Source of the DNA: Asterias rubens
Taxonomy: Eukaryota
Length of the DNA: 64,000 nucleotides
Assembly (NCBI RefSeq): GCF_902459465.1
Contig: NC_047081.1
Location: 9,982,001-10,046,000, forward strand
Reading direction: 5' to 3'
The notes under the pieces were generated by a model that saw nothing but the letters and a program-made list of their open reading frames with translations, was not told where the DNA came from and ran no database searches. Positions 1-64,000 of the stretch are shown here, piece by piece. A program made the translations under genes and the position numbers. How positions within the stretch are numbered: position 1 is the stretch's first letter; the number at the start of each line of letters is the position of its first letter.

Positions 1-149
1 ATTTTTGGTAAAAAGGTTGTCTGACATATGGGACAATTTTAACTTCAGTGTATCGAGAAACCCTTTTTTATCACACCAAATCTGCGAAACGAAATGTGGC
101 AAACTTTGCATGGTGGAAATACGACATAGAAAGGTGATGACTATCTCTA

Positions 150-252
150 ATGAGTTGGGGTGGTTCTGAAAAGAACCGTTGGTTTCAACTCGACGTTTCG
201 ATCAGTATGCTCTGATCGTTTTCTGGAGAAAAAAATTCTCCAGAAGACGATC
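150..252. repeat. Short repeat fragment with a GACGTTTCG motif (Penelope-like terminus) followed by a small inverted repeat
   Basis: ggttctgaaaagaaccgttggtttcaactcgacgtttcgatcag, then tgatcgttttctggagaa...ttctccagaagacgatca hairpin. Family assignment is inference. Confidence 0.3.
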
Positions 253-1334
253 AAAACAAACCTTTCTATAGAAATGTGGCATGTTTATGTTGCGATGTGC
301 GCTGCCATTCCTCAAACGAAGTGGCCCACCATGGCGTGATGTTTGCCAAATCTTCCACTGATGGTCACACATTCTCCATTGATTGTGTTAACACAATAGT
401 CAGCATTTATGCACGGGAGAACGACTTCAATCGATTGCATTAGCAATGAAATTTTGAACTATTGTTCACATAAGACTTTGAATGGTACAGTATTCCGCTA
501 TATGTTAATCCGTGGCTCTATACATAGCTTCTCAAAAGGTGTAGTGCTCAAATGAGAGACCCCTCCCGTTCCATTTGTGCGAGCTGGGAAAGTCTTTCAT
601 AAACTAAAAAAAAAAAAACATCGAAGAGTTCGTCAGGGCCCAATTTCATAGAGCTACTTATAAGCTACGTTGAAGTTGCTATGCTCAACAAGATTGAGCC
701 TGTGCATACCAGGATACCAGCCAAACACAACTTGTGACCGGTCTGCCGAGCAACAAATATTTTACAAATAATTAATGTTTACGAGTGCAATGGTGGGAAC
801 ACTTTCATGAGTTGAAAGATGGAATGTTCTATTCAACGTGGCGACCGTAGATTTGGCTGTCACGCTTCTCCAATAGAGGGCGCTCTATCGTCATAGATTC
901 GGCTCTATCACGCCCACTGAATCCACCATAGGCAACTCATGTACAGTCTTTAAGCAATTGATGACTAATTTAAACATTTCAAGAAATGTGGATGGCCCAC
1001 CAATTAAAAAATGTTATAAATTACACAAATATATATCTCTTTAAACAGTGTTCCACTTGCTTTCAAATATGTAAGCTTTTTATTTCATTGCAAACAATTA
1101 TTTACTGTCACTATTTTGTTTTAAAAACAAATGAAAACATGTATATTCAAAAATGCTACAAGAAGTTGATGACTAGACTTCAATTCAATCCAATCAAATT
1201 TTTGTTATTTTTGACATGTTTTTATCTGAATAAATTCAAATAAAATAAAATAAAATCAAATCAATTCAGTGACAATGTGGACAAGTCAATAACTGTTTGT
1301 CTCGAAGAAGCAGCTCTCCCACTGCTCCTAGAAG

Positions 1335-1381
1335 TATGAGGTTTGTTCCGCTATCGTCTCCATAGCGGAACAAACCTCATA
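1335..1381. repeat. Perfect 20-bp inverted repeat with 7-nt loop
   Basis: tatgaggtttgttccgctat-cgtctcc-atagcggaacaaacctcata. Confidence 0.9.
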
Positions 1382-1404
1382 TTCAATCATAGTTCTACGA
1401 GTAC

Positions 1405-1552
1405 TCTCTCGCGAATCTCGATACTGCCGCTGTCAGAGAAGACTGATCTTGCAAGCCTAAGATTGGTCTCGCAAAACTACTGCTCTAGCGTGAGATCTGT
1501 GAGCCAGCATTTTTGCGAGATCATCACACGTGTCAAGAGATTCGTGGAGAGT
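1405..1552. mobile_element. Degenerate palindromic MITE-like element
   Basis: Nested imperfect inverted repeats ctctcgcgaatctc...gagattcgtggagag and tctcgcaaaa...ttttgcgaga. Confidence 0.4.
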
Positions 1553-2136
1553 AAATACGCAATCTTCATGACAAATTTAACATCTTGTCCACAATTCCAG
1601 TTGATGACCTGGGTCCAATTTCATAAAGGTAATTAAACAAATATACTGCTTGACAAATTTCTTTGGAGAAGCAAACATTGAGTGGGGTGGGGGCACCAGC
1701 CACTACAATGTTCTTTGCTTACAGTAAAAAGCCGAAGCCATGAAATTGGGCACCGTTCTCCCCTCATAAATCTTTGGTTTGTTTCAGACCCTCACACAGT
1801 GTTACCGAAACTGTGTCTTACATGCATTGCAAAACGTATGATGACTTTCGTATAAAAGCCCACTGACTTTGAGTTGAACAACGAAAAATTGCATCTCACA
1901 GAGTTCTCTAAGTTTGTTTGTTCAAATGATCTTCGTCAAGGGAACTCGGCAAACTCCAGCTGGCATCAGCCAATCTCTCCCATACAAACATCGAAACATT
2001 AAATGATGTCATGTTGAACAAATCAACAAAATTGTGAATCAGTTACACTAAATGATGTTGAGTATGTGTGGACTATTCTAGTCATTGTGAAATCAGCAGT
2101 TAGCTCTAGGATTCCTCGAACCCACAATCTTGTCAT

Positions 2137-2151
2137 TCAGGTCAAAACATT
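2137..2151 (-). other. GTF2H5: Displaced original 3' end of the GTF2H5 CDS (codons N-V-L-T-stop)
   Basis: On the minus strand after the TSD: (CATTC) AAT GTT TTG ACC TGA. Removing the element and one TSD restores ...MDDNTFNVLT*, a 70-aa protein. Confidence 0.85.
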
Positions 2152-2156
2152 GAATG

Positions 2157-2807
2157 TGGCTCATCAAGGAGTAAGGCATACAGTTGTGACACAGACTAGA
2201 TATCTTGCTTTCGTATTTTAATGCAATTCGAACTGTAAATAAACATACAGAAAAAGAGATCCTTAATACATGTGATCCTTAATCAAAGTTGAACTTGTCA
2301 GAAAGAAAGTGGTTCTTAAAACTCTCCTTAAACCTTCATAATAATCCAGGAAATACTTGGGAAACATATCAAACTGTCCTTATCTCTCAGTAATGTCCAT
2401 CATTAATAAACAATCCCTAATTTCTCACATCTGGTCTGAAACTAGCAAAAGCTGGGAAACTTCTTACACGTTAATGTACCCAATCTGCATGTAAACAAGT
2501 TGCATGTCCCTTTAATTTCAACATGAATACTAGCAAATTATGTCTGCTCTAATAAGGGCTTACATCATCAAAATCACAACTGAAAAGGGGTACTCACTTC
2601 TTTGGCAAGACTCTAGTAAACCTGGTGTCCATAATCTCTGAAGTAAAAACTGATAACTGCTGGTTTTGACTATAAACTTTTCGGCTAAGAACTGCTACAG
2701 TAAAACATGGTGAAACATGGCTGAAACAACCACATGTAAACACTAAACATCTACAGCCACAAGAGGGCGCTAGTCACAATCTCAAAGGTCACTGGCTCAG
2801 TGAAACA
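2157..2807 (-). repeat. 3' LTR of the BEL/Pao element
   Basis: Direct repeat of 8197-8847 at offset 6040. Confidence 0.95.
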
Positions 2808-2826
2808 TCCTCGCCCCGATGAGCGA

Positions 2827-5800
2827 CTAGTCCTCATCATAACCTTCTGCCGGGTAGATCACTGCTATTTTTGTGATAGGCCTCTGGTACTCTCCGCTCT
2901 CAGTCTTCACCTTCACGTTCCTCACCTTGCCATCCGATCCCGGAAAGACCTCGAGAACCCTGCCGACACACCACTTGCCCCGGACTGGATTGGTATCTGA
3001 CACAGTTACCACATCACCGACTCGTACGTTACGCCTTTCAGCTCTCCATTTCTTGCGTGGTACCAGGCAGGGTAGAACATCTCGGCTCCAGCGCTTCCAG
3101 AAAGAGTCGATAATCCTCTGAACAAACTCCACACGGTGCCTAGGATTTTTGGTCTCCTGGAATGGCCCCTGAGGAACATCAGTCGAGGCTCTTCCAAGTA
3201 GTATATCGTTCGGACTCAGGTAGGAACCATCATCTGGGTCATTTGGGATCCTTCCAATCGGGCGTTGGTTTACGAGGTTCGCAACTTCTAATAAAACTGT
3301 GTAAAGTTCAAACGGAGTCAGCACCTGAGCCCCAACAGCCCTTTTCAGCGCAGTCTTGCAGCTCTTGACTAATGCCTCTGCACACCCATTTTGATGTGGT
3401 GCTCTTGGTGTGATGAACTTCCATTCCATGCCTTTCTCTGCACCGAACTGTTTCAGCTCTTCAATGTTCCAACCTTGAATCATTCTTTGAAGTTCCCGTT
3501 GTGCTCCGACCAGTTGGGTTCCGTTGTCACTAATCATTTGAGCTGGATAACCTCTAATAGAGAAGAATCTGCGGAGCACTTGAATGTATTCCATAGTGGA
3601 ACAGTCCACCGCTAGCTCTAGGTGCACTGCTCTGGTGTTCAGGCAAGTGAAGATCACTCCATAGTGTTTGGCTGTTTTGTTACGTCCAATCTTCACTTGG
3701 TAGGGTCCAAAGTAGTCGCATGACGTGAAGTAGAATGGTGGTGTGTATGGCGCTAGGCGTTGCTTCGGTAAATCAGCCATGACCTGTGTCTCCAGTTTAT
3801 GCTCTGCCTCTCTGCAAACCACACAGCGGTATTTGATCGTCTTGGCTAGGTTGTGTGCCTTCAGGATCCAGTATCTTTGCCTTGTTTTCGCAACAGTGGT
3901 AGCAACACCAGTGTGGCCCTGTTGGTGAATACTACGCACAATCAGAATTGAAATGTAATGATCATGGGGCAGCAGTGCTGGGTGCTTTGTATGGTAAAAC
4001 ATCGTAGACTCGTGCAGTCGGCCTCCAACCCTTAAGATTCCTGCATCATCTGTGAAGGGACTCAATGACTTGAACTCTCCGTTGGCCATGCGTTTGTGTA
4101 GATTTTTCTGTGCTTTGATAATCCAGTAGTTGGCAGCATCTGTCAGCTCTTGGGGTGAGAGCGGACCCTGTTTAGACTCTTTGTTTACACAAGACTGCAT
4201 CTTGGCTCGTATGTTCTGGACAAATCGACGAACGTAGGCTGTGACTCTGATTAGCTTTCTCCAGCTAGAATACTTCTTGCAGTCAATGGCTTCCTGAGTT
4301 TCGGTGGTGATGAATACAGCTTGGGTCTTGTGTCGTTCCTTATCTACCTCCATCTGGTTCACCCTCTCTGCATCTTTTGGCCAACTTTCTTCTGGGAAGC
4401 GCAGGAATTCTGGACCATTTTTCCAGCGCTGGGTCAATTGTTTCACAGGTACTCCACGAGAGACGTCATCTGCTACATTCAGCTCTCCTGGAACATGTCT
4501 CCACTGTGAGGGATCTGTTTGGCTCTGAATCTCGCTTACTCGGTTGGATACAAATGGTTTGAATCCTCTGGCTTGGCTTCGAATCCAAGATAGGGCAATC
4601 ATACTGTCAGTCATAAACACTGCTTCCTCTACTGGTAGGCGCAGTTCTTCCATGATGGCCTGGTACAGCCTTGTACCCATAACTGCTGCCTGCAATTCCA
4701 ATCGTGGGATGGTGAGCCTCTTCAAGGGTGCTACTCTAGACTTGGCTGCAATGAATCGGACATCATAGGTGCCATCATTTATCTGCCATCGGATGTAGGC
4801 ACAGGCTCCAAAAGCTTCCTCTGAAGCATCGCAGAAGATACACAGCAAGGGCACCCCAACAGCATTCGACGGAGTAAGACATCTTTCAAAACTTATCTCG
4901 TTCAACTCTTTCATCTCTTTGAATAGTTGAATCCAGCTGTCATGATCTGCCTTGGGTATTTCTTGGTCCCAGTCCAGACCCTGTTGCCATAGATGTTGCA
5001 TTCCAATCTTGGTACGAATGAGAAAGGCTGCAGCGAATCCAATCGGGTCAAAGATTTGTGCAATCTGGCTCAGAATTTGACGCTTTGTTAACTTTCTCTG
5101 CATCAGTTCTCGATCATCGGTGGACAAATTCTTGTCCAAGTCCAAGTTGACCTTGTAGTGGAATTCGTCAGTTTTGCGGTTCCATACTGTCCCCAGCACT
5201 TTCTCATCAGTTGTGGTGTCCAGAAACTTCATTCTCTCATCTTCCTTTTCACTGGTATAGTTTTCTTCCAGAGCTTCATTAGATAACCAGCCTTTTACTC
5301 GGAATCCCCCTTCAGCTAACACCTCATCTATCTCACTTGTCAGTTTCTTGGCCTCGTTCACAGTGTGGACGGAGTCGCATATGTCGTCCATGTAGGTGTT
5401 TTCCTTTAAGACTCGTGCTGCATCTGGAAATTGTTTCTCTGCAGCCTCAGCTGTTTTCTTCAGGGCGATCTGCGCCATGGCTGGAGCTGGCTTATCCCCG
5501 AACGTCAGAACTGTCTTGACGTAAATATCAGGTGTACGGTCAGTATTTAGGTCTCTCCACAAGAAGCGATGAACATGCTGATCACGTTCTGGAATCAGAA
5601 TTTGGTGGTACATCTTTGAGATGTCTGCAATGACTGCTACTTCATTTTCACGGAACTTCATGATGACTCCAAATAAATTGTTAAGAAGGTCAGGCCCCTT
5701 GTACCAGTAGTCGTTTAGACATTGCCCGTGGTAGGTTGCTGAAGAATTGAAGACAATTCGGAGAGGTGTGCTTTTACTTTCTGGCCTCAAAACTCCATGA

Positions 5801-8232
5801 TGAGAGATGTAGTGTACGGGACCTTTGTATGACTTCAGTTCAGCTTCAGACAGCTTCCGGGCAAACTTCTTTTCCACCATTTCCTTCATCTGGGCATCAT
5901 AGGCTTCTGCATGACTTGTGTTTTTTGCAAGTCGGCGTTCTGTTGAATAGAGCCTCTTCTCTATCTGGATCTTGTTATCTGGTAGCTGTTTTGGATCCCT
6001 TTTCCAAGGGTAAGGGACGGTCCATCGGTTTCCATTTCGAATACAGGATTCTTCTATTATTTTGGCTTCCTTTAGTTCTGCTGGGCTGAGCTTTTCTGGT
6101 TCACATGTGCAGGACTTCACGGCTACTCCCATAGCTTCAGTTTTCCAGAAATCTGTCATGTCTACTGGTGTTGAGTACTTTACATGGAGAACTCGGCTTG
6201 TCTTATTCTGGTCCCCAGGGCCGGTTCCAAAAATCACCCAACCAAGTGGTGATTGGCGGGCTATCAGATTCTGGGCTTCATGGGTTTCACCAGCATGTAT
6301 GCTTGCATGATCAATGCCAATGAGTAGGTCTACTGGGCCGCTACCTCGATGGAGATTGCTTGGATGAAGTTTGAACAGTTTGGCCATCTCTGATAGGTCA
6401 ACTTCAGCAACATCGTCGCTTATGCAGGGGATACCAATGGCAGTAACAGTGTAAGTTGGACCTTTGTACTTCGGACGAAGACGGACCTCATAGACTTTTG
6501 TTTGAAGCTCTTCTTCTTCTCCTCCCACTTTGGTGATGGTAGTAATTACATCCTTTCCCTTGAGCTTCAAGTTTTCGGCGAGGGACTTTCTAATCAATGT
6601 AATCTGTGCCCCGGAGTCAAGAAGGATATTTGCTGGTTGAGTAATCTGGGTTCCCATGATCTGCACTTGTAGGACTGGCAGTAATATTTCTGCTCGGGTT
6701 GTACTTACTGCAACACTGACTGAACCGGTGGCTTGCTGGGGAGTAAAATGCAGTAATTGATGGTGATAGTGTTTACACTGGAGTCCGTTTATCATCTCTG
6801 TGCACTGTCGTCTTCTCGAACAGGTCGACACATTGTGGCCTTTTCCTGCCTTTTTGAGGCAGCTGAAGCAGACATGGTTCTCTTTAACCATCTTAAATCG
6901 GTTGGCTGAGCTCATCCCCTTGAACTTGTCACAGTGGTCTGTCCAGTGGCTGGAAGTGTGACAAACCCAGCACTTGTCACGGAAAGGCATTGAAGTCGGG
7001 TCTTTCTGCTGAATGTGATTGATGCTTGATCGGGGACTTTGACTCACACATCGTACTGGTGCCGTTGCTCTCATCCTTGATTTCATTTCCGATGACATCC
7101 AGTCCAGCAGTCCTTTTAGCGTCGCTAATTCTTTATCCCTTTCCAAGTGTCTGGACCACACCTTACGGTCGTCAGAGTTCATTTTCTGTTCAATGACTGC
7201 TAGCATATGATTATTATCCATGTCGTTTCGTCGCCCCACCTCCTTCAATGTGTTGTAACTCCTTCTCACAAGATGAACTAGCTCACAGAATCTGGCATCT
7301 TCCCCGTCTCGGAGTGGCTTGAACTTCATGATATCTTGGGTGACGGTGTCAGTAATAAATCGTGGATCACCATATATTGTGTCGAGGTACTCCCACGCTG
7401 CATCGTAATCGGACCCAATTCCCTTAATCAGCTCCAACGGCTTTCCTTGTAGGCATGTACGCAGCAGTGTGATGGCATCCCTCTTACCATACCTCTTATC
7501 AACCATATGCTTGAAGTCATCTTTAAAGATGGCGTATTCTCTGACATCCCCTGTGTACTTGGGCATCTTTGGCTTTTCCATTTTAAACCCACAGAATTTG
7601 TCGACATCATGGATTGCTGTATTCGCTTTCGTCTGCTCTTCCTTCTGATCACTTGCTCCATTTATGCTGATATGGCTATCGGATTCTGTTATCTGCTTGG
7701 CACTGGAAGTTGTACTGGATTGCTCTGCACTGGATATTTGCTCGGCACTTGAACTGGACTGGTCATTACTGGAACTCGTTTTCTCTGTACTGGCACTGGC
7801 TTCTTCATTCGGGTTTGACTCTTTCTCTGTAGGTGTTGGAGTTACATGTAGATGATCTTTTGCCTCACACTGTAAAGCTATGAACATTTGCTGGCATTCT
7901 TCTAACCACTCCTCTTCGGTAGTAAATTCATCGTCATCTGATATCTGCTCGGTATAAGCCTCATGCTTTTGAACTAGGCTGTCATACACCAGTTCAAACT
8001 TTTCAAGCTGACTTGAAACTTCATCGGTAGCCCTATTGCCTTCGATCATCAAACGTAGGGCTTTTCCCTGTCTTGTGAGTGCCGCCTTGGCATTCCTTCT
8101 TTTGACTTTTAACTCTTTTACTGTTGAGTCGGTCATTCTGATACGGTGCAGTACTCCCTTCTGATCCCGGGTTAGCAGAACAGAATTCGAATGTTGTGGC
8201 TCATCAAGGAGTAAGGCATACAGTTGTGACAC
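2827..8232 (-). CDS. BEL/Pao Gag-Pol polyprotein (Gag with Cys/His knuckles, aspartic protease, RT, Pao RNase H, integrase)
   Basis: 1801-aa ORF: CWVCHTSSHWTDHC and CFSC...H...C knuckles; LLDSGA protease; YMDD RT; FCDASEEAFG RNase H; H-x3-H...CVVC zinc motif plus CDYFGP/SDNG integrase core; order PR-RT-RH-IN. The real start may be the in-frame ATG at 8136 (MTDSTVK), because the 8232 ATG lies inside the LTR. Confidence 0.95.
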   Translation of the reverse strand: MSQLYALLLDEPQHSNSVLLTRDQKGVLHRIRMTDSTVKELKVKRRNAKAALTRQGKALRLMIEGNRATDEVSSQLEKFELVYDSLVQKHEAYTEQISDDDEFTTEEEWLEECQQMFIALQCEAKDHLHVTPTPTEKESNPNEEASASTEKTSSSNDQSSSSAEQISSAEQSSTTSSAKQITESDSHISINGASDQKEEQTKANTAIHDVDKFCGFKMEKPKMPKYTGDVREYAIFKDDFKHMVDKRYGKRDAITLLRTCLQGKPLELIKGIGSDYDAAWEYLDTIYGDPRFITDTVTQDIMKFKPLRDGEDARFCELVHLVRRSYNTLKEVGRRNDMDNNHMLAVIEQKMNSDDRKVWSRHLERDKELATLKGLLDWMSSEMKSRMRATAPVRCVSQSPRSSINHIQQKDPTSMPFRDKCWVCHTSSHWTDHCDKFKGMSSANRFKMVKENHVCFSCLKKAGKGHNVSTCSRRRQCTEMINGLQCKHYHHQLLHFTPQQATGSVSVAVSTTRAEILLPVLQVQIMGTQITQPANILLDSGAQITLIRKSLAENLKLKGKDVITTITKVGGEEEELQTKVYEVRLRPKYKGPTYTVTAIGIPCISDDVAEVDLSEMAKLFKLHPSNLHRGSGPVDLLIGIDHASIHAGETHEAQNLIARQSPLGWVIFGTGPGDQNKTSRVLHVKYSTPVDMTDFWKTEAMGVAVKSCTCEPEKLSPAELKEAKIIEESCIRNGNRWTVPYPWKRDPKQLPDNKIQIEKRLYSTERRLAKNTSHAEAYDAQMKEMVEKKFARKLSEAELKSYKGPVHYISHHGVLRPESKSTPLRIVFNSSATYHGQCLNDYWYKGPDLLNNLFGVIMKFRENEVAVIADISKMYHQILIPERDQHVHRFLWRDLNTDRTPDIYVKTVLTFGDKPAPAMAQIALKKTAEAAEKQFPDAARVLKENTYMDDICDSVHTVNEAKKLTSEIDEVLAEGGFRVKGWLSNEALEENYTSEKEDERMKFLDTTTDEKVLGTVWNRKTDEFHYKVNLDLDKNLSTDDRELMQRKLTKRQILSQIAQIFDPIGFAAAFLIRTKIGMQHLWQQGLDWDQEIPKADHDSWIQLFKEMKELNEISFERCLTPSNAVGVPLLCIFCDASEEAFGACAYIRWQINDGTYDVRFIAAKSRVAPLKRLTIPRLELQAAVMGTRLYQAIMEELRLPVEEAVFMTDSMIALSWIRSQARGFKPFVSNRVSEIQSQTDPSQWRHVPGELNVADDVSRGVPVKQLTQRWKNGPEFLRFPEESWPKDAERVNQMEVDKERHKTQAVFITTETQEAIDCKKYSSWRKLIRVTAYVRRFVQNIRAKMQSCVNKESKQGPLSPQELTDAANYWIIKAQKNLHKRMANGEFKSLSPFTDDAGILRVGGRLHESTMFYHTKHPALLPHDHYISILIVRSIHQQGHTGVATTVAKTRQRYWILKAHNLAKTIKYRCVVCREAEHKLETQVMADLPKQRLAPYTPPFYFTSCDYFGPYQVKIGRNKTAKHYGVIFTCLNTRAVHLELAVDCSTMEYIQVLRRFFSIRGYPAQMISDNGTQLVGAQRELQRMIQGWNIEELKQFGAEKGMEWKFITPRAPHQNGCAEALVKSCKTALKRAVGAQVLTPFELYTVLLEVANLVNQRPIGRIPNDPDDGSYLSPNDILLGRASTDVPQGPFQETKNPRHRVEFVQRIIDSFWKRWSRDVLPCLVPRKKWRAERRNVRVGDVVTVSDTNPVRGKWCVGRVLEVFPGSDGKVRNVKVKTESGEYQRPITKIAVIYPAEGYDED

Positions 8233-8847
8233 AGACTAGATATCTTGCTTTCGTATTTTAATGCAATTCGAACTGTAAATAAACATACAGAAAAAGAGAT
8301 CCTTAATACATGTGATCCTTAATCAAAGTTGAACTTGTCAGAAAGAAAGTGGTTCTTAAAACTCTCCTTAAACCTTCATAATAATCCAGGAAATACTTGG
8401 GAAACATATCAAACTGTCCTTATCTCTCAGTAATGTCCATCATTAATAAACAATCCCTAATTTCTCACATCTGGTCTGAAACTAGCAAAAGCTGGGAAAC
8501 TTCTTACACGTTAATGTACCCAATCTGCATGTAAACAAGTTGCATGTCCCTTTAATTTCAACATGAATACTAGCAAATTATGTCTGCTCTAATAAGGGCT
8601 TACATCATCAAAATCACAACTGAAAAGGGGTACTCACTTCTTTGGCAAGACTCTAGTAAACCTGGTGTCCATAATCTCTGAAGTAAAAACTGATAACTGC
8701 TGGTTTTGACTATAAACTTTTCGGCTAAGAACTGCTACAGTAAAACATGGTGAAACATGGCTGAAACAACCACATGTAAACACTAAACATCTACAGCCAC
8801 AAGAGGGCGCTAGTCACAATCTCAAAGGTCACTGGCTCAGTGAAACA
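8197..8847 (-). repeat. 5' LTR of the BEL/Pao element
   Basis: Direct repeat of 2157-2807; candidate ATTAAA poly(A) signal on minus at 8257-8262. Confidence 0.95.
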
Positions 8848-9871
8848 GAATGTGTTATCATCCATTAGCTCGTCAATCTTGTCCCGCAATACGTTCACAA
8901 TCTCCTGATCGATGAACACATGTGTGTCGTCCAGATCGACCAGGATGAATCTTCGGCCAAGTTTTTGCGTCTCATCCATGTGGAGAAGAAACTGCTTCAT
9001 GGCTGGGTCACTGTGTATGCGGAAGGTACATCAAATAGACACATTAAAAATAGAGCCATTTCCAATGTAGGTCGGACGTCTTGTTCAAAATTGCGGCTAA
9101 GACTTGTAGTGTACTGTGGTACTGTACAGAGTCTAGACGATCACAGATGAAAAACTACATGTAGCATTGTAGGAGGAGTACAGTGCATGCCCCCAGAAAA
9201 GCTGATTCTGGATCTAACTAATTTCATCATTCTGTTCTGTTATGAATCAAGCCTAGAAGAAGGCACAACAAGTAAATAAGCACAAAAATGATGCTCAGAA
9301 ATTAGTTATTTGTGACTGGTGGTGGTTAGCCCCACGTTTGTTGTGGCCAAAAGCAGGGATTCAGCTTTTTGCCAGAAACAATAAAACATGAAAAAAGTGT
9401 GGCTTTGAATTTTTTGTATCATGTTAAATTTAAAATAGTCAGTGCCTTGTTTTGCTTTTTCAAAATTTATTTTATAGGATACGATATTATTATTAAACAA
9501 ACATATTTTTAAAAATGTTTAATAACGTTTATAAACCTTGTCATTTTTACTGTCTTTGCAACCCCAAAATGCCACTTCTGCCAAAAGTCAAGTGTTTTTA
9601 AGATAGGCTAGTAGTGAGTGAGTGGCTGAGGGGGTCGAGAGCGGCAGTGCTGTCGAATGACTGTACCAGTGTAATTACATACATGTGATGTATGGCGCCA
9701 CCACTTGTTCACACATGTTTACAAAAAGGGATAATCTCATTGAGGTAAACTAGATACATTGTTATTTCATATCGAATGAAAAAGTGGTGGCGCCATACGG
9801 AAACTTTTCCCAAGTTTTCTCAGTTGATTAACTTACCATTCTACCAGAACGCCTTTAATTACATTCACCAT
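8791..9871 (-). CDS. GTF2H5: General transcription factor IIH subunit 5 (p8/TTDA/Tfb5), C-terminus altered by LTR insertion
   Basis: Exons 9871-9837 (35 nt, MVNVIKGVLVE-C, gtaagt donor) and 9010-8848 (cacag acceptor; [32 protein letters not shown]...MDDNTF); the frame continues into the LTR to TAG at 8793-8791. Closely matches recalled human [21 protein letters not shown]...DTHVF. Confidence 0.93.
9690..9812. mobile_element. Short palindromic MITE-like element in GTF2H5 intron
   Basis: gtatggcgccaccact...agtggtggcgccatac(ggaaacttttccca); second copy at 18409-18529. Confidence 0.7.
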
Positions 9872-10784
9872 TTTCAGTTAATATTCAGCATGTTCGTCAG
9901 CTTCGTTTAGTAGTTTTACTGTCGTCGTATAATTGTGTCGTCGGACCGCAGTTTCAACGCCGTTGAAACGCCAGTCTGTCACCCTCACATAAATTCTATG
10001 GGATAAAGAGCTGTCCGTATAGGTACCAGACTTTGTTGGTAACCAGACGACTACAAGGTTGTATCATAGTGTTACGTTCGCGCCTACTGACCATGCGTTA
10101 GACTTTATTTCAAGTCTGAGACTCCAGATGTTGTCACTAGATGGAGCTAATTCATGCAATACTGCGACGACTACCAGATAAATACACGATTACAGACTTT
10201 GAAACAAGTCTAAAAATAATAATGTGCAAAAATAAGTTAGTGGCCTCACAAGATAAATTTAATTTATAAACCACAGATACTGCTGTGAGAAATAAATGTT
10301 TTTATTTATTCAAATCATCCACATCACACATGTTCAACATTAATATTATTTATAAAGTATTATAATATTATAATTACAAGACAAAAACGATAAATCCATA
10401 CCATACCTGGTTTACTTCCTGCGAATGCAAATGCGATACAAATTCAGACTTAACAAATTCACAACGAATAATTCGCAACTGTGTTCAACTCCTGTGAAAC
10501 ATTCGCTGTGAAAGCACTATGAGGTAAAAATTCACTTTGCAGTGCATTCGCATCAGGAAGTATGAACCAAGCTTTACAGCGATAATTGAGAAATATTACT
10601 GATTCAGAGGGGGATGATGGGAGCGGTGTAATGAAAACCGACCACTCCAAGGACTTTAAACGATCTTGTCAACAAAAACTGTTATAGATCAATTCAGCCT
10701 CAAAGTTTTCAATAAAATGATACTAATATTAATTTTGGTTTTACCCTTATACACCAATATATTCAGTTCTGTTGACAAAAAAAT

Positions 10785-11310
10785 CACAGTAATATTACTG
10801 GGGTGGGATTCAAACCCAAGACCGCTGACACTCTAGAGCAGGGCTCGATTTCATAGAGCTGCCAAGCACAAAAACTTTGCTTAGCATGAAAAAGTTCTTC
10901 CTCGATAAAAACATTAACTTAAAAACTGACTTGGTAACGAGCATTAGAGAGCTGTTGATAGTATAAAACATTGTGGGAAACAACTCCCTCTGAAGTAACG
11001 TAAACAGGATTACCAACCAAATTTCCATTTATTGTATATTGTTCGTTACTGGTATTCAGCTGTTGCTTGCTGAAATCCTGAAAATCATGTGGAAATTTGG
11101 TTGGTAATCCTGTTTGTATCAAGGAAGAAATTTCATGCTAAGCAAATTGTTGTGCTTAGCAGCTCTATGAAATTGGGCCAAGATGTCTTACCAACCCGGT
11201 CATGGGTTCGAATCCCACCCAAGTAATATGTCTGTGATTTTGTTCACGTAACTTGGAAAAGTACCGAGTATACAGTGCTAACACACATCGGTGTAAGGGT
11301 AACACCAACA
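10785..11310. mobile_element. tRNA-related SINE-like sequence interrupted by a TIR element (10840-11180)
   Basis: gggtgggattcaaaccc and gggttcgaatcccaccc B-box-like segments flank an element with TIR agggc(t/c)c(g/a)atttcatagagctgc...gcagctctatgaaattgggcc. A partial copy of the TIR element is at about 635-770 and related SINE pieces are at 28125-28270. Confidence 0.6.
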
Positions 11311-11744
11311 TTAAAACAATACGAGTTAAGAATATCTTTATAAATCAATTCATTCAATCTGAACCTGAACGCTACCAAGTACGGGCAGATATATACACAT
11401 GTACCCTCTGATAATTTAATGCTTGAACGTTGTGTACCACTCACTAGAAAATTATTATCCAGCTCATCTTTCCAACAAGGGACGATATCTAGAACGATTG
11501 AATATAAGTTTATTGCTTTCGAACACTGTTGAAAGTACAGCTCAACTTCAAGCACCAAAGTGTGCATTTACAGTTTCTGTTATATAGCTGCATGCACAAC
11601 ACAAGCAAACCATTAGTTACATCAATGAAGCACACTTGAACTAATGTTACTTGTTTACCTGTGAAGAACAGCAGTGACATGTAAGAACTTTGTTTATAAA
11701 TTTCATGCAAGTCCTACTTTAATTATATCTTTTGAAAAGTCATG

Positions 11745-12333
11745 ACCGGAGAAAGGGGACTAATTTTGGCAGTTCTGAAAAGGTCAAGTCAAGTATTGGG
11801 TAATCAGAGGAACAATTGATGGTGAAATTACTTGATACCTAATTCTCTTTGGGAATTGGGGAAAAGGGTTACTTCTTGACGGGGAAGGGGGCTAATTTTG
11901 GCATTTCTGAATAGGTCGAAGTCAACTATTGAGAAATCAGAGGAACAATTTATGGTGAAATTACTTGATACCTAGGTCTTTTTGGGAATTACGTGATACC
12001 TAGTTCTCCTTGGGAGTTGGGGAGAAGGATTACTTCTTGACGGGGAAGGGGGCTAATTTCGGCATTTCTGAATAGGTCAAAGTCAACTATTGAGAAATCA
12101 GAGGAACAATTTATGGTGAAATTACTTGATACCTAGGTCTCTTTGGGAATTACGTGATACCTAGTTCTCCTTGGGAGTTGGGGAGAAGGATTACTTCTTG
12201 ACGGGGAGGGGGGCTAATTTCGGCATTTCTGAATAGGTCAAAGTCAACTATTGAGAAATCAGAGAAACAATTTATGGTGAAATTACTTGATACCTAGTTC
12301 TGTTTGGGAATTGGGGAGGGGGGTTACTTCTTG
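11745..12333. repeat. Tandem repeat of about 4 units (130-160 bp) covering the HADH stop codon and proximal 3' UTR
   Basis: Recurrent ttacttcttgacgggga...ggctaatttt/cggcatttctgaataggtc...ggtgaaattacttgatacctag units; the terminal unit contains the HADH stop. Confidence 0.9.
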
Positions 12334-15300
12334 CCGTACGGGTAGAAACCTTCGCCTTTCTTCGTGCCGAGCTTTCCTTGTGCCACCTTCTGATCTAGGA
12401 GTGGGCTGGGCTCAAAGAGTGGATTGTTGGGGAACTTCTCATGCCATCCTTTGGAGAGAAGTAAAGGAAAATTATTTGTTGAAGTACATCAAACGCTTAT
12501 GGTGTTGTCAGAGTGTGTGTTTGACACTTGCCAAATCATAACTGCTTTGTAAAAAGTTGGGAAGGTAGTGCATTCTACTCTACAATCCAGGCTCCTAGTG
12601 GATGATACCGACGCCTACATCCTTACAGACTGTGAAGGGGATAACCCAGTTTCAGCCCCCTGGAGTAGATGGCAACGTGCCTTTGGCGGCAGTTGATTTT
12701 GGTTTTAAAAGTGAAGCCTTAAACTTAAAGTGGCCGTCCAGCCTCAGGGTTATTACTATTATTATTATTATTATTATTCAATGTTATTTATACAGGGTAG
12801 CCCAATCAGTGTCAGGGGCCCTGTATAAAAAGCAATACACACCACAGAACAAGGATGTTAGGCGATCTCTCATCGAAAACAAAATTCTAAAAAAGGTTGA
12901 CTGTTTATGCCTGCCACAGATAAATCAACTCCTTACCATCGATGATGAACTTTGTGACGTCGAGCCCAACGTAGTCCGCCAATTCAAACGGTCCCATGGG
13001 ATAGCCAGCTCCTAGCTTCATAGCCGTGTCTATGTCTCGTGCTGATGCGTCGCCTAAATTTAAAATCAAAGGATAAAAAACAAAACCATTGTACTTGTTC
13101 CCAATTCTAACATTATCTACATATCAGTTTTATATTAAAAAAAAAAAAAATTAGAAAAAAAAGTGTGATTTTATTTTTAAGTAAAAGGGCTAACCTACAG
13201 GGAGAAAAAGAGCAGGGTTTAGACAAATTTTCAGGCTTTTTTTAACACAATTTTGGCAGGGGCAACAACAAATTTGACAAAATAGGGAGACCGCCAACAT
13301 TGGGCTAAAAGGCTCAATGGGTAGAAAGCAGGCATGTCAAGCCAGAGGTTGTTGGTTCAAACCCTGCTCTAGAGAATTGTTCTTTAAAGACACTGGACAC
13401 TATTGGTAATTGTCAAAGACTAGTCTTCAAGGTTGGTGTATCTCAACATATGCACAAAATAACAAACCTGCGAAAATTTGAGCTCAAATCGGTCGGCAAA
13501 GTTGCGAGATATTAATGTCAGAAAAAAACACCCTTGTCGCACCATGGTTACACAAAGTTGTGCGCTTCCAGATGCTTGATTTCGAGACCTCAATTTCTTA
13601 ATCTGAGGTCCGCAAATCAAATTCGTGGAAAATTACTTCTTTCTTGAAAACTACGTCACTTCAGAGGGAGCTGTTTCTCACAATGTTTTATACTATCAAC
13701 CTCTCCCAATTACTCGTAATCAAGAAAGGTTTTATGATAATAATTTTTGTGGAGTAATTACCAATAGTGTCCACTGCCTTTAATTGGTTTATAACACAAA
13801 ACTAAAAACAAAATAAGGACCACAATCCCTTACCCCTCTCTACCAGCCTGATGGCTTCCATCATGTAAGGCACTAGAAGTCTGTTAACGATGAATCCTGG
13901 AGTGTCCTGGTAAAGAATGAATATTCATAAAATGTAATTAGAATGTGTTGCATATTCATGGAGTCATTGATACTTTTATTCTATCAGTAAGGGTGTGACT
14001 TTATGCCAGGCCTGTCATCTTTGAGAGGGCAAGGCTATTTTCATTGTAAATGGGCACTTATTGTTCAAAAATCTTCAGAGACCGCCCGGGTGCTCCACAA
14101 GAAAATTTATGTACCAAGTATATGGGGAAACTGACGAACAATCTATGAGGAAACTGGGAAAGTGCAAGACCGAAGGAAAGAACAAGAGAGAAGAGATTGC
14201 TCCAGTAGGATGCTTTTTTGAGAATGAGTGTAAGTATGTAGTTTGGAAAAGCGTAAAGAAACTATTTATAAAATGAACTCCATAATGATTGGCATATGTA
14301 AGACAGATCCACAAACTATGGAGCACCTCCCGAGGCGCCCCCTACTGGAGCAAGAATGCAAAACTGAGGACCATGTAGAGTACAAGGTATTGCTAGGAAC
14401 TGTGTCCAGTTCTGGCTGAAACACAATATCTAGTGAGTGAGGACTTGATACAAAGACGAAGTTAATCAATACATACTTTGCACACAACTGGTACTTTGCC
14501 TAAACTTTTTGAAAAATCCATGAGCGACTGGAACGTTGCATCACTCTGTTCTGATATCTGAACGACCTGAAAGGGATTAAAGGAATAAACAATGGTCGTG
14601 ATAATAAGTAATTGAATGGGTAGTAGAAGAGGCGACTGAAAAGATAATAGTTTATTTCAATTTACAATTTTAGCTTTTAAAGGCACTGGACACTATTGGT
14701 AATTACTAAATAATTGTTAGCCCATAAAAACTAACTTGTTAAAGAGCAATGGTAACTGTTGATAGTATAAAACATTGTTAGAAACAGCCTCCTCTGAAGT
14801 AATGTAGTTTTTGAGAAGGAGGTTATTTCTCACTCAAATATTAAAAGGCTTCAGGCCTGAAGCCTTTTCATAGGCATCTGAAAGCACACACATGTGTACA
14901 ACAAGGGTGTTTTTCTTTTATTATTCTCTTCCAACTTCTATAACCAATTGAGTCCAAATTTTCATTGATGCATTAAATGTTGGATTACACAAAGTGAGAA
15001 TTCTTGTCTTTGGCAATTACCAAAGTTGTCCGGTGCCTTTTAAGGATGTGGGTACCTTTTGTAACACAAAACACAATGTCCACAGATTTACATTAAACTT
15101 AGGACCGTTTGAAGATAATGATAGTAGAAAGCTTCCCTGAGAATATTACTTGCTGAGGTGCTGTAGGTTTTTTTTTTAGAAATGAGTAAAACAATGTCAT
15201 GAAAATACGTTTTTACATGCTAAAATAATGTTTGTCTCATGATCACTGAGACAAAAATTATTGTCATGACATTGTTTTACTCATTTCCCAAAAACTACAG

Positions 15301-18300
15301 CACCTCAGCAAGTAGTATCGTCAGGGAAGCTTTCTACTCTCATTATCTTCAAACTGTGTAAGTTTAGTGTAAATCTGTAAATGTCATCACTGGTTTTTTT
15401 TTTCATAATAAAGAAATATGGCAGTGAAAAATCACATTTTCTCTGATTTTCTTTTAGTTTTGTCCACTTCTTGACTTATGACATCTTTATAAGGGAGAGC
15501 AGGGCTCAATGGGCCATATTTTTGACCGTGTGAGGGCGCTCTCAATCACTTCCGGGGGTATATTCATTCAAACCCAAAACAGTTTTTAAAGATTGGAATA
15601 CATTACCACCACAGACATCTAATCCATCAGAGACAATAAGACTTTTAAAGGAGCCGTTATAATCCACCTCTAAAGCAAATTGAAACTACGGCGCAACAAA
15701 AGTGACAGAACGCCTATTAATTTGTGCAGGGCGAATCGCGTGTACCCCCGGAAGTGATAAAAATACTATTTATAGCGCCCTCGCGCTGTCAAAAATAAGG
15801 GGCATTGTTTGGATATAAAGTCCCATTAATCATTTAGGCATGCTCTAGAAAGCTGAACATAATTATACAAAGACCAAATGGCATTAAAGGGTTTTTGTAC
15901 TTTTTGTAGGACAAAAAACACTTACCTCTACAAGTTTCATGACAGGGACAGGGTTAAAGAAATGAAGACCAGCGAATCTATCTCGCCTATCCGTGGAGAT
16001 GGCTATATCTGAGATGGGTAGTGATGAGGTATTACTGGCGAAAATTGTTTCCCTGAAAATATCAAAATGGCACACAAATTAAAGTGAGTAATCATAATTC
16101 TTAATTTTGCATGCAAAGCTTACCTGTTATGATTCGGCCTCTCACCCCAAACACGAGGGGCAGGGAGTGAATGTTGTTTTTTTCAGGATGGTTTATATGT
16201 AAGAATTAGTAATTGTCAAAGACCAGTATTCTCACTTGGTGTATCCCAACTTACCCTGAAATTTTTTACTCAATTCACTGAAGTTGGACGAAAATAATAG
16301 AAAGAAAAACCACCCTTGTTGCACAAATTTTTGCTTGCTTTCAGAATAAAAGGTTTCAGGCCTGAAGTCTTATTTTTTGAGTGAGAAATTACCTCTTTCT
16401 CAAAAACTATGTTACTTCAGAGGGAGCCATTTCTCACAATGTTATTATACTTTCAACAGCTCTCCATTGCTTGTTACAAAGTAAGAATATATGCTAACCA
16501 ATTACCAAACGTGTCCAGTCCCTTTAAAGACACTGGACACTATTGGTAATTGTCAAAGACCAGTCTTCTCACTTGGTTTCTCTCAACAAATACATAAAAT
16601 AACAAACTTGTGAAAACTTGAGCTCACTCGGTCATCGATGTTGTGAGATAATAATGAAAGAAAAAACACCCTTGTCACACGAAGTTGTGTGCTTTCAGAT
16701 GCTTGATTTCGAGAGGAGACCTCAAATTCTAAATCTGAGGTGTTGAAATCAAAATCGTGAAAAATGACTTCTTTCTCCAAAACTACGTTACTTCAGAGGG
16801 AGCCGTATCTCACAATGTAATGTACTATCAACAGCTCTCCATTACTTGTTACCAAGTAAGGTTTTATGCCAATAACTTTTTTGAGTAATTACCAATAGTG
16901 TCCACTGCCTTTAAATGCATTTTGTCTGAGTTCCTTGCCTTCACAGCCAGAATCGAATAAATGAAATGAATAACTTACTGAGGGGCTACTTTATCAAGCT
17001 GACTGAAGAGTTCTTGCTTGACTTGCAAGTTTTCAATGATAGCTTCGATGACTAGATCAGTCTTTGTCACTGCGGCCAATGCATCTGTGCTGAGACTAAT
17101 GGAAGAAAGTGCAGATTTGGAATAGCTCTCCGCCGCCTGCAAAAAGTAGAGTACACAGTGTTGGATGGTCACAAATTAAAAGAAATCAATCAAAGGGGTG
17201 AGGCTAATCAAAGCAGAAAATAAATCTACTACCTCAAACTTTGTGCCAGCTAAAAAGACCCGAGGACCAGTCAAAATTCACTCCAGGTGGCTATTTCAGT
17301 GTTAAAAAAGCATCACCAGAGAATAATTGGATAAAAGCTGGTTGGGTTGGCTACTGAAATGGCAAGCGAACTGGTCCTGCTGGCGATTAAGTTGAGGGCA
17401 AAGTGGACCAGTGAAGTGAAAAGTTAGCGGTATAATGCAAAGACAAGCTAACTGGTCCTGCTAACTGAAAATGTTCAAGGCTAAGTGTTGTCCGTAGTAA
17501 AATACTGCTGCTATCAGGCGTCATCCTGTTGGCAGTACAGAAATAAATGTAACTTTTTAAGACCCCCCTCCGCTCTTCTTTGACCATGTAAAAACATGAT
17601 TCATTTGAAATGGAATCACGTCAAAATAATTGCTTTTTCACACGCCTGTACTTAGCATCCTACAAGCAATTGACAGTTTTTAACAAGCATGCACGCAAAG
17701 CAGTCACCCTTGGAAGCCAATCAGTGTAGGTTTTCAGAACATCCCTACTACGAGTTAGTGATAAGAGACATCAACGTTGCCCACTGATGGTAGCGAGGTT
17801 GGATGATGATAAATCCTACCTTGAGATCTTCTCCAAATTTTTTCTTTGCTACTCGGGATAAGCTTCTTTCTATCGACAATTTTGAATGTGCCAGGATTTC
17901 TTCTGATTGGTCGACAACTGTCACTTGGTGTCCAGTCTGGGCGGCAACCTTTAAATAGAAAGAACGAACTTGATTTTGAATAATGTGATTACAGGTCTAA
18001 CTGTACAACTTAAATGCATTTAATGGTTGGTTGGATTTTCACATAGTACCAATATATTCAATTACAAAAAAGACAAACACGCCCAAGTACAAATTGTAAT
18101 CTAGGGCACTGTTCTTTTTCTCTCTCTGAAAACCTGTTACACCTGCCGTCAAAGTGAATTACGACCGCAAATGTGAACATTTGGTCAGTGGTCTAACCAT
18201 CTCCGTGGAGACGATAGTGGAAGTGGCTGAAGTAGCCTGTGGCTGAATGCTTCGTTTTTGAAAGGGTAAGGTATCAATTTACAATTTCATAAAGAAATTT

Positions 18301-19087
18301 CATAGGGAAATCTGTACGCCGGAGATTCTGTCCCTCATATTCCCATAATGGAAAATTAACAGGAGGATGATTCAAAAGAGGGCGCTATCATGAGAAGTTT
18401 CCGTAGGAGTATGGCGCCACAACTTTTTAACTCATTGTCACACAAAAGGGATATCTCATTAGGTAAATTAATTAGATACTATTTCATATCGAATGAAAAA
18501 GTGGTGGCGCCATACGGAAGCTTTTCCCAATACTGAAGTTTGTACACAGTTAGTTAGCCACTATTGGGGGATATAATCTCCGGGGGATTGAATCTCAGGG
18601 AGACAGAATTTCCTGCCTCACACCAGCCTAGCCCTGCCCCCCCCCCCCCTGTTTGCCTACGTAACAAATAAAAAAGGGAACCAATTGGCAATCATGAACT
18701 ATTTATTAGTTGTAACTTATTTTTCATTCAATTTCACTGTTCAGATACACATTTATTTATATAACAATAAGTTAAATACTAGTTGCGAGAATGCAACCCT
18801 CATGCCGATGCCGACGCCGTCGACAGCAGGGTTACGTTATCGTCAGGCCCAGAGGGGGCAGCATAACAGTCGCGCCGGCGCCGGCGGACTGGCCTAGCTA
18901 GCAGGCCTACTACTACAGAGATCAGGACCAAGGACAAGAGGCGGTACACTTAACGAAAAACCAAACTCACCTGTGCAATACCAACTCCCATTTGTCCGCC
19001 CCCAATCACCGTGACATGTTTGATGGCTGCCATTCTCAACGCCGAGGTGGTTAACCCTCTTCGCAATACTTTAGTCACGAAGGACAT
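12324..19087 (-). CDS. HADH: Mitochondrial short-chain 3-hydroxyacyl-CoA dehydrogenase, 8 exons, 311 aa
   Basis: Exons 19087-18971, 17948-17820, 17136-16979, 16052-15926, 14566-14477, 13906-13834, 13053-12937, 12448-12324, all GT-AG with consistent phases (936 nt). Motifs: [92 protein letters not shown]. Confidence 0.96.
13287..13378 (+). mobile_element. Degenerate tRNA-derived SINE head (same family as 24985-25340)
   Basis: ggagaccgccaacattgggcta...gctcaatgggtagaa...ggttcaaaccctgctctag. Confidence 0.6.
13384..13783. mobile_element. Kolobok-type MITE (TTAA TSD, AGG...CCT termini)
   Basis: ttaa-agacactggacactattggtaatt...aattaccaatagtgtccactgcct-ttaa. Confidence 0.85.
14677..15043. mobile_element. 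Kolobok-type MITE
   Basis: ttaaaggcactggacactattgg...ccaaagttgtccggtgccttttaa. Confidence 0.8.
15040..15385. mobile_element. Second palindromic MITE family abutting the previous element
   Basis: cacagatttacattaaactt...aagtttagtgtaaatctgt inverted arms; related copy at about 24385-24700. Confidence 0.7.
15508..15810. mobile_element. TIR element in HADH intron 4
   Basis: ...gagggcgct...atcacttccggggg versus cccccggaagtgat...agcgccctc inverted ends. Confidence 0.55.
16207..16914. mobile_element. Two tandem Kolobok-type MITEs sharing TTAA 16524-16527
   Basis: First copy 5'-truncated and ending gtgtccagtccct-ttaa; second agacactggacac...gtgtccactgcct-ttaa. Confidence 0.8.
18409..18529. mobile_element. 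Short palindromic MITE-like element in HADH intron 1
   Basis: Same family as 9690-9812. Confidence 0.7.
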
Positions 19088-20680
19088 TGTTAACAAGCGT
19101 CAGTTTTGTCCACAGAATTAATTTAGAAACTTTACTTTTATTCCACGAGCGATTCAGCTGCTCTGTAGTTTTGTGTGTGTGGAATCGCTAAGGTGTCAAA
19201 GGTCAAACTATCACATACTTACTGGGCACGTGTCAAAGGACGCCCTCACGTGTCAGGGAGCTGCATTACACAACTCAAATCAATCCGTAGCTACTGAACA
19301 CTGGCCCATAACCTGTGAAAATAAGCAGAAAATACTGCTTGGCAAAAATTCTTTGATAAGCAACAATTGAGTGGGGCACCAGCCATAACGGTGCGAACTT
19401 AATGTAATGCTGGCTGATAAGAACTGGTTTTTGCAAAGCAGTAGGCCCTCTGTTATTTGCTCACAACAAGTTTTTGTATCATGTTGGCCCTGGCGTCACA
19501 CTTCGACGAGGCTCAAGCCAAGGTCAATGCAAGTCCATCTTCACCTTTCACCTACATTCAAAAGCAGACGACTGGAAGTGCGACTGCCAAACGCCACCTC
19601 GGACCGTCGACCAATCAAAACACAGCTATAAGCTTTCGTCACTGCACGTTTATCCAATTAAATCACTGGTTTTGAAAAGCAAGTACCTGTCTCTAGGGGA
19701 CCACTCTATTCAATCCATAGTTGTGCACTTTTTTATTTTGTACCTCCATGTTCTATTGTAAAACGTTTCTCATCTTCTAGTGACCTCTTGCAACAACTTG
19801 TGTTTGGATTTTTCAATGTCGTCAGAGATGCACTCGAACGTCAACACAAAAAGGCCTACTCTTGAACTTGTTTCTCTGCACAATTAGCTGGCTCACAGTC
19901 AGTTTCTCTGTTCGGGTTATTTAGAGGATTGTTAGACGAAGTTGTCCCGTCATCGTTAAAAAAAAGGAACCAGGAGAAAAATTAAACGAATTAATGACGG
20001 GACACACAGTAGATTATTTTCTGTCCGAAATTTCAAATCTGAATTTTGTGAAACTTATCCCAGTCTTAATTCTCAATTGAATAATAATTATGTTCTCGAT
20101 CCGATGCCCAAAAGAAGGCGTATAGGCTAACAACGGATTTTTCCACAAGCAGCAGAAAGGAGGCCATTTTGCAATAAAATGGCCATAGAAAAACACCATA
20201 AAAGACATAATTTTAAAATTTTAATTTCAGTTGTTATTGCCCCGCTATCCCAAATAACCCGCGTTTTCCTCACTCCGCATAATTATGGGCATTGTGTGGA
20301 TGGATTGGCTTAATTCCAGAAGTGCTTAGTGAGAGTGTCTTTGAATCTAATGAGTCTAATGATGTCACAACACAAATCACTATGGTGATACTGACAACTC
20401 ATCTTACGATGAGTCTTAGTGCTTTGTGAAATCGAGCGCAGACATATCACAGTGAAACAAAAACAACAATAATATGCAAATGTACAAGGCCGACACCAGC
20501 CAATCACTTCCTTTGCTTTGAAAGTCACCTCATTATAACTACACATCAGAATACAGTCCCGGCGGAGACTGTGCCGTGTGTGATTTACATCTCAAGTCTT
20601 AGACCACGGCTACACAGGTTTGGAGACGACACTCTTTTTTCTCAGTCCTCGTCGATACAATTCCACTCCTTGTTGACGAC

Positions 20681-23600
20681 ATGATGGAGACAACTACACT
20701 ACGCAAGGAGGAGGAGGAGAGCTCCCTGCAAGAAGACGAAAACGGAGCCGGGTTCCAGGGTCTTTATCGCTCCGTGCAGAATGAACAGGTCGAGCCAATC
20801 GAGGCTAAAGTAACAGGTAGGCTATATACAAAATCTAATTATTCGCTTGATTTAAGAATGTTTCCAATGTCTGTTTTCATACTGTTATGCGATCTCTGGC
20901 CATTAAAGGCAGTGGACACTATTGGTAATTACTCAAAATAATTATAAGCATAAAACCTTTCTTGATTACGAGTAATGGGGAGAGGTTGATAGTATAAAAG
21001 ATTGTGTGAAACAGCTCCCTCTGAAGTGACATAGTTTTCGAGAAAGAAGTAATTTTCCACAAATTTGATTTCGATACCTCAAGTTTAGAATTTGAGTTCT
21101 CGAAATCAAGCATCTGAAAGCACACAACTTCGTGTGACCATGGTGCGACAAGGGTGTTTTTTCTTTCATTAATAACTTGCAACTTCGATGACCGATTGAG
21201 CTCAAATTTTCACAGGTTTGTTATTTTATGCATATATTGAGATACACCAACTGTGAAGACTAGGTTTTGACAATTACCAATAGTGTCCACTGTCTTTAAG
21301 AACTTGTTTTCAACGTCTGTTTTCATAGTTACGTGATCTCTGGCTATATAAGTAGCATTTGAGTTTTTGCGTACGGCAGCCCACTCCACAGGAGGACAAT
21401 CTGGTTTGTGGCTTTATCGTTTGAAATACCAACAACTCACTTGTTAGTTTCTTTTCACGTTTCTTAAAAATTGAAACCCAAGATATGTAACTGGGGGGGG
21501 GGGGGGGGGTATGTATCGAAGTTTCTTTCGATCCCATTTTGAGGCGCTTTCTCTAGCTACCGGCGGGGTATTCCTTCCTCCCCTACTAACCCCGCCCCCT
21601 GCTTACCAACGCATTCCAAATTGTCGTCAGAGCAATGATAGTTACTAACAGAAACACACAGTTTAGAAAAGTGTCAATTTTGTTTTTACACTCGGCTGTT
21701 GCTGAAGAACCAACTCTAAAGATACTATAGGTGTATGCCTGTTAAATATTGCATAACTCGCTACAGCCATAACGCACGTCCACCAAATTAAAGGCAGTGG
21801 ACACTATTGGTAATTGTCAAAGACTAGCCGTCACAGTTGGTGTATCTCAACATATGCATAAAATAACTAACATGTGAAAATTTGAGCTCACTCGGTCATC
21901 GAAGTTGCGAGATATTAATAAAAGAAAAAACACCCTTGTCACACGAAGTTGCGTGCGTTTAGATGGTTGATTTCGAGACCTCAAGTTCTAAATCTGAGGT
22001 CTCGAAATCAAACTCGTGGGAAAATACTTCTGTCTCAAAAACTATGGCACTTCAGAGGGGCCGTTTCTCACAATGTTTTATACTATCAACAGCTCAAAAT
22101 TACTCGTTATCAAGGTTTTACGCTGATAATTATTTTGAGTAATTACCGATAGTGTCCACTGCCTTTAACATCAACTTGAACGACCAAAAGTCAGATCCAC
22201 CTTGAACAGATATCGTTGCCATGAATTATTTTGCCTAGCAACCGCATTTTCTAGAGCATCAAGACACGTCGCAATGGATGTGATGTCTTAATGTATCTAT
22301 TTCAGTCGACAACAACATCTGCGGACATCGTTGCACGGCACTCCTCACTCCGGAGCGAATAATTCTATCCAAGCAGGAAGGATACTCTCTCGATAGGAGT
22401 TTACGCAATCTGAGAAATGTTACTGACCGTAACGCTTCTCAGATTCAACTTGTTAAAACATAACAACTGATATCATTCGTTACATAACCACATGAATTCG
22501 AAGTGAAAATGTTTCTTACAGTGCTTTAAACTATTGAAGGCAGCTGTGATGGGCTTCTTACTAAATGATATTGCCAATAATTTCAAAACGTAGACCCTAC
22601 ACCTTCCCCTTAAACAAAACAAGTTTCTGTGAGGATGTGTGGTTCTGATACAGCCGATGATATTATTTGTTGAGCAGGAGGTGTGATATTGGTTCTAGCT
22701 AATCCAAGCTTTCAGGCTATTAAAAACAATTAACCATTAACCATTATCCTGTATAAATTAATATCTCTAGAAAAAAATGTTGGCGTGATGACTTCTTTTG
22801 TTTAATTTACCTCAAACTACCGGGCATTTTTTCTCGACAATTGTGTTTTCTTCAATAGATCTTGAAAGAGCCTCAAGCGCCTGACAGGTATCTCTCAAAA
22901 TTATGCAGTGCAAATAACTATTAAGGCAAAATATGCAGATGATCATCATGTTCTATGTACTGTTAAACATGCCGTGATACCTGTGTTTTGTTTTGTTCGG
23001 GCTGTGCAATCATTACTTATAGTGTCCAGTGCCTTTAACCGACTGATCGGGCAAACGCGGCTTAATTAAGCAATGAGTGTAATTAAGCCGCGTTTGCCAG
23101 ATCAGTCAGTTAAAGGCACTGGACACTGTAAGTAACTTCTCAAAATAATTGTTAGAATACAAATTTACTTGGTTTTACGAGCTATGGAGAGCTGATGATA
23201 GTATATTTGTCAGAAACTGTTTCCTCTGAAGTAAATCGTTTTTGAGAAAGAGGTGATTTCTCACTCAATTAATATTAAAAGACTTCAGCTGAGGTAATCT
23301 AGTATGCCTCTGAAAGCACACAAAGTAATGCAAATTGGGTGTTTTTCTTTTTTAATATTCTCTTGCAACTTCGATGAAAAATTGAGCCGACTAATTTTCA
23401 CAGGTTTGTGATTTTAATTTGTAAGCAGGTTGGGAGACACCAAGATTACTGATGACAGTAACTCTGGTGTCCAGTGCCTTTAAGTCGTGCAGCCAAGTTG
23501 CGTCGGCCGACCCTTCGGTTAAAATGCACGGCTTCCCCCTGCCTGGGGGAAATGTTTGATAATAAATAAAATAAGAGGCTTTTCAGAGAATGGATTTCGT

Positions 23601-25507
23601 TAATGAAGCGAGGCCGTCTGTATTATTTTCTATTCGATTGACGAGTGTCGTTAAACCGCAAAGTAAACACATATCATGAATCAGATGTGAAAACTATGGA
23701 GATGTGGCGAACAAAGCTTTCAGATCTTTAGATAGTAGGATGCCCGATAGCATGTGGTTTATCAAGAAGCCGCAGGGAAATATTATTACGGGTACAGTAG
23801 AGTTCGTCAGTGGTTGGGGGTAACGAACTTTAACGAGATGTTTTTTTTTTACGTTCTATTGTATCTGCCCTTCTTACAATGAACAGCACGGATTCTTTGA
23901 AAATTGAAATGTACCATTCAGTTATACCAAAGATTGTATATGTCAGCCTATTAGCAGAAGTGCTTGATATCTTCCAGTTTCTATGGTTACAATAATTATT
24001 GCTTGAATTTTGACTTCAGTGATCATCGTTCCTTGCTTGCTGCTGCCACAGATGGATGTCAGCCTCTTCGCAGAAGTGCTTGATGTCTTCCAGTTTCTAT
24101 GGTCACAATAATTGCTTGAATTTTGACTTCAGCGATCATCGTTCCTTGCTTGCTGCTGACACAGATGGATGTCAGCCTCTTCGCAGAAGTGCTTGATGTC
24201 TTCCAGTTTCTATGGTTACAATAATTGCTTGAATTTTGACTTTAGCGATCATCGTTATACCTGCATCTTTAAGTGTATCCCGCGGCACTTAGTGTCCTGC
24301 CTTCGAGGCCACTATCAATAACTAATAACCGCCGGTAGGCCTGAGGGTGTGATGTCGGAAAAAAACAGGTGGAGGCTACAATGGTTTGGGTACTTATACG
24401 ACACAAAACACAGTGTCCACAGATTTACATTAAACTCACACGGTTTGAAGATAATGATGTTAGAAAGAATTCCCTTAACATATTACTTGCTGAGGTGTAG
24501 TATTTTTTAAGAAATGGGTAAAACAGTGTCAAGAGAATATTATTTCGTACCAGGAGACGAACATTATTTAAGCACTGACAACATTGCTCTGTGATTTTCA
24601 CTTTTTTTTCTCAAAAAAATTGACGACTAATGAAGCTGAAACTTCTACATGTAAATTATTTACATACAGTTCCTTCACTCACAGTGAGTAGGGATTCATG
24701 TTATGGCTGAAAAAAAAATGATATACAAAAGGTATGAAAACCTTTTTAAATCAAAAACGTGGCGAATTTTCTTCTTTTGCTAACAGTTGCTGGCAGTAAG
24801 CACTTTATGTAATCCACCATTACGAACCTGTAGAAGTTTGAGATCGATCGGCCATTTGGGTCACGAGAAAATAGTGAAAAGCTGTTTAAACATTTTGAAC
24901 GACATCGAATTAGCACATTTTTAATAAAAACGCTCTTTGAGCGATAAACTCCAAAGATAAAGGTTTCCTTATCTCTCATCAAGTAATATTATCAATATAA
25001 ACCACAAGGGAAACTGACTGGGTAAATTTTGAAATGATTTTTGGGGTTGAACAAAGAATTGACTAGAGTGGGATTCGAACCAACGATCTCCGGAAACGTG
25101 CCGGCGCTCTACCAACTGAGCTATCTACAATCCCGGCCAAAATGCTTGGGCCACCCTTTCCTGAAACAACAGTTCCCTGTGCACTTCCCATTCACATTCA
25201 CATTAAAAACATTTGCCCGCCCCCGGCCCCCCGCTCAATGTTGACTGAATTCGGAAGACAGTCGGCAAATGGAACCAACATTGAAAGGGGGCAGGGGGGC
25301 CCAACGATATTTGGCCGGGATTGTAGCCCTATATTGGCGGTGTCCCCAAGTAATATTATGACATTTCAGACAGGAATATTTCAAGGGACGTTTTCTACTA
25401 TAATATCATCATCATTGGACAGTCAGTGTAAGTTTTATGTAAATAACTTGTGATCTTGTATGAGGTTTTGAACACCCAGCAGGGTGGATATGTGCGCATT
25501 ACAAGTC

Positions 25508-25562
<55 letters not shown>

Positions 25563-28500
25563 GAATTCTGCAAATGTTCCTTTAGTGTTTTCTTCTTCTG
25601 TTTCAATAATGTTTTTTTTTTTAATAAACAAGGAACGATACCAGATTGGGTAGAGGGAAGTCTACTACGCAATGGTCCCGGGAAATTTGAAGTTGGCGAA
25701 GATGAATACCAGCATTGGTTCGATGGACTAGCCATGATGCTTCGGTTCAACATTCATAAAGGAAAAGTAAGCAACAATAGACCCATGGTGCAGCCATCTT
25801 GAATTTCTCCTATTTATATCAATGTAGCCAAGTCGAGGCTGGGAAAAAAGTAGTCTGGTTCCTATTTGCAAATTGATTATTATGATCCATTATTGTTATT
25901 TGGTACGAGGAACTAACCAAAATGGAGGCAGCATGATGGAGGGAACACTCTAATACCGTGCATTGACCAGCGCCCTATTTCACAAAACTGCTTAATATTA
26001 AGCACAAAAACACGAAAACTCCCTTTGCCACACCGGGCAACTCAGAAGAAGAAAATAGTTTAATACTGCATTATAATACAATTTCTTTTTAAACTTTAAT
26101 CGTTATACTCTACTATTCAGGTGACATTCCAGAGCCGATTTCTTCGCAGTGACTCATACATCAAGGCCATGGAGCAGAACCGGATCGTCATGTCCGAGTT
26201 CGGCACCGTGGCACACCCGGACCCATGCCAGAGCTATCTCGGTCGGTTCCTCTCCGTCTTCGTACCCAGGACCTTCACCGATAACTGCAACATCAGCTGG
26301 ATGCAATACGGGGATGAGTTCTATACCGTGACGGATGGGACTCTCATGAGGAAGGTGGACCACAAGACGCTCGAGACAATGGATAAGGTACAATGAAATA
26401 GAACAACCTGTTTGTTTCCAAGTATTTTATAAACTATCATACTTTGGTAAATTTGAACAAAATACATATTAAAACAGTCTTTCATTGTATTGTTAAAGTG
26501 ACTTTTAACATCAGGTCTTTACCTTTGTTTTCATGTATCAGTGTGACTTCAATTGGTTTTACACTGAAAGAAACTGACCGCGTTAACTCTAAACCAAAAC
26601 CGTTACTGCTCCAACATTTCTGAGGTTGTTGAAACAGTGTTGAATAAGTGTTATCACCATTGCGGGCGTAAAAGCAATATCCCTTTATTGTTCAGGTTGA
26701 CATTGCGGACCGGATCGTAATACATTCCTCCACATCGCATCCACACACTGCTCCAGACGGGACGGTGTACAGTCTAGGCTCGCGGTTCTCTCTTCAGTGT
26801 ACTTACAACATCGTGAAGATACCTCCCCATGATCCAGGTATGTCAGATCAATTTAAAGACAACATTTTTTCAGTCTAAGTTATGTTAACAACCATCCATC
26901 TAAACAGACAAGCTTTTATAAGCCTGAAATATAACCCCCCAAATAAAGCCATAAATAAAATATGCACAGTTCATACTTGCAAATGTGATACGAATTTTGA
27001 CGTCACAAATTAATTCGCAACTAATTTTGCGTCAGTTGGCCTGTGCTCAACTCCTGCGAAACATTTGCTGTGAAAACAGTGCTGTGACGTCAACGTTGTA
27101 TTGTGTTGGCAGGAAGTATCCGGGAATATTAACTTGATTTATTTCGCTGTTTTAGTTAAACGTTCACGATTCTTGTTTTTCTATACTCAGAGATACAGTG
27201 TGATCCTTTGTGTAATGCATCCATCCTGTGTGCGATCCCTACGTCTGGAATCTACCCTTCGTTCTACCACAGCTTCGCCATCACCGAAAACTACGTCATC
27301 TTTGTCGAGCAGTCGGCGGTTATCAACCTACTTAAAGTTCTCTATGCCCAGATATTCTCCAAAAGTATGTTTAAGAATTGCTTGCGTGTCTGGGTGATTT
27401 CTGGAGTCTCTGTCCCCCTCCCCTCTCTCCCCTTATTTATGTATTTCCACTTTTGAACGACCATGCCTCGCGCGAGCGCAAGGTGTTTTTTTTTTTTGTC
27501 AAGACAACCCCTGCTGTGAATATTTAGCAGCGAAGTTAGCAGTGAAGTTAGCTACTCGTCGTGTGAACATGCCCCATGTTCGTTGTGTTGTCATTTTAGC
27601 CCTAATAACAACAATAATAAGACTTGTAATAGATGTTAAATAAGACTTGTGTTGTGCACGTGTCCACCCTGCTGGGTGTTGAAGGCGCAGAACTTCCTTC
27701 GAGAATGACTCTGCTAGGGTCGAAACGTCCGGCCATTAATTATCTTTGTGCATTTATACCACGTCCTTTAATTGTCAGTTATTTGCGTCAGCTTCTATTT
27801 TCTCGTTTTCATTTATTAATAGGTTACATGATGGGGTTGGAATTTCGAAAGGAACAACCCGCGAGATTCCACGTGGTGAGACGAGAAACGGGGGAGCGGC
27901 TACTGGACATCTACACATCGGACGCATTCTTGAGTTTTCACCACATCAATGCGTACGAAGAGGCGGGGCATCTTGTGATTGACATGTGCGTGTACGAGGA
28001 CGGCACCATCGTCAGTTCCATCAATTTGAAAGACCTGAAAAAGGGCGTGGTGCCAGAGCGATTTGGGGAGGCAAGACGGTTTCTGTTCCCAGTGGACGAG
28101 GAGGTATTCGTATACGTTCTCTTTAATTGACACTGCTCTAGAATCGCAAAAGTCGTGGGTTCGAATCTCACCCGAGTAATTTGACTGTGATTTTTGTATG
28201 AGCTCGGGAAAGAACCGAGTATACAAAGGTCGTGGGTTCGAATCCCACCGGAGTAATTTGACAGACTCTGGACATGTCTTACAACATAAATTTAAACCAA
28301 CTATCTGATGTCCATTTCGTTGAACTTTGTTCATTACGGTGTGAAAGTAATTTTCCACTCATTAATGATTGAGCAGGTATACGCTCCTAATGATGTGGCA
28401 TAACCACAAACAAAAGGGGGATTTAAAGGAGGTTCACGATTTTAGGTGTTTGTAAACACACTAGTGTGCGTAATTTAAAAAGGGAACTTTGGCCCCCAAA

Positions 28501-31042
28501 AAACAAAACATGTTTAGCGTCCTGTTTTATTAAAAAAAAAAAAAAATTAATGGCCGGCCGAACCATTTTTAAAGACAATCGTCTGAAATCGTAAAAATGT
28601 CTGTTTGCCTTTTTTTTTGTTTAAAAAGGAAAAATGAGGAGACATGGGGCATCCTCTTAAAAGTATGCGGTTTGGGACGCAACATGTTCTTTGTTGTTTT
28701 CCTGTTTTAAACGTAGTTGTACACATTGTGTTTGTGCGTAGCAAGTTAAGCATTACCGGGAAGGAATGAACTCGTCGGACTTTCTTCCGCACTTCACCGG
28801 CCGTACAGTGCTGAAAAACGACGGTACAATCCATTGCACTCCTGCGGTCATATCAGACAGAAGTAAGTAAATGCTATTTTGGCATGGTTTCAGTTATTTG
28901 CATTTTTGTACACTAGAAACAAAATACATTAATAGGAACTTTTTTACCGATCTATTTTTTAATACCTTTTTTTTTTAACCATTCGTAAGTTTCAATCCTA
29001 TATTTAAAATTTAGAAACGTACAATAAAACATAGCACAGCATGGCCGGGTTTTTGATGTATCGAAGGGAATAGTTATGTTGTCATAATAGGATGAATCGT
29101 AATACTATATGAATACAAAGCCTGAGAGGCGTTACCGCGGTAACGCTCCGTATAATCAAATTTATGGGGATAAAAAGTGTTACCCTTTTCCATAACCGCA
29201 GTACTTCGAAGTAAAAATGTTTCTCAAATTGCATATTACTATCCGAAACTGATGTAAGTTCTTACCGCGTAAGTCTTTATTGCCATTAATTTTTTTTGAG
29301 CAATTACCACGGTATATACAGACCCTTTAAATATTTGAAAGAAACCTAAACATGAAATAGTCTAACAGACCTTTATCATGGTGCAGCCATCTTGAATTTC
29401 CCCCATTGTTATCAATGTTTCCAAAACCGAGGCTGGAAGAACAAAATAGTGTGGTTCCTATCTGCAAAATGATTATTAGCATCCATTACTGTTATTTGAT
29501 ACGGGGAACATGACCAAGATGGAGGCAGCATGATAAAGGATTATTCTATTGGTTATACTTTTGCAAAGATGCCGAGTTTCCACGCATCAACTATGATAAA
29601 TACAACGGGAAGCCCTACCGTTACTTCTACTGCAACGGCGGGGAATTGAACCAAATGGTAAGTATATACAAAGAGATGCTGTCTGTTGCCGTTGATGAAA
29701 AAACTGCTGTTAATGGCAGTGGACACAATTGGTAATTACTCCAAATAATTGTTTGCATTAAAACTTACTTGGTAGAGAAATTGAGAGCTGTTGAAATTAT
29801 AAAACATTGTGGGGAACGGCTCCCTCTAAAGTAACGTAGTTTTTGAGAAAGAGGTAATTTCTCACTAAACTTTTGGAATTGAATAAGAGACCTTAGCTGA
29901 GGTCTCAAATTCAAGCATCTCATGAAATCACACAACTTGTGCGACTTGGGTATTTTTCTTCATTATTCTCTCGCAAATTCAACAACCATCACAGGTTTGT
30001 TATTTTATGCATATGTTGAGATACACCAAGAAAGAAACTGGTCTTTGCTTTGATAAGAGCCAAAGGTGTCATTATAGTGCCTTTAACTCAAGCCATGGCA
30101 TGTTTAAAAATTTCTCAGTCTTAAGCTACTCTTACTACTACTACTAAAAAATAATTAATATCTCCACAAATTTGTGTTTATCTTAAGATCCAAAAAGTCG
30201 ACACAAAAACCGTTACATCTAAAGGATGGTTTGAGAAAGGATGTTTTCCCTCCGAGCCTATGTTTGTCAGCGCCCCTGATTCTACCGACGAAGATGATGG
30301 TAATTATCTTTACAATTCCATAGCTGCTTAAGAAAAAAAAGTATTGCTTAAATTGTTTTTATTCCGCTGAGGCAAAATTCCTATTGAAATGCACTGTATA
30401 CAGTGGCTGTTTTGGCGTACAGAAAACAATTTGCGTCCAGAACACTACTACATTCTTGAACATGCACAAACTCAGGTGGAGAAAGAGCCTTTTACAGGGT
30501 GTCACCACATCTATGGATGCAGTCTTTTGAACTCCATTGTTTTTTTTTTTTTGAAATCACGACTTTAAAAACTTACATCTTTAATGCTGAATATAACTAG
30601 ACTTTATGAATCGTTTGTGGAGATTGTTCCATGCATTTCTTGCTGTGAATTATACCTTCTTTACTTTTTAAAAGGTTGTTGCCTGGTTTGGTTTGTGTAC
30701 AAAAATTCTTATCCTTTTAGCATTTGTTTTGCTTCTAATAACATTTTGTGTTGTTGCCTTGTTATGTACAGCGCCTTTTTAGAGCAATTTACTGGATGGC
30801 GCTTTATAAATGCTGTTTTATAAATATTACTTTGATTATTAGTATTACTATAAACATCTCAATCTTTCTTTGTTTCATCCAACACCCCTTCAGGAGTCGT
30901 CTTGTCTTCTGTTGTAAGTGTCCGGGAGGACAGACCCTCGTTCCTTCTCGTTCTTGACGCGAGAGATTTCACCGAGATAGCCAGGGCCGAAGTTGATGCC
31001 GAAGTTGCTTACGGGCTGCACGGGTTATTCGTTCGCGAATAA
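20681..31042 (+). CDS. Carotenoid cleavage oxygenase (BCO1/BCO2/RPE65 family), 10 exons, 534 aa
   Basis: Exons 20681-20816, 25633-25766, 26121-26387, 26696-26837, 27191-27364, 27823-28103, 28742-28862, 29569-29657, 30188-30299, 30894-31042, all GT-AG and phase-consistent (1605 nt). Motifs: [86 protein letters not shown] (four Fe-ligand His). Confidence 0.93.
20903..21299. mobile_element. Kolobok-type MITE
   Basis: ttaaaggcagtggacac...gtgtccactgtctttaa. Confidence 0.88.
21788..22168. mobile_element. Kolobok-type MITE
   Basis: ttaaaggcagtggacac...gtgtccactgcctttaa. Confidence 0.88.
23021..23127. repeat. 107-bp palindrome (48-bp arms, 11-nt loop) bounded by MITE termini
   Basis: agtgtccagtgcctttaaccgactgatcgggcaaacgcggcttaatta / taattaagccgcgtttgccagatcagtcagttaaaggcactggacact, 2 mismatches. 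Confidence 0.9.
23110..23483. mobile_element. Kolobok-type MITE
   Basis: ttaaaggcactggacac...gtgtccagtgcctttaa. Confidence 0.8.
23940..24256. repeat. Tandem repeat, 113-116-bp unit, about 2.8 copies
   Basis: Units start atgtcagcct at 23940, 24056 and 24169. Confidence 0.9.
24985..25340 (-). mobile_element. tRNA-derived SINE with a nested 196-bp TA-flanked MITE (25128-25323)
   Basis: Minus-strand head TAGATAGCTCAGTTGGTAGAGCGCCGGC...GGTTCGAATCCC; insert TA-caatcccggccaaa...tttggccgggattg-TA splits the gagctatcta/gccctat seen intact at 39550. Confidence 0.85.
25508..25560. repeat. (TTA)n microsatellite, probable retroposon tail
   Basis: About 17 TTA units after aacacccagcagggtggatatgtgcgcattacaagtc; an inverted homologue of that tail lies at about 27603-27685. 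Confidence 0.9.
25778..25940. mobile_element. Short TIR element in BCO intron 2
   Basis: catggtgcagccatctt...aaatggaggcagcatg; second copy at about 29367-29540. Confidence 0.7.
29367..29540. mobile_element. Short TIR element in BCO intron 7
   Basis: cctttatcatggtgcagccatctt...aagatggaggcagcatgataaagg. Confidence 0.75.
29710..30086. mobile_element. Degenerate Kolobok-type MITE
   Basis: ttaatggcagtggacacaattgg...gtgcctttaa. Confidence 0.75.
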
Positions 31043-32026
31043 TAAAGCAGAAGCTCTTCAAAGGATATCCTGAGGATTATCTGACGTCACACTTCGAGGC
31101 TCGTGAATGGCACCAGAGATCTGCCTTGAGCTTGTACGTAAATCCCCCTCCATAATCACCTTTGACCTTCCATTCATTTCACATGGAGACTCGCAGTCGA
31201 GTCATACGTACATATAAATGCACACTGCTACATGCGGACGACCGAACGTTCAGCTGCTGCCAAACGGACGAATCAAAGCCACAGGTATTCGTCACTGCAC
31301 ATTTTACCCAATGCAATCATTGTATCAAATGAAACCACTAGTTATGTTAGACCGTGATACGTGTTTTTTTAAAGACAGGGGACCAGACTACTCGAAGGAT
31401 TGTTCTGCATCTGCTGAAACAAACACTTCTACAGTTGCTTGGTGTGAGTAGTGCAAGCAGAACTATAATGGGCAAGAAGTTATTCATTTCTTTGATGTTT
31501 TTTGTTTTTGTTTTGTAGTTTCTAGTTCCATTCGGTTTCTGTTCTAAGATAAAATGAGAACTTGTAGCAGTAATATAGGTCGAAACCTTTCGACACATTC
31601 ATTAAGTAAACCATTGGTAGAATATACTAAGCTGTTGCAAACTCCTATTACCAACCGTTCGAACAGAAAGAGCTGAAATAGATCGGGTGGAACCATGAGT
31701 TAACCCGACTTTTTAGTAGTACTGCGAGTTCATTTGAAAATTGCTTAGGTCTAATAGATAACGAGTGAAAAATTTATAGAAGCGCAAAAACTGAATTTGA
31801 TAACCTTTTTATAAAACAGAGTACCAGAGTTTACAAAACCCTAAAAGTCCGCTTATTATACAAATTATAGCTGAATATACTAAAGTAGATAGCATTATTA
31901 CATATAATACTAATTTACTGTCAAGATTGCAGCGTTGGCTATAAGCATTTCCTTTGATTTCCACGGAATGTCTAAAGTAAAACTGTACAATAGACAGATA
32001 AGCAACATTTGTAAGAATCCCTGGGT

Positions 32027-32197
32027 TAAGACCCGGTCACACAGGCATCGGTAACGAGAATGAAAACGAGAACGTTAAAAATGCACACCCGCCATTGGTT
32101 GAATAAGCAGGGGCGTATTCTGCGTGGAGCAACTCAACCAATAGAATGCGATCTCTTTGCGTTGTTATCGTTATCGCTGCAGTGTGACTCGGCCTTC
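32027..32197. mobile_element. Small palindromic MITE
   Basis: agacccggtcacac...gtgtgactcggcct termini with internal ataacg/cgttat-type repeats. Confidence 0.6.
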
Positions 32198-32282
32198 AGA
32201 CTCTCGTTTATTTATTAGTTACTTTTGTAAGCTGTTAATTTCCTTGTCATTCACGATATTGTACCATGACGTCATCGAAACT

Positions 32283-32781
32283 TCAAAAACGACGCATAAC
32301 CTTGACCGAGTGCCCATCAGCCACGACGAGGTCACCGGTAGGGGTAAAGGTCATGCCTAGAGGTGCGTACAAGCCACGAGCTACACAGCCGATGTGCTCA
32401 CCTGATGCATCGTAATGATGTATCTCACGGGTAACATAGTTATCGTAATAAACAGACACGTAGATGTCTCCAGCATCGTCGCAGCACACCCCATAAGGTT
32501 TGACAGGTTTGCCGTCAATGGAGGCGCTGATATTAAACACCTCGTTTCCCATGAAATCCAGACAAACAAGTTTCATCTTCTCGTATTTTCTGAACATCAG
32601 ACGCTCCTTGCTGCTTATACATGTAGATAGATAGCTGTTGCTACTAATATCGTCGTGATGTATTGTGGACATAATGGATCCATCCATATTATGGAGGGAT
32701 ATTGCTCGTCTCTCACAGTCAGCCACTGCAATTCGATCTTTGTGGTCCACAGCAATACCACGAAGTAGACTCTCTGACTTC
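32283..32781 (-). pseudogene. TRIM-NHL copy 0: 5'-deleted relic retaining only C-terminal NHL repeats
   Basis: ESLLRGIAVDHKDRIAVAD...KVMRRF* is homologous to the C-terminus of 36453-38396; homology stops at 32781 and joins sequence matching the spacer at about 40505. Confidence 0.88.
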
Positions 32782-33539
32782 AGTGCACACTGAATGATAA
32801 CTCCCCCACTTCAATGACATTTTATCGTTCTGATGTGTTAGTGGAAATTGATGTTTAGTCTGATATATTGACCCCAAAGATTGAAAACCTCTAAAACTAA
32901 CAAAGACAATGAACATATTGTAAACAAACAAAGAGCTCAGGGAAAACGATGGAAGTGGTAAACAAAAATTATATTTTGTAATAAACCGCATTTGACATTA
33001 CGTTTTTAATTGTTTTGTGCACGCGGTATACATGGAACACCGTACCTTCCGACTTCAGTTTTCGTACCCCACCTACGTCATAACACCATGAACTGTGTGC
33101 ATTGAACATGACCTTCCACAATCGTGTCTGCCGTATCAACATTGTATGCAAATAACTGACATAGTGTAAACCATTTGACTTTTATGATACTACAAGCACA
33201 ATCCAGTTTGCTGCTTTTCACGGTACATCATGTTCTCGGGGAACCTATTCTCAAAATGGCGTTCATGCATGCCATTGAGATATGAATAGTTTTTCGTTGA
33301 GTACATTTGGGTACTGATTTCTGTTTGGCAAGTTATACCATGGAGGTAGAATTACATGGCTATCTGTGGAAGGAAGGTTTTGAAAACAGACGATACGTTT
33401 TGCTATATGGTTTCCACATGCTTCAAAAAAGGACCAGTTACCCATAAAAACAACTGCGAGTAAGAATGTCTAACAAGAATAATTATTACAGGCAATTATG
33501 ACTCCCCATATGCTGATATGGCGAGCGTGTAAGACAGTG

Positions 33540-33600
33540 GCTGCGTGTGACGTCATCAGTGGAAGGGGTCAAAGGGCGGAAGTTCCTTCCGCCGCAAAGA
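33540..33600. promoter_or_regulatory. Candidate regulatory module (CRE TGACGTCA 33548-33555, GGGCGGAAGT GC-box/ETS)
   Basis: Motif cluster also at about 41830-41880 (CRE mutated to TGACTTCA) and about 57940-57990; function not shown. Confidence 0.3.
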
Positions 33601-34081
33601 GACGCCTTTTGAAAATGAACTCGCTAAAAAGAATATTGGTGCAGGATTTCTTTTGAATTTTAATAAAAGACAGGAGAGCGGGTGGGGTACTGTGTGTTGT
33701 TTTTAGTTTGTGAGAAAAGGCTGCTCCGAGGGGAGTGGGGGGGGGGGTGTTTCGTGACACTGGTGGAAGGTAATACGGACTGATAGTGTTAAACCAATGA
33801 TGTTTTTTGCTGTTTATTTGTTTGTTCGTCCGTTATCCCTTTTTATAGGGGGAGGGGGTAGTTCTGACCTATTGGGTTTAGAGGTCACGTTTATAGTAAA
33901 CCAATTAATCCTTTTGAGGAAGTTTTGGGATAAAGAGAAGTGTACGTTGGTGATGCGTGTCTTTGGTTTCCCTACAAATGGTTTTATTATTGTTGATGCT
34001 TCATTGAATCGAACCTTCTTGGTATTTTACCACCAACATGGCGACATCCCGTCTTCTATTTATAACCTTTGTCATAATATA

Positions 34082-34552
34082 ACGACAGCAAAAAAAGTAA
34101 CGCGGCTGTTGTAAAAGCACATATAATTTTAAACTTGTTACCCCTATTCAAAAAATGAAAATACACCGAAACGGACAATTTTATTACGGTGATTTTGACA
34201 CCTTGTTTGTTACAATCGGTCGAGTATTGTTGTCGCGGTATGTGCCCAGTTCCATTGTTGCAGTAACTCATACTGACATGATTACTCTCTCCTCTGATTC
34301 AGCGTGAATCTAATAGCAGAAATTTTGAAAAGCTGTTCTTGTCAATAGCAGTTACTGCAACAATAGAAATGGGCATTTTTCACCTGTAAGCACTTACCGC
34401 GACAACAATACTCGACCGATTATAACAACCGAGGTGTCAAAATCACCGTAATTAAATTTTCCGTATCCTGGTATTATCAATTTTAGAATACGAGTAACAA
34501 GTGTAAAATTATAGGTGCTTTTACAACAGCTGGGTTACTTTTTTTGCTGTCT
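34082..34552. mobile_element. About 470-bp foldback element with about 190-bp imperfect arms
   Basis: gacagcaaaaaaagtaacgcggctgttgtaaaagcac...gtgcttttacaacagctgggttacttttttgctgtc; copies at about 42378-42842 and 58484-58953, remnant at about 49625-49775. Confidence 0.75.
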
Positions 34553-34887
34553 TTAGTAAAGATATACGCAACGAACTCGTACATATTAATTTTGATTTTA
34601 ACACATACATGGTTCAGTGCACTATGTGTAGGGGGGGGGGACATGTCGATTACATTGGCCCTGGTATGAACACCAAGAAAAACCTTTAAGAATTGAAGAA
34701 TAAACTTCTTGCCGCGGAGAGTTAATTTGATGGTTTATTCTTAAAAACTTAAGTTCAACTTGAATAAAGCTTTAGGGAATCAAATTACAGTTGAATCTTA
34801 TAAAGTTCTTCAGTTTACTAGAACTACATATTAAAATGATTTAACGGTAGAATAGCAGGAAAATACATTGTCTACCAACTACCAAAC

Positions 34888-35269
34888 ACAGGCAGTGGAC
34901 ACTATTGGTAATTACTCAAAATAATTATTATCATAAAAGCTTTCTTGATTACGAGTAATGGGGAGAGGTATTGTATAAAACATTGTGAGAAACGGCTCCC
35001 TCTAAAGTGACGTAGTTTTATAGAAAAAAATAATATTCCACGAACTTGATTTCGAGACCTCAGATTTAGAGTTTGAGGTCTCGAAATCAAGCATCTGAAA
35101 GCACACAACTTCGTGTGACAAGGGTGTTTTTTTTGTCATTACTATCTTGCAAATTCGACGACCAATTGAGCTCAAATTTTCACATGTTTGTTATTTTATG
35201 CGTATGTTGAGATACACCAAGTGAGAAGACTGGTCTTTAACAATTACCAATAGTGTCCAGTGCTTTTAA
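34888..35269. mobile_element. Kolobok-type MITE, shared with 59293-59674 and absent from the other two spacers
   Basis: ggcagtggacactattgg...gtgtccagtgcttttaa with the same flanks as the 59.3-kb copy. Confidence 0.85.
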
Positions 35270-36452
35270 TTATATTGTTTGAAAGTTAAACCAAAGATTT
35301 GAAAATTATCAATTGAGTGATTTGGTTCGAATAGGAAGTGCATAGCGGTAGCGCAAAGCAAATGCATTTTACAAGCCTTTAATTGTTTATGTATTATTTT
35401 ATTTTTTGTCTTCATTAGGTAGCATTATGTTATACACTAAACATTATTAACTATCCTGTCTGAAGGTGGCGCCCTAGCATTGCCTCTGTATCCAACGGCA
35501 TATCTGAAGTAAAACTGTACTATTATTCAAAAATTGCATCGATTTTTCGAAGAATGATAACATCAGTTACTTCAATTTGTTAATTATGTACTTATCAAGT
35601 GAAGGCTTTTTCCTTTATTTTAAAACGTGGCGTGATTATAATAATAAGGCCATACGGTCCGAAGCATAAAGGTAATCAAAGGGCACTTAAATTTAAAAGC
35701 TGTAAATGATTTAAAAGTAAGTTAAAAGTTTGCGGATAGCAACCATATTAAGATAATTTTTACGATTTTTATTTCTCTTTTCCCACGGTTCACTCTTGAG
35801 AAATTCGATACTAACTTGACACCATTGGCCATTTTTCGGATCTGGGATCCATACAACCTTGTTAGTATCTCGTGTCAATGCTTCGGTTTGCTGTCAACAA
35901 TCTAAAGTGATTTATCAGACTTGGTTACGGTTCTTACTGGAGACGTTGTCTTCTCATAGTAAGGTATTTACATGTTACATGAGAGCTGCTCATCATCAAC
36001 CAACATTCGTAGCTCCACACTCTTTGCAATCTAGGTGGCTGCTTATAAAATGGAAAATCATGGAGTCTTGTAAAACCACGTTTTCCTAGCTAGATAACTG
36101 AACATGAAGCTTGAAGTTTCTTCTGAGCGGTCTCTGGTTGTGATGTACCTCTATGCTCACAATAATTGTCACGATATTACGTCATACCACCTTTTTCTTT
36201 GGTTAACCGGAACAAGGGACATAACTTTATAAATGACTCAATGCAAAGCGAGAGTCGAACAATCATAAAGTTATTGGTACGTTTTGAATACTATTTTGAA
36301 TGTACATTTTGTCCGAATGACAGATTATTTACATTCTTGTCGAATGACTGGGTAAGTCTCTCGTTTATTTGTTATTGTTTAACTTTGTAAGTATAGAATT
36401 TCCTTGGCATTCACCATACTGTACCATTTTCGACCATGATGTTCTGGACACT

Positions 36453-38396
36453 TTAAAAACGATGCAAGACCTTGACCGAGCATTGATCAGCCACGATGAG
36501 GTCACCGGTAGGAGTAAATGTCATGCCCATAGGATAGTACAAACCACGAGCTACACAGCCGATGTGCTCACCTGATGCATCATAATGATGTATCTCATTG
36601 GTTCCCCGGTCGCCACCACAATGAACAGACACATAGATGTCTCCAGCATCGTCGCAGCACACACCAAGCAGTTTGATAGGTTTGTCATCAATGGAGGTGT
36701 TGATATTGAACACCTCGTTTCCCATGAAATCCAGACAAAATAGTTTCATCTTGTTGTAGTCTGCGAAGATCAGACGCTCCTTGCAGCTTACAGATAGAAA
36801 GCAGTTGATACTAATATTGTCATGATGTATTGTGGAAATAATGGATTCATCCATATTATGGAGAGATATTGCCTTTCTCTTCCAGTCGGCCACTGCAATA
36901 CGACCTTTCTTGTCCACAGCAATACCACGAAGTAGACTCTTTGACTGCCCCTCGCCTTCATTCTGTGAGGGTCTGAACTGACGAATGTATCGCAGTTCTC
37001 TATCATAAACCTTTACATCCTGTCCGTCAGTAACCAGAAGCAGGTCATCAGAGGTCACAGTAACACCACAAAGTTTGTCGGACTTGTCCTCTGTTTCGCA
37101 CTGCACACCTGTAGATTTGTAAATACCCTTTGATGTAGGCCTAAATGTGGATAATATCCGCCTCATTGAATCAGTAACGACAATGTCACCATTGCTCAAG
37201 CAAGAGACGTCGAGTGCCCACTTAAACTCCCCCTCACCTTCCCCTTCTTTACCAAACTCTGTCTTCACCTCCCACTTCTCTTCCTCTAGTATTTCACCGA
37301 GATCTGCATCAGTGACGATATCATGACCTTTGAACCTAATGAACGACTTGCTATGCTGCACTGTTTGAAACTGGAGCTCTTTGTGGAAGTCTAAGTTGTG
37401 CATAACTTTTGGCTTCAGGTCCAGCAGCTCAAAGTTATCAGCATGCTGCATCAAGTCATTGACTGAAGCTACGATCTGCTCTGCACGGCTCATCTTATCG
37501 TGATTGCTGCTCTTTATGCTCTCAAATCCCTTACCTCTTTCTTGACTGATTTGAGTGACTCTTTCTCGAAGGAGGCGAGATGCACTTCTTATCTTAGTGA
37601 TTTCTTCTTCCTCCTTAGCCACAATATCTCGAAGAGCCTGGTCGACCATGAGCTGTAATCTACGATGTGAGTGCTTGATAGAGTCATCCACTTTTTGGAT
37701 TTGTTTGCGACACTCGTCAAACTTCTGCAAGGCTTCATCAACAGCTCGACGATAAGATCGAATGGAATCATTGATCTCAGAGAGATTGTGGCTTGACGCT
37801 CGGTGATCAAACACCGCACATTTGAGACACACAAGTAAATCACACGTATCGCAATAGAAACACAGGTCCTGGTCAGTGTGTTTTCGGCACTTTTGTGACT
37901 CAGTTTTGTTCTTGTCTTTGGGTCGCTCATTTGACAAGCCGACAGCATCAACGATTTGATGATGCTTGTTATTTTTTAGTTTTGCATGGTTTTTCAGACA
38001 TGTTTTGCAAAAATTTGCATCACAGTCAACACACCGTGAGACATCTTCAAGACCTTCGTCGCACCAAACGCAAGTCAAGACAGGTGGGTTAATGTTCTCC
38101 TTCGGACCTTCAAGATTGATGACGTCATCGATAAGCGAGCTCAAGAAAAAGCAGCTTAGAAGATCGGACAATCCCTCATCTGGGATTGGCGTTTCTTTTT
38201 TACACATTGGGCAAATAATAAAATCCTTCTTCGGATCCTGTTTGTCTATAAGTTCCTGAAGACATTTGAAGCAGAAGCTGTGCAGACAGTCCAGGATTTT
38301 CGGATTGGTGAAGCGACTCAGGCAGATTGGGCATTCGATGTGTACATGGCTTATCTTGCAAGTGGTCTCAGTGGTGGGTAGTGCAGCTTCAGCCAT
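36453..38396 (-). CDS. TRIM-NHL E3 ligase copy 1 (RING, B-box1, B-box2, coiled coil, NHL propeller; no filamin domain), 647 aa
   Basis: CPIC...CLHSFC..C...CPMC RING; CVWC...CVDC...C..C...H B-box1; CRKH...C..C....C..C....H B-box2; NHL blades (GVTVTSDDLLLVTD, GIAVDKKGRIAVAD, GVCCDDAGDIYVS, GMTFTPTGDLIVAD); single coding exon. Confidence 0.92.
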   Translation of the reverse strand: MAEAALPTTETTCKISHVHIECPICLSRFTNPKILDCLHSFCFKCLQELIDKQDPKKDFIICPMCKKETPIPDEGLSDLLSCFFLSSLIDDVINLEGPKENINPPVLTCVWCDEGLEDVSRCVDCDANFCKTCLKNHAKLKNNKHHQIVDAVGLSNERPKDKNKTESQKCRKHTDQDLCFYCDTCDLLVCLKCAVFDHRASSHNLSEINDSIRSYRRAVDEALQKFDECRKQIQKVDDSIKHSHRRLQLMVDQALRDIVAKEEEEITKIRSASRLLRERVTQISQERGKGFESIKSSNHDKMSRAEQIVASVNDLMQHADNFELLDLKPKVMHNLDFHKELQFQTVQHSKSFIRFKGHDIVTDADLGEILEEEKWEVKTEFGKEGEGEGEFKWALDVSCLSNGDIVVTDSMRRILSTFRPTSKGIYKSTGVQCETEDKSDKLCGVTVTSDDLLLVTDGQDVKVYDRELRYIRQFRPSQNEGEGQSKSLLRGIAVDKKGRIAVADWKRKAISLHNMDESIISTIHHDNISINCFLSVSCKERLIFADYNKMKLFCLDFMGNEVFNINTSIDDKPIKLLGVCCDDAGDIYVSVHCGGDRGTNEIHHYDASGEHIGCVARGLYYPMGMTFTPTGDLIVADQCSVKVLHRF

Positions 38397-38830
38397 CTTG
38401 ATGAGAATGGGCTCCTGTTATCTGATGAAATAAACCAATGTTCATTTTACAATCAGTAAGTTAGCCTGAACATCTGACGTCACACTTCGAGGCTTGCGAG
38501 TAACGCCATAAAACTGGCCTCCAGCCGGCGTGTATCTTCACCTTTGACCTACATTCATTTCACAGAGATACGCAGTCAACAAGTACATGCACATACATGT
38601 AAGGTATACAATCACATTCTTGTTACGGGCCTTTATTTGTTGATCCTAAAAAACACAAACTTCAAAAACTCCGCTAAAATTTAATTCGTATAGCTTTCAA
38701 ACATTTTGTCAGATAGGATTCAAACAAGAGTGTGTACTGTTCGTACATGTACACTGTGTGAACCAAAAAGTGTTTCTACAAAATGTTACAATTCTAATCG
38801 GTCACGTGCATTAAGACAACAAAGTCCTAC

Positions 38831-38910
38831 CTCAAGCAGTAGATATGACTAATGCTCACTGCGCACACTTGAACCTCTTTGATGAATCGGAAGTGGAAGA
38901 TGGCCGGCGA
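38831..38910 (-). promoter_or_regulatory. Putative non-coding first exon/core promoter of TRIM copy 1
   Basis: Donor GAG|gtagga at 38831/38830, acceptor tttcatcag| at 38422/38421 upstream of the ATG, ETS (CGGAAGTG) plus YY1-like (GCCATCTT) at 38887-38909; conserved at 46842-46920 and 54932-55010. Confidence 0.5.
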
Positions 38911-39089
38911 ACAGAAATGGATTCTGTCTGATAAACAACGTTTAAAACATTAATTACAAAAATGTGAACCATCTTCGCCAACCTACAAAATGTATACTTT
39001 AGTACTTCCGCAAAAGCAAATGGGTCATGGTTACCGGGTCATGGTTGGGTTTATAAACCCATGTAAGTCACATGAAGCTAGACCCTAGC

Positions 39090-39579
39090 TCTAGGGTGTG
39101 CGTAAAGCGCTCGCCTCTCACCAAGGTGACCTCGGTTCGATTCCCCGCCAGGGCCATGAGTTGAGTTTCGGCTGGCTCTCTGCTTCGCCACGAGGGTTTT
39201 CCAGACCATCCCGTTTTCTCCCCTCGGGAAAAATCAACACTTTCGATCTTGGCTGTGCTCCGTGGTCATAATGGGTTGATTGATGTGGCTGCACCAAAGA
39301 CGCGCCCTTGCATGCCTGCTTCTCGTAAACGTTGTAGCCGCGTCCTTCGCAATTCAGCTCTTAGCTGCGAGTAAGAATGGTTAGCCCCCCAAATTATTAT
39401 TATTACTATTATTATATATCAAATAATAAACCACAAGGGAAACTGACTGGGTACATTTTTAAATGATTTAGGATTGAACAAAGAAAATATGACTAGAGCG
39501 GGATTTAAACGAACGACCTCCGGTTTAACGTGCCGGCGCTCTACCAACTGAGCTATCTAGCCCTATGTTGGTGGTCTCC
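39090..39579. mobile_element. Tail-to-tail pair of tRNA-derived SINEs (plus about 39090-39412, minus about 39413-39579)
   Basis: Plus: ggttcgattcccc B-box, body, (ATT)n tail. Minus: A-box TAGCTCAGTTGG and B-box-like segment. Duplicated at about 47110-47601 and 55200-55692. Confidence 0.8.
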
Positions 39580-40641
39580 AACAAGTAGTTTCTCAGAACT
39601 GGGAAAACCCGTCATACTCTACGACACATGGTTCAATGGGGCAAAACTTCATAATAGCATTATACACATTGTACACACTCTGTGCCTACATGCGCACCGT
39701 TTAATACCAACCATTGTGCTAGTGTGTGCTACATGATGATTATCTCACATATCAATGGACGGTGTTTGTGTCATAGAGCTATTATAGCCATCATGGTTTG
39801 TGCATAGGGCAAGGAACAGCTCTATGGTTCGTGGAAATAGAAAATGAATGATGTGACAAATAAATACAAGAACTATTATGAACGAATGATTAAGAATAAG
39901 ATTAAGAATGAAACACGAAGACTTCAGTTCAGTCTAGTGTAGTTGTGTTTCATGAAAAACAAAAAACTTCTATAATACTAAAAACATCGGTAATGGTGTT
40001 TCATTCAATACATCACAAAATACAAGACCGTGCACTACTGTTTATACATGGAGGTAGAATAGAGCTAAGTTCATGTACATGTAAATTACATGTATGTACT
40101 GTACACGTACTGTTGTGTTTAGTGTGAACAAGTAGCATAAACCTGTCACCTGTGTCACTTCATGGTTCATGGAGGTAGAAATAGCCCCCATGCCATAGAT
40201 GGTCATCATTTGCATTAAAATTAAGACAACTCAATCAAGTTAAGTCCTACCTCAAGCTGTCGATGTGACTAATGCTCACTGCGTACACCTGAACTTCTTC
40301 GTTGGATATTAAGTTGAATATTGCTGGTTGTAACGTTCAAAAAGCAGTGCACCCCTTCGCCAACTAACTCGACACCGATGTGAATGTACGTATACAGTAC
40401 ACGCGCAGATATCTGATGTGCGTAAATGCAATAGTAGAAATTTCTCACAACTGGAAAAACCCACTGTGCTGCATTCTACGGTGGCCTGTTGCAACCATTG
40501 CGATAGTGTGCACTGAATGAGAATTTCCTCATTTCAATGACATTTCGTATCTGATGTGTGCTGTGGAACTTGATGTTTTTTAAGTCTAACATAATTGAAT
40601 ATTGAATAATTAAGTACTGGCTGGTTGAACATTGAATCTGG

Positions 40642-41028
40642 TTAAAGGCGGTGGACACTATTTGTAATTACTCAATATAATTTTTAGCATTAAACCTCAC
40701 TTGGTAAAGAGTAATGGGGAGAGGTTGGCAGTATAAAACATTGTGAGAAACGGCTCCCTCTGAAGTGGAGTACTTTTCGAGATAGAAGTAATTTTCAACG
40801 AATTTGATTTCGAGACCTCAAGTTTAGAACTTGAGGTCTCGAAATCAACCATATTAACGCACACAACTTCGTGTGACTAGGGTGTTTTCTTCTTTCATTA
40901 TTATCTCGCAACTTTGATGACCGATTGAGCTCAAATTTTCACAGGTTAGTTATTTTATGCATATGTTGAGATACACCAACTGTGAAGGCTAGTCTTTGAC
41001 AGTTACCAATAGTGTCCACTGCCTTTAA
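40642..41028. mobile_element. Kolobok-type MITE (orthologous at 48676-49119 and 56744-57130)
   Basis: ttaaaggcggtggacac...gtgtccactgcctttaa within an aacattgaatctgg tandem context. Confidence 0.88.
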
Positions 41029-41110
41029 ACATTGAATCTGGCTGGTTAAACTAAGCCATTAGATACTTTCGGTACAGGGAAAAAAAAGAATTCACAGATT
41101 TACAAATAAC

Positions 41111-41290
41111 TTAAAGCCATTGGACACTTTCGGTAAAAAGTATTGTCCAAGGCCCACACTTCGTGTATCACAACTGATAACAAAATAACAAACCTGTGAG
41201 AATTTAGGCTCAATCGGTCATCGGAGTCAGGAGAAAATAACGGGTAAAACCCCACCCTTGTTTCCGCACGTTTCGCCGTGTCATGACATG
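41111..41290. mobile_element. Truncated MITE of a related TTAA family (also 49204-49410 and 57212-57392)
   Basis: ttaaagccattggacactttcggtaaa...; nested in a second agccattagatactttcggtac terminus. Confidence 0.65.
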
Positions 41291-43821
41291 TTTTTAATTG
41301 TTTTGTGCACGCGGTATACATGGAACACCGTACCTTCCGACTTCAGTTTTCGTACCCCACCTACGTCATAACACCATGAACTGTGTGCATTGAACATGAC
41401 CTTCCACAATCGTGTCTGCCGTATCAACATTGTATGCAAATAACTGACATAGTGTAAACCACTTGACTTTTATGATACTACAAGCACAATCCAGTTTGCT
41501 GCTTTTCACGGTACATCATGTTCTCGGGGAACCTATTCTCAAAATGGCGTTCAGTGCAAGCCATTGAGATATGAATAGTTTTTCGTTGAGTACATTTGGG
41601 TACTGATTCCTGTTTGGCAAGTTATATACCATGGAGGTAGAATTTCATGGCTGTCTGTGGAAGGAAGGTTATTTGAAAACAGACGATACGTTTTGCTACA
41701 TGGTTTCCACATGCTTCAAAAAAGGACCAGTTACCCATTAAAACAACTGCGAGTAGGAATGTCAAACAAGAATAATTATTACAGGCAGTTATGACTCCCC
41801 ATTTGCTGATATGGCAAGCGTCAGTGGCTGCGTGTGACTTCATCAGTGGAAGGGGTCAAAGGGCGGAAGTTCCTTCCGCCGCAAATCGACGCCTTTTGAA
41901 AATGAATTCGCTAAAAAGAATATTGGTGCAGGATTTCTTTTGAATTGTAATAAAAGACAGCAGAGCGGGTGGGGTCCTGTGGGTTTGTTTTTAGTTTGTG
42001 AGTAAAGGCTGCACCGAGGGGGGAGTTGGGGGAGGGGGTGGTGTGTGTCTCGTGACACTGGTGGAAGGTAATACGGACTGATAGTGTTAAACCAATGATG
42101 TTTTTTGCTGTTTATTTGTTTGTTCGTCCGTTCCCCATTAGGGGAGGGGGTAGTTCTGACCTATTGGGGTTAGAGGTCACGTTTATAGTAAATCAATTAA
42201 TCCTTTTGAGGAAGTTTTGGGATAAAGAGAATAATGTACGTTGGTGTTTCGTGTCTTTGGTTTCCCTGGAAATGGTTTTATTATTGTTGATGCTTCATTG
42301 AATCGATCCTTCTTGGTATTTTACCACCAACATGGCGACATCCCGTCTTCTATTTATAATCTTTGTCATAATATAAAGACAGCAAAAAAGGTTACGCGGC
42401 TGTTGTAAAAGCACATATAATTTTAAACTTGTTACTCGTATTCAAAAAATGAAAATACACCGAAACGGACAATTTTATTACGGTGATTTTGACACCTTGT
42501 TTTTGTTACAATCGGTCGTGTATTGTTGTCGCGGTATGTGCCCAGTTCCATTGTTGCAGTAACTCCTATTGACATGATTACTCTCTCCTCTGATTCAGCG
42601 TGAAGCTAATAGCGGGAACTTTGAAAAGCTGTTCTTGTCAATAGGAGTTACTGCAACAATGCAAATAGGCACCTATAAGCACTTACCGCGACAACAATAC
42701 TCGACCGATTATAACAACCGATGTGTCAAAATCACCGTAATTAAATTTTCCGTATCCTGGTATTATCAATTTTAGAATACGAGTAACAAATGTAAAATTA
42801 TAGGTGCTTTTACAACAGCTGGGTTACTTTTTTTTGCTGTCTTTAGTAAAGATATATGCAAAGAACTCGTACATGGTTCAGTGCACTATGTGTAGGGGGG
42901 GGGGGGCATGTTGATTATATTGGCCCTAATATGAACACCAAGAAAAACCTTTAAGAATTGAAGAATAAACTTCTTGCCGCGGAGAGTTGATTTGATGGTT
43001 TATTCTTAAAAACTGAAGTTCAACTTGAATAAAGCTTTAGGGAATCAAATTACAGTTGAATCTTATAAATTTCTTCAATTTACTAGAACTACATGATTTA
43101 ACGGTAGAATAGCAGGAAAATACATTGTCTACCAACCACAGTATTTAGTTATATGCATATTGTTCGAAAGTCCGACAAACCAAAGATTTGAAATATAACT
43201 ATTATTATCAACTGAGTGATTTAGTTCGAATAGGAAGTGCATAGCGGTAGCGCAAAGCAAATGCATTTTACAAGCCTTTAATTTTTTATATATTTTCTTT
43301 TTTGTCTTCATTAGGTAGCATTATGTTATACACTAAACATTATTAACTGTCATGTCTGAAGGTGGCGCCCTAGCATTGCCTCTGTATCCAACGGCACGTC
43401 TGAAGTAAAACTGTACTATTATTCAAAATTGCATCAATTTTTCGAAGAATGATAACATCAGTTACTTCAATTGTTAATTATTTACTTATCAAGTGAAGGC
43501 TTTTATTTAATTTTAAAACGTGGCGTGATTATAATAATAAGGCCCTACGGTCCGAAGCATAAAGGCAATCAAAGGGCACTTAAATTTAAAAGCTGTAAAT
43601 GATTTAAAAGTAAGTTAAAAGTTTGCGGATAGCAACCATATTAAGATAATTTTTACGGTTTTGATTTCTCTTTTCCCACAGTTCACTCTTGAGAAATTCG
43701 ATACTAACTTGACACCATTGGCCATTTTTTCGGATCGGGGATCCCTACGACCTTGTTAGTATCTCGTGTCAATGCTTCGGTTTGCTGTCAACAATCTAAA
43801 GTGATTTATCAGACTTGGTTA

Positions 43822-43950
43822 AGGCCGAGTTATAGTCGGTCGCGCGATGGTCGGGCGTCGGAAACCTTGACGCGCGATCATAAAAAGACACGGTTTTTAG
43901 GCCTCAGTCTTAGGATTGCGCGTAAGAATTCCGACCATATAAACCGGCCT
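43822..43950. mobile_element. 129-bp PIF/Harbinger-type MITE with TTA TSD
   Basis: TTA-aggccgagttatagtcgg...ccgaccatataaaccggcct-TTA; empty site ttggTTAcggttc in the paralogous spacers (e.g. 35925-35927). Confidence 0.85.
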
Positions 43951-44463
43951 TTACGGTTCTTACTGGAGACGTTGTCTTCTCATAGTAAGGTATTATACAT
44001 GAGAGCTGCTCATCATCAACCAACATTCGTAGCTCTACACTCTTTGCAATCTAGGTGGCTGCTTATAAAATGGAAAATCATGGAGTCTAGTAAAACCACG
44101 TTTTCCTAGCTAGATAACTGAACATGAAGCTTGGAGTTTCCTCTGAGTAGTCTCTGGCTGTGATGTACCTCACAATAATTGTCATTATTTCACATCCAAC
44201 ACTCCCTCTTTGTATGGTAAACCAGCCCTGCGGGGATTAATTCGTGAGTGATTCAATGTAAAGCGAAAATCAAACAGTTTTGATTTCATAAAGTTATTTG
44301 TACGTTTTGAATACTATTTTGAATTTATTTGTCCGAATGACAGATAATTCACATTCTTGAGAGCAGCTGGGTAAGTTCTCGTCATTAATGTTTAACTGTG
44401 CAAGTTGTAAAATGCAGTGATCTACGATTTTGTAAAATTTTCGACCATGACGTCATCGACACT

Positions 44464-46405
44464 TTACAAACGATGCAAGACCTTGACCGAGTGCCTATCA
44501 GCCACGATAAGGTCACCGGTAGGAGTAAACGTCATGCCATAAGGATTGTACAAGCCACGAGCAACACAGCCGATGTGCTCACCTGATGCATCGTAATGAT
44601 GAATCTCATTGGTTCCCCCGACACCATAACAATTAACAGACACATAGATGTCTCCAGCATCGTCGCAGCACACACCAACAGGTTGTACAGATTTACCGTC
44701 AACGGAGGTGCGGATATTGAACACCTCGTTTCCCATGAAATCCAGACAAACAAGTTTCATCTTCTCGTAGTTTGTAAAAACCAGAAGCTCCTTGCTGCTT
44801 ACAGATAGAAAGCAGTTGATACTAATATCGTCATGATGTATTGTGGAAATAATGGATCCATCCATATTATGAAGAGATATTACCTTTCTCTTACAGTCAG
44901 CCACTGCAATCCGACCTTTCTTGTCTACAGCAATACCACGAAGTAGACTCTCTGACTTCCCCTCGACTCGACTCTGTGAGGGTCTGAACTGACGAATATA
45001 TCTCAGTTCTCTATCATAAACCTTTACATCCTGTCCGTCAATAACCAGAAGCAGGTCATCAGAGGTCACGGCGACGCCAAAAGGTTTTTTTAGTTTACCG
45101 TCATCTGATCCACTTTGAACACCTGTAGATTTGTAAATACCCTTTGATGTAAATGTGGATAATAGTCGCCTTGTTGAATCAGTAACGACAATGTCACCAT
45201 TGCTGAAGCAAGCGACGTCGATTGCACAATCGAACTCCCCCGTCACCTTCCCCTTCTTTACCAAACTCCGTCTTCACCTCCCACTTCTCTTCCTCTAGTA
45301 TTTCACCGAGATCTGCATCAGTGACGATATCATGACCTTTGAACCTAATGAATGACTTACTATGCTGCACTGTTTGAAACTGGAGCTCTTTGTGGAAGTC
45401 TAAGTTGTGCATAACTTTTGGCTTCAGGTCCAGCAGCTCAAAGTTATCAGCATGCTGCATCAAGTCACTGACTGAAGCTACGATCTGCTCTGCACGGCTC
45501 ATCTTATCGTGATTGCTGCTCTTTATGCTCTCAAATCCCTTACCTCTTTCTTGACTGATTTGAGTGACTCTTTCTCGAAGGAGGCGAGATGCACTTCTTA
45601 TCTTAGTGATTTCTTCTTCCTCCTTAGCCACAATATCTCGAAGAGCCCGGTCGACCATGAGCTGTAATCTACGATGTGAGTGCTTGATAGAGTCATCCAC
45701 TTTTTGGAATTGTTTGCGACACTCGTCAAACTTCTGCAAGGCTTCATCAACAGCTCGACGATAAGATCGAATGGAATCATTGATTTCAGAGAGATTGTGG
45801 CTTGACTCTCTATGATCAAACACCGCGCAAACAGGGCATGCAAGTAAATCACACGTATCGCAATAGAAACGCAGTTCCATGTCAGTGTGTTTTCGGCACT
45901 TTGGTGACTCAGTTTTGTCCTTGTCTTTGGATCGCTCATTTGATAAGTTGACAGCATCAATGATTTGATGATGCCTGTGACTTTTTAATTTTGCGTGGTA
46001 TTTCAGACATGTCTTGCAGAAATTAGCATCACAGTCAACACACCGTGAGACATCTTCAAGACCTTCGTCGCACCAAACGCAAGTCAAGACAGGTGGGTTA
46101 ATGTTCTCCTTCGGACCTTCAAGATTGATGACGTCATCGATAAGCGAGCTCAAGAAAAAGCAGCTACTAAGATCCGCCAATCCCTCATCTGGGATGGATG
46201 TTTCTTTTTTGCACATTGGGCAAATTATAATATCCGTCTTCGGATCCTGTTTGTCTATAAGTTCCTGAAGACATTTGAAGCAAAAGCTGTGCAGACAGTC
46301 CAGGATTTTTGGATCGGTGAACCGACTCAGGCAGATGGGGCATTCGATGTGTACATGGCTAATCTTGCATGTGGTCTCGGTGGTGGGTAGTGCGGCTTCC
46401 GCCAT
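44464..46405 (-). pseudogene. TRIM-NHL copy 2 with a +1 frameshift between coiled coil and NHL
   Basis: Extra base at about 45242 (aactcccccGtcacc versus aactccccctcacc); span 1942 nt = 3n+1; ORFs of 403 aa (46405-45194) and 266 aa (45264-44464). Could be an assembly error. Confidence 0.78.
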
Positions 46406-47109
46406 CTTGATGAGAATGGGCTCCTGTTATCTGATGAAATAAACCAATGTTCATTTTCCAATCAGTAAGTTATCCTGAACATCTGACGTCACACTTCGAG
46501 GCTTGTGAGTAACGCCAGAGACTGGCCTCAAGCCGGCGTGTATCTTCACCTTTGACCTACATTCTGTTCACAGAGATACGCAGTCAATGCAAGTACATGC
46601 ACATATGCATGTAAGGTATACAATCATTTTCTGGTTACGGGCCTTTTTTTGTTGATCCTAAAAAACACAAACTTCAAAAACTCGACTAACCTTTATTTCA
46701 TTTTCGTATAGCTTTCAAACATTTTGTCTGATATGATTCAAACAAGAGCGTGTACTGTGTTGTACTGTGTGAACCAACAAGTGTTTCTACAAAAGGTTAC
46801 AATTCTAATCGGTCGCGTGCATTAAGACAACAAAGTCCTACCTCAAGCTGTAGATGTGACTAATGCTCACTGCGCACACTTGAACCTCTTTGATGAATCG
46901 GAAGTGGAAGATGGCCGGCGAACAGTAGGCCCTAATGGATTCTGTACGATAAACAAAGTTTAAAACATTAATTACAAAAAAGTTAACCATCTTCGCCAAC
47001 CTACAAAATGTACTTTGGTACTTCCGCAAAAGCAAATGGGCCATGGTTACCGGGTCATGGAGGGCTTATAAATCCCATGTAAGTAACAAAAAGCTAGAGC
47101 CTAGCTCTA

Positions 47110-47601
47110 GAGGGTGTGCGTAAAGCGCTCGCCTCTCACCAAGGTGACCTCGGTTCGATTCCCCGCCAGGGCCATGAGTTGAGTTGTGCTTTGGCTCTTT
47201 GCTGTGCCACGAGGGTTTTCCAGACCATCCCGTTTTCCTCCCTCGGGAAAAATCAAACACTTTCGATCTTGGCTGTGCTCCGTGGTCATAATGGGTTGAT
47301 TGATGTGGCTAGCAACCAAAGGCGCGCCCTTGCATGCCTGCTTCTCGTACACGTTGTAGCCGCGTCCTTCGCAATTCAGCTCTTAGCTGCGAGTAAGAAT
47401 GGTTAGCCCCCCAAATTATTATTATTACTATTATTATATATCAAATAATAAACCACAAGGGAAACTGACTGGGTACATTTTTAAATGATTTAGGATTGAA
47501 CAAAGAAAAATTTACTAGAGCGGGATTTGAACCAACGACCTCCGGTTTAACGTGCCGGCGCTCCACCAACTGAGCTATCTAGCCCTATGTTGGTGGTCTC
47601 C
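47110..47601. mobile_element. Duplicated tail-to-tail SINE pair
   Basis: Paralogue of 39090-39579. Confidence 0.8.
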
Positions 47602-48675
47602 AACAAGTAGTTTCTCAGAACTGGGAAAACCCATCGTACTCTACAACACATGGTTTAATGGTGCAAAACTTCATAATAGCATTATACACATTGTACACAC
47701 TCTGTGCCTACATGCGCACCGTTTAATACCAACCATTGTGCTAGTGGGTGCTACATGATGATTATCTCACATATCAATGGATGGTGTTTGTGTCATAGAG
47801 CTATTATAGCCAACATGGTTTGTACATAGGGCAAGGAACAGCTCTATGGTTCGTGGAAATAGAAAATGAATGATGTGACAAATAAATAAAAGAACTATTA
47901 TGAACGAATAATTAAGAATAAGATTAACAATGTAACACGAAGACTTCAGTCTAGTGTAGTTGTGTTTCATGAAAAACAAAAAACTTCTATAATACTAAAA
48001 ACATCGGTAATGGTGTTTCATTCAATACGTTACAAAATACAAGACCGTGCACTACTGTTTATAGTCATATCATGGAGGTAGAATAGAGCTAAGTTCATGT
48101 ACATGTAAATTACATGTATGTACTGTACACGTACTGTAGTGTTTAGTGTGAACAAGTAGCATAAACCTGTCACCTGTGTCACTTCATGGTTCATGGAGGT
48201 AGAAATAGCCCCCATGCCATAGATGGTCATCGTGTGCATTAAAATTAAGACAACTCAATCAAGTTAAGTCCTACCTCAAGCTGTCGATGTGACGAATGCT
48301 CACGGCGTACACCTGAACTTCTTCGTTGGATATTAAGTGGAATATTGCTGTTTGTAACGTTCAAAAAGCAGTGCACCCCTTCGCCAACTAACTCGACACT
48401 GATATGTGTGAATGTATTCAGTAGTACACGCCCAGCCAGATCTGCTGTGCGTAAAATGCATTAGTAGAAATTTCTCACAACTGGAAAAACCCACTGTGCT
48501 GCATTCTACGGTGGCCTGTTGCAACCATTGCGATAGTGTGCACTGAATGATAATTTCCTCATTTCAATGACATTTCGTATCTGATGTGTGCTGTGGAACT
48601 TGATGTTTTTAAGTCTAATAATTGAATACATGTATTGAATAATTAAATACCTGGCTGGTTGAACATTGAATCTGG

Positions 48676-49119
48676 TTAAAGGCCGTGGACACTATTGGTA
48701 ATTACTCAAAATAATTATTAGCATTAAACCTCACTTGGCCGTGGACACTATTGGTAATTACTCAAAATAATTATTAGCATTAAACCTCACTTGGTAACGA
48801 GTAATGGGGAGAGGTTGGCAGTATAAAACATTGTTAGAAACGGCTCCCTCTGAAGTGGAGTAGTTTTCGAGATAAAAGTATATTTTCCACGAATTTGTTT
48901 TCGAGACCTCAAGTTTAAAACTTGTGGTCTCGAAATCAACCATTTAAACGCACACAACTTCGTGTGACTATGGTGTTTCCTTTTTTCATTATTATCTCGC
49001 AACTTTGATGACCGATTGAGCTCAAATCTTCACAGGTTAGTTATTTTATGCATATGTTGAGATACACCAACTGTGAAGGCTAGTCTTTGACAGTTACCAA
49101 TTGTGTCCACTGCCTTTAA
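48676..49119. mobile_element. Kolobok-type MITE with an internal 56-bp tandem duplication
   Basis: ggccgtggacactattgg...aaacctcactt repeated at 48681 and 48737. Confidence 0.85.
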
Positions 49120-51172
49120 ACATTGAATCTGGCTGGTTAAACTAAGCCATTAGATACTTTCGGTACAGGACAACAAAAAAAGAGTTCACAGATTATAAAT
49201 AACTTAAAGCCATTGGACACTTTCGGTAAACAGTATTGTCCAAGGCCCACACTTCGTGTATCACAACTGATATAAAAAATAGCAAACCTATGAAAATTTA
49301 GGCTCAATCGGTCATCGGAGTCGGGAGAAAATAACGGGGAAAACCCCACCCTTGTTTCCGCACGTTTCACCGTGTCATGACATGTGTTTAAAATAAATCC
49401 GTAATTCTCGCCGGAAAAGATCACTTGAGGGACACTATATTATAGGAAAGACAATGAAGAAGAAGCAAGTATAATCTTTCGCTATACGACTACTGCTCTG
49501 CGATTGCTTAGCGCTTACGTGGCTAGACTCCTGCTCTCACAATTACTGGGAGTGGAGTGGGTAGTAATTGTTTTAACTTTGTGAAAATAGTGAATTTCTT
49601 TTCCCCCAGATATCTGAATTTCTTATGATTACTCTCTCCACTGATTCAGCGTGAAGCTAATAGCGGGAATTTTGAAAAGCTGTTCTTGTCAATAGGAGTT
49701 ACTGCAACAATGGAAATGGGCACCTTCCACCTGTAAGCACTTACCGTGACAAGAATTCTCGACCGATTATAACATTTAAAAAAAGAAAAAACTTCTTTCC
49801 GCGGAGAGTTAATTAATTTTTGATGGTTTATTCTTAAAAACTTAAGTTCAACATGAATAAAGCTTTAGTGAATCAAATTACAGTTGAATCTTATAAAGTT
49901 CTTCAGTTTACTAGAACTACATATTAAAATGATTTAACGGTAGAATAGCAGGAGAATACATTGTCTACCAACCACAGTATTTAGTTACATACATATTGTT
50001 CGAAAGTCCGACAAACCAAAGATTTGAAATATAACTATTATTATCAACTGAGTGATTTGGTTCGAATAGGAAGTGCATAGCGGTAGCGCAAAGCAAATGC
50101 ATTTTACAAGCCTTTAATTGTTTATGTATTATTTTATTTTTTGTCTTCATTAGGTAGCATTATGTTATACACTAAACATTATTAACTGTCATGTCTGAAG
50201 GTGGCGCCCTAGCATTACCTCTGTATCCAATGGCATGTCTGAAGTAAAACTGTACTATTATTCAAAAATGTCATCGATTTTTCGAAGAATGATAACATCA
50301 GTTACTTCAATTGTTAATTATTTACTTATCAAGTGAAGGCTTTTTCCTTTATTTTAAAACGTGGCGTGATTATAATAATAAGGCCCTACGGTCCGAAGCA
50401 TAAAGGCAATCAAAGGGCACTTAAATTTAAAAGCTGTAAATGATTTAAAAGTAAGTTAAAAGTTTGCGGATAGCAACCATATTAAGATAATTTTTACGAT
50501 TTTGATTTCTCTTTTCCCACAGTTCACTCTTGAGAAATTCGATGCTAACTTGACACCATTGGCCATTTTTCGGATCTGGGATCCCTACAACCTTGTTAGT
50601 ATCTCGTGTCAATGCTTCGGTTTGCTGTCAACAATCTAAAGTGATTTATCAGACTTGGTTACGGTTCTTACTGGAGACGTTGTCTTCTCATAGTAAGGTA
50701 TTTACATGTTACATGAGAGCTGCTCATCATCAACCAACATTCGTAGCTGTACATTATTTGCAATCTAGGTGGCTGCATATTAAATGGAAAATCATGGAGT
50801 CTAGTAAAACCACGTTTTCCTAGCTAGATAACTGAACATGAAGCTTGGAGTTTCCTCCTGAGCGGTCACTGGCTGTGATTTACCCTCACAATAATTGTCA
50901 CGATTTTACATCATACCATTCTTTGTTTGGTTAACCTGAACATCGGGGTATTACTTTATAAATGACTCAATGCAAAGCGAGAGTCGAACAATCATAAAGT
51001 TATTGGTACATTTGAATAATATTTTGAATGTACATTTTGTCAAAAATGAGAATATTCACATTCGTGTCGAAAGACTGGGTTAGTCTCTCGTTTATTTATT
51101 ATTGTTCAACTTAGTGAATTTCCTTGTTATTCACGATATTGTACCATTTTCGACCATGATGTTCTGGACACT

Positions 51173-53116
51173 TTAAAAACGATGCAAGACCTTGACCGAG
51201 TGCATATCAGCCACGATGAGGTCACCGGTAGGAGTAAACGTCATGCCAAGAGGAAAGTACAAACCACGAGCTACACAGCCGATGTGCTCACCTGATGCAT
51301 CGTAATGATGAATCTCATGGGTTGTCCGGCCATCGTAATGAACAGACACATAGATGTCTCCAGCATCGTCGCAGCATAGTCCAAGCGGTTTTACAGGTTT
51401 GCCATCAATGGAGGTGCTGATATTGAACACCTCGTTTCCCATGAAATCCAGACAAACTAGTTTCATCTCCGTGCAGTTTGTAAAAACCAGAAGCTCCGTG
51501 CTGCTTACAGATAGAAAGCAGTTGATACTAATATCGTCATGATGTATTGTGGAAATAATGGATCCATCCATATTATGAAGAGATATTACCTTTCTCTTAT
51601 AGTCAGCCACTGCAATTCGATCTTTCTTGTCCACATCAATACCACGAAGTAGACTCTTTGACTGGCTTTGCCCATCGACTCGATTCTGTAAGGGTCTGAA
51701 CTGACGAATGTATCTCAGTTCTCCATCATAAACCTTTACATCCTGTCTGTCAATAACCAGAAGCAGGTCATCAGAGGTCACCGCGACACCAACAGGTTGT
51801 TTTAGTTTACCGTCCTCTGATCCACTTTGACCACCTGTAGATTTGTAAATACCCTTTGATGTAAATGTGGATAATAGGCACCTGGCTGTATCATTAACGA
51901 CAGTGTCACCATTGCTGAAGCAAGCAACGTCTCTTGCCCACTCGAACTCCACCTCACCTTCCCCTTCTTTACCAAACTCTGTCTTCACCTCCCACTTCTC
52001 TTCCTCTAGTATTTCACCAAGATCTGCATCAGTGACGATATCATGACCTTTGAAAGCGATGAATGACTTACTAAGCTGCACTGTTTGAAACTGGAGCTCT
52101 TTGTGGAAGTCTAAGTTGTGCATAACTTTTGGCTTCAGGTCCAGCAGCTCAAAGTTATCAGCATGATGCATCAAGTCATTGACTGAAGCTACGATCTGCT
52201 CTGCACGGCTCATCTTATCGTGATTGCTGCTCTGTGTGCTCTCAAATCCCTCACCTCTTTCTTGACCAATTTGAGTGATTCTTTCTTGAAGGAGGCGTGA
52301 TGCATTTCTTATCTTAGTGATTTCCTCTTCCTCCTTAGCCACAATATCTCGAAGAGCCCGGTCGACCATGAGCTGTAATCTACGATGCGAGTGCTTGATA
52401 GAGTCGTCCACTTTTTGGAATTGTTTGCGACACTCGTCAAACTTCTGCAAGGCTTCATCAACAGCTCGACGATAAGATCGAATGGAATCATTGATCTCAG
52501 AGAGATTGTGGCTTGTCGCTCGGTGATCAAACACCGCACATTTGAGACACACAAGTAAATCACACGTATCGCAATAGAAACACAGGTCCTGGTCACTGTG
52601 TTTTCGGCACTTTTGTGGCTCAGTTTTGTTCTTGTCTTTGGGTCGCTCATTTGACGAGCCGACAGCATCAACGATTTGATGATGCTTGTTATTTTTTAGT
52701 TTTGCATGGTTTTTCAGACATGTTTTGCAAAAAATTGCATCACAGTCAACACACCGTGAGACATCTTCAAGACCTTCGTCGCACCAAACGCAAGTCAAGA
52801 CAGGTGGGTTAATGTTCTTCTTTGGACCTTCAAGATTGATGACGTCATCAATAAGCGAGCTCAAGAAAAAGCAGCCAAGAAGATCCGACAATCCCCCGTC
52901 TGGGATTGACGTTTCTTTTTTACACATTGGGCAAATAATAGTGTCCGTCTTCGGATCCTGTTTGTCTATAAGTTCCTGAAGACATTTGAAGCAAAAGCTG
53001 TGCAGACAGTCCAGGATTTTCGGATTGGTGAACCGACTCAGGCAGATTGGGCATTCGATGTGTACATGGCTTATCTTGCAAGTGGTCTCAGTGGTGGGTA
53101 GTGCGGCTTCGGCCAT
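51173..53116 (-). CDS. TRIM-NHL E3 ligase copy 3, 647 aa
   Basis: Intact ORF with the same architecture as copy 1. Confidence 0.92.
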   Translation of the reverse strand: MAEAALPTTETTCKISHVHIECPICLSRFTNPKILDCLHSFCFKCLQELIDKQDPKTDTIICPMCKKETSIPDGGLSDLLGCFFLSSLIDDVINLEGPKKNINPPVLTCVWCDEGLEDVSRCVDCDAIFCKTCLKNHAKLKNNKHHQIVDAVGSSNERPKDKNKTEPQKCRKHSDQDLCFYCDTCDLLVCLKCAVFDHRATSHNLSEINDSIRSYRRAVDEALQKFDECRKQFQKVDDSIKHSHRRLQLMVDRALRDIVAKEEEEITKIRNASRLLQERITQIGQERGEGFESTQSSNHDKMSRAEQIVASVNDLMHHADNFELLDLKPKVMHNLDFHKELQFQTVQLSKSFIAFKGHDIVTDADLGEILEEEKWEVKTEFGKEGEGEVEFEWARDVACFSNGDTVVNDTARCLLSTFTSKGIYKSTGGQSGSEDGKLKQPVGVAVTSDDLLLVIDRQDVKVYDGELRYIRQFRPLQNRVDGQSQSKSLLRGIDVDKKDRIAVADYKRKVISLHNMDGSIISTIHHDDISINCFLSVSSTELLVFTNCTEMKLVCLDFMGNEVFNISTSIDGKPVKPLGLCCDDAGDIYVSVHYDGRTTHEIHHYDASGEHIGCVARGLYFPLGMTFTPTGDLIVADMHSVKVLHRF

Positions 53117-53427
53117 CTTGATGAGAAAGGGGTTCTGTTACCTGATGAAATAAACCAATGTTCATTTTACAATCGGTAAGTTAGCCTGAACATCTGACGT
53201 CACACTTCGAGGCTTGTGAGTAACACCAGAGACTGGCCTCCAGTCGGCGTGTATCTTCACCTTTGACCTACATTCATTTCACAGAGATACGCAGTCAATG
53301 CAAGTACATATGCACATGCATGTAAGGTATACAATCACATTCTGGCTACGGGCCTTTATTTGTTGATCCTAAAAAACACAAACTTCAAAAACTCCGCTAA
53401 TATTTCGTATAGCTTTCAAACATTTTG

Positions 53428-54890
53428 ATCGAGTCAACCATGATTTTCTTTTGTACAAACTGAATTCCTACAATATTCATCCAAATGTATTAATTTTGTT
53501 ACAAAGTTATCTACCTGGCAGAAAACATAGAGTAGTTGTGGATGGTTTTTCTTCCGAATGGAAAACAGTGCCCTCTGGAATTCCACAGGGTTCAATTCTA
53601 GGACCTCTCTTATTTACATTTTTTGTTAACGTTCTTCCTGAATGTTTAAGTAATAAATGTTTACTTTATGCTGATGATCTGAAGGTTTTTCGTCAGATTG
53701 GTTGCACAGCCGATACTATTTCTTTGCAGGCTGACTTAGATAGAATTCTTGACTGGTCTAAAACATGGCGTCTATTTCTTAACGTTAACAAATGTAGCAT
53801 TTTAACCCTGACTCTTAAGAAGAAGCCTGTCAAATTTGATTATACCTTAGGTGATAATATTCTTACTCGTGTTGATGTCCAAAAAGATCTTGGTACTTTT
53901 ATTGACAGCAGACTCACTTTCAACTCGCACGTTTATACTATTATCAAAAAAGCCAATCGCAAGAGTGGTTTAGTATGGCGTAACTTTCGCTCCTTAAAGA
54001 ATGAGCATGTTTTACGTACCTTGTTTTGTTCTCTCATCAGACCTAATCTTGAATTTTGTACCATTGTATTTAACTCTATTTCAGCCCATCAAGCACATAG
54101 ACTACAGGGAGTTCAGTTTCGTTTTCTCAAATTTATTCATAGGACACTAAATAATGGCACTGTTTATAACCTGGATTATCTTGACCTATGTAAAATGTAC
54201 AGACTTCCACCCCTTAGACAGAGAAGAATATTGAATGACTGTCTATTTCTCTACAGATCTTTCCACAATCATTTTAGCAACACTGAGTTCAACACCTTTG
54301 CCTTACATGTTCCTAACCGTAATACTAGACAGTCTATTAAACACATCTTATATGTGCCAAGGAATCGGGTAGATGTGACAAAGCGTGGCTTTTTGTCAAG
54401 GATTTCCTCCACATATAATAGTATCCATGGTTCTTGTGATGTGTTCGGAGCCCCTTCTCTTAATTCCTTTCGTGGTCAGGTTTTGAGTGCCATATCCTCT
54501 TCCAGTAACTAATGTATACATGTATTTACAGTGTTTTGTTTTATTTTATTTAGTATTGTTTACATCGATTTTTTTTCCTTGTCTTTTTATCGTTTATTCT
54601 GTTTATAATTTAATGTAGGCTTTTGCTTTTAAAATTTATTTTAAATATATTTTCACAGTCATTCATGGTGGTCTGTTTCTGTTCCCTATTTTATTTTACT
54701 TAATCTTCAATGTATGCTTTAATTTTCTTTGTTAAGATGATTCTATTTTAATTGTTAACTTTGTACATATCAGATTGTTTTTATACAGGCTATATGAATA
54801 TTTCTTATTGGTTTTTTTTTGTATCCTTTCCTGTAATTGGCGGCTCGTCCGATGTTGGTTTGGTCAATAAATATATATAAACATTTATAT
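53428..54890 (+). mobile_element. 5'-truncated non-LTR retrotransposon (CR1/L2/Jockey-type RT) in the putative TRIM 5'-UTR intron
   Basis: FDRVNH, GIPQGSILGPLLF and LLYADDLK motifs; AT-rich 3' UTR ending aataaatatatat; replaces about 80 bp present at about 38709-38790. Confidence 0.9.
53451..54512 (+). pseudogene. C-terminal part of a LINE reverse transcriptase ORF (353 aa)
   Basis: YADD catalytic motif; no endonuclease or N-terminal RT subdomains; NDLP mutated to NVLP relative to the 63-kb copy. Confidence 0.85.
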
Positions 54891-55199
54891 AATTCTAATC
54901 GGTCACGTGCACTAAGACAACTAAGTCCTACCTCAAGCTGTAGATGTGACTAATGCTCACTGTGCACACTTAAACCTCTTTGATGAATCGGAAGTGGAAG
55001 ATGGCCGGCGAACAGTAGGCCCTAATGGATTCTGTGCGATAAACAAAGTTTAAAACATTAATTACAAAAAAGTTAACCATCTTCGCCAACCTACAAAATG
55101 TACTTTGGTACTTCCGCAAAAGCAAATGAACCATGGTTACCGGGTCATGGAGGGCTTATAAATCCCATGTAAGTAACACAAAGCTAAACCCTAGCTCTA

Positions 55200-55692
55200 G
55201 AGGGTGTGCGTAAAGCGCTCGCCTCTCACCAAGGTGACCCCGGTTCGATTCCCCGCCAGGGCCATGAGTTGAGTTGTGGTTTGGCTCTTTGCTGTGCCAC
55301 GAGGGTTTTCCAGAGCATCCCGTTTTCCTCCCTCGGGAAAAATCAAACACTTTCGATCTTGGCTGTGCTCCGTGGTCATAATGGGTTGATTGATGTGGCT
55401 GGCAACCAAAGGCGCGTCCTTGCATGCCTGCTTCTCGTACACGTCGTAGCCGCGTCCTTCGCAGTTCAGCTCTATAGCTGCGAGTAAGGATGGTTAGCCC
55501 CCCAAATTATTATTATTACTATTATTATATATCAAATAATAAACCACAAGGGAAACTGACTGGGTACATTTTTAAATGATTTAGGATTGAACAAAGAAAA
55601 ATTTACTAGAGCGGGATTTGAACCAACGACCTCCGGTTTAACGTGCCGGCGCTCCACCAACTGAGCTATCTAGCCCTATGTTGGTGGTCTCC
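55200..55692. mobile_element. Duplicated tail-to-tail SINE pair
   Basis: Paralogue of 39090-39579. Confidence 0.8.
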
Positions 55693-56743
55693 AACAAGTA
55701 GTTTCTCAGAACTGGGAAAACCCATCGTACTCTACGACACATGGTTTAATGGTGCAAAACTTCATAATAGCATTATACACATTGTACACACTCTGTGCCT
55801 ACATGCACCGTTTAATACCAACCATTGTGCTAGTGGGTGCTACATGATGATTATCTCACATATCAATGGACGGTGTTTGTGTCATAGAGCTATTATAGCC
55901 ATCATGGTTTGTGCATAGGGCAAGGAACAGCTCTATGGTTCGTGGAAATAGAAAATGAATGATGTGACAAATAAATTAAAGAACTATTATGAACGAATGA
56001 TTAAGAATAAGATTAAGAATGAAACACGAAGACTTCAGTCTAGTGTAGTTGTGTTTCATGAAAAACAAAAAACTTCTATAATACTAAAAACATCGGTAAT
56101 GGTGTTTCATTCAATACATCACAAAAAACAAGACCGTGCACTACTGTTTATAGTCATATCATGGAGGTAGAATAGAGCTAAGTTCATGTACATGTACTGT
56201 AGTGTTTAGTGTGAACAAGTAGCATAAACCTGTCACCACCTGTGTCACTTCATGGTTCATGGCGGTAGAAATAGCCCCCATGCCATAGATGGTCATCATG
56301 TTCATTAAAATTAAGACAACATAGACTCTAGATCAGGTAAAGTCCTACCTCAAGCTGTCGATGTGACCATATGTGACTAATGCTCACTGCGTACACCTGA
56401 ACTTCTTCGTTGGAATATTGCTGGTTGTAACGTTCAAAAAGCAGTGCACCCCTTCGCCAACTAACTCGACACCGATGTGTAGGTGTGAATGTATTCAGTA
56501 GTACACGCCCAGATCTGCTGTGCGTAAATGCACTAGTAGCAATTTCTCCCTACTGGAAAAACCCACTGTGCTGCATTCTACGGTGGCCTGTTGCAACCAT
56601 TGCGATAGTGTGCACTGAATGATAATTTCCTCATTTCAATGACATTTCGTATCTGATGTGTGCTGTGGAACTTGATGTTTTTTAAGTCTAATATAATTGA
56701 ATATTGAATAATTAAGTACTGGCTGGTTGAACATTGAATCTGG

Positions 56744-57130
56744 TTAAAGGCGGTGGACACTATTGGTAATTACTCAATATAATTATTAGCATTAAACCTC
56801 ACTTGGTAAAGAGTAATGGGGTGAGGTTTGCAGTATAAAACATTGTGAGAAACGGCTCCCTCTGAAGTGGAGTAGTTTTCGAGATAGAAGTAATTTTCCA
56901 CGAATTTGATTTCGAGACCTCAAGTTTAGAACTTGAGGTCTCGAAATCAACCATCTAAACGCACACAACTTCGTATGACTAGGGTGTTTTCTTCTTTCAT
57001 AATTATCTCACAACTTTGATGACCGATTGAGCTCAAATTTTCACAGGTTAGTTATGTTATGCATATGTTGAGATACACCAACTGTGAAGGCTAGTCTTTG
57101 ACAGTTACCAATAGTGTCCACTGCCTTTAA
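56744..57130. mobile_element. Kolobok-type MITE
   Basis: Orthologue of 40642-41028. Confidence 0.88.
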
Positions 57131-59292
57131 ACATTGAATCTGGCTGGTTAAACTAAGCCATTAGATACTTTCGGTACAGGGAAAAAAAGAATTCACAGAT
57201 TTACAAATAACTTAAAGCCATTGGACACTTTCGGTAAACAGTATTGTCCAAGGCCCACACTTCGTGTATCACAACTGATATACAAAATAACAAACCTGTG
57301 AAAATTTAGGCTCAATCGGTCATCGGAGTCAGGTAAAAATAACGGGTAAAACCCCACCCTTGTTTCCGCACGTTTCGCCGTGTCATGACATGTTTTTAAT
57401 TGTTTTGTGCACGCGGTATACATGGAACACCGTACCTTCCGACTTCAGTTTTCGTACCCCACCGTACCTACGTCATAACACCATGAACTGTGTGCATTGA
57501 ACATGACCTTCCACAATCGTGTCTGCCGTATCAACATTGTATGCAAATAACTGACATAGTGTAAACCATTTGACTTTTATGATACTACAAGCACAATCCA
57601 GTTTGCTGCTTTTCACGGTACATCATGTTCTCGGGGAACCTATTCTCAAAATGGCGTTCATGCATGCCATTGAGATATGAATAGTTTTTCGTTGAGTACA
57701 TTTGGGTACTGATTTCTGTTCGGCAAGTTATACCATGGAGGTAGAATTACATGGCTATCTGTGGAAGGAAGGTTTTGAAAACAGACAATACGTTTTGCTA
57801 TATGGTTTCCACATGCTTCAAAAAAGGACCAGTTACCCATAAAAAACAACTGCGAGTAAGAATGTCTAACAAGAATAATTATTACAGGCAATTATGACTC
57901 CCCATATGCTGATATGGCGAGCGTGTAAGACAGTGGCTGCGTGTGACGTCATCAGTGGAAGGGGTCAAAGGGCGGAAGTTCCTTCCGCCGCAAAGAGACG
58001 CCTTTTGAAAATGAACTCGCTAAAAAGAATATTGGTGCAGGATTTCTTTTGAATTTTAATAAAAGACAGTAGAGCGGGTGGGGTCCTGTGGTTTGTTTTT
58101 AGTTTGTGAGAAAAGGCTGCTCCGAGGGGAGTGGGGGGGGGGGGGGTGTTTCGTGACACTGGTGGAAGGTAATACGGACTGATAGTGTTAAACCAATGAT
58201 GTTTTTTGCTGTTTATTTGTTTGTTCGTCCGTTCCCCCTTTTTATAGGGGGAGGGGGTAGTTCTGACCTATTGGGGTTAGAGGTCACGTTTATAGTAAAC
58301 CAATTAATCCTTTTGAGGAAGTTTTGGGATAAAGAGAATAATGTACGTTGGTGATGCGTGTCTTTGGTTTCCCTACAAATGGTTTTATTATTGTTGATGC
58401 TTCATTGAATCGAACCTTCTTGGTATTTTACCACCAACATGGCGACATCCCGTCTTCTATTTATAACCTTTGTCATAATATTAAGACAGCAAAAAAAGTA
58501 ACGCGGCTGTTGTAAAAGCACATATAATTTTAAACTTGTTACTCCTATTCAAAAAATTAAAATACACCGAAACGGACAATTTTATTACGGTGATTTTGAC
58601 ACCTTGTTTGTTACAATCGGTCGAGTATTGTTGTTGCGGTATGTGCCCAGTTCCACAGTGTTGCAGTAACTCTTATTGACATGATTACTCTCTCTCTGAT
58701 TCAGCGTGAAGCTAATAGCAGAAATTTTGAAAAGCTGTTCTTGTCAATAGCAGTTACTGCAACAATGCAAGTAGGCACCTTCCACCTGTAAGCACTTACC
58801 GCGACAACAATACTCGACCGATTATAACAACCGATGTGTCAAAATCACCGTAATTAAATTTTCCGTATCCTGGTATTATCAATTTTAGAATACGAGTTAC
58901 AAGTTTAAAATTATAGGTGCTTTTACAACAGCTGGGTTACTTTTTTTGCTGTCTTTAGTAAAGATATTATATGCAACGAGCTCGTACATATTAATTTCGG
59001 TTTTTACACATACATGGTTCAGTACACTATGTGTAGGGGGGGGGGACATGTTGATTACATTGGCCCTGGTATGAACACCAAGAAAAACCTTTAAGAATTG
59101 AAGAATAAACTTCTTTCCGCGGAGAGTTAATTTGATGGTTTATTCTTAAGAACTTAAGTTCAACTTGAATAACGCTTTAGGGAATCAAATTACAGTTGAA
59201 TCTTATAAATTTCTTCAATTTACTAAAACTACATATTAAAATGATTTAACGGTAGAATAGCAGGAAAATACATTGTCTACCAACTACCAAAC

Positions 59293-59674
59293 ACAGGCAG
59301 TGGACACTATTGGTAATTACTCAAAATAATTATTATCATAAAACCTTTCTTGATTACGAGTAATGGGGAGAGGTATGGTATCAAACATTGTGAGAAACAG
59401 CTCCCTCTAAAGTGACGTAGTTTTCTAGAAACAAATAATATTCCATGAACTTGATTTCGAGACCTCAGATTTAGAGTTTGAGGTCTCGAAATCAAGCATC
59501 TGAAAGCACACAACTTCGTGTGACAAGGGTGTTTTTTTTGTCATTACTATCTTGCAACTTCGACGACCAATTGAGCTCAAATTTGAACAGGTTTGTTATT
59601 TTATGCATATGTTGAGATACACCAAGTGAGAAGACTGGTCTTTGACAATTACCAATAGTGTCCAGTGTTTTTAA
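59293..59674. mobile_element. Kolobok-type MITE
   Basis: Orthologue of 34888-35269. Confidence 0.85.
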
Positions 59675-60882
59675 TTATATTGTTTGAAAGTTAAACCAAA
59701 GATTTGAAAATTATCAATTGAGTGATTTGGTTCGAATAGGAAGTGAATAGCGGTAGCGCAAAGCAAATGCATTTTACAAGCCTTTAATTTTGTATATATT
59801 ATTTTCTTTTTTGTCTTCATTGGGTAGCATTATGTTATACACTAAACATTATTAACTGTCATGTCTGAAGGTGGCGCCCTAGCATTGTTCTGTATCCAAC
59901 GGCATGTCTGAAGTATAACTGTACTATTATTCAAAAATTGCATCGACTTTTCGAAGAATGATAACATCAGTTACTTCAATTGTTAATTATTTACTTATCA
60001 AATGAAGGCTTTTATTTTATTTTAAAACGTGGCGTGATTATAAAAATAAGGCCATACGGTCTGAAGCATAAAGGCAATCAAAGAGCACTTAAATTTAAAA
60101 GCTGTAAATGATTTAAAAGTAAGTTAAAAGTTTGCGGATAGCAACCATATTAAGATAGTTTTTACGATTTTGATTTCTCTTTTCCCACAGTTCACTCTTG
60201 AGAAATTCGATGCTAACTTGACACCATTGGCCATTTTTCGGATCTGGGATCCCTACAACCTTGTTAGTATCTCGTGTCAATGCTTCGGTTTGCTGTCAAC
60301 AATCTAAAGTGATTTATCAGACTTGGTTACGGTTCTTACTGGAGACGTTGTCTTCTCATAGTAAGGTATTTACATGTTACATGAGAGCTGCTCATCATCA
60401 ACCAACATTCGTAGCTCTACACTCTTTGCAATCTAGGTGGCTGCTTATAAAATGAAAAATCGTGGAGTCTAGTAAAACCACGTTTTCCTAGCTAGATAAC
60501 TGTACATGAAGCTTGGAGTTTCCTCCTGAGCGGTCTCTGGCTGTGATTTACCTCACAATAATTGTCACGATTTTGCATCATACCATTCTTTGTTTGGTTA
60601 ACCGGAACATCGGGACATTACTTTATAAATGACTCAATGCAAAGCGAGAGTCGAACAATCATAAAAGCTTTTGGTACGTTTTGAATACTATTTTGAATGT
60701 ACATTTTGTCCAAAATGAGAATGTTTACATTCTTGTCGAAAGACTGGGTTAGTCTCTAATTTGATTTTAGCTATGCATTTGTGCACAAATGCAATCATGT
60801 CTAGATTATTATGGTTCAACTTAGTGAATTTCCTTGTTATTCACGATATTGTACCATTTTCGACCATGACGTCATCGACACT

Positions 60883-62814
60883 TTACAAACGATGCAAGAC
60901 CTTGACCGAGTGCATCTCAGCCACGATAAGGTCACCGGTAGGAGTAAACGTCATGCCAAGAGGATTGTACAAGCCACGAGCAACACAGCCGATGTGCTCA
61001 CCTAATGCATCGTAATGATGAATCTCAAAGATTCCCCGGTCACCACAATAAACAGACACATAGATGTCTCCAGCATCGTCGCAGCATAGTCCCAGCGGTT
61101 TTACAGGTTTGCCATCAATGGAGGTGCTGATATTGAACACCTCGTTTCCCATGAAATCCAGACAAACAAGTTTCATCTTCTCGAAGTTTGTAAAAATCAG
61201 ACGCTCCTTGCTGCTTACAGATAGAAACCAGTAATAAATATCGTCATGACGTATTGTGGAAATAATGGATCCATCCATATTATGCAGAGATATTACCTTT
61301 CTCTCACAGTCAGCCACTGCAATTCGATCTTTCTTGTCCACAGCAATACCACAAAGTAGACTCTCTGACTGCCCCTCGACGTGATCCTCTGAGGGTCTGA
61401 ACTGACGAATATATCTCAGTTCTCCATCATAAACCTTTATATCCTCTCCGTCAGTAACCAGAAGCAGGTCATCAGAGGTCACGGCGGCACCAAAAGGTTG
61501 TTTTAGTTTACCGTCCTCTGATCCACTTTGAACACCTGTAGATTTGTAATTACCCTTTGATGTAAATGTGAATAGGCACCTGCTTGTATCAGTAACGACA
61601 ATATCACCATTGCTGAAGCAAGCAACGTCTCTTGCACACTTGAACTCCCCCTCACCTTCCCCTTCTTTACCAAACTCTGTCTTCACCTCCCACTTCTCTT
61701 CCTCTAGTATTTCACCGAGATCTGCATCAGTGACGATATCATGACCTTTGAACCCGATGAATGACTTGCTATGCTGCACTGTTTGAAACTGGAGCTCTTT
61801 GTGGAAGTCTAAGTTGTGCATAACTTTTGGCTTCAGGTCCAGCAGCTCAAAGTTATCAGCATGATGCATCAAGTCATTGACTGAAGCTACGATCTGCTCT
61901 GCACGGCTCATCTTATCGTGATTGCTGCTCTGTGTGCTCTCAAATCCCTCACCTCTTTCTTGACCAATTTGAGTGATTCTTTCTTGAAGGAGGCGAGATG
62001 CATTTCTTATCTTAGTGATTTCCTCTTCCTCCTTAGCCACAATATCTCGAAGAGCCCGGTCGACCATGAGCTGTAATCTACGATGCGAGTGCTTGATAGA
62101 GTCGTCCACTTTTTGGAATTGTTTGCGACACTCGTCAAACTTCTGCAAGGCTTCATCAACAGCTCGACGATAAGATCGAATGGAATCATTGATCTCAGAG
62201 AGATTGTGGCTTGACGCTCGGTGATCAAACACCGCACATTTGAGACACACAAGTAAATCACACGTATCGCAATAGAAACACAGGTCCTGGTCACTGTGTT
62301 TTCGGCACTTTTGTGGCTCAGTTTTGTTCTTGTCTTTGGGTCGCTCATTTGACGAGCCGACAGCATCAACGATTTGATGATGCTTGTTTTTTTTTAGTTT
62401 TGCATGGTTTTTCAGACATGTTTTGCAAAAAATTGCATCACAGTCAACACACCGTGAGACATCTTCAAGACCTTCGTCGCACCAAACGCAAGTCAAGACA
62501 GGTGGGTTAATGTTCTTCTTTGGACCTTCAAGATTGATGACGTCATCAATAAGCGAGCTCAAGAAAAAGCAGCCAAGAAGATCCGACAATCCCCCGTCTG
62601 GGATTGACGTTTCTTTTTTACACATTGGGCAAATAATAGTGTCCGTCTTCGGATCCTGTTTGTCTATAAGTTCCTGAAGACATTTGAAGCAAAAGCTGTG
62701 CAGACAGTCCAGGATTTTCGGATTGGTGAACCGACTCAGGCAGATTGGGCATTCGATGTGTACATGGCTTATCTTGCAAGTGGTCTCAGTGGTGGGTAGT
62801 GCGGCTTCGGCCAT
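60883..62814 (-). CDS. TRIM-NHL E3 ligase copy 4, 643 aa
   Basis: Intact ORF with the same architecture as copy 1. Confidence 0.92.
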   Translation of the reverse strand: MAEAALPTTETTCKISHVHIECPICLSRFTNPKILDCLHSFCFKCLQELIDKQDPKTDTIICPMCKKETSIPDGGLSDLLGCFFLSSLIDDVINLEGPKKNINPPVLTCVWCDEGLEDVSRCVDCDAIFCKTCLKNHAKLKKNKHHQIVDAVGSSNERPKDKNKTEPQKCRKHSDQDLCFYCDTCDLLVCLKCAVFDHRASSHNLSEINDSIRSYRRAVDEALQKFDECRKQFQKVDDSIKHSHRRLQLMVDRALRDIVAKEEEEITKIRNASRLLQERITQIGQERGEGFESTQSSNHDKMSRAEQIVASVNDLMHHADNFELLDLKPKVMHNLDFHKELQFQTVQHSKSFIGFKGHDIVTDADLGEILEEEKWEVKTEFGKEGEGEGEFKCARDVACFSNGDIVVTDTSRCLFTFTSKGNYKSTGVQSGSEDGKLKQPFGAAVTSDDLLLVTDGEDIKVYDGELRYIRQFRPSEDHVEGQSESLLCGIAVDKKDRIAVADCERKVISLHNMDGSIISTIRHDDIYYWFLSVSSKERLIFTNFEKMKLVCLDFMGNEVFNISTSIDGKPVKPLGLCCDDAGDIYVSVYCGDRGIFEIHHYDALGEHIGCVARGLYNPLGMTFTPTGDLIVAEMHSVKVLHRL

Positions 62815-63125
62815 CTTGATGAGAAAGGGGTTCTGTTACCTGATGAAATAAACCAATGTTCATTTTACAATCGGTAAGTTAGCCTGAACATCTGACGTCA
62901 CACTTCGAGGCTTGTGAGTAACACCAGAGACTGGCCTCCAGTCGGCGTGTATCTTCACCTTTGACCTACATTCATTTCACAGAGATACGCAGTCAATGCA
63001 AGTACATATGCACATGCATGTAAGGTATACAATCACATTCTGGCTACGGGCCTTTATTTGTTGATCCTAAAAAACACAAACTTCAAAAACTCCGCTAATA
63101 TTTCGTATAGCTTTCAAACATTTTG

Positions 63126-64000
63126 ATCGAGTCAACCATGATTTTCTTTTGTACAAACTGAATTCCTACAATATTCATCCAAATGTATTAATTTTGTTAC
63201 AAAGTTATCTAACTGGCAGAAAACATAGAGTAGTTGTGGATGGTTTTTCTTCCGAATGGAAAACAGTGCCCTCTGGAATTCCACAGGGTTCAATTCTAGG
63301 ACCTCTCTTATTTACATTTTTTGTTAACGATCTTCCTGAATGTTTAAGTAATAAATGTTTACTTTATGCTGATGATCTGAAGGTTTTTCGTCAGATTGGT
63401 TGCACAGCCGATACTATTTCTTTGCAGGCTGACTTAGATAGAATTCTTGACTGGTCTAAAACATGGCGTCTATTTCTTAACGTTAACAAATGTAGCATTT
63501 TAACCCTGACTCTTAAGACGAAGCCTGTCAATTGATTATACCTTAGGTGATAATATTCTTACTCGTGTTGATGTCCAAAAAGATCTTGGTACTTTTATTG
63601 ACAGCAGACTCACTTTCAACTCGCACGTTAATACTATTATCAAAAAAGCCAATCGCATGAGTGGTTTAGTATGGCGTAACTTTCGCTCCTTAAAGAATGA
63701 GCATGTTTTACGTACCTTGTTTTGTTCTCATCAGACCTAATCTTGAATTTTGTACCATTGTATTTAACTCTATTTCAGCCCATCAAGCACATAGACTAGA
63801 TGGAGTTCAGTTTCGTTTTCTCAAATTTATTCATAGGACACTAAATAATGGCACTGTTTATAACTTGGATTATCTTGACCTATGTAAAATGTACAGACTT
63901 CCACCCCTTATACAGAGAAGAATATTGAATGACTGTCTATTTCTCTACAAATCTTTCCACAATCATTTTAGCAACACTGAGTTCAACCCCTTTGCCTTAC
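63126..64000 (+). mobile_element. Second copy of the truncated LINE (frameshifted at about 63530), running off the window
   Basis: Same 5' junction ctttcaaacattttg|atcgagtcaacc as 53428; gcctgtcaattgat versus gcctgtcaaatttgat. Confidence 0.9.

Follow-up and report, generated by a model that had tools for sequence, protein, structure and literature searches.

The 64,000-nucleotide stretch of Asterias rubens DNA analysed here (the window) contains the first part of an Asterias-type sea star array in which each RING/B-box/coiled-coil/NHL gene has a single coding exon (Table 1). Within the window, three copies are intact, one is frameshifted and a further one is a 3′ fragment. The array runs on for ~47 kb beyond it, as far as ~10,092,500 on G000:C21, and as a whole comprises nine full units, six intact and three with one frameshift each, as well as two fragments. 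The three intact minus-strand reading frames sit exactly where a preliminary description, made from the letters alone, had placed them. The same description counted five tandem copies. The array is confirmed, but the second copy is frameshifted and the ‘fifth’ is the 3′ fragment c0, which lies outside the interval given at the time.

Table 1. Features of the TRIM-NHL array, in window positions; codons and amino acids follow the numbering of c1.
Feature	Position	Strand	Description
Tandem duplication units	32993..64000	.	~7-10 kb each; 89-95% identical, flanks included
Fragment c0	32283..32780	-	5′-truncated NHL piece, aa 484-647, frame open
Copy c1	36453..38396	-	intact single-exon CDS, 647 aa
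NHL domain of c1	36456..37280	-	aa 373-647; predicted six-bladed beta-propeller
Span with 20 positively selected codons	36480..37220	-	all on predicted top face: 393, 395, 410, 411, 413, 441, 443, 490, 530, 531, 533, 548, 577, 593, 597, 598, 621, 623, 638, 639
Copy c2	44464..46405	-	full-length unit; 1-base insertion in G run at ~45242
Copy c3	51173..53116	-	intact, 647 aa
Copy c4	60883..62814	-	intact, 643 aa

The single-base insertion puts the NHL part of c2 out of frame as assembled. Since this copy carries no other break, it is either a recent pseudogene or a consensus error. Its N-terminal part shows seven silent and four replacement changes, hence no replacement excess, and two of the three frameshift indels of the array sit in G runs. 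Identical tracts are shared between units: the 5′ half of c4 is nearly identical to that of c3, with an 822-nt identical tract spanning the start codon, and c0 has a tract of 82 nt in common with c7, an intact copy, and one of 221 nt in common with the second fragment further along the array. The window also harbors a Pao/BEL element whose two LTRs (653 bp) are identical, which indicates active transposons.

The encoded proteins start directly with a C3HC4 RING (aa 22-65 of c1; PF00097 above cut-off in c1, c3 and c4), the Cys/His ligands of which are invariant in the alignment of 21 genes. B-box 2 (aa 166-206) matches PF00643 above cut-off, and B-box 1 (aa 109-146) is recognized from its Cys/His pattern in the alignment, with a weak PF22586 match in c4. 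A coiled coil is predicted for aa 211-345 from its expected place; this segment is conserved (omega 0.22-0.31). The C-terminal region matches PF01436 in profile searches, so that an NHL domain occupies the place where a PRY-SPRY (B30.2) domain was looked for and not found. The AlphaFold2 model of the c1 NHL domain contains 24 strands (pLDDT 89.2, pTM 0.88), and its best Foldseek matches are Thin, TRIM2, TRIM3, TRIM71 and Brat (TM 0.77-0.82, 14-24% identity). Profile searches gave no filamin family match between coiled coil and NHL; PF00630 was seen solely in distant coral-type matches. Database names for the family are automatic and varied (TRIM71-, TRIM56-, TRIM2- and TRIM45-like, many of them ‘TRIM56-like’) and are therefore no proof of orthology. 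Orthology to LIN-41/TRIM71 is rejected: after blade-wise mapping, none of the 12 RNA-contact residues compared (R608, R625, R655, K672, D673, Y702, R720, R751, R796, R814 and two aromatics; PMC5908797) is identical in c1, and the equivalent positions are hypervariable.

All eight variable motifs quoted in the preliminary description read as given in our alignment. Copies c3 and c4 differ at four positions in aa 1-372 and at 46 in the NHL region, with three in-frame indels, but this pair is the extreme case. Over the 15 pairs formed by the six intact array copies, the average is ~23 differences (range 4-32) across the 372 N-terminal residues and ~50 (range 37-61) across the ~272 NHL residues. 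The N-terminus, first described as near-constant, is therefore better called conserved. The contrast of 4 versus 45 changes drawn at that time is real but exaggerated by gene conversion and unequal crossover, which shuffle segments between copies. In c3, c4, c6 and c8 the 5′ halves are near-identical (0-1.7% different over 2 kb) while the NHL domains differ by 4-16%, and between c3 and c4 the NHL dS is itself raised (0.071 versus 0.018 in the N-terminal part). These features favor a reading in which relaxed constraint, local hypermutability and recombination act on drifting duplicates, and 5′ conversion mimics positive selection. However, divergence between copies peaks over the NHL region (8-12%), with low values to either side (4-7% in the N-terminal CDS, 3-5% beyond +2400), which favors selection on the propeller. 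Mean dS is alike in both halves (0.18 versus 0.16 in 13 genes, 0.28 versus 0.27 in 21 genes) while dN is doubled or up by half in the NHL half (13 and 21 genes). Private changes number 134 replacement and 26 silent in the NHL region, compared with 28 and 32 in the N-terminal part.

Codon models were fitted with our own implementation, using naive empirical Bayes, and not with codeml. Five sets were analysed: the six array copies, 13 genes, 21 subfamily genes, and two independent subfamilies ~30% identical to c1, namely C5 (15 genes) and C17 (6 genes). The 21-gene set omits broken copies, columns with >30% gaps and eight intact or long reading frames (L050, L054, L056, L060, L062-L065), the latter dropped for domain deletions, internal insertions, masked bases or an extended tail. 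For the NHL domain, the comparison of M1a with M2a yields 2dL values of 64.6 (array), 161 (13 genes), 231 (21 genes), 169 (C5) and 93.5 (C17); in the six array copies, omega is 9.8 on 5% of sites. When multi-nucleotide changes are allowed, these values become 28, 74, 125, 123 and 63. With a fast-mutating neutral site class added they fall to 5.2, 7.2, 28.4, 11.2 and 26.9, and in the array and the 13-gene set this hotspot model accounts for the greater part of the gain in likelihood. Separate trees for five NHL segments still give a 2dL of 108, and none of 43 simulations under a mosaic-tree null exceeds 22.1, compared with 161 observed in the 13-gene NHL set. Positive selection in the NHL domain thus survives the recombination and multi-nucleotide controls and weakens under the mutation-hotspot control. 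In the window's subfamily, omega = 1 suits about 37-59% of NHL codons, which means that constraint has relaxed as well. For the N-terminal part, 2dL amounts to 0.35 (array), 10.1 (13 genes), 20.3 (21 genes) and about 9 in C5 and C17. We do not claim positive selection there: values of 10 and 20 do not exceed what the recombination null can reach (maximum 22 in simulations run for the 13-gene NHL set), and under the combined multi-hit and hotspot model the signal is zero in the three window-subfamily sets.

With dN/dS above 1 at NHL sites and the selected sites gathered on one face, the predicted top of the propeller, the initial suggestion of a diversifying recognition system passes two of the refutation tests proposed for it and is supported. 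Top-face location applies to 7/7 sites in the array (p=0.0014), 9/9 in the 13 genes, 20/20 in the 21 genes (p=3e-9), 25/28 in C5 and 14/18 in C17. Positive selection is concentrated in what are here predicted ligand-binding loops, as in TRIM5/finTRIM-type genes, and 15 of the 20 top sites fall at repeat positions which TRIM71 uses for RNA binding. At 24 positions preset from the TRIM71 contact pattern, omega is 1.9-4.5 and exceeds 1 in all five sets (p 0.023 to 1e-5); pS at these sites is raised as well (0.27 versus 0.13, array). Cross-validation is consistent with this, as sites chosen in C5 and C17 give an omega of 3.4 in the window's subfamily. Over the entire top face of the 21-gene set, omega is 1.13 and not significant. 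Pure 5′ gene conversion as the sole cause is rejected by the dS similarity, the top-face location, the recombination null and the omega at prespecified sites. The broader reading of drift plus hypermutability draws on the hotspot result and on the many broken copies. Against it, bottom loops are equally exposed yet show an omega of 0.39-0.60 versus 1.1-3.9 on top, omega above 1 persists at prespecified and cross-validated sites given their own rate, and the recombination null never accounts for the observed gain. We consider it largely refuted already and very unlikely.

Genome-wide, 146 NHL matches were found, 84 of them in long open frames. The family had been called lineage-specific; it is indeed expanded in sea stars, but across them, and it is confined neither to one lineage nor to one locus. 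Array copies have no one-to-one orthologues in the sister species, and the tandem expansion with rapid turnover is like that of TRIM5/finTRIM-type arrays. In 30 proteins of A. amurensis and 54 of Patiria, the selected sites are hypervariable as well, and the six array copies match six A. amurensis array proteins at just 4-14 of 22-24 such sites. An internal control is offered by L077, an old relative with a conserved one-to-one orthologue in three genera, which is identical to its A. amurensis orthologue at 23/23 of these sites and 262/265 NHL residues. Such stability would suit adaptive divergence for host functions, whereby copies are tuned to different host substrates or mRNAs (stress, regeneration, development) with no antagonist involved. 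Sea urchin TRIMs respond to DNA damage (PMC13043383), and the NHL face is plastic, given that Brat and LIN-41 use different residues (PMC5908797). Yet host substrates predict stable orthologues, which the array copies lack, and the same codons change repeatedly in several subfamilies and species. This is the least probable of the readings weighed here.

Of 24 sequencing runs listed for the array region, 23 contain part of c4; five are recorded as RNA, with small shares each. Four runs were aligned to 50600-64000. All are contigs, the depth of which does not allow regions to be ranked. Paralogues also cross-map, and the matches point to no particular copy, strand or tissue. We do not count them as evidence of expression. 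The CDSs are covered by short contigs of X1 and X2 (RNA by guess) and of X8 (RNA on record, under another organism label and mostly 90-95% alike), and several unique bins between the genes are covered poorly or not at all. A simple motif scan upstream of the nine array units detected neither an IRF-E nor an NF-kB site common to them; 9/9 units carry one GAAAnnGAAA and TGACGTCA at -86, as counted with no shuffle control, and we draw nothing from these motifs. In favor of the recognition reading, sea urchin genes annotated as TRIM45/71/33/56, at most possible homologues of the sea star genes, are induced in phagocytes, although by UVB and not by infection (PMC13043383). The main texts of a sea star wasting transcriptome paper (PMC13597471) and of the A. 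rubens coelomocyte proteome (PMC13409769), in the parts available, name no TRIM gene and make no mention of TRIM, respectively.

Outside the window, a subfamily member on G000:C15 has kept its RBCC part while its NHL domain is replaced by three Nup98 exons (FG/GLEBS) with canonical splice sites. This TRIM-Nup98 fusion is modelled in two species. GLEBS and Rae1 are a textbook pair. Several viral proteins target the Rae1-Nup98 complex (PMC9376891). Our literature search, which covered listings and the openings of abstracts and few subscription papers, returned no paper on a TRIM-Nup98 fusion or on positively selected echinoderm TRIM-NHL arrays.

Taken together, we find it likely that these tandem TRIM-NHL genes, with their diversifying NHL top face, constitute a repertoire of intracellular recognition E3 ligases directed against fast-changing foreign ligands. 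An immune role as intracellular sensors is our interpretation. TRIM family biology suggests how they may act. Through its coiled coil the protein would form dimers that present two propellers, multivalent target binding would cluster the RING domains, and the clustered RINGs might ubiquitinate the target or start a signal. Selection from the arms race would go on altering the propeller surface, and conversion would make the effector half uniform. Several results count against this: the drop under the hotspot model, raised pS, the whole-face omega, relaxed constraint, frameshifts in 3/9 units, the lack of a conserved IRF/NF-kB consensus in the scan, induction by UVB and not infection, the wasting paper that names no TRIM and the use of our own codon implementation.

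The foreign ligands are most likely pathogen proteins, although the ligand class (a protein of a virus or intracellular microbe, not RNA) is the least certain step. Over 21 copies, a crude charge count of the top face ranges from -14 to +7, and selected sites are enriched in aromatics and Cys; protein ligands therefore fit better. Selection may also be real with a different partner: an internal parasite, in that the propellers follow proteins or RNAs of transposons in the germ line, or a self/non-self system with ligands of gametes or of allorecognition. RNA binding on this face and roles in germ line and stem cells are established for known TRIM-NHL proteins (PMC4015489, PMC5908797), the Pao/BEL element attests to active transposons, and a selection signal does not by itself reveal who the antagonist is. 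The absence of the TRIM71 contact residues, the surface chemistry and the RING-first proteins, which would point to an intracellular place away from cell-surface recognition, speak against this alternative, and we regard it as unlikely. For the preferred reading, a repertoire directed against foreign ligands, a wider version is possible but tentative. At least 80 single-exon TRIM-NHL ligases would then form a large intracellular immune repertoire of sea stars, in which every propeller face serves as a receptor of its own, with blades recombined between copies (truncated donor fragments included) and a module that can be swapped for a Nup98 GLEBS decoy against viral mRNA-export blockers, as an independent invertebrate counterpart of TRIM5/TRIMCyp on an NHL scaffold.

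Sea stars suffer mass disease and their immune genes are mostly unassigned; the 20-24 residues identified here are concrete candidates for recognizing pathogens inside the cell. Furthermore, the copies amount to a natural library in which the propeller face varies and the predicted ligase stays constant, which makes the ligand question testable by pull-down.

Previously, TRIM-NHL proteins were known as a small number of conserved developmental regulators that bind RNA, and TRIM arrays shaped by an arms race had been described in the vertebrate B30.2 class. The sea star proteins share RING, B-boxes and NHL propeller with the known TRIM-NHL group (subfamily C/class VII: TRIM2, TRIM3, TRIM32, TRIM71/LIN-41, Brat, Mei-P26, Thin), whose binding surface is the top face, where the selected sites are predicted to lie. 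However, known members are few and conserved, with three genes in flies, four in worm and five in mammals (PMC4015489), whereas sea stars possess dozens of copies, with no filamin domain and with low NHL identity to the solved structures; their contact positions, unlike those of known members, are the most variable in the protein. In a primate screen, both selected TRIM2 sites fall outside the TRIM2 domains (PMC3845644). TRIM56 is an RBCC E3 as well, and its C-terminal portion either binds viral RNA or is required for restriction (PMC10003129). It is a single vertebrate gene, while the sea star ‘TRIM56-like’ label covers a multigene family. The vertebrate PRY-SPRY/B30.2 arrays (TRIM5/TRIM22, finTRIM, btr, trim35) likewise join an RBCC effector to a variable C-terminal binding domain (PMC3137616, PMC3845644). 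Both systems combine multigene expansion, selection in binding loops (predicted here) and recombination, and in both the binding domain is sometimes swapped for a host protein (PMC3137616, PMC3845644). TRIMCyp is such a case (PMC3137616), but it arose by retroposition, whereas the sea star fusion is a genomic duplication with Nup98 introns kept. The echinoderm genes differ in having a single-exon CDS and a six-bladed NHL propeller instead of B30.2, and any antiviral activity of theirs is putative. The large NHL-based family and the selection on canonical contact positions suggest that invertebrate deuterostomes reached the same design on another scaffold.

Five tandem TRIM-NHL copies had been proposed for the window. 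Three of them (c1, c3 and c4) are intact reading frames with Pfam matches to a RING (C3HC4), to a B-box and to NHL repeats, whereas the fourth (c2) carries an extra base and the fifth (c0) is a 3′ fragment. With the neighbouring stretches included, the whole array comprises nine full units, six intact and three with one frameshift each, and a second fragment. The units are duplications of 7–10 kb, flanks included, with 89–95% identity, and five of them carry ~1.4 kb of additional upstream DNA. In 9/9 units, a CRE-like element, TGACGTCA, is conserved upstream of the start codon, at a distance of 86 bases; its position beside a likely splice acceptor suggests a 5′ UTR intron. A dispersed repeat of ~390 bp (80–90% identity), for which contig depth is very high, also occurs within several tandem units and could promote unequal crossover. 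The window further contains an intact Pao/BEL LTR retrotransposon, inserted very recently since its two 653-bp LTRs are 100% identical. The gene beside the array, on the opposite strand, has an exon that matches RPE65/carotenoid oxygenase.

Features of the array and of related loci (bare coordinates are window positions; G000 denotes the A. rubens genome and is followed by the contig)
Feature	Position	Strand	Description
c1 ORF	36453–38396	minus	647 aa; RING, B-box, NHL by Pfam
c2, fourth unit	44464–46405		complete, but a G run immediately ahead of the first NHL blade holds an additional base
c3 ORF	51173–53116	minus	647 aa; RING, B-box, NHL by Pfam
c4 ORF	60883–62814	minus	643 aa; RING, B-box, NHL by Pfam
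c0, fifth piece	32283–32780		last 164 codons only
Truncated NHL fragments	32283–32780 (c0) and G000:C21 ~10068922–10069419		both begin at the same codon, with the same upstream DNA and open frames
CRE-like element of c1	~38480
~390-bp repeat	13379–13788, 16522–16917, 20902–21303, 21786–22169, 34881–35271, 40641–41029, 48737–49120, 56743–57131, 59286–59676		both orientations
Pao/BEL element	2155–8847
Pao/BEL ORF	2827–8136	minus	1769 aa
RPE65/carotenoid oxygenase exon	27633–28130	plus
L077	G000:C1:3343100–3346200		one-to-one member; 99% to A. amurensis, 73–74% to Patiria and Acanthaster orthologues
TRIM–Nup98 fusion	G000:C15:8434400–8441829 (~8.44 Mb)		loci L102, L104; proteins P0105, P0081, P0128; modelled in both Asterias species

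By membership, the family is TRIM-NHL. Assignment as a LIN-41 orthologue was rejected, as 0/12 TRIM71 contacts are identical in c1, and so was a B30.2 TRIM, as the C-terminal domain is an NHL. The NHL part has at least 146 matches in its own genome, 84 of which lie in unbroken frames of at least 570 codons by our tally. About 38 matches are at least 64% identical to c1 and cluster on C21 (the contig bearing the array), C8, C14, C15 and elsewhere. Distant clusters on C5, C17 and C22 share ~30% identity, and the RING/B-box/NHL layout is present in 4/4 distant members scanned. Some loci depart in size: L062–L065 (C15, C59) encode 682–764 aa with insertions within the NHL region, and L050, L056 and L060 (C14, C2) encode 571–581 aa without B-box 1, comparable short forms being found in A. 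amurensis. Annotation of the family genes consists of automatic names. The best 120 database matches are mostly sea star proteins of ~640 aa, the next-best relatives outside A. rubens belonging to A. amurensis, Patiria miniata and Acanthaster planci; look-alike clusters in the Atlas, chiefly echinoderm and mollusc, are a lead only.

The RBCC half (RING, B-box and predicted coiled coil) is conserved, and in three subfamilies diversifying selection acts on the canonical contact positions of the propeller. The preliminary description had opposed a near-constant N-terminal part to hypervariable NHL loops partly on the basis of c3 and c4. These differ at 4 residues in aa 1–372 (the N-terminal part) and at 46 in the NHL. 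In addition, 3 indels, all in frame, separate the two, and each of the eight variable motifs quoted reads as given. The contrast is real, but it was drawn from the most extreme pair: averaged across all 15 pairings of the intact array copies, the differences number ~23/372 and ~50/~272. Pairwise dN/dS is 0.25 in the N-terminal part and 0.66 in the NHL. dS is near equal in both (0.18 vs 0.16 in 13 genes, 0.28 vs 0.27 in 21 genes) while dN is higher in the NHL (0.052 vs 0.105 and 0.094 vs 0.148, respectively). Within the array, divergence amounts to 4–7% in the N-terminal coding sequence, 8–12% in the NHL and 3–5% past +2400.

Site models (our own GY94 implementation rather than codeml, with F3x4, naive empirical Bayes, a separate tree per domain and rescaled IQ-TREE branch lengths) were applied to five sets, listed throughout in the same order: six array copies, 13 genes, 21 subfamily genes, 15 C5 genes and 6 C17 genes. 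For the NHL, M1a versus M2a yields a 2dL of 64.6 in the array copies, with omega 9.8 at 5% of sites, and of 161 and 231 in the 13 and 21 genes; M8a versus M8 gives 64, 160 and 213. The corresponding N-terminal values (M1a versus M2a) are 0.35, 10.1 and 20.3. Both distant subfamilies replicate the NHL signal (169 for C5, 93.5 for C17), their N-terminal parts reaching ~9. When recombination is controlled for by five segment-specific trees, the 13-gene 2dL remains 108, and null simulations on mosaic trees (n=43, single-tree analysis) reach at most 22.1. Allowing multi-nucleotide changes gives 28, 74, 125, 123 and 63. The strictest control, one site class mutating faster at omega 1, leaves residual support for omega >1 of 5.2, 7.2, 28.4, 11.2 and 26.9; for the N-terminal part it is zero in 3/3 sets tested. 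Under this model the array by itself is just modestly significant, so it is the larger sets and the replication that carry the conclusion. The proposed diversification is borne out by omega >1 at NHL sites, repeated in two distant subfamilies.

AlphaFold2, with a 46-sequence alignment, predicts a six-bladed propeller (pLDDT 89.2, pTM 0.88). The top-scoring structural matches to this model are NHL domains, those of Thin, TRIM2, TRIM3, TRIM71 and Brat, with 14–24% identity. The top face, by definition the b–c and d–a loops, is the RNA-binding surface in Brat (PMC4015489, available text). Residues were classed as top or bottom from the strand list of the predicted model, not from coordinates. Selected sites (posterior >0.95) lie on the predicted top face, counted as loops and strand ends, in 7/7, 9/9, 20/20, 25/28 and 14/18 cases; loops alone hold 6, 8, 14, 20 and 10. 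The expected clustering of variable sites on one face is thereby seen. Omega is 2.0, 1.4, 1.1 (not significant), 1.6 and 3.9 on the top face and 0.39–0.60 on the bottom.

The RNA-contacting residues of TRIM71 (PMC5908797, in the part consulted) fall, by our mapping, on four repeat positions: those flanking the blade's proline and two after the strand-b aspartate. The 24 positions of this pattern include 15/20 selected sites (p=1e-14), and their omega is 2.5, 1.9, 2.4, 4.5 and 3.3, in all sets >1 (p 0.023 to 1e-5). As this set was fixed after the alignments had been viewed, the cross-subfamily test is cleaner: sites picked from C5 and C17 have an omega of 3.4 when scored in the array copies and in the 13 genes, and of 1.55 in the 21 genes. 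In 30 A. amurensis and 54 Patiria proteins, variability peaks at these same sites. As a counterpoint, the 24 sites show an excess of silent differences too (pS 0.27 vs 0.13), which stems either from multiple hits or from a genuinely higher rate.

The copies undergo rapid birth, death and shuffling. No one-to-one A. amurensis partner of the array copies was found in the N-terminal or NHL tree (FastTree, many weak nodes). Compared with six A. amurensis array proteins, the copies match at 328–355/372 N-terminal residues and at 4–14 of 22–24 contact positions. The older relative L077 matches its A. amurensis orthologue at 23/23 contact positions and 262/265 NHL residues, and the solitary L052 its own at 21/24 contact positions. 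L077 is among the closest relatives outside the expanding subfamily; it is a possible stable progenitor. Identical tracts switch partners: c1 shares 394 nt (B-boxes) with c6, and c3 shares 1115 nt with c8 and 422 nt, across the stop codon, with c7 (c6–c8 are units beyond the window). The second fragment equals c0 over 221 nt and thereafter tracks other copies, and c7 and c0 have an 82-nt identical tract in common. These tracts bear the signature of conversion and unequal crossover, with some exchange points inside the propeller, and the truncated fragments may be sequence donors. Consensus errors in the repeat could account for part of the near-identity.

Two database proteins, one per Asterias species, keep the RBCC and end with the Nup98 GLEBS motif. 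Unspliced, the TRIM exon ends at 421 codons; in the gene model, a GT donor at the NHL start is spliced to three exons duplicated from Nup98, the parent gene on C8. The replacement, an FG stretch and GLEBS, keeps the Nup98 introns, and all modelled splice sites are canonical. Relative to the parent, the copied exons show dN 0.14 and dS 0.31. This is the only foreign C-terminus among the close subfamily RBCC relatives followed up. Rae1–Nup98 is a binding partner of VSV M, herpesvirus ORF10 and sarbecovirus ORF6 (PMC9376891, available text). Possibly, the fusion acts as a decoy for such viral binders.

TRIM coiled coils dimerize, and RINGs are activated by clustering on a target. By analogy, coiled-coil dimers of the sea star proteins would present two propellers, and target-driven clustering would switch the RING on. 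A protein ligand looks likelier than RNA, because c1 has no identical residue at the 12 TRIM71 contacts, top-face charge varies (−14 to +7 by a crude count) and selected sites are rich in aromatics (23%, against 10% in the remainder of the top face) and Cys (7% against 2%). As driver, a pathogen is the best guess, because a like signature marks restriction factors of primates and fish (PMC3845644, PMC3137616), TRIM56 uses its C-terminal part to restrict viruses (PMC10003129) and phagocytes of sea urchins induce TRIM-annotated genes, but under UVB (PMC13043383), according to the portions of these sources available. Selection driven by transposon or germ-line conflict is a less probable alternative.

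The available text of earlier work notes many TRIMs in echinoderms, 140 in S. purpuratus (PMC13043383), and suggests that tandem TRIM expansions relate to external aggression (PMC3503706). No paper on arrays of this kind whose NHL faces are positively selected, or on a TRIM–Nup98 fusion, was found in a search short on most subscription journals. The sea star TRIM-NHL array evolves as B30.2 restriction-factor arrays do, and the fusion on C15 parallels the cyclophilin fusions in TRIM5 and finTRIM, as presented in the available part of PMC3137616.
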